A program made the translations under genes and the position numbers. A stretch of DNA of 64,000 nt, from the NCBI RefSeq assembly GCF_044704955.1, contig NC_091994.1, positions 107,260,001 through 107,324,000 of the forward strand. Reading direction: 5' to 3'. The DNA is from Pristiophorus japonicus. Taxonomy: Eukaryota. Each line of letters starts with the position of its first letter. Positions within the stretch are counted from its first letter, which is position 1. Below are positions 1 through 64,000 of the stretch, piece after piece. Below the pieces are notes generated by a model, which was given only the letters and a program-made list of their open reading frames with translations, was not told the origin of the DNA and searched no databases.

Positions 1-46
1 GCTGTGTTGTCACGTATAGTTAGTCAACTTAGCAGCATTCTCACAA

Positions 47-929
47 CACAAAGGTCCTCCATAACCTGACCCCACCACACAGCACTGCCCCCGAATATCA
101 AAATCCACGATGAGACCTAGGACAACGTGGACCATTTTCCATACCTCGGGTGCCTACTGTCAGCAAGAGCAGACATTGCCGACAACGTCCAACACCGCCT
201 TCAGTGTGCCAGGGAAATCTTTGGTCGCCTGAGAAACACTGTGTTTGAAGACCAGGACCTCTGGCACCAAGCTTATGGTCTACAGGGCTGTAGTGATCCC
301 CCGCCCTCCTATACGGCTCAGAGATGTGGACTATATACAGCAGACACCTCAAAACACTGGAGAAGTACCACCAGCACTGCCTTTGCGAGATCCTGCAAAT
401 CCACTGGCAGGATAGGCACACCGTCAGTGTTCTCGCTCAGGCCAACATCCCCAGCATCGAAGCATTGGCCATGCTCGATCAGCTCCGTTGGGTGGGCCAC
501 ATCGTCCGCATGCCCGACACGAGACTCCCAAAGCAAGCACTCTACATGGAGCTTCGTCACGGCAAGCGAGCCCCAGATGGGCAGAGGAATTGCTTCAAGA
601 ACACCCTCAAAGCCTCCTTGATCAAATGCAACATCCCCACCGACACCTGGGAACCCCTGGCCCATGACCTCCCATAGTGGAGGAAGAGCATCCGGGAGGG
701 TGCTAAGCATCTCGAGTCCCATCGCCGAGAGCAAGCAGACACCAAGCGTAGACAGCGGAAGGAGCGTGCGGCAAACCAGACTCCCCACCCACCCTTTCCT
801 TCAACCACTGTCTGCTCCACCTGTGACAGAGACTGTAATTCACGCACTGGACTCTTCATTCACCGGAGAACTCACTTTTAGAGAGTGGAAGCAAGTCATC
901 CTTGACTCCGAGGGACTGCCTTTGATGAT
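47..929 (+). mobile_element. RTE-clade LINE, 5'-truncated, frameshifted 3' fragment
   Basis: Peptides HFPYLG, QLRWVGHIVRMPDTRLPKQ. 3' end GTGGAAGCAAGTCATCC..GAGGGACTGCC followed by a (GAT)n tail. Confidence 0.9.
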
Positions 930-930
930 T

Positions 931-1445
931 CTCGCCTGAGTCAGTAGGCCATGGGTTCAAGTTTCCTTCCAGGACCTGAACATGCAGTTCAAGCTGAAAC
1001 TTAGAGGCTGCGCTGCATTGTCAGACATGCCACCCTTCAGAGTTAAAACAATACCCTGCCCGCCTGTTTCAATGCTTCAGCTGCACATTAAAGATCTCAT
1101 GGTACTATTTGAAGAGGAGCAGAGAGTTCTTCCAGAGCCCTGACCAACATTCTTCCCTCAAACCAACACTACCAGAACTAGATTAACTACTCATAAGAAC
1201 ATAAGAAATAGGAGCAGGAGTAGGCCATTTGAGCCTGCTCCGCCATTTAAGATGATCATGGCTGATCAACCTCAACTCCACTTTCCTGCACTATCCCCTT
1301 AATATCCAATACTCATCTCATTTGTGTTCATGGGACATTGCAGTGCACAAAATGGCTACCAAATTCATCTGCATATTGTTTGTGAAGTGCTTTTGGACTT
1401 TACTGAGAGATGTGATAAGGCAGTATATAAATGAACATTCATTCT
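931..1445 (+). mobile_element. Deu-domain/SacSINE1-like SINE, interrupted by a minus-strand CR1 3' fragment (~1193-1310)
   Basis: tRNA-like head (GAGTCAG..GGGTTCAAG). Core and tail similar to the copies at 3226, 8727, 25012 and 60430. Confidence 0.7.
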
Positions 1446-1450
1446 TTCTA

Positions 1451-1600
1451 TAAAAAACAGAAAATGCTGGAAATCTCAGCGGGTCAGGCAGCATCTGTGG
1501 AGCGAGAAACAGAGTCCACAGATGCTGCCTGACCCGCTGAGATTTCCAGCATTTTCTGTTTTTATTTGAGATTCCAGCATCCGCAGTATTTTGCTTTTGT
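1451..1600. mobile_element. Penelope-like terminal fragment as an inverted duplication
   Basis: Perfect 49-bp arms at 1453-1501 and 1515-1563. TSD ATTCTTTCTA at 1441-1450 and 1601-1610. Same sequence as the ends of the GIY-YIG-bearing element at 44715. Confidence 0.8.
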
Positions 1601-2479
1601 ATTCTTTCTAATTGTGTTTAAGAGCCTGTTCTTGTACATCCATGAAGGAACTAACTGGATGTCTGCCATCTTGTGACTAAATTAGCAGGTTTTTTTTCAG
1701 GTTGAACATGGTATTCTGGTTTTATGCAAACCAGTATTGGATGAGGTCTCTGGGATCACTGACGCCCTGTACTATAGCATCATTCTATATGCCTGTTGAG
1801 AACTCTACAGTTAATGAATGATGCCTCTACTGATTGAACAAAATGGTCTAATGGAGCTGAATTACTACCAATTGGCAGATAACTTTTTCTGGATTCTAAA
1901 TAAATCAACGTTTTTACCCCCCCCCCCCAAATACAGAGGAAGACTGGCAGTTGTAATATATCCATTACAATCATTTACCCAGGGTATTTTAGTGATCTTG
2001 TTTCCCTCCCTTCCAATTTTATCCACCCACTCACTCCCATCTTCACTCCTGAAGAAGTCGTTGTTGGGAAGGAGTTCCTTGGATGATGGGCACCCTCCAC
2101 TGCCTCATCCAACTTGCTATTAAAAATGTGAGCTTTGACAATGAAAGCCAGCAGGCTATTCAACCTTTGGGGCCATCACAACTTGTTCAAGACTTTAGAT
2201 ATTCATGAATATGTTAAGTTCTTATTATTTGATACAGAATATATATTATAATAAAGTCCATCAATTCAATAGTAAGGCTGACATGATTTGGATAATGGTT
2301 ACTACATGGCCTATGATGATTCTCGCCTCAGTCAGTAGGCCATGGGTTCAAGCTTCATTCCAGGACTTGAGCATGCAGTCCAAACTGTTTCAAAGATTGA
2401 AATTAACACAGTTAAACAACATCTAACCCATTTTGGTGAAAATTTCTGAGACAGGATATGCTATTGAGCTAATTTGTTG

Positions 2480-3122
2480 AGCCGCCCTCCTATATGGCTC
2501 AGAGACACAGACGATGTAACAGCAGGCCCTTCAAAACACTGGAGAAGTAACACCAATGCTACCTCCGCAAGATCCTGCAAATCCATTGGCAGAATAGGCA
2601 CACCAACGTCAGTATCTTTGCTCAGACCAATATTCCCAGCATCGCAGCATTGATCACACTTGATCAGCTCCACTGGACGGACCACATAGTCTGCATACCT
2701 GACACGAGACTCCCAAAACAAGTGCTGTACTCAGAGCTCTGACATGGCAAGCAAGCCTCAAGTGGGCAGAGGAAACGCTTCAAGGACACCCTCAAAGCCG
2801 CCTTGAAAAAAATGTAACATCCCCACCAACACCTGGGAATCCCTGGCCCAAACCCGCCCAAAGTGGAGGAAAAGCATCCGGGAAGGCACTGAACACCTCG
2901 AGTCTCTTAGTCAAGAGCAAGCTGAAGCCAAGCGCCGACAGCGGAAGGAGCGCACGGCAACCCAGGCACCCCACCCACCCACCCGTTCCTTCAACCACCG
3001 TTTCTACCACCTGTGACAGAGACTGTAGGTCCCACATTGGACTCTTCAGTCACCTGAAAACTCATTTTTTAGTGTGGAAGCAAGTCATCCTCAACGCCAA
3101 GGGACTACCTATGATGATGATG
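2480..3122 (+). mobile_element. RTE LINE 3' fragment
   Basis: Homologous to 47-929; ends GGGACTACCTATGATGATGATG. Confidence 0.9.
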
Positions 3123-3225
3123 AATTTGTAAAGCACATCACTATCTATTTAGCCCAGTTTCAAAAATACTTCAAACCAGGCAGATATACAATTGGAAAAG
3201 TTTTCAGAAGTCTTTTAAATACAAA

Positions 3226-3592
3226 ATTCAGGCTGACGTTCCAGTGCAGTGCTGAGGGAGTGCTGCACTGTCAGAGGTACCGTCTTTCAGATGAGACGTT
3301 AAACCAAAACCCTGTCTGCTCTCTCAGGTGGATGTAAAAGATCCCATGGCACTATTTCTAAGAAGAGCAGGGGAGTTCTCCCCAGTATCCTGGCCAATAT
3401 TTATTCCTCGATCAACATCACTAAAACAGATTATCTGGTCATTATCACATTGCTGTTTGCGTAAACTTGCTGTGTGCAAAGTGGCTGCCACGTTTCCTAC
3501 ATTATAACTTCACAAAGTATTTCATTGGCTGTAAAGCGCTTTGGGACGTCTGGTCGTCGTGAAAGGCGCTATATAAATGCAAGTCTTTCTTT
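3226..3592 (+). mobile_element. Deu-domain/SacSINE1-like SINE
   Basis: Core CAGTGCAGTGCTGAGGGAGTGCTGCACTGTCAGAGG; tail GAAAGGCGCTATATAAATGCAAGTCTTTCTT. Confidence 0.8.
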
Positions 3593-4256
3593 TTACATTT
3601 CTATACAATCCCTATTTATGTCTGTAAATGTATTTTTCCGTAGCCTGTAAAATGCTGCATAATTGCAGTCATGCTTCTGAGAGTTTAATAAAATTATTTC
3701 ATATACTTCCGACCACTGCACAGCCCTGTTGAAAAGAACTTGGCCATACATTCAGCATTTGAAATCAAAATAAACCAGTTGTTGCGAGCTGAGAATAGGA
3801 AAATAAAAATATCAGAGGATGAACATAAATATGCTTTATTAGTTGAAGATATATGGAGACACAGAAAGAAATCCACCGTGGCATATTCTTTACTACTTCT
3901 GGAATCATATCAGGTATGGGAATTACTGAAATCAACAACTTGTATTTATATAGCACCTTTAACATAGTGAAATGTTCCAAGACGCTTCATAGGATTATTT
4001 GGAGACAAAACAATTGACACCGAGCCATACAAGGAGAAATTAGGGCAGGTCAAAGAGGTAGGTTTTAAGGAGCGTCTAGAAGGAGGAAAGAGAGGTGGAG
4101 AGGTGGAGAAGTTGAGGCAAGGAGTTCCAGAGCTTGGGGTCTCGGCCACCAATTGTTGAGCGATTATAATCGGGGATGCTCAAGAGGACAGAATTAGAAT
4201 GCAGACATCTCGGGGGGTGGGGGGGGGGGGGTTAGGGCTGGCGGAGATTAGAGGTA

Positions 4257-6839
4257 AGGCTCAATTTTGCCCAGGCCCGTTCTTTGGCGTATTGCCAGAG
4301 TTACACCTGTTTTTCTAGGCCAGAAATACAGCAAAAATATTTCTCCAAAGTTTCCCTGCTGTATTTTTCAAATTTGGCAGCTGGTGCTATGACCCCCCTC
4401 CAACCCTGTTTGAAGACGGTCGGTGGTGGCGAGAGTAAAAAAACAATGAAAACTTCAGAATTCCATGAAACTTCCATGTACTCCGTTGAAAGGTAAAAAA
4501 ATGTAATCTTTATTATGGATATTTAAAGTGTTCTTGACTCTCTCCAAAAACTTCAATGAAAAACAATGTCGTCTTTCAGCGCCGATTTCTCAATGTGTGC
4601 TGCTTTCTGTTAACTCACCAGAAGGGAGTGGCCAGATATGTCGACCTAGCAGAAAATGTTTTTGGCCAAACTGTGAAAAATCATCAAAACTGACAAAAAA
4701 AAAAAGTAACAATCCTCACGATCCTTGCCCGTGTCATTCTTTAACTTGTCAATTTACACAAGTTTCTCCATTTAAAAAAAGTATGGAGATTGAGATCCTG
4801 AGAAAGATTGCAAAGTGCAATACAGCGGGATCTGGGGGTACTTGTGCATGAAACACAAAAGGATAGTATGCAGGTACAGCAAGTGATCAGGAATGGAATC
4901 TTGGCCTTTATTGCAAAGGGGGATGGAGTATAAAAGCAGAATGTCTTGCTACAGCTGTACAGGATATTGGTGAGACCATACCTGGAATACTGCATACAAG
5001 TTTGGTCTCATTTAAAGAAGGATATACTTGCATTGGAAGCTGTTCAGAAAAGGTTCACGAGATTGATTTCTGAGATGAACTTGATTTCCATATTTACGAA
5101 AGGATATACTTGCTTTGGAGGCAGTTCAGAGAAGGTTCACCAAGTTGATTCCGGGGATGAGGGGGTTGACTTATGAGGAAAGGTTGAGTAGGTTGGGCCT
5201 CTACTGACATGGATAGAGAACTGGTTGGCAGACAGGAAACAGAGAGTCGGGAGAAACGGGTCCTTTTCAGAATGGCAGGCAGTGACTAGTGAGGTGCCGC
5301 AGGGCTCAGTGCTGGGACCCCAGCTATTTACAATATACATTAGATGAAGGAATTGCGTGTAATATCTCCAAGTCTGCAGATGACACGAAGCTGGGTGGCG
5401 GTGTGAGCTGTGAGGAGGAAGCTAAGAGGCTGCAGGGTGACTTGGACAGGTTAGGTGAGTGGGCAAATGTATGGTAGATGCAGTATAATGTGGATAAATG
5501 TGAGCTTATCCACTTTGGGGCCAAAAACACGAAGGCAGATTATCTGAATGGCGGCAGATTAGAAAAAGGGGAGGTGCAATGAGATCTGGATGTCATGGTA
5601 CATCAGTCATTGAAAGTTGGCATGCAGGTAGAGCAGGCGGTGAAGAAGGCAAATGGTATGTTGGCCTTCATAGCTGGGGAATTTGAGTATAGGAGCAGGG
5701 AGGTCTTACTGCAGTTGTACAGGGCTTTAGTGAGGCCTCACCTGGAATATTGTGTTCAGTTTTGGTCTCCTAATCTGAGGAAGGACGTTCTTGCTATTGA
5801 GGGAGTGCAGCGAAGGTTCACCAGACTGATTTCCGGGATGGCATGACTGTCATATGAGGAGAGACTGGATCGACTGGGCCTGTATTCACTGGCGTTTAGA
5901 AGGATGAAAGGGGATCTCATAGAAACATATAAAATTCTGACGGGACTGGACAGGTTAAATGCAGGAAGAATGTTCCCGATGTTGGGTAAGTCCAGAATCA
6001 GGGGATACAGTCTAAGGATAAGGGGTAAGCCATTTCGGACTGAGATGAGGAGAAACTTCTTCACTCAGAGTTGTTAACCTGTGGAATTCCCTACTGCAGA
6101 GAGTTGTTGATGCCAGTTCATTCGATATATTCAAGAGGGAGTTAGATATGGCCCTTACGGCTAAAAGGATCAAGGGGTATGGCGAGAAAGCAGGAAAGGG
6201 GTACTGATGTGAATGATCAGCCATGATCTTATTGAATGGTGGTGCAGGCTCGAAGGGCCGAATGGCCTACTCGTGCACCTATTTTCTATGTTTCTGCGTT
6301 TACTCATTGGAATTCAGAAGAATGAGAGGTGATCTTATTGAAACGTATAAAATTATGAGGAGGCTTGACAAGGTGGATGCAGAGAGGATGTTTCCACTGA
6401 TGGAGCAAACTAGAACTAGAGGGCATGATCTTCGAATAAGGGGCCGCCCATTTAAAACAGAGATGAGAAGAAATTTCTTCTCTCTGAGGGTTGTAAATCT
6501 GTGGAATTCACTGCCTCAGAGAGCTGTGGAAGCTGGGACATTGAATAAATTTAAGACAGAAATAGACAGTTTCTTGAACAATAAAGGAATAAGGGGTAAT
6601 AGGGAGCAGGCGAGGAAGTGGAGCTGAGTCCATGATCAGATCAGCCATGATCTCATTGAATGGCAGAGCAGGCTCGAGGGCCATATGGCCTACTCCTATT
6701 TCTTATGTTATTTATGTATTTCTTATTAAAAAAAATCATAACCAATTCAGTTACACTGGCGCAGATTCCTGGGAGAAACTTTGATTTAAATACCTGTGCG
6801 CCAAAAAAACAGCACAAATAACCCAGGAAAATTGAGCCC
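4257..6839. mobile_element. Non-autonomous TIR element (Harbinger/Tourist-like) carrying nested CR1s
   Basis: TIRs AGGCTCAATTTT and AAAATTGAGCCC, flanks GTA/ATA. Related to 47141-47689. Confidence 0.7.
4780..6715 (+). mobile_element. CR1 LINE 3' fragment with a second CR1 (~5205-6299) nested inside
   Basis: Motifs LVRPHLEYC, QGSVLGP, SADDTKL and two separate CR1 3' UTRs. The host resumes at TACTCATTGG. Confidence 0.9.
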
Positions 6840-8726
6840 ATAAGGAGGGGCGAGGCCATACAGAGATTTGAAAATAAGGTTGAGAATTTTGAAATGGAGG
6901 CGTTGCTTCACCAGAAGCCAATGTAGGTCAGCGATAATGGGTGATGAGTGAGCGGGACTTGGTGCAAGTTAGGACACGGGTAGCCAAGTTTTGGATCACC
7001 TCTAGTTCATGTCGGGTAGAATGTGGGAGGCCAGCATGGATGAGGGCTTCAGCAAAGTTTGAGCTTGGGCAAGAGTGGAGACGGGCAATGTTACGGAGGT
7101 GGAAATAGGCGGTCTTAGTTAGTTATGCTGCGGATAGGTGGTTGAAAGCTCATTTTAGGGTCAAATGTAACACAAGATCAGCTATGATCTTATCGAGGGG
7201 CCAAATGGCCTACTCCTGCTCCTATTTCTGATGTTCTTATATAAGGTTGTGAACAGTCTGGTCCAGCCTCAGACAGAAGTAACTTATAAAACAAAAATCT
7301 ACTTACTGCAATGCAATTTTGAACGCCAAGCAAGAAATGGGATTTAAATATAATTGAATGACTCCAGGAGTCCAGAAATATTAAATTGGTCCAAATAGCT
7401 ATTGGCATGCATTGCCACATTGTGCTTTTGGTAATCACATTTTGCGGCATGTACCTTCTCTGACTATGCATGAAACGAATGTTGAGGATTTTTCCTTTTG
7501 AACTGTGAATAGCATCTCTGACACCAAAACTGAAATACTATAAAAGGAACCAACTGTACAAAGTGTTCATATGTTTCTGATCATTTATTTAATATATCAT
7601 TTTCAGCAATAGAATTTCTTTTTCCTTTCAACAATAATAACTTGTATTTATAAAGCGCCTTTAACATAGTAAAACGCCCCAAGTCGTTATCAAACAAAAT
7701 GTCCTCCCCAGTGGTGTTTTGTCAAGAGAATGGGACAATCCAATCAAAAACTCCAAGGTTGAAAACAACAAGAGCATTTTTCAGCTGGAGCCAAGGGGAA
7801 CCTTCCTGAATCGATTTCTTCCCTCCAGTCAAGCCTACCCTCAAAGAGAATGCCAAACACAAAATGGCAATCAAGACTGAGACAGTGCAGTGCTCTAGTT
7901 TTGGAACTATCAGACCTTACAAAATGAAAACAAAACAACGTAAATGACATAACCCAAGTTCCAATTCCGAAAACTAAGAGAATTCAGTCAGAGTTTAAAG
8001 CCCCAAACTCATCCATCAGTAAGTAAATATGGCAGCAAACTGCAATGCAGATCAATATAAAATTTTACTGATGTCCAGATCTTAGTGATTATATGCTTAT
8101 TTATTTGAATCAGATTTAAATGCCTGTGCCAAGGAGTGTTTATAGAAGTCTGATCCTTTCATTAATTTTAATGATCCACAAGGGTAGGAGAGTTTCCAGT
8201 GAATATTACTGCTCGCAGACCATCGTCTTTACTCTGGAAAATAACTAACAAAGCAGCCGGCTGTGCCGTCGAAAATAATCCAGACTGATTTTATCTTCAT
8301 CTCGCACAATCATGGCAGGGCAACTAAAATTAATCATCCTTACTTAAGTCAGTGTTACATATTTTACAAGCATTTTGTCATAGGATTGCCTGGAACAAAT
8401 CCTTAAAGCCTGTTAAATGACGCCACAATGAATGAAAGAAGTGTGCATTTATGTTGCACTCAAATATCCCAGAATCTACTTTAGCAAGAGGAAGTACAGC
8501 TGGTGGAGGAGGGCCTGGTGCAATATAAAAAAAGGAAAGAGAGTGAAGAATTTTTTAGAACTATTTTTTCATTAACTTAAATAGATTTTTTTCTTTGAAT
8601 TACTGCTCCAGCAAAATATGTTCTCTGTTGCCTTTATTGACAAATGATGCGAAGAAGAGGAAACAATGAGGGGTAAGGTAGAGGGTAAGGAAGGAAAGGA
8701 GGGAAGCAAGGGAAGGGAAGGGAGAC

Positions 8727-9150
8727 CGACTTGCATTTATATAGCACCTTTCATGACCACCAGATGTCCCAAAATGCTTTATAGCCAATGAAGTACTTTT
8801 GAAATGTAGTCACTGCTGTAATGTGGGAAACGCGGCAGCCAATTTGAGCACAGCAAGCTCCCACAAACAGCAATGTGATAATGACCAGATGATCTGCTTT
8901 TTTAGTGATGCTAATTGAGGGATAAATCAGGGATAACTCACCTGCTCTTTTTCGCAATAGTGCCATGGGTTCTTTCACATCCACCTGTTCGGACAGATGG
9001 GGCCCTGGTTTAACAAGTCATCCAAAAACAGCACCTCCAACAATTCAGCACTCCCTCAGCACTGCACTGGGAGTGTCCGCCTAGATTTATGTGCTCAAGT
9101 CTCTGGAATGGGGCTTGAACCCACAACCTTCTGAGGCTACCAACTGAGCT
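8727..9150 (-). mobile_element. Deu-domain/SacSINE1-like SINE, near full length
   Basis: Reverse complement of the 3226 family, with a tRNA-like head at ~9100-9150. Confidence 0.8.
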
Positions 9151-9321
9151 ACAGCAATATACAAAGCATTGTCACATACTGAGCGGCATTTCTTCCATTT
9201 TTGTAGGGTAAGTATGAACTATGGTGTCTTTAATGACACATAGAGGAAAAGAGATGGAAAGGAAATTGATCAGGATTTCATAAAAACTGCAGGAAGAGTT
9301 TATCCAATGAATAACAATGCC

Positions 9322-9630
9322 ATTCAGACTAGGAAGGTCCCAGTTTCAATCCTGCTGTAGGCAGAACTGGTTAATCTCAACTGGAGCAGCAAAAAGGATG
9401 TTATAATTGGACTCTGTGCTGCTGGGTGATAATGGAAGGAGGAGACGATAAAGAAAAGGGGGAAATAATGGGCAGGATTCCCACACTTGCTCACTATCCA
9501 TGAATCCCTCTTTAAAATGCACGGCTGCATCATCAAGTGAGAACATGGCTGGAGTTGGATGTGGTGCCCCTTCAGTAGAAAAACTGTCAAGACTCGCATA
9601 TGAGTAAGTAGTACCTGGGTAAGGTACTTT
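9322..9630 (+). mobile_element. Old tRNA-derived SINE-like repeat
   Basis: B-box-like GGTCCCAGTTTCAATCC. Loosely related copies on the minus strand at ~20390-20550 and ~43440-43750. Confidence 0.4.
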
Positions 9631-10573
9631 GGAACAACTGTCACAATCGTGGAATCATACCCCAATCAGGGGCCCAACGCCTTCATGAATAGAGAAGGGA
9701 GAAAAGTGGTCGGGAAAAAAAAACTGTATAAGTCTCAACTCACACTGGTTATTGAATTACGTAATAGGTTAAATATTTCTTCAATATTTTCCAGGTGTTC
9801 AGAAAACCATGGCCAAATGTTTTGTCATTATATTTGAATAATAGCCATTTAGAGCCTTGCCTACAATGTGTAGCAATATCATCGATATGTCAACTTAATG
9901 TAACCATTGCTGTAATTTATTGTACATTTTAGCATACTTGTTTAATCTGCATCAATCACAGTTCTGTATTCTACTCCCTGGAGCTATTTTTGGTCTGCTT
10001 GCAAACACAATGGTCCCAGCTATATACAACAGGCATTTTGATATTTTCTGTGCAATAAAACTATATTATTATACTCCAGTGATATACAAATGTATCCCAT
10101 TGTGTGATGTGATATAAATAGAATGATTGCATCATTCTCTGATACTTTGTTAGGAGATTTTCTTTTATGCTCGAGACAAGCCCTTCATCAACAGCACAGA
10201 ACATGAGCAATTTGCAATTGTTTTCTCATTGAGGATAAACAACCACGACTTGGTTTTCTTTCTCCATGAAGTAAGATCAATCACAAGAAACCTAACTTGC
10301 TGAACATGATACCTGGATCATCATTTGCATATTGAATAGCAAAAATTTCAGAATTGAATTGTGAGGGGAGTCGAAAACTAGGAGCCATAAAATGGTAGTC
10401 ACCAATAAATCCAATAAGGAATTGGAGAAACTTCTTTACTCAGAGGTCAGAATGGGGAACTTGCTACCACATGGAGTAGTACTGAGGGGAAGCTCGATAA
10501 GAACACAAGGGAGAAAGGAAGAAAAGGAATTGCAGATAGGGTGGTTAAAGCTCATGTGGACCAAAAACGGCCT

Positions 10574-10804
10574 GTGGGGTGGATTGACCCATCCACCTCC
10601 ACGGAGGTGTGTGGGGGGCCTGACCCATCCACCTCCATGGCACGAACCTGGTATTGCAGTACTCCCAGGAACGGTGCAGTGGCTCTCGGCCTTTTGGCTA
10701 AGAGCATTGGCGCAGAGTGATCCTTGATGTGTGCAAGGTGACCTCTGGCGTTTGTGATTTGACAAAGAATTGGAAAGATTGGCTACGAATAAAAAAATTT
10801 TTTA
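10574..10804 (+). mobile_element. snRNA-derived SINE-like element type B, 5'-truncated
   Basis: U2 3' stem-loops, then the U2 5' end (CTCTCGGCCTTTTGGCTAAG), tail and A-tract. TSD AAAAACGGCCT at 10563-10573 and 10805-10815. Matches 57164-57486. Confidence 0.85.
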
Positions 10805-10809
10805 AAAAA

Positions 10810-10976
10810 CGGCCTTTTGGCTAAGATCAAGTGTAGTATCTGATCGTATCAGTTTAATATCCCCTATCTGGGGACCAAATATTAAATTGATTTTTGGAAC
10901 AGGGAGATGGAACAGAGGCTTGCTCCGTCCACTCCACGCATCGACCTGGTATTGCAGTGTTTCCAGGAACGGTGCA
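10810..10976 (+). pseudogene. RNU2: U2 snRNA-derived sequence (retroposed, non-functional)
   Basis: CGGCCTTTTGGCTAAGATCAAGTGTAGTATCTG...Sm site ATTTTTGG...CCTGGTATTGCAGT..CCAGGAACGGTGCA. Lacks the first ~9 nt and TGATACGT of stem IIa. Confidence 0.92.
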
Positions 10977-11072
10977 GCTTCCCCTCTCGGCCTTTTGGCT
11001 AAGATCAAGTGTAGTCGCGCAAAGTGATCTTTGGCGCTGGAGTTGATCTGACAAGAATGAACAAAAAAAAAA
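10810..11072 (+). mobile_element. snRNA-derived SINE-like element type A: near-full U2 + U2(6-37) + tail + poly(A)
   Basis: Direct match to U2 snRNA, followed by a second U2 5' piece and a tail homologous to the type B tail. Confidence 0.85.
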
Positions 11073-11762
11073 CACCGGCGTAGATCAGTTGAGTGAATTG
11101 GCCTGTTTCTGTATTGTAAATTCTATGTAACTGAGCAGAATAGCACAAATGCATTTAAAGGGAAGCTAGATAAGTACATGATGGAGAAAGGAATAAAAGG
11201 GCCTGTTGATAGGTTGAGATGAAGCAAGATGGGAGGAGGTTCATGTGGAGCATAAATACAGGCATAGACCTGTTGGGCTAAGTGGCCTGTTTCTCTACTG
11301 TAAATACTTGGGACCCAAAATTGGTCAATACATAAGGACTGCCCATTTCTTGGCGGTATGCCGGCAGTGCGTCATTTCAAACCGAAGAGGACAAAATTGG
11401 TTGATTTTTTTTCGGCGGTATGCCAGTGGTCTGCAGCAGGCGGTAGGTAACACAGCAGTTGATCCTGATCGACATTCTTTTCGATGGACGGTGCAGCACT
11501 GAATTGCGCATGCTCGTTTTTTTTTTCTTTCTTCCTTTTTCCACAGAAGCATTTTACCCGCGATTTCGGGGGGTCAGAGGTCACCTGCGCATGCGCAATG
11601 AGTTGCAGTCGAGGGGGAAAGTGAGAAGGGGCAGCAAGCTAGTCGCTGGTCAGTTACTTTAAAAACACATTGCAGAGTTTAAAAATATTCATAACAAATA
11701 ATAATTCTATACTTTGAACAGCAAGACATATTTTACAAAGCAAAAATCATAACATAAATATA

Positions 11763-14399
11763 ATGGAGATGTTTAAAAAAAAGTCGAAGCGCAGAAACAT
11801 CGAAAAGGACGGGAGGTTGAGGGCACCCGCTTTCGACGAGACGTAGTCACCCACCCTTCGCGAATATTACAGCGAGGTACTCCTACCTAATGAAGGGTGG
11901 TCGTGGAAAGCCCCCCCCACCCCCCAAAGGAGTACAATAGGATATGGGACAAGATAGGGGAGGCTGTGTCCTCCACAAGTACCATGGTACGCACCGGGGA
12001 AAGGTGCCCTAAGAGGTGGAATGACCTGGTGAGGGTAGCAAGAGTAAGTAATGATTTTATTTCTGCACCCCCCCATGTGCCATGTACCATGTAAATGTAG
12101 GTTCAATGTCACACGGATGATGTTATTTATCTTAAGGTTACGCCGATGTATTCGTGCTTTCAGGCAATGACAAAAGGATCAATGTAGTGTTTTAATGTGT
12201 GCGCGCGTGTGTGACCCTGTATATCTGCAATGTTGAGATTGAAGATTTTTTACTGTCATTTACTTCACTTTCTGCAGAAGACGACATCTGCAATCATCAT
12301 TATCGGCAGTCCCTCGGAATCGAGGAAGACTTGCTTCCACTCTTAGCATGAGTTCTTAGGTGGCTGTACAGTCCAATACGAGAACCACAGTCTCTGTCAC
12401 AGGTGGGACAGATAGTCGTTGCTAAGCTCCCGGGCAACTATGGCGGTGCGGCGTTCCACTGCTGTTGGAGTTGTCCATGAGGGTCCTGACGTTCCAGGTC
12501 CCGAACTTCATGTTAGAGGAGTGGAAGATGCCTGCGCATGATTTCTTTTAACGTGGGGTGATCGTTGCACGCCGGCTACCACACGGGCTTAGCTGAGCGA
12601 GGTCTTGATCCAGTGACAAGGAAGTCCAGGACGACTGGAGACCAGGCACTGCTCTATGGCCTAATTGCCTGCAGCGAAGTGTTGGCCGCAGGCTCGGCGA
12701 TGGGTAGCGCCTTTGGTGGTAGGTGGTCCAAGGTTTGTTTGAGGGCAGGCATTGGGGGGCCAGCGTTGCACTGGGGTTCAGAATGGGGGGTGGGGAATGG
12801 GGGGGGTGGGCAGGGGGTCACAGCCATTGTACTCACCATGTGCTGGAGGAGGAGAGGAGACCAGGCCATCATTGGGGAAGGAGAGGTCCAGACTGGTGGG
12901 GGGGGTGGGGGGTGGAGGGAGGAGGTGGAGGCCCGATAGCCAGGTCCAGCCGCCGAGTCGTCGCAGGAGGTCCAGGTCGCGTTGAGTCGTCCAACCGCCG
13001 CAGGAGGTCCAGCCGGAAGGCCCAAGTTGGGTCGAGTCAGCAGGAGGGCCAGCCGGGAAAGACCGATGTGCGGTGTGGCAGAAGGCCTGAGGTAGGCCCG
13101 AACTTTTGGGAATCGCGGGGTTAGGGTTAGGGTGGGGATTTAAGTCTTTAAGATCTGCAATAGCAGCTCATTAGCAGCATACAGGGGGAGGACCCACAAC
13201 CCAAGAGCCATTGACAGTAAAAGAGATCCGTGCCCTGTCCCTGTTCGGGGATAGCAACCATGCCACCACCAGTATTGGAGCTGACCCACTCACACAGGAT
13301 GGTAAGTTGAATACAATCCCCCGTCTGTGTTGCGGTCCTGTCATGTAATGTAACTGTATTGTTGGCCTCACATAATGTAATGTAAGTTTATTGCACTCTA
13401 ATGTTGGCCTCATGTGACGCACCACAATGCGTATATGGATTGTCTGTCTGCGATATGTAATACAGCAGTGGTGGACATTTAAGTATGACTGCGCTAAGTC
13501 ACTGTACTATGTACTCATGTAACCCTGACCCCTCCCCCTGGTGCCAAGCATTTTTAAATGTTGTTTTGTACTTCCAGACTCGGTCGATTCAGACCACACC
13601 TCCAGAGAGAGACCAGACAAGAGACCCACTGCCTCCACCTCTGGCGTCGCCCAGCCCTCTCCCGACCTCACCACTGGCAGAGATGATGAAGAGGAATAGA
13701 AAGAGGAAAAGCTGCTAATCCTGGAGCCAGTGGAGGTGGAGGTGGGGGTGGAGATGGAGGAAGATACACCAGTTCCATATGGGCCAGCTGGAACATCCTC
13801 CACCACCGAGTCTGTATTCAGGGGATTCCCCCATGGCTCCTCTGATTCTGGGGGACCAAGTGGTGTGCAGCAACGCATCCCCAGTGTTGCAGCGCCTTTG
13901 CCGCAGCGACAGAGGTTGGTGCATAAAAAGGTTGCTGCATGACAGATGCACTGTCGTAGGTCGAGAGCTGCTCGAGGCCATGGCTACAATAGCTGCAAAC
14001 ATCACGGCTCTATCAAAGTGACAGTCAGGGAATATGTTGGGTATGATCATCGCGATAGAGCGAACCGTCAACTCCGTCAAAGCCATGCGGCAATCAATGG
14101 GATCGGGACATGGCACGGAATCCCCCCCCCGTGCCATAGTAGTCAGGTCGACAGCACCCGAAGGTAGGGAGCTGACAGCATCTTCCAGCCCTGAAGCTGT
14201 GCCTTCCACATCACGAGTTTCTCCTGAGGCCCCATTTATTGCGCCTGCAATGTTTGACTTCCAACAGCAACAGCACTCTGGGTACCATGCTGCACGCCAG
14301 CTTACCACCACGGGGAGGTCCAGACTCAGGGCAGTGGGAAAGGGAAGGGCGGGAGTAAGAAAGCAGGGGGGGGGGGGAATAATCCCAAAGGTGGTGTAG
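11763..14399 (+). pseudogene. Harbinger Myb/SANT-like DNA-binding protein, 3 exons (~11763-12043, 12278-13301 interrupted, 13578-14399)
   Basis: YNRIWDKIGEAVSSTSTMVRTGERCPKRWNDL followed by GTAAGT. Canonical acceptors at 12277 and 13577. Contains stops and frameshifts. Confidence 0.8.
12295..13152 (-). mobile_element. Internally deleted (bipartite) RTE element
   Basis: 5' UTR plus ORF start MKFGTWNVRTL (ATG at 12511) fused at ~12421 to the RTE 3' end with (GAT)n. TSD ATCTGCAAT at 12286-12294 and 13153-13161. Confidence 0.85.
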
Positions 14400-14658
14400 C
14401 ATTCTGTCGCGGTCGTGGTCGAGGACAGTAAAGGGTCTTTTCTTGTACTTGTTCATTTAATAATCCAAGTTTGATTTTTAAAAGTTTATTCAAGTTGTTA
14501 AAAGTTTTGTTAAAGTTGTTATTAAAGTTGTTTTACAGTTATAAGCTTTACAAAGTTTTTAAATTGTTGTATGTTTGTTACATTTTTACATAAACGTTTG
14601 AATTGAATTTTAGCACTCTTGTACAGTCATCAGGGTCCCAAAAAGCAGCTCTCCATAT

Positions 14659-15860
14659 TCAAGCAAAGCATTTATTTATGAGCTGCTGACGTAACAATTT
14701 TTCAGTGGCATACGCTCTGCGTGCCCTCCGCTGTGATGTTGGGGGGGTGGTGGTGCCATGGGTTCATCTGGAAACTCCTCCCCATCCTTCTCCGCCTCAT
14801 TTTCCTCCTCTTCCTCCTCCGTCTCCTGCACTCTCTCCTCAGGTGGTCCGGCAGTCCCCTGTGGCAGTTCCTGTCCCCGTATGATTGCTAAATTATATAA
14901 CATGCAGCACACCACTGTGAACTGAGCAACCTGCTCAGGGTGGTATTGCAGCCTACACCTCCCGAGTGATCCAAGCATCGAAAGCGCTGCTTCAGCACTC
15001 CAATTGTCTTTTTGATAATATTACGTGTGGCTATATGGCTCTTATTATATCGTTGCTTGGCTTCTATCTGAGGGTTCCGCAGGGGGGGGTCAAGAGCCAG
15101 GTGGCGAGGCCGTACCCTTTGTCCCCCAGCATCCAGCATTTACATTATGGCTCAGACTTTCAACAGGTCAGACACAGTGCTCTCACGCAAGATGTGCGCA
15201 TCATGGATGCTCCCTGGAAAGTTGCCATTCACTGTCATTATGCGCTGTGTATAGTCGCATACGAGCTGCACGGTGATGGAGTGAAATCCCTTACGGTTTT
15301 GGTACACCTCCGCCTTCTGTAACGGTGCTCGCTGGGCAAAATGGGTACAGTCAACAGCACCCTGCACCTTGGGAAAGCCAGCAATGTGTGCAAATCCCAA
15401 AGCCCCATCACTGTGCCTCTCTGGTCATTGGGAAGTTTATAAATTCCATCTGGCGTGCATACGGTGCTTCGGTTACCTGTCGAATGCACTGATGAGAAGC
15501 ATACTGAGAAATACAGCATATGTCCCCAACTGATGCCTGAAAAGAGCCACATGCATAAAAGTCACCTTCATCTCGACAGAGTGCAGGGATGTTAGTTGCA
15601 CTGGGCTGCAAGTCTGCCTTAATGAGCTGCCAAATCTCATTGATCACCTCTTTTCGGAAGCGCATCCTTCGAACACACTGTCGATCGGTCAGGTCCAAGT
15701 ATGAGCGCTTCTCCCTGAAAATTCTTTGCGGGTAAGGCCTCCTCATCAGTCTGCAATGTCCTCCATTACCTTGATAACTCTGCTCAATAAACCTTCTCAC
15801 ATCGGGATCCTCCATTAGACAGGTAGTCAGCAATATAGGCTCAGATAGTACAAGCCCCAT
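14659..15860 (-). pseudogene. Harbinger DDE transposase (HARBI1-like family), frameshifted
   Basis: Motifs GAVDCTH, RKGFHSITVQLVCD, PGSIHDA, WMLGDKGY and IGVLKQRFRCL across several frames. Confidence 0.92.
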
Positions 15861-16344
15861 TCTTTTTAAATCTCCAGAATATTTTTCAATGAAAAAAATA
15901 TAACTAAAATGCCTTTGATCTTAATAGCTTATTCAGTACCAATAAAAATATATTTTCCACTGTAAATCGCACTGTAAAGTCACTGTTCACCTCAGAAATA
16001 CTGAGGTGCTGCTTTCGCTGACGGTTCTCGATTTCAAAATGGTGGCTCTGAGCACTGCCGCCCATTCCCGCCCACTTAACATCGCCTTAAAACCACCTTT
16101 TCCAGGACGGTATGTCGGTGGTATGCCATGAAAATCGGACATTTTGGGCAGTATGCGGGCGGTTCCGCACGGCGGACGATGTGCATACTGCTTGACGGTA
16201 TGTCAATGATGAATATTCCGCCGAGTGGCATGTCGGTGGTATGTAGGTGTTTTTTTCACTAAAATCGTATTTTTGAGTGGTAAGCGGGCGGTAGGTTGAT
16301 GATTTTCGGTGCCCAAGTAATATTATGTAAATGAAATTTCATGG

Positions 16345-17041
16345 TTTGAGCTAAACCTGTATCAAACCTTGGTTAGACCACACTTGGGAGTACTGTGTAC
16401 AATTCTGGTCGCCGTATTATAAAAAGGATATAGAGGCACTGGTGAGGCTACAAAAAGGATTTACAAGGATGATACCAGAAATGTGAGGTTATACTCATCG
16501 GGAAAGAAAGAATAGACTGGATCTCATTTCTCTTTTAAAAAGAAAAGGCCGAGGGGTGACTTAATGGAGGTCTTCCCGATCATGAAAGGTTTTGATAGAG
16601 AGTGTTTCCACTTGGGGAAGAGCAAAACTGGAAGCCATCAATATAAGATAGTCACCAATAAAACAAATAGGAAATTTAAAATAAACTTTTTTTACCCAAA
16701 GAGTGGCGAGAATGTGGAACTCGCTAAATGGTGCAGAGGAACAAAGGGATCTCTGGGTACAAATAAACAATTTACTAATAGTAGCAACGTAGGTTAATAA
16801 GGCCATTAAAAAAGGCAAACCAAGCACTAGGGTTTTATTTCTAGAGGGAGTGATTGGGGCTTATAGTATAGATACATTTAAGGGGAGCCGAGAAAAGCAT
16901 ATGAGGGAGAAAGAAAGAGGATTATGCTGAGTTAGATGAGAAAAGATGGGAAGAGGCTCGGATGGAACAGAAACACCGACATGGACTGGTTGGGCCAAAT
17001 GGCCTGAATCTGTGCCGTATATCCTATGTAACCCTATGTAA
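16345..17041 (+). mobile_element. CR1 LINE 3' fragment, rearranged
   Basis: LVRPHL-like coding, RGDLMEVF, and a CR1 3' UTR. Confidence 0.75.
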
Positions 17042-18687
17042 AATATATAAGCCTCATATTGGCGATCTCTAGGATAACTGTAACAAGTGACGGATCAGAA
17101 TTGTTGGAACTGCATCACAACCAAATCTTTTCCATTAAACACTGAATAAAGTTTTGGGAAAGATTTTCTAAATGTCATAAATGTCAAGATAATCTCTACT
17201 TGAGGATAAAAGTTCTGTATTTTACATTTTATTCCTTGCAGTCAAAGAACTGCTAAGTTCCACTTGAGAAGCGATAGTTCAAGAGCCAGACCATTTGTGG
17301 TGAATTATCAACATAGCAGGGTTGCTCTATGGACCAAAGACCCTGAACAAAATTTCAGCAACATTTTGCTGATCAAAGGCACTGAATCTGGGTTACCCTA
17401 CTGGTGCTTCAGATCTGCTCCTGATAGAAATATACACACAACACTCAGTTGCTTCTAGTATAAATATTAGCAATCAAAACAGTGGCAAAATTGAAGCTTT
17501 GACTACATACATCAAAAGTATCTGCAAACTTATAACTTTTCTCTGATCCATTTCTGTCATTATTAGCAATAAGTAAAAGACATTTTTTTTTTAAATCAGC
17601 CTTTTTAAAATGCTCAACTATTAGCACAGCTGTAAAACTTTTTAAATGAAACACAATTATTCTGGCAAAAATACAAAAGTTTTCAAAAAAGGTTTATATG
17701 ATGCAATGTCATTCAAGAGCTTCCGGGACAAACCTGGAACTGAAAGGTGTTCCAGAGAAGTGGACAGAGAAAATTGTGGGAAAGTCCTTTATTAGTTGCT
17801 TGGAGAAGGTTGTGCCCTGACCTTCCCAACAGGCAGCAGAGATGGGAATTAGTGGCTCATAGCACTTTGCAACACAAAAATCCACTTGCTGCATAACAAT
17901 TTTAAACATGTACTGAAATGTTCAAATTCATTTGAGTCTCTCAGAACCTTGGTAGTATACAGGTACCTGTGAAATTGCTACACATAAAACTGCTATACTG
18001 CCTTAAATGTTTCCATACCCGAGCAGTTAACACAATGATGTACAATGTAGTTTTCTGGGAACTATTTTTGTTTCACAACGTCAGAAAGTGATTTATAATA
18101 ACAACTGCATTGTCACTTATCTGTAAAAATCAAATGACTGCTAAACAACAGAAGTGTTTCAGAAGCAGAAAAACTTTTATAGTCTTTCAAAGGTTGCCAA
18201 CATCTTAACAATGGAAACTAAGCTCGGTAAGAGCAGTGTGTTGGGTTTCCGGGGGTGGGGGGAGGGGGGTGAAAGGAAAAGGGAGGAATTATGATTGGTG
18301 TAAAATCCCCTATCTGGACAGCACTAGTGAGCTGAATGTTTTCATGTCCATTTGGAAGGAGAACAAGAAAAAAAATGAACCAGGGTGTAGCATTTAAAAC
18401 TTTGTTGAAATGATGAAAAAAAACAACCACCACTGTGGATAAAATTACTTAATTTATTTCAGAGTTAGGCAATTAGTGGTTTTTTTGTACATGTTATTTC
18501 AGGCTGGTTGAAGAAAGCATCACAAATTTAAAAACATATGGCTAATGTGGCTGTTTTTTAAACTACACTGCATCTATACTTAAAATAGTTTTTTTTACTT
18601 GCAGGGCTAAACAATAACCCAGTTGCAGGAAACTTCTTATATTAGCATATCCCAATTTGTCAACCAAATTAATATTAAAACAGTAAT

Positions 18688-19523
18688 ACAAAAGCAAAAT
18701 ACTGCAAAATCTGGAATAAAAACTGAAAATACTGGAAATCTCAGCGGGTCAGGCAGCATCTGTGGAGAGGAAGCAGGGTTAACATTTCGGGTCGATGACC
18801 CTTCGTCAGAACTGGCGAATGTTCGAAAAGAACAGATTCTTAACAAGCACTGAAAGGGGGAGGGGAAGAAAGAACAAAAGGGAAGGTCTGTGATAAGGTG
18901 GAAGACAAGAGAGATTAGAGAGACAAAAGGGATGATGGCCCAAATTCAAATGGTAATGCCAGGAATTAGAAAAATGTTAGTCGAGATAGAGTGTGAACAT
19001 AAGAACATAAGAATTAGGAACAGGAGTAGGCCATCTAGCCCCTCGAGCCTGCTCCGCCATTCAATAAGATCATGGCTGATCTGGCCGTGGACTCAGCTCC
19101 ACTTACCCGCCCTCTCCCCGTAACCCTTAATTCCCTTATTGGTTAAAAATCTATCTATCTGTGACTTGAATACATTCAATGAGCTAGCCTCAACTGCTTC
19201 CTTGGGCAGACATGGTGGGATTATGACCAACTGCCATTAGAGACCAGGAGTAAAAAAAAAGAAACAGGCTCTGAAGGGGGGGGGGGGGGGGGGGTAAAAG
19301 GAGCCAAAGATTGGCAGCGGTTACGCTCTGAAATTTTTTAATTCAATGTTTAGTCCAGAAAGCTGTAAAGTGCCTAAACGAAAGATGAAGTGCTGTTCCG
19401 CGAGCTTGCGTTGAGCTTCGTTGAAACAGTGTTGGAGACCGAGGGCAGAGATGTCAGAGTGGGAATTCAGTAGAGAATTCAAGTGACAGGCGACTGGAAG
19501 CTCAGGGTCGCACCTGCGGACTA
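18688..19523 (-). mobile_element. Penelope-like element fragment with a nested CR1 3' piece (~18996-19210)
   Basis: Same terminus as 1451 and 44715; hammerhead core at ~18776-18815. Confidence 0.75.
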
Positions 19524-19799
19524 ATACTGAAATAAGCTGTGTTACGCAGCAAGTTTGTTAAAAGTACAGAATGAGCAAAAAAGAACTGAAATCAAACAAG
19601 AGCAGACACAAAATTACTGCAGTGAGATAATAGACAAAGGTTATAAAAATGTTATATTGAACAGGTAAGGAAAGAATGCAAAACATAATTTGAAAGGCTG
19701 GTACTGTTCGCATACTGGTGTATTTATGGAGCAATTAAATCTCATTTGCATGGAAGCCGGTGTGGACGAGAAAAAAAAGTATTCAATAGATTTTTAAAT

Positions 19800-20270
19800 T
19801 AGAATTATGGAATTATAGAAATTTACAGCACGGAAGGAGGCCATTTGGCCCATTGTGCCTGTGCCAGCCGAAAAATAGCTTTCCAGCCTAATCTCACTTT
19901 CCAGCTCTTGGTCTGTAGCCCTGTAAGCCAAAGCACTTCAAGTGCACAATTAAGTACTTTTTAAATGTGGTGAGGGTTCTGCTTCTACCACCCTTTCAGG
20001 CAGCAAGTTCCAGGCTCCACCACCCTCTGGGTGAAAAAAGTTCTCCTCAACCCCCCTCTAATTCTTCTACGATTTAATTTAAATTTATGCCTCCTGGTTA
20101 TTGGCCTCTCTGCTAAGTGGATCCTTTCGATCCATTCAATCTCGGCCCCTAATAATTTTAGGCATCTCAATCAAGTCTTCCCTCAGTCTCCTCTGTTTCA
20201 AAGAAAACAACCCCGACTTATCCAATCTTTCCTTATGGCTCAAATTCTCCAGTCTTGGCAACATCCTCAT
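19800..20270 (-). mobile_element. CR1 3' fragment
   Basis: TRRHKFKL..RRTFFTQRVV. Confidence 0.75.
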
Positions 20271-20904
20271 TGCTCCCAGCCCATTTTCCCCCTCCTATCC
20301 TAAGGAACCAATTCCTGCCAAGATCAAATTCCACACACACCGACAGCACTCTGGCAGCTCTGGAGCATGCTAGTTGACCGTAGTGGAAATCCAGGTTGAT
20401 TTTTCCCTATCTTAGTCTAGAGATGCTGAGGCATAATAACGCCACCGCTGCTCCTACAGACGTCAGCTAACTCAGCAAGGAATTGGAATCAAACCTGGGA
20501 GATTCTCGAGTAGATGGCTTACTCTGACTCTGGGCAATGCCTTATCCAAGGCACAGAACATGATCATTTAAATCGTAAGATTCTCTCTGTGAGATCTTTG
20601 TTTCCAAAAGATTCGACGTTGACCCAAATTGGTAGCAGAGATTAAAACTTTATTTCCTAATTATATTGTGCTTCAAATTATGTAATATACAATGTATTGT
20701 TGCATCATATTAAATCTGTTGGCAGGACAATTTGCAAGGCACATTACTGTTTTGCTAATGAGCAGCAATAGTCTTGCAGTGTGCCAACTGATTTTAGCAA
20801 TTGCTCTCCTATTGATTAAAATGACTAAAGAAAGCACTTCCTTGATAGACTCTGAAGGACAGAAAATGATGTTTTTAAACTAGTGCTGTACGAGTTGTGA
20901 AAAC

Positions 20905-22045
20905 AGTCATTGGGCCCCTCGAGCCCACTCCTCCATGCAATAGCATGGCTGATGTGATCTTGGCTTCAACTCCACTTCCCTGCCCACTCCTCATAACCCT
21001 TGACTCCCTTAATCATTTAAAAATGTCTATCTCCACCTTAAATATATTCAATGACCCAGCCTCCACAGCTCTCTGGGGCAGAGAATTCCAAAGATTCATG
21101 GTCCTCACAGAAGAAATTCCTCCTCATTTCCATTTTAAATGGGCAACCCCTTATTCTGAAACTATACCCCCTAGTTCTAGATTCCCCCACGAGGGGAAAC
21201 ATTCTCTCAGCATCTACCCTGTCCAACCCCCTCATAATCTTATATGTTTCAAAAAGATAATCTCTCATTCTTCGAAGCTCCAATGAGTATAGGCCCAACC
21301 TGTCTTCATAAGACAACCCCTTCATAAGAACATAGGAACATAAGAACATAAGAAATAGGAGCAGTAGGCCATACGGCCCCTCGAGCCTGCTCCACCATTC
21401 AATAAGATTCTGGCTGATCTGATCATGGACTCAGCTCCACTTCCCCGCCCGCTCCACATAACCCCTTATCCCCTTATTGTTTAAAGAAACTGTGTATTTC
21501 TGTCTTAAATTTATTCAATGTCCCAGCTTCCACAGCTCTCTGAAGCAGCGGATTTCACAGATTTACAACCCTCAGAAGAAATTTCTCCTCATCTGTTTTA
21601 AATGGGCGGTCCCTTATTCTAAAATCATGCCCTCTAGTTCTAGTTTCCCCCATCAGTGGAAACATCTTCTCTGCATCCACTTTGTCAAGCCCCCTCAATC
21701 ATCTTAGATGTTTCGATAAGATCACCTCTCATTCTTCTGAATTCCAATAAGTAGAGACCCAACCTACTCAACCTTTCCTCATAAGTCAACCCCCCTCATC
21801 CCCGGAATCAACCTCGAAAACCTTCTCTGAACAGTCTTCAGTGCAAGTATATCCTTCCTTAAATAAGACCTGTATGCAGTACTCCAGGTGTGGTCTCACC
21901 AACACCCTGTATAGTTGTAGCAGGGCTTCCCTACTTTTATACTCCATCCCCCTTGCTGTAACTGCATGCTAACTGTTTGTGTTTCATGTACAAGGACCCC
22001 CAGATCCATCTGTACCTCAGCATTTTGTAATCTTTCCCCCATTTT
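20905..22045 (-). mobile_element. Stacked/nested CR1 3' fragments
   Basis: GLYSLELRRMR, ESRTRG..RRNFF, and (TTCTTATG)n tails at ~21324-21355. Confidence 0.85.
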
Positions 22046-22249
22046 CTGTAGTAGTTTATACAATGAAAGCACTGATGTAAAGTTTTCCTAGTACAGTATT
22101 ACTTAAAAAAAAAATACACCAAATTGAACATGGGTACTGCTTCCACCAACACCTTATGAGTCAATCAAACAAGCACGTGTACTTTTTCTCTCTACTGAGT
22201 CATGATAGTATAAGACATCTCACCATGGGTGGTTGAGCCATCAACAAGG

Positions 22250-23263
22250 CAAGCAGTACTACAGTACGCAGACGACGCTTGCGTCTGCGCACATTCAGAA
22301 GCTGAACTCCAAGCCATCGTCAACATCTTCACCGAGGTGTACGAAAGCATGGGCCTTATACCAAACATCTGTAAGATAAAAGTCCTCCACAAACCTGACC
22401 CCGCCACACAGCACTGCCCCCCGGTCATCAAAATCCACGGCACAGCCTTGGACAACGTGGAGCACTTCCCATACCTCGGGAGCCTACTATCAGCAAGGAC
22501 AGACATCGACGACGAGGTCCAACACCGCCTCCAGTGCGCCAACACAGCCTTCTGTCGCCTGAGGAAGAAAGTGTTCGAAGACCAGGCCCTCAAATCTGGC
22601 ACCAAGCTTATGGTCTACAGGGCTCCTGTATGGCTCAGAGACGTGGACCATATACAGTAGATACCTCAAATCGCTGGAGAAATACCACCAACGATGTCTC
22701 CGCAAGATCCTGCAAATCCTCTGGGAGGATCGTCGCACCAACGTTAGTGTTCTCAATCAGGCCAACATCCCCAGCATCGAAGCACTGATCACACTCGACC
22801 AGCTCTATTGGGCGGGCTCCATTGGGCGGGCCACATCGTCCACATGTCCAACACGAGACTCCCAAAACAAGTGCTCTATTTAGAACTCCTACACAGCGAG
22901 CGAGCCCCAGATGGGCAGAGGAAATGTTTCAAGGACATCCTCAAAGCCTCCTTGATAAAGTGCAACATCCCCACCAGCACTTGGGAATCGCTGGCCAAAG
23001 ACCATCCTAAGTGGAGGAAGAGCATCCGGGAGGGCGCTGAGCACAGAGTCTCGTCGCCGAGAGCATGCAGAAAACAAGCGCAGGCAGCGGAAGGAGCGCG
23101 CGGCAAACCAGATTCCCCACCCACCCTTTCCTTCAACGACTGTCTGTCCCACCTGTGACAGAGACTATAATTCCCATATTGGACTGTACAGTTACCTGAG
23201 AACTCACTTTTAGAGTGGAAGCAAGTCTTCCTCGATTTTGAGGGACTGCCTATGATGATGATG
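22250..23263 (+). mobile_element. RTE LINE 3' fragment including the RT YADD motif
   Basis: LQYADDACVCAHSE..HFPYLGS; (GAT)n tail. Confidence 0.92.
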
Positions 23264-25011
23264 ATAGGATAAGCAAAGGTAGTATTAATCTGGATTGGCT
23301 GACACGAGGCACATTTACAATGCAGTTGCACCACAAGTTACACAATTTCTAGTTGGGAGTGCTCGTCTGATATTGGAGCTGGTCGTATTGTTGGGGCACC
23401 TGACCTGATCCAAGAATGTTTGATGCGGACACTGAATGCCTTAAATGTATGGTACACCATTCACCTATATAAAGACCCTTCATGTCAATTAGCTCAAAAA
23501 TTCACCATTTAAAAAGATAAGTCCTATCGAGTAGCATGTATTAACCCCAGATTAATTGAATTACATTGTTTTATCGGTTGCATAATTACATTTTTGACAA
23601 ACACATTTCTTTCCTGCAATCACAATTCCCTCAGTCTTCAGTGATACAGCATCAAAATGACCAGACCATGTGTGCACACAGCACTATTGTGGCCAGAGTG
23701 ACGACCCAAGAATAGATCAAACAATTAGTATACATTTATTATAAAATCTTTAGTAAAACCACAGATGATCCAAGCATAGTATCCAGAAAATTATAAATTC
23801 ACAATTAAAACCCATTAGAGCTGTACCAGTTTCGAGTGCAATGGTGGTATACCTTTCAGCAACTTGGGCTGATTTTTTCCAATATCAATTGCTGATGTGT
23901 TATCAGAGAGCAAAATTTGACCTTTGTATTTTCAAAATCAATGCTAGTTTTCCTCTGTAATGACTGTAGGCATTTGCAATTAGCTATTTAAGGGTAACAG
24001 GAGAGACTACATGAGTGAAACGTGAACCAGTGTTGCTTTTTGTAAAAAATCTGGGACTAAACATATAGCTTCACACAAACTGAGGGAGCAAACAGAGAAA
24101 CTCTCCTGTGTCTGCCTCTAATGAAACCTATGAATTCAGTGTGTCGTAAATATTGCAAAGGACTCCAATACTGCAATAGTCAAAAGATAATTAAGAGATT
24201 ATTAACACTGTAATTGCCTATTATACTGTTTGAAAATTCCTGTAATGCTTAATGAATTTTGTTCTCTTGTCACTCCTGTGTGAACTTTTTGCTCAGACCT
24301 CATGTGATGATTGGTACTATAGATTGAAGTACATTTTATGGATTAGATTTATAGGATTTGAAATCTAAAACCATTTATATAGGCAGCTAAAAATGAAGGT
24401 CCACAGCAGAAATGAATACGGTGCTACCATACCCAAGGTTCTCTGTGCAAGTAATAGATGTAGCGCTCAGCCTCACCTCAAGGCAAGATTACATCAATAG
24501 GGTAAAACCCTGATAAGCTGCATGCCTTCTTACCCACCATTACCTAATTTCACTCCAGCTTCAAGGTGCAAAATCATTTTGTTAAATCCAAAATGTTGAA
24601 TACAACTTTAGTATGCATATATGATTTTATTTTTACAGATAATTCTGCAAGAATGAAGACACCTACTCAGGTATACAACATTGTCCATTCTTCCCAATTA
24701 AATTTACAAAATGATGTTCATCGCTTCACATTTGCTGACATTTTTTAAGATTGTGGGAAACTACATTGAATTCGATGCCTGATGCACGCAATCTGTATGG
24801 GGGGGATGGGTTTGGTGCCATTGTGGACTTGCAGCCCATAGCATACTGAACATTGAAGCTGAGGAAACAAGGCAGTGATTGATTCAAAAGCAAATAGCTA
24901 GTTTAAACTACACGGTACATCCATGTTTAAAAATGAGTTACAGTGCCTAAACAACTGAGTGGAGAGGGTAAACTTAGACAGCGTGCCACTGATACAAAGA
25001 ATCTACTTGTT

Positions 25012-25470
25012 AAATGCAGTACTGAGGGAGTTTTGCACTGTCGAATGAACCATTAAATCGAGGCCCCTTCCGGCCTCTTAGGTGGATGTAAAAAATCCCA
25101 TGGCACTATTCAAATAACAGCAGGCAGTTTTCCCAGTATTCTGACCAATATTTATCTATCAATCAACATCACTGAAAACAGATTATCAGGTTATTATCTC
25201 ATTGCCGTTTGTGGGGCCTTGCTGTGCACAATTTGGCTGCCGCATTTCCCTACATTAGAATAGTGACTACATTTCAGAAGCAATGTTCCTCTTTAAGGTG
25301 CACCAAGCAGGAGGTCTCGTGCAGGCCGCTCACCAGCTGCTGCTGCCGCTGGGACATACCGCACATGCAACTGCTGTGCACTTAAGACCCCAAATTGTGG
25401 GGACCATTGTTCATAAGTACTTCATTGGCTGTGAAGTGCTTTCGGATCTTCTGAGGCCGTAAAAGGCGTT
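25012..25470 (+). mobile_element. Deu-domain SINE interrupted by a MITE
   Basis: Core and tail match 3226-3592. Confidence 0.75.
25281..25409. mobile_element. 129-bp hAT-like MITE
   Basis: TIR CAATGTTCC/GGACCATTG; 8-bp TSD TTCAGAAG/TTCATAAG. Confidence 0.7.
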
Positions 25471-25644
25471 TGTTCTTAATTTAAATATTTAAAATAGAGG
25501 ATAAAAAGCCATTGCTGCAGGAGACTTGGATTGCTCCCAAGATGTTAAAATCTGTTCCACTTAGCTCTTTTTATTGTATTAGTTGAAATAAATCTAAGCA
25601 GAATATGCCAGCACAAAGAGAAGCATAAGTTGAAGCCTTACTAT

Positions 25645-25950
25645 TTTTCACCCCCAGAGCTCTCCGTTTCTCCAGCTCTAGCCTCTTGTGGATCGCGTCC
25701 TCCCTTCGCCCCACCATTGGTGGCTGTAACTTCAGTCATCTCTGCCTCACATTGGAATTCCCTCCATAAACCCCTCCATCTTTCCACCTCACTCTCCTCC
25801 TTTAAGCTTACCTCTTTGACCAAGCTTTCAGTCACCCTTCCCCTCCCAATATCTCCTCCTTTGGTCAGCCTCCATTCAAGTCTCATTACACCTGTGAAGA
25901 ACCTTGGGCATTTCTATGTTAAAGGTGCGATATAAATGCAAGGAGTTGCT
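25645..25950 (+). mobile_element. L2-like 3' fragment
   Basis: TGGAATTCCCTCC..CTCTTTGACCAAGC..AAAGGTGCGATATAAATGCAAG. A further minus-strand piece lies at ~26645-26820. Confidence 0.6.
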
Positions 25951-28900
25951 AATAGTAAACAAACAACAAAACAACATCACTACCCAAGCTCAGTCAATGA
26001 TCCTATCGCATCTTCTGGCCAGTCTAGTTTAATCAATGCTGCTCAACATTATGCTGCAAGCTGGTACAATTCATTTTCAGCAGTATAGTACAGGGATTTG
26101 TATCTACAGTAAATTGAAAGCCTTCAATCAAACTGCACTTATACATTACAAAAGCAATAGAAGTTCAAGCAACCTCTGGCAGATTAGGCATTAAATTCAG
26201 AACATTCAGCGATCCATTTTACTCAACTATTGTTTATTTAAAATATAGTTGGTGCAGCCAAGGGCAGAAAACAACACCCGACCTATATCGTTCATCTTTA
26301 GCATTGATGCAAATTTCAACCTTAAAAATGTTTTGATTAAGTGTGCAGAAACATTTCTTTACCAATTTGTCTGAAAACAAATTGATCCATTCAAAGAGTA
26401 GCAAACGGGCTCCAGATAGATGTAGGTTTTTTTAATGTGTCCAATTTTTACCTGTTTCCTCTCCTGAAGGCACTTTGCTCTAGCTAGGATATAGATGCAT
26501 GGCGATGGTAGCCTTCTAGTACTTCAGCCATGTCCCCATTCTTCATATGCAAGCCTCGACAGTGTTTGTCAACTGGTTAGTCAACTGTGGAAGGCATCAC
26601 AAGCCAAGCCAAATGTAGATTTATTTTACCCTACTCAGTGCAAACAACAATAGCGCCTTTAATTAGTAAAATATCCCAAAGCGCTTCGCAGGACTGTTAT
26701 CAGACAAAATTTAACAACAAGCCACATAAGCTTGATCAATTTTACTAGGTAGATTTTAAGGAGCAACTTAAAGATGGAGAGAGAGGTAGAGAGGCGTTAA
26801 GGTTTAGGGAGGGAATAGCCTGTATTATGATACATTTTCTAATTCATTTCTATTTCACAGCAGCTTAACTGATGTCAGCCAACAAAACATCACCTCACGA
26901 GCTTGAAACACCAAAATCCCACTTCCCTGCCCGAAAAAACACATCACAACAGACAGGGCACAAAATTGCCATCACTTCTTGTACAGTTCAGGTTTAATTG
27001 CAGCATTTTATTTTAGAAAGGGGATAGTGGCTAAGTTTACTTTCAGTTTTGTTTACCTTTAGCACGTGTAGAAGTGTGCAGGTAATGTAATGAGGATCTG
27101 TTGAAATGCTAGACATTGAACAGCTTCACCTCAGTAAAATTCTTTCTATGCTGACGTTTACTGAATGTAAACCAAGTTAAAAGAGGAAAAAAAACAAGTC
27201 ACCTGGCTGCTTTTGCATACTGTTTCATTTGCAAATCATTTGCTCAACCACCCAGCCATGGTTGGAGAAAAGGTTGACACAAAAAAATTCCTTCACTGAA
27301 AATATATAAACTAAACAAATAAATATGTACAAACTTTACAAGACAGGATTATAAACCTGCAGTGTTTTGTTCTGCTTTTTCCAATTGTGCCTTATGAATA
27401 CATGTATAAAATTACTTTTGCAATAAGAAAATCCTTTTATATACATCAATAGTTTTGAACATGTTGCTTTGTATTTGCATATTTCTCATCAACTGAACTA
27501 ATTTGCATTTAGACAGAACAGAAATTCCTTATTTATAGAGATGCCAAAAGTAAACATGCTAAAAGTTAAGGTTCGCTGCCACTGAAGTACTTCACTGAAA
27601 ATCTTTCACAATTCTGAAGACCTGACAAAGTAACTGAAGACAGAATGAATGAAAATACATTTCAAAGCTTAAAAACTTCAAGAGTTCATTTAGCATAGAC
27701 TGACATTGTCATATTCTTGCAGTATATAAATCGGGTTGCAACTTTTAAACACGCTCTTCGCAAGTCATAGTCTGTAAAACAATATGTTACCTTTAAAGCT
27801 TTCCTCTGGAGTTTCACCAGAGTGTGTGTCTTCAATTGCCACTGCTAACTATCACTGTGGCTTTGTGAGGTTTTCAATGTGACTCCCAGACATGTGACAG
27901 GAAGTTTGTATGTGTTACAGTATTATGCGTCCAACCCAGAGGTACAATTTGATCAGCTGATAGGAACTAAGGGTTTTATTAAGTAGTACTGTGTCATTTA
28001 AATTTCAAACCAGCATTTCTAAAACATGCACTCGTTCATTGGTTTCAGTTTTAGATTAATGAATCACGCTTCAATAATATATTTAATACTGGCAGTTCAG
28101 AGGATAGACCTAATTCTTAATCGTACAAAAGGAAAATCTTGCTTTGAAGAAGCTTCACCTCATAAAATTCATGGCAGAGTAAATGTGAAAAGCAAAACTT
28201 TGAATGGGATCACTAAATCATTTAGAAACAGCAAAATCAAGGTGTGTTTTTGTTAACTTAAGTAAATAGAAAATTACTTTGCACAAAAAGGCACGCTGCT
28301 TATTGGGAACAATCATGTTAAAATAAACAAAATTACAACCTCGTTTCAGAAAGTCCTGAACCACGAGTGCACTTCACAGAACTCAATAAGCTTTCAAAGA
28401 ACCACATGTTTTCAATCATATATTCCTTAGAGATCAGAGATGCTTTCCAGTATGTTCGCCGTTTGTGTTTTGTAAGTGCATATTGTCATTAACAACAGCC
28501 ATAAATCAGATAGCTGCAAGAAACAATATATATTTAACAAATCAAAATTTGCTTCAAGTAATCCAAAAATCTTGTCCATATGTAGAACTAGAAGGAAGAA
28601 ATGTACTCTCTTCTTTCAGCAACAAATCTGCGGCATGAAGTGAATTTTATGAGAACTAATCAAGACATCTGGCAACTGGCAGTTTATTATTGTGCATTTT
28701 GTTTGGGGGGGATGGGGTGCAAGCATTCATTGTAAGATGTCGAGGGAGTCTAGCAGTTGTATAAAAACAGCTTCCATCTACAGGTTACACAGAAACTGTC
28801 AAATGCACAAATCCTAAATTTAGATACAAAACAGTGCGTGGACACCAAATTTTGTAGAACAAAATCCTTTTTATTTTGTGGCTGGAGATGGAATTAAGGG

Positions 28901-31312
28901 AGTGCTTTCAAAGTTTTTTTTATTGCTTTCAGCCAAAGCTTTATAATTTCAGTTTTAACAGCAGTTCAATGACAAATCTATATTTAGCGTGTCTGAAAAT
29001 TACATGCACAAAAAAACTATATTGCTTCCAGTGATTGAGATTCAAGTCAATGCTTTTTTTAATATCTATTTTCAGTACATCAGATGGAACTAATGCAGTC
29101 CAAGAAAATGCTGTCTACATATTTGAGTTACTAACTGGCAATTGATGCAGAGGATGTTCTACTGAAAGAATTTTTACAAAAATTGAAGAAATAACTTTTT
29201 AATTGAAAACTTGAACCAGTTCATATGCATTACAAACAAAGGAGGGAAACCATAACACAATATTTGTTCACCAAATGATTTACAGTAATCTCCTTTTCAT
29301 TTAATATTTAGAAGCAGATGTGCGGAGTATAATCAACACCACATGAGCCTGAAAACCCATCTATATTTAAACTCGTGGCACAAGCCCCCCACCCTGGGCA
29401 GTGGGCAATGCTGCCTCCAATTAGCCAATTATTTTGCTTCAGTGACAGACATTTGTACCGAACAATTACACTCTTTACTTTTGAGCCTGAAATGCAACTT
29501 GTTATTTTAATTGTTGAAATATTGTTGGTTTTAACCCTCGGGCAGCTTAATTTCAGTAAATCTCCTCATTTCCCCGTAAAAAATAAATGCATCTGTGGAA
29601 TCGTGAGTAGTGATTTGCAAAAATCCACTGTGACACAATTTGAAAACATCTGTAGCAATGTATGTGATACAAATTCATTTCAAAGCTTCAGTGCTCTGCA
29701 GGCTGAGTTACTCTATGCAAAAAAATCCTCAAAAATTAGTATAGCAACTTCTATCAAATCATAATTTTTTTTAAATAATCTCTGTCCTTGACTCAGACCA
29801 AAACTAATATTGGTCACAAGTCGGAGGAAACTGCTGACAGTTCAATATTCAAGCTGTGCAAACACACACAGCAGTTAATGTTACAGACACTTGTATGCTA
29901 AACAGATAAAAAAAATGACCTGTTAATCACTCAGTTTTAAAACTTTACCCAAAAGGTACTCATTAGGACAAAGCGCCTGCAATGCAAAACAGATTTGAAT
30001 GGAAAGCTTTCTTCCTCCAGTTCTCCAAACACACAGTATGCAACCAGCTCAATTAGTTTCAAGCAGAACTGAGAATTTTAAATATTGAAAATAGTTAAAC
30101 CTTAGCTACACAACTAAAGTAAAGTGCATAGGCTTTTAAGCCAATTGCTATTGTCTATCCAAATGAGAGATTTTCCCAGGGTCGGTTTGCCTCTTGGATT
30201 TATAGTAGACTTACATAAATAATATCAAAGGATAAACATTTATGGCCACTTAACTTTTGACGGCAACACTACTCACCAAAACATTCGCAAACTTCACAAC
30301 AGATGTGTTTGCGTGCGTGTATATAAGCACGAGAGAGAGAGAGAGACACAACAATTAGTACATTACAATGTTAAAATTAATAACCGTCAATCCAGTGGAC
30401 CCCATTTAAACGGAATTTAAATCCTATCAGAACAGTCTGAATGGTGGTACAGAGCATTAGACCACAATGCTTAGTGCCATGGACTTGTGATAAATGTAGA
30501 TTCTATCACTGATCAGCTCAGTCACACTTTACAGTTCAAAAGGCCTCAGTGGCTGGCTACAGGGGGCATTGGCAGCAATACTGGATTCAACGAGCCAACC
30601 AGCCTCCCAGAACAGATGGTCCATGTTGATAGTGGTTCCACTTCTTAATCCACAGAAATGGACAGAGACCAGGAAGCAATATTTGCTTGATTTGCTCCTG
30701 TTTACAACACTGGATATTCAAATGTGAATTTCAGGGACAATCCCATCTAGACTGTTTCATACAGACACATATATCTAATGTTCCTGCTCATGTTCCACTA
30801 TTTCCCCTCTCAATGTTGCTACTCTCCTTCCCAAGGCTAATGCTTCATTACTCACTGTTCTCTTCCATTACAGATAGGACTTTAAAAAAATAAAACTGCA
30901 ACAGGGCATCTGCTGCCTACACATTAACTATTTTTGTACTTCTGCAAAAATGCATTTAAATTGACCAGCAGTAGATACTCGTTGCCATAAACTCAATTCG
31001 CTGCAGCTCTCACGAGGGCAATGCCAAAAAAGAAATCATGAAGTCAATAATGCATAGCTATAGTTAGTGAAATTAATCTTTATGCTGGTGGACAAGTTAT
31101 CCATTGAGAAATTCTTTTGGGAAGTTGGTTTGAACTCCTCAACCTTATAACAAGCTTCAAAAAGCACCTTGCCTCCTCCCAACATTTTGGTCATCAGAAC
31201 ATACTCAGAATAGAATCAATTTATTTTCAATTATGTTCTGGTCTGGGAGTGAGAATGTGTCTAATTTGTTTAATATATCAAATTGGCACAAACACTCATT
31301 GAATAACAATCC

Positions 31313-31560
31313 TGTCATGTATGTTACATTATTATATATAACTGTATCCTAACATGCTATACATGACTGTAATAAGATATGACCTGTAACCACCAGCATA
31401 CCTTACCACCAGGGGTGCACTTGCAAGAGACAGGTATATAAGAACAGGTCTCAGGCAAGTGCAGCATTCCAGAGCTGTGAAATAAAGGTGCAGGTCCAGA
31501 GTGACCTTGACTTCACTACATGCCTCGTGTGAATCTGTACTGAGGGGACAGGACTTTACA
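31313..31560 (+). repeat. 5' LTR
   Basis: Direct repeat of 35736-35983; contains TATATAA and AATAAA. Confidence 0.95.
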
Positions 31561-31595
31561 GTGGCGACAAGTTACGGGATTACAGAATCCACAGA

Positions 31596-34500
31596 ATGGC
31601 GAACGGATCAGATGAAAAGTACAATGCGGCAGACAATTGGGAGGACTTTATAGAAAGGCTCCAGCAAAGCTTTGTAACCAAAGACTGGTTAGGCAACGAT
31701 AAGGCAGACAAGAGAAGAGCCATCTCTTGACCAGCTGTGGCTCGAAAACATACGCTTTAATGAAGGATCTGTTGGCACCCGAGAAACCAGCAAGCAAGTC
31801 GTTTGAAGAATTGAGCACACGGGTAAGAGACCACCTGAAGCCAGCAAGCAGACTGGTCAGACACAGGTTCAACAACTACAGATGCTGTGTGGGCCAGATC
31901 ATACCAGACTTCGTGGCGGAACTTCGGAGGTTGGCTAGTTTATGTGAGTTCTCCGATGAACTGAGGAGAGAAATGCTGAGAGACTTTTTCATTGAAGGAA
32001 TAGGCCACGCAGGCATATTCCGAAAGCTCAAAGACCAAGAACCTGACCTTAGAGGCAGCAGCACTGGTTGCACAGACATTCTTGGTAGGGGAAGAAGAAA
32101 TGAGGTTGATTTACAATGCAGGTACGACAACTAACGAAATATCGGAACAAGAAGTTCACAGCACTAAACAAGCTGCTACCCCCCCACACAGACAAAACCG
32201 GGAGAACAGGCTCTCGACAGCAGGCAGAAGCCATCAAGGGCCACAGGAACGGCCGTTCACGCCTCATCAACCCACAATGTGAGCAATCAACTACAAACTG
32301 AGAGAAGCTCAAGAGAGATCAGCCAGACGCAGCTCATTCTTTGGGAACACTTTGAACAATGGAACAGGTCTGTGCTGGAGGTGTGGGGGTGGGCACTCGT
32401 CAAGGGGATGTCGATTTCAGCAGGCTGTTTGCAGAAATTGTGAATATACAGGGCATTTGGCCCGCATGTGCAAAAAAACGGCAGCTCGGCTGGTATACGA
32501 ATCGGATGGGTCGGAAAGCGGACCAGAAGATGGTGGGGACAGTACCCGGGTCAACACGATCAACGGCCGCTGCTCCTACAACAGGACGCCTCTTATAATG
32601 ATGAGGGTCCTACTCAACGCGATATCTGTCAACATGGAGCTGGATATGGGAGCGAGTCAATCTCTCATAGGCGCTCAACAATTTGAACAACTGTGGCCGC
32701 ATAAAAGAGACAGATCAAAACTTACAAGGGTCGACACCAAACTAAGGACCGATACCAAAGAAATCGTACCAGTCCTCGGCAGCGCCATGCTCTCTGTGAC
32801 ACACCAAGAGACAGTGAACCGACTTCCCCTGTGGATTGTCCCCGGAGACCCCCAGCACTGCTGGGGAGAAGCTGGCTGGCAAAACTAAACTGGAAATGGG
32901 ATGATGTCCATGCCATGTCATTAGAGGAACGGACCTCCTGCTCAACAGTTATAAAGCGATTTGAACATCTCTTTCAGCCAGGTGTGGGCACTTTCAAAGG
33001 GGCCAAAGTCAAAATCTACATCACACAGTATGCTAGAGCGGTCCATCACAAGGCCAGAGCTGTACCTTATGTGATGAGGGAAAAGATTGAACACGAACTA
33101 GACAGGTTTCTGCGGGAAGGCATTATTTCACCTGTGGAGTTTAGCGACTGGGCAAGTCCCATCGTCTCAGTCATGAAGCCTGATGGATCCGTACGAATCT
33201 GTGGGGACTACAAATCTACCAGAAACAGAGTCTCCCTACAGGACCAGTACCCGCTGCTCAGAGCGGAGGACTTATTTGCCACATTGGCTGGAGGTAAACT
33301 TTTCTCAAAATTAGACCTCACATCTGCGTATATGACGCAAGAATTGACCGAGGAATCCAAGCTACTCACCACCATCAACACACATCGAGGCCTTTTCATG
33401 TACAATCGATGCCCATTCGGCATCAGGTCGGCAGCTGCCATATTCCAGCGCAACATGGAGAGTCTGCTCAAGTCCATCCCGGGGACGGTTGTATTTCAAG
33501 ACGACATACTTATCACGGGCAGGGACACCGACTCCCATCTCCGTAATTTGGAGGAAGTACGAAAGCGGTTGGATCGGGTAGGCCTACGAGTCAAGAAATC
33601 CAAGTGCCTGTTTCTCGCACCCGAGGTTGAATTTTTGGGCAGAAGGATTGTCGCTGATGGAATCCGCCCAACAGAGTCCAAAACAGAAGCAATTCGCCTG
33701 GCACCCAGGCCCCGGAATGTCTCAGAACTGCGCGCCTTTCTCGGGCTACTCAATTACTTTGGGAACTTAAGCACGCTGCTGGAGTCTCTCCACGTGCTAC
33801 TCAGGAAGGGGTGTGATTGGTTTTGGCAGGAACGCGCCTTCAATAAGGCACGCAACCTTCTGTGTTCCAACAGTGTTTTGACTTTCTTTGACCCAGGTAA
33901 AAAGCTAGTTCTCACATGCAATGTGTCAGCGTATGGGGTCGAGTGTGTTTTGCAACATGTCAATAGTGCGGGCAAATTACAACCCATAGCTTATGCCTCC
34001 AGGTCACTTTCGCGGGCGGAGCATGGGTACGGAATGGTAGAGAAGGAGGCGCTCGCGTGCATGTACGGTGTCAAAAAGATGCACCAATACCTTTTCGGGG
34101 TCAAGTTCGCGTTAGAAACCAACCACAAGCCCCTCACGTCCCTCCTATCCGAGAGCAAGGCAATAAACGCCAATGCCTCGGCGCGAATCCAACGGTGGGC
34201 ACTCATGCTGGCGTCCTACGACTATACCATAAAGGCACAGACCAGGCACAGACAACTGTGCCAACGCGCTCAGCAGGCTACCCCCGACGACCACGGAAGG
34301 GTCTGACGAACAGGACTGAGAGATAGTCATGGCAATCAATGCCTTTGAGTTCACAGGTTCGCCCATGATGGCTCGCCAAATCAGAGCCTGGACGGCCAGC
34401 GACCCCACCTTATCCTTAGGAAAAAGATGTGTCCCAACCGTTGACTGGGCAGAGACTCACAATGCCTGCCCCGGGGAATTAAAACCCTTTCACAGGCGCA

Positions 34501-35713
34501 TGCATGAGCTATCACTACAAGCAGACTGCCTGATGTGGGGCAGCTGAGTAGTCATGCCTCTGCAAGGCAGAGAGGCATTTGTCCAAGAGCTCCACCGCGA
34601 GCACCCCGGGATCGTTCTCATGAAGGCCATAGCCAGATCACACGTCTTTGGAGCTCTGCGTCCGAAGGTGCACCATTTGTGCCCAACTCAGCAATGCCCC
34701 CAGGGAGGCGTCACTGAGTCCCTGGCCCTGGCCCACCAAACCGTGGTCGCGGGCGCACGTAGACTATGCGGGCCCATTCATGGGCAAAATGTTCCTCGTA
34801 GTTGTAGATGCATTTTCAAGGTGGATCGAATGCACCATTTTAAACTCGAGCACAACCTCCACCACTGTGGAGAGCTTCGCAACCATATTTACAATGCACA
34901 GAATCCCTGACATATTAGTCAGTGACAATGGTCCGTGCTTCACCAGCGCAGAAATCCAAGACTTTATAATTGACCACGGCATAAATCTCGTCAAGACGGC
35001 ACCGTTCAAGCCGGCCTCCAACGGCCAGGCGGAGAGAGCAGTGCAAATCATTGAACAACACATGCTAAAAATCCAAGGTCCCACGCTGCAGGGTTGCCTG
35101 TCGCGACTGCTGCTGGCATACAGATCTCGTCCGCACTCACTGACTGGGATCCCCCCCGGGCAACTGTTGATGAAAAAGGACTTTAAAAACAAGGCTCTTA
35201 TTAATCCTCCCAGACATGCACGAAATCATTGAGGCAAAGCGCCGTAAGCTGACTGAGTACCAAGACAGAAATTCGAGGGGGAGATGGAATGAGATAGGGG
35301 ACAAAGTGTTTGTACTAAACTGTGGCAGGGGTCCCAAATGGCTTTCAGGGACAGTAACGGGCAAGGAAGGAAACAGGCTACTGGTAGTACAAATGGACAA
35401 TGGCAAAACCTGCCGGAGGCATGTAGACCAAGTCAAAAGCAGATTTACCAACAACACTGCGGAACCAGAGGCAGACTACAATGTGAAACTCGCACCACAC
35501 CTGGTGGACAGACAGAGGGAACAACCTGAGGAAAGAGCAATCCCAACAGACAGCCCAGGCAAGTCAACAACAATCACACCAATCGAAACAGACAGCCCAG
35601 GCGAGATACCAGCAACCACACCCAAAGAAAAACAGACACCAAGGCAAACAACTGAACCACAACTCAGACGCTCCACACGAGAGCGTAGACCACCTGAGAG
35701 ACTGAACCTATAA
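31596..35713 (+). pseudogene. gag-pol polyprotein, frameshifted
   Basis: Double zinc knuckle CWRC..H..C..CRNC..GH..C, protease LDMGAS, RT FQDD, RNase H, integrase HVDYAG/SDNG/GQAER. Confidence 0.93.
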
Positions 35714-35735
35714 AGACAATAAGACCGTGGGGTGA

Positions 35736-35983
35736 TGTCATGTATCTTACATTATTATATATACCTGTATCCTAACACGCTGTACATGACTGTAATAAGA
35801 TATGACCTGTAACCACCAGCATACCTTACCACCAGGCGTGCACTTGCAAGGGACAGTTATATAAGGACAGGTCTCAGGCAAGTGCAGCATTCCAGAGCTG
35901 TGAAATAAAGGTACAGGTCCAGAGTGACCTTGACTTCACTACATACCTCGTGTGAATCTGTACTGAGGGGACAGGACTTTACA
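35736..35983 (+). repeat. 3' LTR
   Basis: 10 substitutions versus the 5' LTR by manual count. Confidence 0.95.
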
Positions 35984-36204
35984 AATTCCTTATCTGGTTT
36001 TAAATCATTGCCTTTTTGTTCATGTGTAATCCTAAATGATACTGGGCTGCCTCTAATTGGAGTTTTAATTCTTCACGGTTCTTTGAGAATGATTCTTTAC
36101 GGTGAATGTCAAAATGGGTTATATCATTGAAAGGAGGGTAGAAAAAGGCAAACCATAAAGAAATAAGTACAACTTTGTCTTACAAGCAGCGTCTTTAAAA
36201 GTGA

Positions 36205-39200
36205 CAAACTACCAAGGAAATTAGGGACGCGTGCAATAAAGGTACAGCAGTTTTCATGGATGACTTCAATCTACATATAGATTGGGCTAACCAAACTGGT
36301 AGCAATACTGTGGAGGAGGATTTCCTGGAATGTATAAGGGATGGTTTTCTGGACCAATATGTCGAGGAACCAACTAGAGAGCAGGCCATCCTAGACTGGG
36401 TGTTGTGTAATGAGAGAGGATTAATTAGCAATCTTGTCGTGTGAGGCCACTTGGGGAAGAGTGACTGTAATATGGTAAAATTCTTCATTAAGATGGAGAG
36501 TGACACAGTTAATTCAGAGACTAGGGTCCTGAACTTAAAGAAAGGTAACTTCGATGGTATGAGACATGAATTGGATTGGATAGACTGGCGAATGATACTT
36601 AAAGGGTTGACGGTAGATAGGCAATGGCAGACATTTAAAGATCACACGGATGAACTACAACTATTGTACATCCCTGTCTGGTGTAAAAATAAAACGCCCC
36701 GGGGACAGTGGCAGTACTGCTTTGCTGATATAAGACATTTATATCGCGGCCTTTCATGACCACCGGATCTCTCAAAGCGCTTTACAGGCAATGAAGTACT
36801 TTTGGAGTGTAATCACTGTTGCCCAGAAGAGACGAGGGCCCAGGGGCAGCACAGGCCAGCCCACACTGCGATCAGTGGACAGCAGGAGTATTGTGTGCGC
36901 ATACCACTGCAGAAGGGCGACGGCTGCAAAGTGAAGTCGCTGATTGCAGTGCGGGCAGGCACAGCAGGAGGGACGATGGAGCACAAGAGTTTGTAGATGG
37001 AAGTGACCGGGGCCCAGGAGAGGCGTGAGTCTGGGGTCCATAAAGAGGTGAGGGCTCAGGGGCAGCATGGACCAGCCCACACTGCTATATGTGTGCGCAC
37101 TAGGTCCGTGCAGCAGAGCTGGTCTCCAGTCGTCTTGGGTAATCCTTGCCACTGGACCAAGACCTAGCTCTGTCAAGCCCGTGTGGTGGCTGGTGTGCAA
37201 TGGCCACCACACGTTAAAAAAATCCAAGTACAGGCATCTTCCACCCTCCAAGGTGTCGTTCGGGATCTGGAATATTAGGTCCTTCATTGAAACACCTGTG
37301 AACTCATCCCTTTTTGGCGTGGAAGCAAGTCATCCTCGCTTCGAGGGACTGTCTATGATGATGAAAAATAAAACGGGGAAGGTGGCTCAACCGTGGCTAA
37401 CAAGGGAAATTAGGGATAGTGTTAAATCCAAGGAGGAGACATATAAATTGGCCAGAAAAAGCAGCAAACCTGAGGACTTTATAATTCAGCAGAGGAGGAC
37501 TAAGGGTTTAATTAGGAGGGGGAAAATAGAGTAGGAGAGTAAGCTTGCAGGAAACATAAAAAGTGACTGCAAAAGCCTCTATAGATATATGAAGAGAAAA
37601 AGATTGGAGAAGACTAATGTAGGTCCCTTGCAGTCAGAATCAGGTGAATTCATAATGGGGAACAAGGAATGGCAGACCAATTGAACAAATACTTTGGTTC
37701 TGTCTTCACTAAGGAAGACACGAATAATCTCCCAAAAATACTAGGGGACCGAGAGTCGAGAGAGGAGGAACTGAGGGAAATCCTTATTTGTCAGGAAATG
37801 GTGTTAGGGAAATTGATGAGATTGAAGGCCGATAAATCCCCAGGGCCTGATGGTCTGCATCCCAGAGTACTTAAAGAAGTGGCCCTAGAAATAGTAGATG
37901 CATTGGTGGTCATTTTCCAACATTCCATGGACTCTGGATCAGTTCCTATGGATTGGAGGGTAGCTAATGTAACCCCACTTTTTAAAAAGGGAGGGAGAGA
38001 GAAAACAGGGAATTATAGACCGGTTTAGCCTGACATCGATAATGGGGAAAATGCTGGAATCAATTATTAAAGATATAATAGTAGCGCATTTGGAAAGCAG
38101 TGACAGGATCGGTCCAAGTCAACATGGATTTATGAAAGGGAAATCATGATTGACAAATCTTCTAGAATTTTTTTTGAGGATGTAACTAGTAGAGTGGATA
38201 AGGGAGAACCAGTGGATGTGGTGTATTTGGACTTTCTAAAGGCTTTTAACAAGGTCCCACACAAGAGATTATTGTGAAAAATTAAGGCACATGGGATTGG
38301 GGGTAATGTATTGATGTGGATAGAGAACTGGTTGGCAGACAGGAAGCAAAGAGTAGGAATAAACGGGTCCTTTTCAGAATGGCAGGCAGTGACTAGTGGG
38401 GTACCGCAAGGTTCTGTGCTGGGGCCCCAGCTGTTTACAATATATATTAATGATTTAGACAAAGGAATTGAGTGTAATATCTCCAAGTTTGCAGATGACA
38501 CTAAGCTGGGTGGCAGTGTGAGCTGTGAGGAGGATGCTAAGAGGCTGCAGGTTAGGTGAGTCAGTGGGCAAATGCATGGCAGATACAGTATAATGTGGAT
38601 AAGTGTGAGGTTATCCACTTTGGTGGCAAAAACAGGAAGGCCGATTATCTGAAAGGTGACAGATTAGGAAAAGGGGAGGTGCAACGAGACCTGGGTGTCA
38701 TGGTACATCAGTCATTGAAAGTAGGCATGCAGGTACAGCAGGCAGTAAAGAAAGCAAATGGCATGTTGGCCTTCATAGCAAGGGGATTTGAGTATCGGAG
38801 CAGGGAGGTCTTACTGCAGTTGTACAGGGCCTTGGTGAGACAACACCTTGAGTATTGTCTGCAGTTTTGGTCTCCTAATCTGTAGAAAGACATTCTTGCT
38901 ATTGAGGGAGAGCAGCGAAGGTTTACCAGACTGATTCCCGAGATGGCAGGACTGACATATGAAGAAAGACTGGATCGACTAGGTTTATATTCACTGAAAT
39001 TTAGAAGAATGAGAGGGGATCTCATAGAAGCATATAAAATTCTGACGGGACTTGACAGGTTAGATGCAGGAAGAATGTTTCCGATGTTGGGGAAGTCCAG
39101 AACCAGAGGTCACAGTCTAAGGATAAGGGGTAAGTCATAAAGGACCAAGATAAGGAGAAAGTTTTTCACCCAGAGAATTGTGAACCTGTGGAATTCTCTA

Positions 39201-39385
39201 CCACAAAGTTATTGAGTCCAGTTCATTGGATATATTCAAAAGGGAGTTAGATGAGGCCCTTACGGCTAAAGGGATCAGGGCTATGGAGAGAAGGCAGGAG
39301 TGGGGTATTGAAGTTGCATGATCAGCCATGATCGTATTGAATGGTGGTGCAGGCTCGAATGGCCTACTCCTGCACCTATTTTCTC
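36205..39385 (+). mobile_element. CR1 LINE ORF2 (APE C-terminus + RT) and 3' UTR, decayed
   Basis: Motifs [37 protein letters not shown]. Confidence 0.93.
36697..37363 (+). mobile_element. Non-autonomous RTE-derived element with a composite 5' head
   Basis: TSD AAAAATAAAACG at 36685-36696 and 37364-37375. RTE 5' UTR-like body fused to the last ~45 nt of RTE. Confidence 0.85.
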
Positions 39386-41571
39386 TGGTAACTAATTCAG
39401 GACTAATGAAACAACAGGTGTAACATATTAAAAACAAACTCAGATACAAGAATGCTATCAATTAATAACAGTTAAAAATACAAATCTGTAATTACGCACA
39501 ATGGGTAGGGTTCACACCAAGCATTTTAATTTTGAGTATTAATCCAAAACCATCAGTTAATTGAAAGTCTGGGCTTTTGAAAGTCAATAAATGTGAAATG
39601 TTTTTCTATCTAAAAAGGCATCATCAAAATTTACTGGGATCAAAATTTAAACCAGGGATTTGTTCTGATTTATCATGCCCTACTTTGTTTTTTATAGTGT
39701 AAGTGAGAGAAATTACCATTTCTAATTACATTTCACAGAATAGCAGTATATAAAGTCAATTAGAAATCCAAACGCTTCTTGGAATTATGCTGCCTTTTTA
39801 AAAACACAACTCCGACCTGAAGATTATCACTGTCTATTCATGAGAAACTGAGGCTTGGATTAACAGTTCTCTACAAAAGGTGCAGCTACTGAACGAAAAA
39901 AACAGGAAATTAACCCTAATGTTACTGGCATTTTTCATAACATGCCTCAAAAGACCCATAATTACTGAAAACCAATCAATTCAATTAAATTGATGTACCA
40001 AAGTGTACACAGCACCTTAAATTTGCATTGTATTGCTGGTAAATTGACTACAAAGCTAAAAACACACTGAAACAAATGAAAGTCAGACTAATGCTTTGAT
40101 ATGAAAATCATATAGGATTCTTGAGAAAGGTCATGCCTTTTCAATTACTGATGAGAGCTGCACATACTCTTTCCATTCATAATTTATTACAAAAGGAGAG
40201 CCTTCTCCAGCTCCTGGACCAAGAATCGTTGCCAGATTCCACACAAGGGCTTTAAAACATTCAGTGGGTCCACTCTCAACCTCAAATACGGTTTCAAGCA
40301 ACCTGTTCCAACTTTAGATAAGCACAACTGGTGCTTTATTTTAATTTTTTGCAAATATTTCCAACAATACTGAGAGACCCCCGTTTTGTGCACTACTTCA
40401 GCAACCCAATACCCTTTCTGCATCCACAGCTGCAATACTACCTAAATTAAAATGGATCCATCTGCAACAGTGGCATCCCCTTTAGACTTACTCCATTTAT
40501 TGTTCCTTTCTTCCATTGAGCATACTACACTGCTCCAATATTTTTAACATTTCCATTAGTTATTCAAGATTTTAGCTGGTCCTCTCTTGGCACTAGTATT
40601 TGGCTGAATGGATTATCAAAATCATTTTAGTCATAAAATATTCATTCAGATGAGTCTGAGGTATAAAATACATTACCAAAGAATATGTGCTCTAAATGTA
40701 TTGTTGAACCATGCTTTACAAAGGATTACATATAGGAGTGTATACGATAGGGTTTAGATGGCATGATAATCTTGAGGTGTTCATCACAATAACTACCGAG
40801 AGAGAGAAAAATAATAGTTTTGTCTTGCCAAACTACCTACTCCTGAAGCTACACAATGAAGGCAATTTACGAGAAAGAAAGCAAGAAAGCCAAAAAGAAA
40901 AAGAAAGAAATTTACTAAAAATGCAGGAAAAAAATGCAAGAATGCAAAAGACGGCATTTATATAGCGCCTTTCATGACGTCCGGACACCCCAAAGGACTT
41001 CACAGCCAATTGAGTAAATTTACTCTAGATAGAAATTAGTTTCTTTTCAACCTTCCTCAAGGTGACGGCCAGCAAAGCTCCAGGACCTCATCTAAATGAC
41101 CAATCTTAACACGAGCATTATTGAACGGTTTTTGAAAGATACTCCAACTACACCTGATTGTATCTTTATTTGACCTCTATATAAATCCACTTTCTAGCAA
41201 GGATTACTAGCTAGGGATCAGGGCTAAGAATCCTGGCTGAGCGTTTCCTGTTTTTGCCCACTTGTTTGATCTCCATGAGTTTGCAACGATAAGTTAAGTT
41301 AGCTTTGCTCCTTTGGATGCTGACTTCACAAAAAGGTGGGCTTCGGTTCATTTTTGACATCTATTGTGGCAAACAGCCAAATTGGGCACTGATTTGCTTT
41401 GCGTGCAGCACACAATTCAAGTAAGTTTGCAGCCATTTTCTTAAACTACGCAGGATAACAGTGCAATTCAGTGGACTGCACTTTCCTTTCATTCGGAAAC
41501 AGCCAATGTATTAAACACAAGTGTCACAATCAGCATTGGGAAAATTTAAAACTTATAAATAATAACATTTT

Positions 41572-41955
41572 CAGTTATATAGTGCATTGTCATGTCAAAA
41601 CAACATAAAGCACTTCACATAATTAATTACTTCTGAACTACAGAAATCAGCTATTCTGTACCAGGAACACCCCACAAACAACAATGACCAGCTCATCTCT
41701 TTTTTTTGTGTGATATCAATTGAAGGAAGAATGTTTTGCCAGGACACTAGGACAACACCCATCTCCTTAAAAAGTACCATGAGGTCTTTAGCTTCCAAAT
41801 GAACCACCGGAAGAGACGTATGGGACCTTGGGTTATCATATCCAAAGGTTCCTACTGCACTGGAACACCAACCTAGATAATGAGCTCAAGTCCTGGTTTT
41901 GGGCACAAACTCATAAACCCTCTGACTCGGGTGAAAGAACTCCCAACTGAGCCAG
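41572..41955 (-). mobile_element. Old Deu-domain SINE copy
   Basis: Degenerate match to 8727-9150. Confidence 0.55.
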
Positions 41956-44714
41956 GATAACATTATTACAAAGGCAAAATACTGTGGATGCTGGAAATCT
42001 GAAATAGAAAACAGAAAATGCTGGAAATACTCATTAGGCTTGCAAACATAAATTTGTATAAAATTCTGTAAGTCTCTTAAAGTACTCATGAACCTATTGC
42101 ATTAACCAGCATGGGGTGTCCATCCTTTCACACTTACTAGTATGATTTGCATTAATGTGATAGTTAAACATGAGAACAGCTCATTGAAACAGTAATTGAG
42201 ACCATGAGAATTTTCAGGCACAGCAATTTGGGTAACATTACATTTCAGTTAGATAAAGAGACCAGCATTGCTGCTAACGGAATACCTTAAGATGCAGCAT
42301 ATTTATTTTGTGCCATCTGACACTAGTCATTAAAACAGCTTGGCTATTTATGCAAATGTAGCCCTGTCTCCTTGTGATCAATCCTTTACATGGAGCTATG
42401 TCTTAAATATAACCACGGCAGAACTCTGAAATTCACACAATGTGCAAGTGGTCTAATTTTATATTCCTCCTCTCAATAATGTATTAGTTGCAATGGTATT
42501 ACAAAATAAGCACATTATATAACTCTCCAATAATTAACTAAATCCCACTTCACCAAAGAAAAGTGTCATTCAGTGGATTTTTAAGAAAAAGCAGCTCTCG
42601 AAGCTGATACTGAACATTGAACATTCCCCAAACCTGGTAACATCCAACCCAAGCATTCCCATTACAAATAAATGCACACACTGGCTTTGCATATTTAGCG
42701 ATTTATAATTTAATACTGAAATTATGAAACATACCAGATAAAAAAACCAAGTCAGGAATGATCCTTTGTTAAGCTCCACACAAACATCAGCTTATTCATT
42801 TTTGTTGTTGATATGTACTATTCAACTTAACCATACAATCTAGTTTGCACATACAAGATACAGACCAGTCCTGATAATGCCTACTGTATACCTAAATGGC
42901 CTGGGCGCAAGCCAATCTGTTACAAAACAGGATAGCTGCTGGATATCAGAAGAAAATAATGAGGTTTGCTGGAATACTGTGAGCACTAATGAGAATCAAC
43001 ACAATCACTACTGACAAGATAAATCATGCAGAAAATGCACATATTTCTCAGAAAAATAATAAACTTGATTTGAAGCATGATCAACCATAAATTGGCAGTC
43101 AACAAGGATATCCTGTTAGGAATACATATACACAAGACATGATGCACTTCCACTATGAAAACTGCAGAACAAATTTAACTCCTTTGTAGACTAATGCAAC
43201 TTATCCCTTCAGTTAAAATGTCATAGCACAGTGATCGGCATTCCACTCCTAAACCATTATAAGCAGCCTCCCAACTAACCCTTCTTCCCTCGTATCATCT
43301 TTCTCAACCACTGGAGTCCCCCAACTTGTTTTTTTTTTAAAAACCTCGTCTTCTACCAATTATTAAAAAATATCTCAGGCTTCCAATTAAATGCTGAAAC
43401 TACATTCTCATAATACAAATCATATTGAAAACTTCACCCAAGTGGCTATTATTCACTTGTGAGCATTAAACTTTTTACAGGATATTCGACTGCAAAGGAA
43501 ATCACAACTAATCCTAATTCCATCCCCCCCGTCCCTCATCTTCCAGCAGAGATCACTGAATAATGACTAAGTATGAGACTTCAACGAGTTTCTCCTCCCG
43601 AAAACAGAGGTGATGAGACAAATTTTAACGCCCTACTGATGTCCCAGCTCTGTAGCTAACTCAGAGACTGGGGTTTAAACCTGGATCTTTCTGGTGTGTA
43701 TAACTCAGCTACTCACTGGATAATCCCGCTCAGTAATCAGGAGAGCCCTAGGTCCATTGTTGTATATACATAATGAATTTATTACCGAAAAGAGTCAATA
43801 ACTGATAGCCAACTTGCTGATGAAGTCGAACACCATCAACCCTTGAAAGATCATTTGCATTGCATGTATTTATACAGAAATAATGCACTCTTCAGGTACC
43901 AAAGAGTAGAACATTTCAAATTAGTTTAAAACTATTGTCAGAAGCTTGAATTCTAAATTGGCAATTCAGCCTTCCCCAACAGAAAAAAAGCAAAAGCAAT
44001 TCAAAGTTCAGCGCTGTGTTTAAAATGGTCATATCTAGACCTGTATGAATAGAATGGACCCAGTGGTCCAAAGATGGAGATAGTTGGTACTCATGGTTTG
44101 TGGCCTCAACATTGAAACCCCAATGAGCTTCCAAACATGCATACACAGTTCTCTTGGAAAACAGCTGATTAAGGCAATAAATATAGTTAGCTGGCTTCAA
44201 GACAGAAAGCAGAAAGGAGGGGTAAAGGGTTTATTCACAGTGGCAGAAGGTGGGTAATGCTGTTCCACAAGGATCAGTGCTGGGACCACGGTTATTCAAA
44301 ATTTATATTAATGATTTAAACTTTGGAATCAAAAACACAATTTCTAAATTTGCTGCAGATAACACCAAGTTTGGGGGGTGGTGGGGGAAGCAGGGGTGGG
44401 GGGGCGGGGGGAAGAGAGTCAATGCTGAAGTGGACGGCAAAAAAATTACAGGAGGACATTAATAAACTTGCAGAATGACATATCATTGGCAAATGAATTT
44501 TAATACAGATAAATGTGAGATATTACATTTTGGTAGGAAGAACAAGGAGGTCACTCAGAGGGTGCAAGTTTGGGTGGGGTAGGGGAACAAAGGGAACTCA
44601 GAATACAAATACACAAAGAAGTGAATTATACACAAATCACTAATAGTAGCGACACAGGTTAACTAACAATGCCTTAAAAAAAGGAAACCAAGCACCCGAG
44701 TTTATTTCTAGAGG

Positions 44715-45773
44715 CAAAAGCAAAATACTGCAGATGCTGGAATCTTAAATAAAAGCAGCAAATGCTGGAAATACTCAGCAGGTCAGGCAGCATCTGTAGA
44801 GAGAAACAGAGTTAACGTTTCAGGTCGATGACCCTTCGTCAGAACTGGAAAAAGTTAGAGATGTAACAGATTTTTAAGCAAGTGTAGGGGCAGGGAAAGT
44901 GGGAGGGGAGGAAAGAACAAAAGGGAAGGTCTGTGATAGAATGGATGGCAGAAGAGATTAAAAGACAAAGGGATGATGGTATAAGGCAAAAGGAGATGGT
45001 AATGGATCAAGTTAACTAAAGATGAGTTTAGATAGGGTATAAATGGAGAAGGCAGAATTATCATTAGCTGCTGCAAGAAAGAGAGAAAAAAAACAGGAAA
45101 AAAGTATACTAAATTGAAAGTACAAAAAATGTTCAGGTGAAACAGTGATTTACTTGTACTTCTTTCAATTTAGTGTACTGTATTCGCTGTTCACGGTGTG
45201 GTCTCTATATTGGAGAGACCAAACGCAGATTGGGTGACCACTTTGCAGAACACCTCCGTTCAGTCCGTAAGCATGACCCCGAGCTTCCAGTCGCCTGAGT
45301 CTTTAATTCTCTGCTCCACTCCCATTCGGATCTCTCTGTACTCATCTTTCGTTTCGGCACTTTACAGCCTTCTGGACTCAACATCGAGTTCAACAATCTC
45401 AAACCATAATTTTTGTTATTTTTTTCTTATTGGTTTCTTTCTCTTTCCCACGGTCTCTGTTGCTGATTCTGTCGTTCTCATTTACACCCTTTCTAGACTC
45501 ATCTTTTGTTTCTTAACTTGTCCCATTACCATCTCCTTTAGCCTTGCACCATTATCACTTTTGTCTCTTAATTTCTTCTGCCTTCTATCCTATCACAGAC
45601 CTTCCTTTTTGTTCTTTCTTCCCCTTCCCCTTCCCTTACACTTGCTTAAAAATCTGTTACATCTCTATTTTTTTCCAGTTCTGACAAAGGTTAATAGAAC
45701 TGAAATATTAACTGTTTCGCTCTCCACATACGCTGCCTGACCTACTGTATATTTCCAGCATTTTCTGTTTTTA
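44715..45773. mobile_element. Penelope-like element: inverted terminal segment plus GIY-YIG 3' fragment on the + strand
   Basis: ~45165-45270 encodes NLVYCIRCSRCGLYIGETKRRLGDHFAEHLRSV. TSD TTTATTTCT(A/C)GAGG at 44701-44714 and 45774-45787. Confidence 0.85.
44808..44848 (-). ncRNA. Minimal type I hammerhead ribozyme motif in the Penelope terminal repeat
   Basis: Minus strand AGTT-CTGACGA-AGGGTCATCGACCT-GAAAC-GTTA-ACT. Confidence 0.7.
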
Positions 45774-46208
45774 TTTATTTCTCGAGGAATAGAACTGAAA
45801 AGTAGTGAAGTTATGCAAGACTTGCATCAAACCTTGGTTAGAATACACTTTGGAGTACTGCGTATAATTCTGGTCGCCATATTATAAAAAGGATATAGAA
45901 GCACTGGAGAGGTCGTTGAGAAAATTTTTCAGAATGATACAAGAAATGCGAGGGTATACCTATCAGGAAAGGATGAACAGGCTGGGTCTCTCTTCTCTCG
46001 AAAAAAGGCTGAGGGGTGACCTAATAAAGGACTTTAAAATTATGAAAGGTTTTGAGAGCGTGGATACAAAGAGCTTGTTTCCACTTGTGGGGCCATATAA
46101 GATAGTCACCAAGAAATCAAATAGGGAATTCAGAAGAAACTTCTTTGCCCAAAGAGTGGTGCGAATGTGGAACTCGCTACCACAGGGAGTGGTTCAATGA
46201 ATAATATA

Positions 46209-46684
46209 GTGACGGAGGTTCGGCGAATGTTTGGTGCGGAGGGAGATCGTGGCAGAGGTGCGGTGAGTGTTTTTGTGGCGGAGGAGCGGTGAGGGATCGT
46301 GGCGGAGGTGTGGTGAATGTTTATGGCAGAGGAGCAGCAAGAGATCATGGCTGAAGTGCGGTGAATGAGGGTACGGGGCCCAGAAGAGCTGAGGGCACAG
46401 GTGCAGCACGGGCCAGCTCACATTGTGATGTGTGTGTGTGTGCACTAGGTCCGTGCAGCAGAGCAGGTGTCCAGTCGTCCTGGTTAATCCTTGCCACTGG
46501 ATAAAGGCCTAGCTTTGTCAAGCCCGTGTGGTGGCTGGTGTACAACCCTCACCCCACGTTAACAAAAATCCACGCACAGGCATCTTCCACCCCCTCAACT
46601 GGAGCTCAGGACTTGAACATCGGGTCCTTCATTGAAACATCTGTGAACTCATGTGGAAGCAAGTCATCCTCGTTCGAGGGACCA
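46209..46684 (+). mobile_element. Non-autonomous RTE-derived element with a tandem-repeat head
   Basis: Body matches 36821-37363; preceded by repeats of GATCGTGGCGGAGGTGCGGTGAATG-like units. Confidence 0.8.
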
Positions 46685-47140
46685 CATGGACAGGTTGGGC
46701 CAAATGGCCTGTTTCTGTGTCATATATCCTTATTAATCCTGTGTAAAAAAGTAGTTAAGACTGCAGATCTGAAAGCAGCAGGTAGGGGTACTACAAATGG
46801 CCTTGGCATGATTCAGCTGTGGAGGACATGGGTGGGCTCCTCGTCGCCAGCCTCTCTGTGTTGCTGCAGCGTGGGACCCGATCACCATCATACCGGCTAC
46901 TGGTGTGTCCCGCCCCTATCCCAGGCCGGCCTGCTACCTTCCCAGGCTAAAGATGAAGGTAGGGTAGGACTTACTTACATCTATTTTTTATTTGGATATT
47001 TTGAAAAATTATGTAAATATGTTTTGTCTCGAATAGTGGTGACCACTTGTCAAGTCTATTCACCTGGTGAAAGAAGAACATAAGTGACGGAGGAACACAA
47101 AGAATTTTATTTATTGAAATCGACTTTATTTAGATAATAT

Positions 47141-47689
47141 GGGCTCAATTTTGGCCTGGTATAATCATTGCAAACAAATAGTTGTTTAAATTAGTTGAGA
47201 TTAGGGCAATTTAATTCAACTATCTTTTATTTATTTTATTTTTGTAGTTTAAGCTTCCATGAATGCTTCTGTTGTATATTAAATTAACTTTGCAAAGTTT
47301 GTCATATGATGTCCTGTATCGCTGTTTGATCCTATTCATATTCTTTAGTCAAGTCATTAAGTTCTGCTGGCCTCCGACGTATCTACTTGCACTCCTGCGC
47401 TGATTTCTAAATTCTCCACGAGGGTTTTCTGAAGTGGTCACATACTTTGGCCTAAGTAGATTTGGAGTAACTATTAGCTGGCCAAAGTGGCCTAAATGGC
47501 CAAAATTGGCGTAGGTGGCTGGTAACGCCGCCTTTTGAGAAAAACTAAAAACTTAAAAAAAAAAAATCGCAACTAACTCACTTACACTGGCGCAAATTGA
47601 ATGTGCAAAATGGGGGTTTTTAAAGATACTCCAGAAAGATCAAGTTGTTCCCAAAAAAACCGGATCAATTCCTGGCCAATTTTGAGCCC
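47141..47689. mobile_element. MITE (Harbinger/Tourist-like)
   Basis: TIRs GGGCTCAATTTTGGCCTGG and CCTGGCCAATTTTGAGCCC. The right subterminus resembles 6725-6839. Confidence 0.75.
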
Positions 47690-48379
47690 ATTGTGAATGT
47701 AAATAAATTATGCAAATGTGAAGAGTTAGATATTTCAATAGATGAATTCTGCAGAAAATGTATATAATGTGTTACTGCTGAGCTACAAAACTATCTTGGG
47801 TTATCTTCACTTAAATGTAGGGATATAGGAGAGAGATTGCCACAATTCAGGCAGCATGAGCTTCAGGACAGACAAGATAATCTTAACTCAGGGACTTAAA
47901 AGTATAAAACAAGATTTCAAAAGCACCTTGGACAGACTACTGCTGGAAAATCAGAGCAGGCAAAGACATAGGCTAATGTAAGTAGACGGTGTTCTTTTGA
48001 GCCTGGAGGTCATTCGCACGATAAAAGATGGCAGGGGATCTACCTCACATATTTTACTGGACTTCTAAGTGAGGAAAGCATCCCATCAAGACTCCTCTTT
48101 TTGGAACGTAAAAAATTACCATTTAAATGTCCATGGCACTTGAGGAAAATGGCTTGGAGCGCACCAGCATAACGGAAATTATTTAACATATACAGAGCTG
48201 AAGAACCGTGCAGGAATTTTACTTCAATTGATTATAACTCATCTCCCTAATATTGCACTGTTTATGCAGCCCCACCAGCATTTCTGCAGTAATTTGAATA
48301 AACAGCACACAGTCCAACTGCTTACTCGCACGATTACTGCGGGGGGTTCAGTAGTCTGCATTTTTCCATATCTCTTATA

Positions 48380-49855
48380 AATCATAGAATGGTTACTGCA
48401 CAGGAGGCGGCTATTCGGCCCATCGAGCAAATGCTGGCTCTCTGCAAGAGCACCTCAGTCAGTCCCACTCCCCTGCCCTTTCCCCGTAGCCCTGCAAATC
48501 CTTTTTCTTCAGGTATGTGATATATTCACAGAGCACAAGCACACACAGCTTCCAACATGGCAGGCAGCTCTCTCGGAAGCCTCCAGAAATCTACCTGGTT
48601 CTGTTTAATGATTAACTCTGCAATTGCAGTACACAATACGTCCACATCCACAGTGTGGAGCTACAAATATTACAAGCTTAGACATTACAAGGTACTTATC
48701 CAATTCCTTTTGAAAGCCACGATTGAGTCTGCCTCCACCACCCTTTCAGGCCGTGCATACCAGATCCTAACCACTCGCTGCGTGAAATGTTTTTCCTCCT
48801 GTCGCCTTTGATTCTTCTGCCAATCACCTTAAATCTGTGTCCTCTGGTTCTCGACCCTTTCGCCAATGGGAGAAGTCCCTCATCCCTGGAGCAATTCTTG
48901 TAAATCTTTTCTGCACCCTCTCCAAGGCCTTCACATCCTTCCTAAAGTGCGGTGCCCAGAATGGGACAGAGTATTCCCGTTGGGGCTGAACCAGTGTTTT
49001 CTAAAGGTTCATCATAACTTCCTTGCTTTTGTACTCTATGCCTCTATTTATGAAGCCCAGAATTCCGTATGCTTTTTTAACCGCTTTCTCAACCTGCCCT
49101 GCCACCTTCAGCGATTTGTGCACACATACCTCCAGGTCTCTGTTCCTGCACCCACTTTAGAATTGTACCCTTTAGTTTATATTGCCTCTCCTCGCTCTTC
49201 CTACCAAAATATATCACTTTCCACTTTTCTGCGTTAAATTTCATCTGCCACATATCTGCCCATTCCATCAGCCTGTCTATGTCTTCTTGAAGTTCTATCA
49301 CTATCCTCCTCGTGTTCACTATACTTCCAAGTTTTGTGACATCTGCAAATTTTGAAATTGTGCCCTGTACACCCAAGTCGAAGACATTAATATATATCAC
49401 GAAAAGCAGTGGTCCTCGTACCGACCCCTGGGCAAAAACTACTGTGTACCTTCCTCCAGTCCAAAAAACAACTGTTCACCACTACTCTCTGTTTCCTATC
49501 ACTTTGTCGGTTTCATATCCATGCTGCCACTGTCCCTTTTATTCCATGGTCTTCAACTTTGCAGGCAAGCCTATTATGTGGCACTTTATCAAGCACCTTT
49601 TGGAAGTCCACGTACACCACATCAACCGCATTGACTCATCAACCCTCTCTGATACCTCATCAAAAAACCCGATCAAGTTAGTTAAACATGATTTGTCTTT
49701 AACAAATTCGAGCTGGCTTTCCTTAATTAATCCATACTTAACAAGTGACTTAATTTTGTCCCTGATTATTGTTTCTAAAAGCCTCCCCACTACCGAAGGT
49801 TAAATTGACTGGCCAGTAGTTGCTGGGTTTATCCTTACACACTTTTTTGAACAAA
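48380..49855 (-). mobile_element. CR1 LINE fragment
   Basis: KSCLTNLIGFF, ISKFADVTKLG, WQMKFNAEK. Confidence 0.85.
48516..48689. mobile_element. Putative solo LTR (174 bp)
   Basis: TGTGAT...ATTACA termini with a 5-bp TSD AGGTA, interrupting the CR1. Confidence 0.7.
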
Positions 49856-50814
49856 TGCAGCCAACAGGCACCACCTCTCAGACCTTCATCCACTGACGTT
49901 CTTGGCTTCCATGCTGTCTCTTTCCCAAATCTCTTTCACTGCGAATGTTGGCTCCATGAAGCAGTTTCCCTTTTGCACCAAGAATCTCTACCTTGAACAA
50001 CTGTTAACTTTCTATAAAGTCCGCTGAATTTTGTTCCAACAGCTGGGGAAACTCAAGCGCACTGGATAGGATACCAGAAATAAGTCACCAGACAGGCAAT
50101 CCCCTCACCACCAGCATCCAATCTCCTTCTCAACATCTGCTTTTACACTGGATTAAGTCAGTGCTGCCACCTGGCACTCATGCAAAAGGAAGCAACCCCA
50201 AAGAAAAGTTTTGATCTGATCAAGGATCTACACGCAAAATGTTAACTTGCCTGTTCCCTCCACAGATACTATTCGACCTGCTGAGTACTTCTCGGATTTT
50301 GTGTTTTTGTCCTAAAGAAAGATTAACCAAGGCTAGCAACCAAGATGACCATTTTACATCAAACCTTCCCAGCAACCAGTTTATTTGGGGTAGTCGCTAG
50401 CTGCACAAGGCAACATGTGAGGAGCCAGCAGCAGAGGCTCAGATCTTGTGCCAATGTAAAACCAGCTTTACTCAGCTCTATTTTGTCAATATTGCTATGT
50501 TCATTATTCATTTGAATTTTCCTTTTTTTCCTATGCTCGAAATACATTAAACATACTTTCCCTCCTCCCTGCACCTTCAGTGTGCTGCAGTCAACGTTTA
50601 TTTCTGCTCCAACTCATTCAATTCCAGGTCCTGAAAATTGTGGCAATCCCAATCATCAACATTTGACAGACAATTAAAAACACCAAGTCTGCCAACAAAC
50701 TATTCTATTTACCTCATCTTCTATCCTAATCTAGTCAGTCTTGGTGATGTCCAGTGGTATGGACCATTAACCGAGGTTTCTCAAAAATAAGGTTACCCGG
50801 TTGTCTATTAATCA

Positions 50815-51382
50815 CTTCAAAGCGCTGGAGAAGTACCACCAGCTCTGCCTCCGCAAGATCCTGCAAATCCACTGGGAGGACACACCAACGTCAGTGTTCT
50901 CGCTCAAGCCAACATCCCCAGCATCGAAGTACTGACCACCCTCGACCAGCTCCGTTGGGCGGGCCACATCGTCCTTATGCCAGACACGAGACTCCCGAAG
51001 CAAGCGCTCTACTCGGAACTCCTACATGGCAAGCGAGCCCCAGGTGGGCAGAGGAAACACTTCAAAGACATCCTCAAAGCCTCCTTGATAAAGTGTAACA
51101 TCCCCACCGGCACCTGGGAATCCCTGGCCCAATGCCACCCAAAGTGGAGGAAGAGCATCCGGGAGGGCACTGAGCACCTAGAGTCTCGTCGCCAAGAGCA
51201 TGTAGAAATCAAGCGCAGACAGCAGAAGGAGCGTGCGGCAAACCAGGCTCCCCACCCACCCTTTCCTTCAACCACTGTCTGCCCCACCTGTTAGAGACTG
51301 TAATTCCTGCATTGGACTGGAGCAGAGAACTCATTTTTTGAGTGGAAGCAAGTCTTCCTCGATTTCAAGGGACTGCCTATGA
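50815..51382 (+). mobile_element. RTE LINE 3' fragment
   Basis: MPDTRLPKQALYSEL and the RTE 3' terminus. Confidence 0.9.
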
Positions 51383-52550
51383 ATCTACATCCTAGAACTA
51401 TTAAGAATAATAATAGTGTATACTTTGACTCACTGTGATCAATACCCAGGAGATCCACTGAGTGCTTAAAATGGAAATAGTCAGAAAAAAATAATAAAGG
51501 TGCTCAATTAATTCTAAATTACTTGTGAATGTTTTATTATTAAAAGAGGCTCATGACAGAAAGACTTGTTCATGAAGACATTCACTGGAAGTCAAATCAC
51601 AGCACTATAATTTCTCACCTTGATTGTTACAAATCTCAGACACAAAAAAAAATTAGTGAAATTACTTACACTGAAGCAAATGTCTGCAATCCGATAAAGA
51701 AAAAACAGCAAATAAAAAGACAAAAGACTCATTTTTATTCTATCCAAAAATTCTACTACAGATAAACATGCATACAGATTTCCACTCCGTGTTTGGGTAT
51801 AAAAAGCACAGAAACAAACAATAGAAATGCAACTATTTATCGGAGCAATACACCTTAATTGGCATGTTTTGCAGTAAAGTCGCTAATATTACAATTCTAC
51901 CAGTAATCCACCATATAAAAACAGAATTAAATTACATGAAGAGTAGCACTCCTACAGGTCCTGCTAGGCTTTTGAATGTGGGCAGCTTGAGCTGTTGTTG
52001 CATATTCCTGATTTTCTGCCATTTGATTTCAATATCCCAGAATTTCTTCGGCAAGTGATATAGCAAGTGGAGTAACGGACTCAGGGTTGTTTCTGTTGCT
52101 TATAGAAACATAGAAATCGTGAAAGAGTGCGGTTGGGAGCCCATTGAACCAGGTATTTCACACAAAGTCATAATTTAAAACCAGGCCCTCTGAAGGAGGC
52201 AGGGTAAATTATGCAATGCAGATAAACTAAACGCAAATTCTGAAAATCCTATAACAGAACAGTCAGCGTTGCAAAAAAACTATTGGTCCATCAGCAGCTG
52301 AAAAGCAAAGGATGGTCACAAAATGCATGGATCATTCATCAAAACTGCTGCCTGTTTTGAAGAAGGGTCTGCACTCAAAGCATCTATCTTTTCAGATACT
52401 GATGGACCGGAAGTGTATTTGCAGCATTTTCTGCTTTTATTTCAGGAATACGTTCTGCTTTTATATCAGGAAAAAAAGACAGATACTTTATATTTACAGT
52501 AACAGCTCCATCATTTTATCTTCTTACAAAACAGCAGAGTGCCCACTCAC

Positions 52551-52587
52551 TCTTTGTAGACTGCAGTAACATTTCCCTTCATGTTTT
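52551..52587 (-). other. Candidate 37-nt exon of an unidentified host gene
   Basis: Minus strand: TTTCTCTTTTTTCAG acceptor and GTGAGT donor in non-repetitive DNA. Splice signals are the only support. Confidence 0.3.
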
Positions 52588-54074
52588 CTGAAAAAAGAGA
52601 AAGCACCTTGCACCAAATGAGGTGCTTGATCAAATTGTTGCTATCAGGTAGTATTTTCCAATAGTGGATGATGTAATCTTTTCAGTCCAAATCAATTATA
52701 TTGGCTCAGAGCATTCAGAGATTTATCTTCGAGTAATCCATTGAATGCTGCTGTATCATATACCACACAATATGTAATTTAAAAAAAAACTTGAGCAAGA
52801 GACAAATTTTGCACACAGAAAAAGAACAACTCAAAAGAAGAAACAATACATTAACCAGAGGGATATTTTGTGAGGCTGGGATGTTGAAATTTAATTTTCC
52901 ATGCAGTAACAGAAACTGTACTGTAATGTCTCTTCTCTCCTCGATGAACAAGCAAAAAGCAAGGGGCCTAATTATTGCACTTGTTGAGTCTTGAAATCAG
53001 GTACCAGTGAAAAACAAACCATTTTCCAGTTTATAAATGAGATATAAATCACAGAAACAAGAGGGGGTACAGGAGTCTGACTTGAGTAGATGGAAGATGA
53101 TTGCACACGTCAAACTGTATACAGTCCACGCTAATTAAAAGTGTAATTTATCTTCGGAATTACCCACACCACAAATTCATTTGTCCTATTAAGTACAAGG
53201 TTTAAGCAGGAAAACCTGCTGTAACATGCAAAATCTAAATTTCTAAAAAAAATGACAAAACACGACTGCAACAGCAGAACAAACCTGGATGGCAAAAACT
53301 GGACCGCTCTAGCAGAAAAAAACAACTTCAACACTAAACACAAGGCTGTGTTCATGACACCGAATCGCTGACCTGGATAGCATGCCACCAGGGCTGTAAC
53401 ACAATCAGGGGAATCAGGTGACTTTGAACGGTGAGCAAACTGCCTCATTGTGTGATAACCTCAAAGTGAAAAAAATCATAACTGGAGTTGTGAATTTGTG
53501 AAATAAACTACCAGCAAACACAATGAATATTTAATCTTTGATAAATCATTCAAGAGGGAGTGAGGAGTCTCTACTAGGATTGGGTGGAAGATGATAACAC
53601 ACAGCAAACGGTGTACATGCTGATTAAAAGTCTAATTTGCTGACAGAAAATAAATTGCTTCTAAATCGCCACATCACAAATTCATCTTCCCACTTCTTAT
53701 ACAAAATTTAAGAGAAAAACTACAACAAAAAAAAACAAGCGCTTTATAAAAGCTTTTGAAAATCTTAAGTGATCAGGCAATAGAATGTGTGCACTGAAAC
53801 TGAAGGAATGGGGGGGGGGGGGGGGGGGGCGGAACCATATGTGAATAGAGGATACACACCAGGGATCTGTTCGATACGATGTTAGTGATCCAATGGGAAG
53901 ACCAGAACAAATACCAAACACCCTAAGTCAACAATAGCTTGTGATACTGGGCCTGTCTGTTGGATAAACATGTCCTCTATGGGTATAAATGGATTTTGTG
54001 TTTTCCAACTCAGAATAGGTCAGTGTACAATCTTTAAAAAAAATTAAGTTGTATTTCTGATATGAAAGCTCATG

Positions 54075-56897
54075 GTAAAACTACAACACCTAGCATTTGT
54101 CCAATGCCTTTAATGGAGTAAATTGCTCAAGGTACTCCACTTCAGAGAGAATAAATGGGCGATGTTTCAACAATGTTCGATGTCCCAGCCTTGCCGATCG
54201 CTGGCTCATCGCCCATTTTTTGGATGGCGATTTTCCACTCGGCGACAGGCCAGCGATGGCAAATGGGCGATGCAAAAGGTCAGCGATGTGACACTTGCCC
54301 AAAGAATGGCCAGCAATGTGGAAGGCAAAAGCTTCCTAGCAACGGCCTTCTGCGCATGCGATTTTAATTTTTTTTTCCAGTTGACAGCATTTTGCGCGTT
54401 TCGGGAGGTCAGAGGTCAACCAAAAATTAAAATCGCATGCGCAGAAGGCCATTGCGGGGGGGAGAGAGAGAGAGGAGAGATAAAGGAAAGGGTTGTTGGA
54501 GTTGGAGGGAGGAGATTTGTAGAGTTTTGTTCAGTTTTTTGCCGTTGGAGAGCTGGAGATTTGGATAAAGTGTAGAGATGTCATCATCATCATCGTTCGA
54601 GAAAATGGATAAGGATCGGAAAAGGGAAAAGGCGTTTTCGGACGAGGCCAATGAGGCCCTCGTCAAGGAGGTCCACTCCAGGTGGGCAGAACTTACCCGG
54701 GGTGCTAAGGGTAAACCTCCTCCCCGGGTGTACAGGAAGCTGTGGTCTGAGATTGCAGACATCGTCTCCTCGGCATCCCAGGAGGTGAGGGGGCCCGACC
54801 AGTGCCGGAAGCGCTGGAACAGCCTTGTGGCGTTAGCTAGAGTAAGTACAGATTTTATATTGTATTGAAGAAGTTTGTAATTAACATTGTAATAGTAAAT
54901 CTCCTGGATTGAAATAAATTTTGTAAATTCTTACATACATATGCATATATACATATGTAGATCCAAAACACGCTGATCTTTGTTATAATCGTGGATCTCA
55001 TTTACATGTAACGTTTGAAGCTGTTGTTTTTCCATGAAACTACCATGTCAATTAGCTCATGCCATGCTCTTTTCACATTTGCAGAAGATGATATCTAACA
55101 GGAGGGCGCAGCGGAGGTGCACCGGAGGGGGCACTGCTTACATGCAAACTTTTAAGTGATCTGGAGGAGCGTGCAGCAGCGCTGGTGGGGACCACCAGTC
55201 GCTCGGCCACCAGCTGTGGTGTTGCGGGACCCTCCCATGAGTCACGCGAGTAATGTGTGAAACAGTTTTAAAGTAATGTAATATCATTTAATTAAAATGC
55301 AATGTGCGGATGATGTCATGTCATGTCATATCATGAATGCAGCCTTTGTGCTACTCTCAGGTTAACAACATAAGAACATAAGCAATAAGAACAGAGGATG
55401 GTCATCTGGCCAACTGTCCCCTTCTCTAAAACCCGTGTCCATCTGCGACTGATGCAGCCGCAGCAGGTTTTCTGGGCAGTTAAATCCATATGATACATTA
55501 ATATGTAAAGTCTTGTCGGTAATGTGTACCCTTCTATTCGAATAAGCTCAATTGGGATTTGAAGGTCAACCAGAGGCGCAAGTGGAGACCACACAGGAGG
55601 AGGAGGAGGATACAACCGAGCCAGAGGAGGAGGAAGAAGAAATGGAGGAAGCCATAGAGGAGGATGAACCTGCGGCCAACATGGAAGTTGCTATTGCGAC
55701 TGAAGAGGCACCAGGACCAAGCAGCATGCAGCCGGCAACGCCAAGGCACGTTATAGTACGCACGGCGACCCCACAGAAGTCGGGTCAGCGAGCTCAGCAC
55801 TTGCCTGCAGTGGACGATCGGATAGGGGCCTTGAGCACCCTGTGCGAGGAGACGGTCGCGATAAATTGAGAGCATCTCCAGCGGTTCGCGCGGGAATTTC
55901 CCCGGGTGTCTGCTGCTCAAGCGGAGGCAATGCAGCAGGCGCTGGAGGAGTTGCATGGACAGACCGCCGCCACTAATGCACTGCGGTATGCGATGGTGGC
56001 TGAGCACGATGCTGCACCCGAAGGTGCCGTGATCGATCGAAGCACAACCCCCACATCACGCAAGCGAGTCAGGAGGAAGCAGTTCCTTCTGACTTGGAAG
56101 ACGATGTCCCTGCCCGTGCTTCATCTTCCCCTCCAACACCCCCCCCCCCCCCCCCCCCCAACAGCCGATCACGCCACCATCACCCCCACCATGGCAGGAA
56201 GTCTCGCCATTGCCCGCTGCATTGTCTCGGTACCGGGGACCAAAATGGGCAGGTGGGGCTAGGACACGGGGTGGGTCCAGGATCTGGAGGGAAATGTGGC
56301 TGCAGGTAGAGAGGGGGGGGGGTGTTATTGTTGTTCATGTTTTTCTTGTTCTATTTTGTTACTGTTGGGGGGATGGTGGCTGGGCGGGGGGGGGGTTGTG
56401 TTTAAAATTGAAATTGTTAATAATAAAATGTTGTTGAATCTTACAATTGTTGTGCATTGTCTTTTAATAACGTATGTAAACTTAAAACATTAATGCAATT
56501 GTTGTACATTTAAATATAAAGAAGTATAAATGTGAGTAGATCTATCGATAAAAGGATGTTAAAAGCCCCTTGTTTTAGCAGCCTGCTCCCTTCCTCCGAC
56601 GTTCAAAATGACATCCATAGTGCCGAGTTCTGTGAGGAAGGCCAGGAAAAAGCAACTATTCTCCAGCGATGTTCTCGGCGAGCTATCAGCCCGGCAATGT
56701 GCCGACGATGTGCCAAAAGTTGGGCTGGATGATGTGCGGGCGATCACCTCGGCGATCAGCTTGGCGATGTGAGGCGAAAGTCAGGGGGATCATTTTTCGG
56801 CAATGATCCAGCCCGAATTTCCAATTTTTTGTTAAAATGGGCAATGAAAGACCGTTTTGGGCGGTATACGGGTGATGTGAAGTGGGAAGTCTAGCCC
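54075..56897. mobile_element. Harbinger derivative retaining only the Myb/SANT gene
   Basis: Right end GGGAAGTCTAGCCC and GGCGAT-rich subtermini at both ends. The left TIR is not resolved, so the start is approximate. Confidence 0.75.
54578..56310 (+). pseudogene. Myb/SANT-like (MSANTD-type) protein, 3 exons (54578-54841, 55085-~55245, ~55565-56310)
   Basis: AFSDEANEALVKEV..LWSEIADIV..RGPDQCRKRWNSL then GTAAGT. Acidic linker; lesions in the later exons. Confidence 0.82.
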
Positions 56898-56972
56898 ATA
56901 GGTTTTGAAGAGGTTGTTAAGGCAGGGAGAGAAGTAGCAAGGCAAAGAAATTTAAGAGAGTAGAGTTTGAGA

Positions 56973-58236
56973 ATCATCATCATAGGCAGTCTCTGAAAAT
57001 CGAGGAAGACTTGCTTCCACTCTAAAAGCGAGTTCTTAGCGACTGAACAGTCCAATACGGGAATTACAGTCTCTGTCACAGGTGGGACAGACAGTCGAAG
57101 GAAAGGGTGCGTGGGACTGGTTTGCTGCACGCACCTTCCGCTGCCTGTGCTTGCTTTCTGCATTTTTTTTTTAAATCGTAGCCAATCTTTCCAATTCTTT
57201 GTCAGATCACAAACGCCGGAGGTCACCCTGCGCTAATGCGCTTAGCCAAAAGGCCGAGAGCCCAAGCACCGTTCCTGGAAGTACTGCAATACCAGGTTCG
57301 TGCCATGGAGGTGGATGGGTCAGCAACCCCACACACCTCCGTGGAGGTGGATGGGTCAAGCCACCCCACCCATCTCCTATTTCCAAAAAGCATAGGAGAA
57401 CCACCTTCCTGATCCAGGGAGAACCACGTTGGGGTCATGGTTACTCCCCTGTCAGGTCAGTTACGCATGATCTTAGCCAAAAGGCATTGGCTTTCTGCAT
57501 GCTCTAGGCGATGAGACTCGAGGTGCTCAGCGCCCTACCGGATGCTCTTCCTCCACTTAGGGCGGTCTTTGGCCAGGGACTCCCAGGTGTTGGTGGGAAT
57601 GCTGCATTTTATCGAGGAGGCTTTGAGGGTGTCCTTGAAATGTTTCCTCAGCCCACCTTGGGCTCGCTTGCCATGTAGAAGTTCCAAGTAGAGCACTTGC
57701 TTTGGAAGTCTTGTGTCAGGCATGCGAATAATGTGGCCCGCCCAGCAGAGTTTGTCGAGTGTGGTCAGTATTTCAATGCTGGGGATGTTGGCTTGATCAA
57801 GGACGCCAACGTTGGTGCGTCTGTCCTCCCAGCGGATTTGCAGGATTTTGCGGAGATATTGTTGGTGGTATTTCTCCAGCGATTTGAGGTGTCCACTGTA
57901 TATGGTTCTCGTCTCTGAGCCATACACGAGGGCGGGCATCACTAAAGCCCTGTAGATCATGAACTTGGTGGTAGATTTGAGGGCCTCATCTTCGAACATT
58001 CTTTTCCTCAGGCAGCGTTGGCGCACTGGAGGCGGTGTTGAATCTCATTGTCGATGTCTGCCCTTGCTGATAATAAGCTCCCGAGATATGGAAAGTGGTT
58101 CACGCTGTCCAGGGCTGCACCGTGGATCTTGATGACTGGGAGGCAGTGCTGTGTTGCGGGGTCAGGTTGGTGGAGGACCTTTGTCTTACGGATGTTTAGT
58201 GTAAGGCCCATGCTTTCGTACGATGCAGTGAATATG
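56973..58236 (-). mobile_element. RTE LINE 3' fragment hosting a U1/U2 element
   Basis: HFPYLGS, WAGHIIRMPDTRLPKQ, (GAT)n tail. Confidence 0.92.
57164..57486 (-). mobile_element. snRNA-derived SINE-like element type B, U2-U1-U2-U2 mosaic
   Basis: TSD TTG(G)CTTTCTGCAT at 57151-57163 and 57487-57500, poly(A), and recognisable U1 and U2 segments. Confidence 0.88.
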
Positions 58237-58847
58237 CTGACTCTTGACAGTTCTGCTAAGGATGGGAAAGTAGAGGGGTGTACAGGAGGCAAAAGTCAGA
58301 GGGCTGAAGAATATGAGCTAGGGTTGCAGAAGGAGAGAGCAGCAAGGCAGTGAAGTCATTTCAAAAATGAGGACAGGGATTTTGAATTCAATTTGCTGGA
58401 GAACAGAATGATGGGCAAGCAGGACTTGGTGTGGGACAGGATACACATCAGAGTTTTGGACAAGTTGGTGTTGGTGTAGGGTACAGCTCAGGAGGCCACT
58501 GAGGAAAGCATTTGAGAAGACAAATCCTGAGGTAACATAGTATGGATAAGTTGGCAGTGGAGATGGAACTAAGTGGCCTTGGTAATGGGTAGAAAATAGA
58601 ATTTAAAGCTTACCTTCCAGTCAAACAGGACACCAAAACTGTGTACCAATTGGTGTGGCCTAAGCAAGCAGCAAGAAGGGGTGGAAATCTGGGGACAAGG
58701 TTACAGGGATCTTAGGCAGTTGCTGAGCAAGATGAATTCAATTATCTCAATCGTCTGATCTACGATTTGATGTCAATTTGGCAGTAGAGTTGATTGTGGA
58801 GTTGAATGTGGTGGTCGAAAGGTAAAGTTGTGCATCGTCAACATATA

Positions 58848-59130
58848 TAAGAACATAAGAATTAGGAGGAGTAGGCCATTCGGCCCCTCGAACCTGCTCC
58901 GCCATTCACTAAGATCATGGCTGATCTGATCATGGACTCAGCTCCACTTTCCTGCACTATCCCCATATCCCTTGATTCCCTGAATATTCAAAAATCTACT
59001 GATCTCTGTCTTGAACATACTTAATGACTCAGCATCCATAGACCTCTAGGGGAGATAATTCCAAAGATTCACCACCCTCCGAGTGAAGAAATGTCTCCTC
59101 ACCTCAGTCCTAAATGGCTGACCCCTTATT
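58848..59130 (-). mobile_element. CR1 3' end
   Basis: CR1 3' UTR and TTCTTATG tail; preceded by degenerate L2-like sequence at ~58290-58845. Confidence 0.75.
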
Positions 59131-59319
59131 ACGTGACCACTGTACCTGACATCTTCACGCACTTAGTTAATATAATATATATTAAAGCTGACTCCAAGCC
59201 TGAGACTAAGTGACAGCTGGAAGTATATTCCAGACTCGAACAGATTTTTAGGGTCCACATCTCAAACACAGTGATCACTGATTGGAATGTAATTAACAAA
59301 AGTCTAACCACCTCTCTTT

Positions 59320-59970
59320 GGCGTTCGATAGCATTACCATTGCCAAATTCCATTATCATCAACATCCTGAGGGTCACCATTAACCAGAAACTTAACTGGA
59401 CCAGCCATATAAATGCTGTGGCTACAAGAGCAGGTCAGAGGCCGAGTATTCGGCAGCAAGTGACTCAGCTCCTGACATCCCAAAGTCTTTCCACCATCAA
59501 CACTTGCCTGGATAAGTGCAGCTCCAACAACATCATCCAAGACAAGGCAGCCCGCTTGATTGGCACCCATCCACCACCTTCAACATTCACTCCCTCCACC
59601 ACTGGTGCACCGTGGCTGCAGTGTGTACCAACGACAAGATGCACTGCAGCAACTCGCCAAAGCTTCTTTGGCAGCATCTCCCAAACCCACGACCTCTACT
59701 TCCTAGAAAGACAAGGGCAGCAGATGCATGGGAACACCACCACCACCTGAAATTCCTCTTGACTTGGAAATATATCGGCCGTTCCTTCATCGTGGCTGGG
59801 TCAAAATCCTGGAACTCCCTCCCTAACAGCACTGTGGGAATATCTTCACCACACGGACTGCAGTGGTTCAAGACAATGGCTCACCACCACTACCTCAAGG
59901 GCAATAGGGATGGGCAATAAATGCTGACCTTGCCAGTGATCCCCATATCCTGAGAATGAATTTTAAAAAA
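59320..59970 (+). mobile_element. LINE 3' fragment of a different CR1-group family
   Basis: INILRVTINQKLNWTSHI, IQDKAARLI, SKSWNSLP; AATAAA and A-tail. Confidence 0.7.
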
Positions 59971-60429
59971 TTAAAAAATCTTTTGTCACAACATTGTAAA
60001 GCATCCAACCTGTCAAATATTCTTAATGCAACTAATTTTCTTCTCTTCTGGAATGCATTTCGCAAATTCTCTCTACCTCTCCCATTTTTACCCTTTGGTT
60101 TCAGCTTCCATCTACCATTGAGGGGGCAGGAAGGCAACAACCGAACACTGACTAAGCATGGAATTATTGTCAGTGGACACAAGCAGAGCCCAGAGATAAA
60201 GCTTTGATTATGCCCCTGTCCCTCCCCCTGGAGACAGCGCAAAGCATTTCCTGGATCCCACAATGACAACTGAAACTAGAAGATAAGCGAGTGCCATCAA
60301 ACCTGTCTCTCACCATGCCATACCATTGTGCAGTGGTGCACCAACACAACATCTCATGTCATTTTCAGAGGTGGATCATATGAACGTGAAAAGAAAAGAC
60401 CATCAAGCCCCTCACGTCCAGACACAGTG

Positions 60430-60750
60430 AAAGAAAGACTTGCATTTATATAGCGCCTTTCATGACTTCAGGATGACCCAAAATGCTTTACAGCCAATGA
60501 GATTCTTTTGAAGTGCAGTCACTGTTGTAATGTAGGAAACGCAGCAGCCAATTTGCACATTGGTAATGACCAAATAATCCATTTAAGTGATGTTGGTTGA
60601 GAGATAAATATTGGCCAGGGCACCAGGGGGAATGTCCCTTACCTCAAAATAGAGCCACAGATCTCTTATGTGCACCTGAGGGGGCAGATGGGGACTTAGT
60701 TTAACGTCTCATCTGAAAGTGCAGCACTCCCTCAGTACCGCACTGAAATG
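60430..60750 (-). mobile_element. Deu-domain SINE
   Basis: Tail AAAGACTTGCATTTATATAGCGCCTTTC and core GCAGCACTCCCTCAGTAC. Confidence 0.75.
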
Positions 60751-61999
60751 CAAGCATGTGCATCATGAAGTGCAGTGCAACCATATACACCAATGAATCA
60801 CCACTTAACCATGAAAATTCCTGAGAGGCGCAAAAAACCAGAAGGAATAGATTGCCATGTTGCCTTGCAAGATGTTTGCCTCCATGTATGACATGACATG
60901 GTGCAGCCATTTTGATGGTATAATGCTGGAACTAATGCACCCTAATTCACGTGTACCCGACATCTTCACGCACTTCGTTAACCCAGATTTCACTATTACA
61001 GTGACGTTATAACAATTTCATGGACAACAGTGCACCATCACTGCAGGCTTGTCAGTCTATAAAAACACTGGAAAAGATCACTAAAATTTCTCTTAATGTG
61101 AAAATCTGTTTTTTTAATCTTAATGGAGTAAAGGACACTTCATGAGCAAAAGCTCTGGACTATGCACATTTCAAAGAGGTCTATAATCTAGTTATAAATT
61201 ATGCAGCTATATTACTGTATATAAAGTACAGAAATGGCAGAGAAGCTTTTCATCTCAGTTTTAATGAATCCCATTAAAAAGTTCAATAAAGCCTGAAATT
61301 TCAGGATTTCTATTCATTCAATTACTAATCCCATCAAAAGAACATGTTTCAGATGCAACCTGTCCACTAATTAGCAACAATGAACTAATCGAAACATCTA
61401 TAATGGAAATTATCATGACTAGTCAACACTAACCATCAGGATTGTCACGGAAATTATTTTTACTTAAAACATCCACACTCCCCGTCCTCTCCCCAAATAA
61501 TATAAAGCATTTCATAAATCCAGAACTGATCAGAAAAGGTTCATGTAGAGTACACCAAAATGTCAACTCATTGAAAATTCATTGTCCTAAAATCACAAAT
61601 CTCATTTAATAGACCCTATTAAGAACCAAAACAACAATTTAAAACGTTGACATGTAAAATGCCTATATTCTCCTTTATTGAAGTGACTTGAAAGAAAACA
61701 TAAAATGAATTCTACAGTAAACAGACTCTGAATTGCAAATCAATACCCAGGGAAAAAAGCCTTTGATATAAAGGAACATAACACTATAAAGCACCTTCAA
61801 GAGGTAAAAACCAGATGTAATCCAGAACTAACCGTGCAACTACGAAAGTAAACTGTGTGTATTCCACAAAATATTCAAGTGAAAATAATCCCATGCTGAA
61901 ATCGTCATCGACTTAAGTTGTCATTTCAGAGAGGTCATGAGTAAATAGATATAAAGCAAATGCAAACAATTTAACAAAGGCAGAAGGAGCAGACACTAT

Positions 62000-62249
62000 G
62001 AGGCCAAAATTGGTCAAATACATGGTCCGCACGTTTTTCAGCGGTCCGTGGACGGTGTGTCCTTTTTTTAAATCGCCCGGTAGCACTGGGGCTGTGGGTG
62101 GAAATTTCATTGAACATTTCTCGCCGGCAAGCCGAGCGAAGTGCAGCGGGCAGGGGCAGAGTGCAGCCGGCTGTGGTGGCGGGGGGGGGGGGGGGGCGGA
62201 AGAGATGGCTGTTTGGCGGGTGGGGGGGGGGGGGGGAAGGAGGAGGAGG

Positions 62250-62328
<79 letters not shown>

Positions 62329-62520
62329 TTTGGGAGGAGGGGGGTGGAAGAGATGGCTGTGGGGAGGGCTGGCTGTTTGGGGGGAGGGGGGGGAAGAGAA
62401 GAGATGGCTGGGGGGGGGGGGGTGGGAGAGATGGCTGGGGGGGTGGAAGAGGGAAGAGATGGCAATGGGGTGCGGGAGGGGCTGGGGGGGTGGGAGACAC
62501 ACTAACATTTTTTATAGTTA
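62000..62520 (+). mobile_element. Probable left end of another Harbinger-related element with G-rich repeats
   Basis: GAGGCCAAAATTGGTCAAATACAT resembles the TIR at 11310. The right end is not in the window. Confidence 0.45.
62255..62324. repeat. (GA)n microsatellite
   Basis: Uninterrupted run of about 70 bp. Confidence 0.95.
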
Positions 62521-62559
62521 ATTAATAAAGGAGCAAATACGGCTTTATTAGAACAAATA

Positions 62560-64000
62560 GGCAAGCATGAAAGCTCGGTGCCTCAATGCGAGGAGTATTC
62601 AGAAGCCAGGAGAGGGCTCTGAGCTAGTTAGAGTGGGTGAGAGCTCAGATGAACAGGACCTCAAGAAAGAATGCAAAAGGCAGGAGGCAACAGAGCAGAG
62701 TAGCACTGGGGTAAGTGTAAACCACAAGATGATATGAAGAGACAATATGTATGAATATAAAGGGGCTGCAGGAGGGGTCAAAACTAAAAATCATGGTTTA
62801 AAAACGAGTATTAAAACACTATCTAAACGCACGCAGCATTCGAAATTAAGTAAATGAGTTGACGGCACAAATCATTACAAATGGGTATGATTTGGTGGCC
62901 ATTACAGAAACGTGGTTGCAGGGAGGCCAAGACTGGGAATTAAACATACAGGGGTATCTGACAATTCGGAAAGATAGACAAGAAGGGAAAGGAGGTGGGG
63001 AAGCTCTCTTAATAAAGGATGATATCAGGGCAGTTGTGAGAGACGATATTGGCTCTAATGAACATAATGTTGAATCATTGTGGGTGGAGATTAGAGATAG
63101 TAAGGGGAAAAAGTCACTGGTGGGTGTAGTTTATAGGCCCCCAAATAATAACTTCGCGGTGGGGCTGACAATAATCAAGGGAATAATGGAGGCATGGGAA
63201 AAAGGAACGGCAGTAATCATGGGGGATTTTAACCTACATATCAACTGGTCAAATCAAATTGCACGGGGTAGCCTGGAGGAGGAATTCATAGAATGCATAC
63301 GGGATTGTTTCTTAGAACAGTATGTTACAGAACCTACAAGGGAGTAAGCTATCTTAGATCTGGTTCTGTGCAATGAGACAGGAATAATAAACGATCTCCC
63401 AGTAAAAGATCCTCTCGGAATGAGTGATCACAGTATGGTTGAATTTGTAATACAGATTGAGGGTGAGGAAGTAGTGTCTCAAACGAGCGTACTATGCTTA
63501 AACAAAGGGGACCACAGTGGGATGAGGGCAGAATTGGCTAAAGTAGACTGGGAACACAGACTAAATGGTGGCACAATTGAGGAACAGTGGAGGACTTTTA
63601 AGGAGCTCTTTCACAGTGCTCAACAAAAATATATTCCAGTGAAAAAGAAGGGCGGTAAGAAAAGGGATAACCAGCCGTGGATAACCAAGGAAATAAAGAA
63701 GAGTATCAAATTAAAAACCAATGCGTATAAGTTGGCCAAGGTTAGTGGGAAACTAGAAGATTTGGAAAATTTTAAACAACAGAAAAGAATGACTAAGAAA
63801 GCAATAAAGAAAGGAAAGATAGATTACGAAAGTAAACATGCACAAAATATAAAAACAGATAGTAAAAGCTTTTACTGATATATAAAACGGAAAAGAGTGA
63901 CTAAAGTAAATGTTGGTCCCTTGGAAGATAAGAAGAGAGATTTAATAATGGGAAATGTGGAAATGGCTGTGAACATAAACAATTATTTTGCTTCGGTCTT
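62560..64000 (+). mobile_element. CR1 LINE ORF2 5' part (APE endonuclease), runs off the window
   Basis: Motifs DLVAITETWL, GVVYRPP, MGDFN, SDH. Confidence 0.92.

Follow-up and report, generated by a model that had tools for sequence, protein, structure and literature searches.

A probable family of U1/U2-headed short retroposons at two insertion sites in a probable cartilaginous fish

This locus raises the question of whether short segments built from U2 snRNA pieces are one-off U2 pseudogenes or copies of a retroposon family resembling SINEU, a group described in PMC4494074 as limited to crocodilians, with mostly old members and no known transcription route. Judging from a 64-kb window (the whole stretch of DNA analysed here), its three elements, A, B and C, likely belong to one SINEU-type family of non-autonomous retroposons, whose build and proposed mechanism are detailed below; the host is probably a cartilaginous fish.

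Structure of the three elements

All three elements are recovered at their predicted positions, A at 10574-10804 (+), B at 10810-11072 (+) and C at 57486-57164 (-), and each runs from U2 3' sequence through a short linker into U2 5' sequence, followed by the shared tail and an A-rich end (Table 1). Because A and B occupy one site, the three copies stand for two independent loci, not three. The proposed module order holds for the U2-3'/U2-5' junction, the tail and the poly(A), found in all three, but the head of B is a nearly complete U2. The dimer junction has an identical start in A, B and C, and the two copies with an intact 5' end (B and C) both begin at U2 nt 10-12. Before the A-rich end, A, B and C measure 217, 253 and 312 nt respectively, and the three copies have three different structures. 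All are shorter than 500 bp, non-coding and 3'-polyadenylated, as is typical of the SINEU class, with no Pfam match in the overlapping frames scanned, and their U1- or U2-derived 5' regions are confirmed by Rfam U2 and U1 matches. In addition, a 14-mer of U2 stem-loop I occurs five times in the window, every time within A, B or C, and any match to it appears in 0 of 100 shuffles.

The 5' third of C, overlooked in the original prediction, carries U1 pieces and U2 nt 12-29, giving the order U2-U1-U1-U2-U2-tail. Here Rfam RF00003 is matched over 1-65 with 20.2 bits and E=7e-4 (for a 71-nt query stretch chosen after inspection), and a second U1 piece, read by eye, shares 9 of 10 loop-I positions with the Rfam U1 consensus; the following Sm-site and stem-loop III region gives a truncated match to Rfam U2 98-192 at E=0.061. 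Since C contains U1 as well as U2, the likeness to SINEU is more strongly supported than the original prediction knew. As for B, it is rejected as a functional U2 snRNA gene, being without nt 1-9 and 7 nt of stem IIa and lying within a CR1-like remnant. It exceeds the Rfam U2 cut-off (116 against 46 bits), and annotation will wrongly label copies of this sort U2 genes or pseudogenes.

Table 1. Features of elements A, B and C (window coordinates)
Element	Feature	Positions	Strand	Support
A	5' TSD copy, AAAAAC+GGCCT; first 6 bp also the 5' TSD copy of B	10563-10573	+	same 11-mer at 10805-10815
A	5'-truncated, tandemly duplicated segment derived from U2 stem-loop III	10574-10639	+	62/66 identical to C 57369-57304
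A	U2 stem-loop IV	10640-10677	+	37/38 identical to C; aligns to B U2
A	inner U2 5' piece (~nt 6-29) and junction to tail	10683-10709	+
A	non-snRNA tail, two diverged 21-nt units (10710-10730, 10731-10751; 13/21 alike)	10710-10790	+
A	A-rich end, interrupted by six T	10791-10804	+
A	3' TSD copy, overlapping the start of B	10805-10815	+	11-mer repeat
B	near-complete U2, nt 10 to ~190, 7-nt gap in stem IIa	10810-10982	+	Rfam RF00004, 116.2 bits, E=8e-23
B	inner U2 5' piece (~nt 6-37); its end falls on the target position of Keno/Utopia	10984-11015	+
B	tail, shorter variant of the shared tail	11016-11062	+	no Rfam family at E<3
B	poly(A) merging with 6-bp 3' TSD copy (11068-11073)	11063-11073	+	single site copy in CR1-like paralogues
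C	5' TSD copy 57500-57490, reaching 57487 if one indel is allowed	57487-57500	-
C	5'-most U2 piece (nt 12-29) plus 4 nt	57464-57485	-
C	U1 5' end and stem-loop I (model ~1-48), 5' splice-site-pairing stretch mutated	57417-57463	-	Rfam RF00003
C	second, shorter U1 piece (loop I and 3' strand of stem I)	57395-57416	-	aligns to first U1 piece
C	U2 Sm-site region (from model nt 98) and two tandem 36-nt stem-loop III copies	57304-57392	-	TRF period 36
C	U2 stem-loop IV	57266-57303	-	34/40 to B U2
C	inner U2 5' piece (~nt 6-29) and junction	57234-57260	-
C	non-snRNA tail	57175-57233	-	no Rfam match up to E=10
C	poly(A)	57164-57174	-
C	3' TSD copy	57153-57163	-

Insertion sites and host repeats

The target site duplications reported earlier are found again, 11 bp for A and 11 bp for C (13-14 bp when one indel is allowed). 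The insert of C is absent from all four RTE-like paralogues aligned across the site, and that of A and B from all three aligned CR1-like 3'-end paralogues, one of which has an unrelated 14-nt indel there. With poly(A), TSDs and paralogous host repeats lacking the insert, A, B and C are genuine retro-insertions. A inserted later than B, at the same nick: GGCCT, the last 5 bp of the 5' TSD copy of A, duplicates the first bases of B and is not A-family sequence, as C reads GATGG at that place. Among 31 runs of A>=8 in the window, a flanking repeat of >=10 bp is found only at that of C and at one A-rich 10-mer 4.2 kb away, the interrupted tail of A falling outside a scan of such runs. Both nicks lie between C and A, following GAGC or GACC, a sample of two sites too small to support a target preference.

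The flanks of all copies are LINE remnants, an RTE-like copy (~58241-56973) for C and a CR1-like remnant for A and B, and no U2 gene or promoter is found adjoining the elements in these flanks. The RTE-like host of C is 85% alike to two paralogues (583/682 and 330/388), compared with 94% between A and C. Its protein has as the best of nine matches one from whale shark, at 63% identity; named matches of the Gypsy pol in the window are only distant (~47-50%), to mollusc and teleost proteins. The balance of these matches points away from a crocodilian host.

The host bears on whether the elements are homologous to crocodilian SINEU, through horizontal transfer or through very ancient common descent alongside a Keno/Tx1 partner, or even are SINEU itself in a non-shark window. 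The module order of C parallels SINEU-1C/H and SINEU-2, SINEU-3 has a 32-bp U2 5' piece with a ~40-bp non-U2 3' end (PMC4494074), and the host identity comes from that single named match. However, the match is to a shark, neither site lies in a Mariner element as many SINEU copies do, SINEU was not found outside crocodilians among the genomes of 2015 (PMC4494074), and shared source RNAs alone predict parallel structure. We thus regard such homology as very improbable.

Shared descent and the tail

The family status depends mainly on A and C. They had been called near-identical copies 47 kb apart; they are indeed on opposite strands, 46 kb apart, but are identical at 183 of 195 positions (93.8%) with a 21-nt indel in addition, an extra 21-nt tail unit being present in A and absent from C. 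They share the derived 36-nt duplication of stem-loop III, a shortened U2/tail junction and a longer tail end, and in stem-loop III they have the same substitutions relative to B, with 62/66 identity to each other and 24/35 to the U2 of B. The common duplication argues for descent from one master rather than for one-off pseudogenes, by a criterion of shared derived structure that is applied to two copies, A and C. As each of these two also has its own TSDs, the predicted family, not a set of U2 pseudogenes, is supported.

The same evidence weighs upon the alternative that the elements are independent chimeric retrocopies, in which a LINE reverse transcriptase, having copied a LINE 3' end as the tail, switched to U2 or U1 snRNA and no self-propagating family exists. 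Template-switch chimeras of snRNA and LINE are known across LINE clades according to the part of PMC4476161 cited here, and the head of B, being near canonical U2, could be a fresh addition. Against this stand the duplication and substitutions common to A and C and the junction with one start in all three copies; U1 and U2 chimeras are also reported as rare in mammals in that part of PMC4476161. Furthermore, tail-only LINE ends should outnumber the chimeras, following the argument of PMC4494074, and none is present in the window. Independent chimeras are accordingly very unlikely in our view, and a family with a common master is preferred.

The tail itself is shared by all copies. The tail of B is homologous to those of A and C: in each comparison, none of 20,000 shuffles and none of ~19,670 segments drawn at random from the window reaches the score. 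A search of the window by nhmmer --max with tail, body and head profiles for further copies or a partner LINE finds only A, B, C and their U2 5' pieces, the next-best tail match beyond them having E=1.1, and pattern scans of bacterial and archaeal genomes give 0 further copies, an expected result that carries no information on the family. The LINEs that abound in the window terminate in microsatellites rather than poly(A) and lack this tail. A Pfam scan covering 150 of the window's 267 stop-to-stop frames of >=70 aa, the longest ones, recognises no Tx1 or L1 element and no host gene. A known RNA (C/D snoRNA, tRNA remnant, or U6/U4 fragment) is rejected as the source, as the tail of C has no Rfam match up to E=10; for the tail of B and the tail end of C, Rfam gives just unrelated matches with E>=0.5. 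A conserved tail hairpin is not supported by the folding z-scores (0.28, -0.27 and 0.15). Rfam matches of stem-loop III repeats to a prion pseudoknot, and miRNA matches at 1454-1562, lie below gathering scores and are taken as chance.

These results also concern the reading of A, B and C as 5'-UTR/3'-end remnants, that is, internal-deletion derivatives, of a Tx1 LINE with snRNA-derived heads, which would make them a non-autonomous LINE rather than a SINE. Some crocodilian Tx1-Mar families do have U1- or U2-derived 5' ends (PMC4494074), and poly(A) and TSDs are compatible with either reading. Since head and tail are not separated by any coding remnant, the tail has just 45-80 nt, and no such LINE occurs within the window, we take this origin to be unlikely. 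On another reading, a single unusual cellular RNA maintained by host selection, either a variant snRNA or a chimeric non-coding gene, gave rise to the elements as processed pseudogenes. Such a view might appeal to the stem-loops of C, whose U1 part and two stem-loop III copies all still fold (z between -2.9 and -3.4), and to two stem-loop III pairs altered on both sides. Yet the folds are inherited from the source snRNAs, and the covariation score is reached by 96 of 500 shuffles, so selection on stem-loop III structure is not supported; three structures would require at least three source genes, and functional motifs (U1 5' end, U2 stem IIa) are damaged. This reading is very improbable.

For the preferred family, the window, picked for this feature, holds 3 copies at 2 loci in 64 kb. 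Were it a typical stretch, this would correspond to 4-113 loci per Mb (Poisson). However, ~300 copies inserted at random into a genome of 3-5 Gb already yield one such window, so a high copy number does not follow.

Proposed mechanism and comparison with known systems

We propose a core unit of a short U2 5' piece, a 45-80-nt tail and poly(A), to which further U2 and U1 pieces would have been added at the 5' end over time via template jumps in reverse transcription, giving structurally different subfamilies. Poly(A), TSDs of 6-14 bp, the 5' truncation of A and the empty paralogous sites show that the copies were inserted by target-primed reverse transcription. The enzyme would most likely be that of a poly(A)-tailed LINE of the Tx1 clade; if the host is a shark, a Tx1 partner is likelier than L1, as whale shark is reported to have Tx1-like repeats and no full LINE1 in the part of PMC8455134 cited here. 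A classical Pol III SINE with a tRNA, 7SL or 5S head is rejected, there being no head with an internal Pol III promoter, and the window has no tRNA gene according to ARAGORN. At the tail start of A and C, a 12-mer resembles the A box with one mismatch but has no B box downstream, and no A+B box pair occurs in any of the three copies at <=1 mismatch to the box consensus. The copies contain 1, 3 and 3 internal runs of T4 or longer. These T4-T5 runs and the missing box pair suggest that transcription is most likely by Pol II, started outside the element. The mechanism we tentatively favour, at somewhat less than an even chance, is that the external U2 promoter drives a master copy located within a U2 gene or immediately after one. 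Against it, none of the copies here adjoins a U2 gene or promoter.

Insertion of a Keno-type element at U2 nt 37/38, with only its 3' end remaining, may have given rise to the core. Against such an origin, the breakpoint at nt 37 is seen in B only (one of three copies), A and C ending near nt 29, and U2 retrocopies are described in part of PMC5322556 as breaking at defined single-stranded sites without Keno. The whole scenario, in which U1/U2-headed SINEs had a second, independent and uncatalogued origin in cartilaginous fishes through a Keno-type Tx1 birth at U2 nt 37/38, with masters borrowing the U2 promoter in or behind U2 genes, is doubtful. If true, it would explain both the transcription of SINEU-type elements and their continued 5' gain of snRNA pieces.

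Among known systems, the chondrichthyan SINEs SacSINE1 and CmiSINEs are likewise short retroposons of cartilaginous fish, but the cited part of PMC5499810 describes them as tRNA-headed with L2 tails, and the term "snRNA" has 0 occurrences in its main text. Chimeras of snRNA and LINE and tailless U2 retropseudogenes, as far as described in parts of PMC4476161 and PMC5322556, have the same source RNAs and template-switch chemistry; they are one-off events, however, whereas the derived structure common to A and C points to re-amplification from a master. Keno (Tx1 clade) and Utopia target U2 genes, with the Keno site at U2 nt 37 (parts of PMC6136364 and PMC4640811), where the inner U2 piece of B stops. 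Their downstream flank is described there as beginning at U2 nt 39; A, B and C differ from them in having no coding sequence, in being located outside U2 genes and in not continuing into U2 nt 39 and beyond. The nt 37 break offers a concrete and testable route from a U2-targeting retrotransposon to a promoterless SINE.

The closest parallel, in module structure as described, is SINEU-1/-2/-3 (Kojima 2015, PMC4494074). Both have a length below 500 bp, U1/U2-derived 5' parts, a non-snRNA 3' part, poly(A), ~10-bp TSDs and internal oligo(T), with no partner LINE found that carries the same tail. Recurrent 5' addition, partial duplication of snRNA pieces and U1-to-U2 fusion are also common to both, for SINEU-1 is reported to have U2 added onto U1-headed forms and partly duplicated U1, and SINEU-2 to have U1 then U2 (PMC4494074). 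A and B form a tandem insertion with a TSD between, as reported for SINEU-3 in the same paper. In contrast, the host here is a probable shark, the insertions are in CR1-like and RTE-like remnants and not in Mariner-N4_AMi, and the head-to-tail U2-3'/U2-5' dimer junction and the stem-loop III duplication are not in the main text of PMC4494074. A cartilaginous-fish family with the same stepwise gain of U1 and U2 would make snRNA-headed SINEs a repeatable outcome where Tx1-type LINEs exist.

Structure of the three elements

The original prediction placed three U2-derived retroposon insertions, here A, B and C, in the window, and all three are found at the positions it gave. Over the whole window, an Rfam scan with E up to 1 as the limit yields nine matches, of which two are to U2, and a 14-mer of U2 stem-loop I occurs five times, always inside A, B or C (0 of 100 shuffles gave any). 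Searches of the window with BLASTN and with nhmmer profiles of the tail (the shared non-snRNA 3' part ahead of the poly(A)), the body and the head detect no fourth copy.

Features of the window and composition of the insertions
Feature	Position	Strand	Details
Element A	10574-10804	+	
Element B	10810-11072	+	5' to 3': U2 from nt 10 to about nt 190, followed by a second U2 piece (about nt 6-37), 47-nt tail, poly(A)
Element C	57486-57164	-	5' part: U2 nt 12-29, U1 5' end with stem-loop I, second shorter U1 piece; 3' part: U2 Sm-site region and duplicated stem-loop III, stem-loop IV, U2 about nt 6-29, tail, poly(A)
U2 Rfam match	10795-10982		116 bits
U2 Rfam match	57496-57300		31 bits
End of A	10791-10809		seven A, then six T and six A
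Two U1 pieces of C	57398-57463	-	
Four bases past C's 5'-most U2 piece	57464-57467	-	
RTE-like LINE family	45-929, 2482-3123, 12292-12421, 22319-23264, 50813-51382, 56973-58241		ends in (ATG)n; similarity among copies about 78-88%
Gypsy-type LTR retrotransposon	31313-35983	+	LTRs 238/248 (96%) identical
Dispersed repeat with long internal palindrome	1453-1603, 18689-18938, 41967-42033, 44715-45106, 45417-45777		sub-threshold miRNA matches in Rfam for copy 1454-1562
Harbinger-like pieces	15155-15920 (-), 54569-54865 (+)		DDE_Tnp_4 nuclease and Myb/SANT domain
CR1-group ORF2 start (endonuclease domain)	62850-63878	+	after GA-rich stretch, runs towards window end

The long U2 part of B misses 7 nt of stem IIa, and the stem-loop III duplication in C has a 36-nt period. 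The U1 sequence in C gives a truncated Rfam match (RF00003 1-65, E=7e-4), which was scored on a 71-nt stretch picked after the likeness had been noticed and would not be significant at the scale of the whole window; this stretch sits inside an element already built of snRNA. The two U1 pieces jointly fold as one extended hairpin (z = -3.0). In addition, there is a resemblance between the U2/tail junction of the family and the four bases past C's 5'-most U2 piece, a hint that this piece may derive from a family transcript and not from U2 itself.

Element A is related to C and truncated at its 5' end; the two are identical at 183 of 195 positions and agree at 62 of 66 in the stem-loop III duplication and at 36 of 37 at the tail end. 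A also has a second 21-nt tail unit, like the first at 13 of 21 positions; a recent slip would not have left them so diverged, and A and C therefore probably descend from different masters (source copies). The end of A is a near-palindromic run and not plain poly(A). The tail of B is homologous to those of A and C, with a score reached by none of 20,000 shuffles, and has neither a credible Rfam match nor unusual folding.

Insertion sites and surrounding repeats

A, B and C are true insertions, and RNA-mediated insertion with poly(A), target-site duplications and 5' truncation is shown. C interrupts an RTE-like LINE remnant, one of the (ATG)n copies, and the 11-14-bp stretch flanking it twice is single in all four paralogues aligned across the site. 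A CR1-like remnant holds A and B together in its 3' end; both are missing from three of three paralogues. B has a 6-bp duplication merging with its poly(A), and the 11-mer flanking A consists of this 6-mer plus the first five bases of B, bases foreign to the A family (chance about 1 in 1,000). This indicates that B came first and A followed at the same nick, which leaves two independent loci.

RTE-like, CR1-like, Gypsy and Harbinger-like remnants predominate in the window; these repeat types look typical of sharks. The RTE-like frame hosting C has as the best of its nine matches a whale-shark protein, with 63% identity, while the names of the proteins matched by the Gypsy and the endonuclease frames are uninformative about the host. 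The host is probably a cartilaginous fish. The Gypsy-type element carries zinc knuckle, RT, RNase H and integrase domains across several frames, its nearest database proteins being only about 50% identical.

Family status, partner LINE and transcription

Two insertions, A and C, have in common the internal duplication, the stem-loop III substitutions and the junction joining the U2 3' end to a U2 5' piece, which supports the earlier claim of a family rather than one-off pseudogenes. Independent template switches making each insertion separately do not easily explain the elements, since they would hardly produce the same three features twice and predict many LINE ends bearing the tail, of which the window has none; the same argument from missing tail-bearing LINE ends was applied to SINEU, the crocodilian U1/U2-headed SINEs (PMC4494074). 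We consider the SINEU-like retroposon family, structurally rich and represented by three copies at two loci, to be real. The U1 modules and a break at U2 nt 37 strengthen the original prediction, which the small sample limits: taking the window as typical, two loci in 64 kb correspond to 4-113 per Mb. With an assumed genome size of 3-5 Gb, about 300 random copies would give one such window, and 100 copies about 0.1.

The common LINEs of the window end in microsatellites and lack the shared tail. Parts of a whale-shark study describe Tx1-like repeats as present and full L1 as absent (PMC8455134), and for SINEU the attribution is to Tx1-Mar, an element that groups with Keno, a U2-targeting LINE of the Tx1 clade (PMC4494074). 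Together, these observations suggest that the partner is most likely a Tx1-clade LINE.

The elements contain internal T runs and no A+B box pair, which argues against Pol III transcription. Both copies with an intact 5' end begin at U2 nt 10-12, and the inner U2 piece of B is the one ending at nt 37. The Keno insertion point is placed 37 nt into U2 in a passage of PMC6136364, citing Kojima and Fujiwara 2004, and the downstream U2 flank is stated to begin at nt 39 in a passage of PMC4640811. If a Keno-type element had inserted into a U2 gene in truncated form, the product would be exactly 'U2 1-37 + short tail + poly(A)' driven by the U2 promoter, and subsequent template jumps would then have added U2 and U1 pieces. 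We propose this model tentatively, leaning slightly to the doubtful side, as its strength is limited by the single breakpoint, by U2 retrocopies, which have favoured single-stranded break sites even in the absence of Keno (according to a passage of PMC5322556), and by an equal contender for transcription, read-through that starts at flanking promoters, an idea put forward for SINEU-2 (PMC4494074).

Comparison with SINEU

Among the literature matches listed, whose scope leaves aside most subscription journals and Repbase Reports, no U1/U2-headed SINE is reported for cartilaginous fishes; that the family has already been entered in Repbase or Dfam is a real possibility, if the less probable case. 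Set beside SINEU-1, -2 and -3, with the crocodilian families compared by description and not by consensus, the family of A, B and C works alike and has the testable features of the class. Most likely, it is a SINEU-like retroposon of an already known type, in a lineage new for it.

Follow-up and report, generated by a model that had tools for sequence, protein, structure and literature searches.

The window analyzed here, a 64,000-nucleotide stretch of the Pristiophorus japonicus genome (contig NC_091994.1, positions 107,260,001 to 107,324,000), carries on its minus strand an element that runs from 57485 to 57164, is flanked by copies of an 11-base duplication and is embedded in another abundant repeat. 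The interrupted repeat reads straight through at 24 other copies among the loci examined, where the target site is single, and a Pfam search of its fragments found no domain. Boundaries of the parts were set by alignment to the U1 and U2 genes of the same genome (Table 1). This alignment bears out the U2-U1-U2 mosaic, in both part order and coordinates, that an earlier note had read from the letters alone. The same note described the U2 branch-pairing segment as gone; U2 is cut after nt 35, with half of nt 33-38 lost and half retained. The alteration of the U1 5' arm that it reported is confirmed against host U1 (T6G and G12A).

Table 1. Parts of the minus-strand element and related copies in the window
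Positions	Strand	Feature	Remark
57490..57500	-	5' copy of the 11-bp target site duplication	single in 24 uninterrupted host-repeat copies
57462..57485	-	U2 nt 12-35 head with changes A30T and T32C, cut within the branch-pairing segment	compared with host U2 genes
57414..57461	-	U1 nt 3-51 with T6G, G12A and A49T; 5' arm altered, stem I kept, loop I (57427-57436) changed	compared with host U1 genes
57395..57414	-	second U1 piece, nt 28-47, 19/20 identical to host U1; predicted pairing with the altered U1 5' arm	
57376..57394	-	Sm-site region of U2; A before the U-run replaced, U-run itself retained	
57306..57375	-	doubled U2 stem-loop III	TRF repeat 57306-57377
57266..57303	-	U2 stem-loop IV; loop 57283-57291 kept, predicted open	
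57241..57260	-	second piece of the U2 5' end (stem-loop I), left over from a short ancestral element with a U2 head	
57176..57240	-	non-snRNA tail, 21-base deletion in the window copy	
57164..57175	-	A-rich 3' end	
57153..57163	-	3' copy of the target site duplication	
10574..10795	+	5'-truncated copy of the same (A) family, stacked ahead of the family B copy	
10802..11075	+	family B copy: near-complete U2, branch-pairing segment intact, second U2 5' piece, related tail	

The tail deletion of the window copy lies between two short direct repeats (minus strand, near 57225), and other family copies lack 10-20 bases close to the same position. A 901-base stretch around the element was searched with cmscan, which returned U2 at 31.4 bits (E = 2.4e-4; gathering score, 46) and U1 at 19 bits (E = 0.02; gathering score, 69.5), while matches to Prion_pknot and to miRNA families in Rfam were below thresholds and were discarded. 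By local alignment the U1 match scores 58, and none of 2,000 shuffles exceeded 31, which places it beyond chance; in cmscan, U1 and U2 both score under gathering. With sub-gathering Rfam scores and another repeat as its upstream flank, the element lacks the marks of a functional U1 or U2 gene.

A 25-base sequence spanning the U2/U1 junction occurs exactly 2,078 times in the 5.92-Gb genome (control, 0), and the changes to both splice-recognition segments, that of U2 and that of U1, are present in these copies; they belong to the family consensus, as the note had expected, and are not private to the window copy. Among 2,073 candidates from a DNA search, all 40 that were scored were near full length. 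Every junction is common to all of 30 aligned copies. The family element is 342 bases long and non-coding, and target duplications of at least 9 bases were found in 122 copies (median, 16 bases). The cut preference is loose (purine-pyrimidine / A-(A or T)) and also fits U2 nt 37/38 and the site of the window copy. The family shows the traits of SINEU elements, namely a U1/U2 head, common internal junctions, poly(A) with a target duplication, recurrent U1/U2 5' additions and sharing of targets with a Tx1 LINE, from which mobilization is inferred. That the window element is a copy of a SINEU-like retroposon (SINE) family is virtually certain. Its parts are pieces of host snRNAs, and chimeric retrocopies are known (PMC4494074), so a set of independent chimeric U1/U2 retro-pseudogenes or a functional variant snRNA gene was also considered. 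Identical multi-part junctions in 2,078 copies, together with the aligned copies and the subfamily structure, refute such pseudogenes, and a variant gene is contradicted by the sub-gathering scores and by the location inside another repeat with a target duplication; either is exceedingly unlikely.

Approximately 20 of 39 5'-truncated copies end directly 5' of the doubled stem-loop III (family position 110-128), as if reverse transcriptase stalls between two long hairpins. A second hot spot occupies a single antisense site within pol of a Gypsy-type LTR retrotransposon (L237:1545-2500; also L002, L007, L106, L207, L233, L240, L241, L247, L248, L273, L280, L317 and L318), at which 16 of the 147 SINE copies of position-picked loci are stacked, plus one LINE end. 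This parallels the preference of crocodilian Tx1 families for LTR elements.

A looser head pattern matched 2,551 heads genome-wide. The first 100 listed comprise 77 of subfamilies A3-A5, which have the U1 stem, 10 of A2 and 13 of A1, in which U2 nt 33-38 are intact; none carries a host-type U1 5' arm. Lengths of terminal A-runs and divergence were measured in 80 position-picked stretches plus 30 loci of a further subfamily, R, so that the loci are not all random. Median A-runs and divergence were 19.5 and 0.3% for R, 14.5 and 0.8% for A1, 11 and 1.4% for A2 (a class that took in a few R-headed copies whose tail differs), 10 and 0.3% for A3, 10 and 1.2% for A4, and 9 and 1.8% for A5, the subfamily of the window copy. 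A3 shows no more divergence than R, so the subfamilies cannot be ordered by divergence alone. The order in which copies are stacked into one another (R, A1, A2, A3/A4, A5, B) fits all 34 mixed SINE pairs at the loci examined. By these criteria R is the youngest subfamily, with the longest A-runs, and the combination of stack order, A-run length and divergence indicates that A5, the A form most similar to U1, is also the oldest, so that the U1 graft decayed later and A1 regained the branch-pairing segment. The opposite course, in which likeness to U1 was gained over time, was rejected, as stack order and tail length point the other way.

Family B consists of a nearly complete U2 that has lost 9 bases of stem-loop IIa, with U2 5-38 and a related tail after it, and nt 33-38 are intact in 86 of the 97 B-type heads listed. 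Its sequence runs past host U2 nt 191 into the 3' flank of type-1 U2 genes, the type with the commoner flank. In two of 30 B copies (L095 and L104), a freshly added U1 5' piece with an intact splice-site arm lies inside the target duplication. In family B the tail follows directly on U2 nt 38, which hints at an ancestor that was itself something inserted at that site. Regarding the origin of the tail, two likenesses to U6 exceed those of shuffles among 35 comparisons, a 12-base match in A3/A4 (p = 0.005) and a longer gapped match in R (0/200); they were taken as chance, because the likeness is missing from the older tails of A5 and B and can be explained by a local duplication and a single change. 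No match was found between the SINE tail and the 3' end of the LINE described below (shuffle p = 0.2-0.6). The end of the tail may bear an antisense likeness to U4.

The U2 arrays of this genome contain a full-length, 5.7-kb LINE with intact ORF1 and ORF2, for which Pfam identified endonuclease, reverse transcriptase (RT) and zf-RVT domains; the endonuclease is of the APE type and ORF1 is of the Tx1 type. Its RT is 39% identical to both a Takifugu RT (BAD04856.1), presumably a Keno, and a 149-kDa zebrafish TX1 protein, and the closest named pieces are from horn shark (65-81% local identity). An octamer-like word lies in the LINE 5' UTR just past the U2 head (L177, minus strand, near 7310). The poly(A) of the LINE abuts U2 nt 38/39, and its 5' end is a variant of U2 1-44. 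U2 nt 38/39 is given in PMC4640811 as the insertion site common to Keno and Utopia. The partner LINE resembles both in ending there and resembles Keno, of the Tx1 clade, in its APE-type endonuclease. It differs from Keno in its relaxed specificity, with most copies dispersed, in having inherited a variant form of U2 1-44 as its head, and in that SINEs appear to be driven by it; unlike Keno and Utopia, the window SINE encodes nothing. Since most 3' ends related to the LINE lie outside U2 genes and insertion is not specific to them, we use the label 'Keno-like'.

The SINE shares this target. Fifteen A-family 3' ends were found at the U2 nt 38 site, all within B-type heads, 8 of the 97 listed B heads are interrupted at nt 38, and five LINE-SINE pairs have a LINE end stacked directly ahead of a SINE. 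A Keno-like Tx1 LINE is thus very probably the partner of the family.

Two types of U2 gene are present (L061-L088 and L089-L090), with different flanks and few internal differences. Type-1 units form a tandem repeat of ~770 bases. Two flank types were likewise observed for U1 genes (L031-L060). A pattern joining the U2 upstream flank to the altered head, which is blind to A1 or B residents, gave 19 matches, of which 18 are subfamily R copies inside U2 gene units, 17 behind the type-1 flank and one behind the type-2 flank, and the remaining one is a dispersed A2 copy. In these residents, the SINE head replaces the 5' end of the U2 gene and is fused at +1, and poly(A) is followed by U2 nt 39-191. 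This downstream portion is present at 153/153 in 15 of the 18, at 145 in one, is cut by the end of the locus in another and follows an interrupted tail in the last. Upstream of the residents, the DNA shows no difference from intact genes across 324 and 400 bases. The residents may stem from few events spread by array homogenization.

The R tail occurs in 203 copies genome-wide, ~185 of which are near-identical dispersed copies. Among the first 30 dispersed copies listed, all are 98-100% identical, 26 start at U2 nt 1-12 and none has the upstream flank or downstream U2. Two of the 30 carry the allele of the majority array form (15 array copies) and 28 that of the minority form (3 array copies). 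No copy with the A5 head type of the window copy was found behind either U2 flank, and no A3-A5 resident was found in the assembly with the flank pattern. No recognizable proximal element like the -61 motif was found in the type-1 flank, behind which 17 of the 18 residents lie; it scores 2.6, compared with 20-23 in the host U1 and type-2 U2 flanks, the latter values being circular.

It is hypothesized that capture of U2 promoters is the source of SINE RNA, which we consider the likelier explanation. The LINE endonuclease would nick U2 at nt 38, reverse transcription would begin on the SINE A tail, and the U2 head of the SINE would join the homologous end of the gene. The captured gene promoter would then make SINE RNA from +1. 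Residents would turn over, leaving older subfamilies such as A5 as dispersed copies only. The U1 piece would be a one-time template-switch graft that later decayed, and the splice-arm changes would most likely be by-products of grafting and of refolding into a long head hairpin. Points that weigh against this model are the missing A3-A5 residents, the type-1 flank in which no recognizable proximal element was found, the possible spread of the residents from few events, the mismatch between the SINE tail and the LINE 3' end, and the absence of downstream U2 from the 30 dispersed R copies, since an ending of the RNA at the A tail is not explained by the model; the run of family B into the 3' flank of type-1 genes speaks for it. 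On the sequence evidence as a whole, the window element is one dispersed member of a young SINE family derived from U1 and U2, which a Keno-like Tx1 LINE probably copies and which is likely transcribed from host U2 promoters captured by insertion into U2 genes.

The same SINE and LINE partner could also operate with RNA made from chance flanking promoters, +1 starts arising when the template switches to U2 RNA during insertion, and the array copies being passengers. Such switching has a precedent in the U1 5' additions of 2 of 30 B copies, and head nt 1-28 are identical to U2, leaving their source indistinguishable; the flank pattern found no resident for A2-A5 heads, and the type-1 flank has no recognizable proximal element. 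We nevertheless find this course rather unlikely, as 30 A5 copies and 30 R copies have no 5' extensions in common, the youngest subfamily is the one resident in the arrays, and array alleles recur in dispersed copies.

A further possibility is that loss of the branch-pairing segment was due to its overlap with the site cut by the LINE; heads without the segment would not be displaceable from a captured promoter. Consistent with this, 8 of the 97 listed B heads, with an intact site, were hit at nt 38, stacks grow at the nt 38 site and the resident subfamily R lacks the segment. This explanation is improbable, given that A1 regained the segment and that insertion at nt 38 still occurs in the variant head of the LINE itself. 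The latter case is a Tx1 copy inserted at nt 38 of the U2-like head of another Tx1 copy (L186:6232).

The earlier note had suggested that the RNA may recruit snRNP proteins without disturbing splicing. Extended to the family, this proposal would have selection remove the splice-recognition arms and keep the protein loops, so that the RNA mimics an snRNP harmlessly and becomes more stable or reaches the LINE machinery. Splice recognition does appear weakened as claimed, with predicted pairing to the 5' splice site at -9.6 versus -15.3 kcal/mol and to the branch site at -1.1 versus -3.2 kcal/mol. The proposal gains from the fixation of the changes in more than 2,000 copies, from the absence of a host U1 5' arm among the 100 heads listed, and from U2 loop IV, which persists in sequence as stated, is predicted to be open and is kept in all A subfamilies. 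The purported U1-70K-like loop did not hold up. U1-70K requires loop I as a loop; on its native stem this loop is altered, and pairing is predicted for its second copy (unpaired probability <=0.03 over 5 of 10 bases). Sm assembly requires an A preceding the U-run, and this A is lost in A5-A2. Selective retention of protein-binding sites is not supported, given the alterations of U1 loop I and of the Sm-site A and the changed loop IV of B2. Substitutions occur throughout the element and are densest in loop I and stem-loop III, and the U1 parts decay in later subfamilies. Nor is a need for loss of splice recognition in amplification supported: B, B2 and the young A1 keep U2 nt 33-38 yet were amplified, and the U1 arm is intact in 2 of 30 B copies.

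Predicted folding bears on the same question. The whole element has a predicted fold with z = -4.4, and a strong head hairpin is predicted in all A subfamilies (z = -1.9 to -5.5). In A1, the regained branch-pairing segment is predicted to be fully paired (z = -5.0), and B lacks part of stem-loop IIa, which U2 function requires; both would suit an RNA made harmless to splicing. Aligned copies keep the head hairpin 95.5% paired without two-sided covariation (0/16 pairs), which counts against the proposal. Hairpin stability was also tried as the cause of the splice-arm changes and was rejected, as restoring the host bases costs -0.2 to 1.4 kcal/mol versus a median of 1.1 for any change; the change in the duplicated loop alone matters to the hairpin (6.0 kcal/mol). 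Selection for an snRNP mimic thus has a low probability, though not a nil one, because every family is crippled as a splicing RNA somehow. A weak form survives, in that nt 33-38 are altered or predicted to be locked in a hairpin in every A subfamily and B lacks 9 bases of stem-loop IIa.

SINEU-1, -2 and -3 were described in crocodilians, with none found outside them (Kojima 2015, PMC4494074); the passages on SINEU in PMC4758252, PMC5381603 and PMC5786205 cite it for crocodilians only, or without a host. The present family resembles SINEU in that its heads derive from U1/U2, 5' additions recur, parts are duplicated, and copies have poly(A), target duplications and internal T-runs and are stacked in tandem; a further resemblance is the inferred Tx1 partner with common targets and a U2 head. 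As for SINEU-1, no LINE with a matching tail was found (PMC4494074). It differs in its non-crocodilian lineage, in being very young, in having copies resident at +1 of host U2 genes, and in a partner LINE that still hits U2 genes, whereas the crocodilian partner targets Mariner-N4. An origin independent of crocodilian SINEU-1/2/3 is likely, because the U2 part of family B matches the U2 of the host genome. A search of the openly accessible literature turned up neither a SINEU from sharks nor any SINE residing in U2 genes, although the family may already be catalogued in Repbase, Dfam or subscription journals, and a metagenome scan for the U2 end-to-start junction gave no matches.

R2 elements, which insert in 28S rDNA, have no promoter of their own and use the transcription of their target gene. 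In the proposed model, the SINE would likewise work through the transcription of its target gene. Its target differs from that of R2 in being a Pol II snRNA gene, and the SINE is non-autonomous and widely dispersed. As it starts at the +1 of the gene, no 5' cleavage would be needed, unlike for R2.

The transcription of SINEU was left as an open question, with flanking promoters suggested (PMC4494074). Likely source loci, an intact likely partner LINE and a dated subfamily series are all found in one genome here, which makes this question directly testable. We propose, as an idea with about even prospects, that a class of promoter-less SINEs survives by swapping into the 5' ends of U2 genes by means of a U2-targeting LINE, with subfamilies competing for slots and the current resident being the one now spreading. 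If true, the family would be an independent second origin of SINEU, its host would bear the cost of U2 gene units turned into SINE factories, and the question of how promoter-less, snRNA-headed elements get transcribed would be answered.
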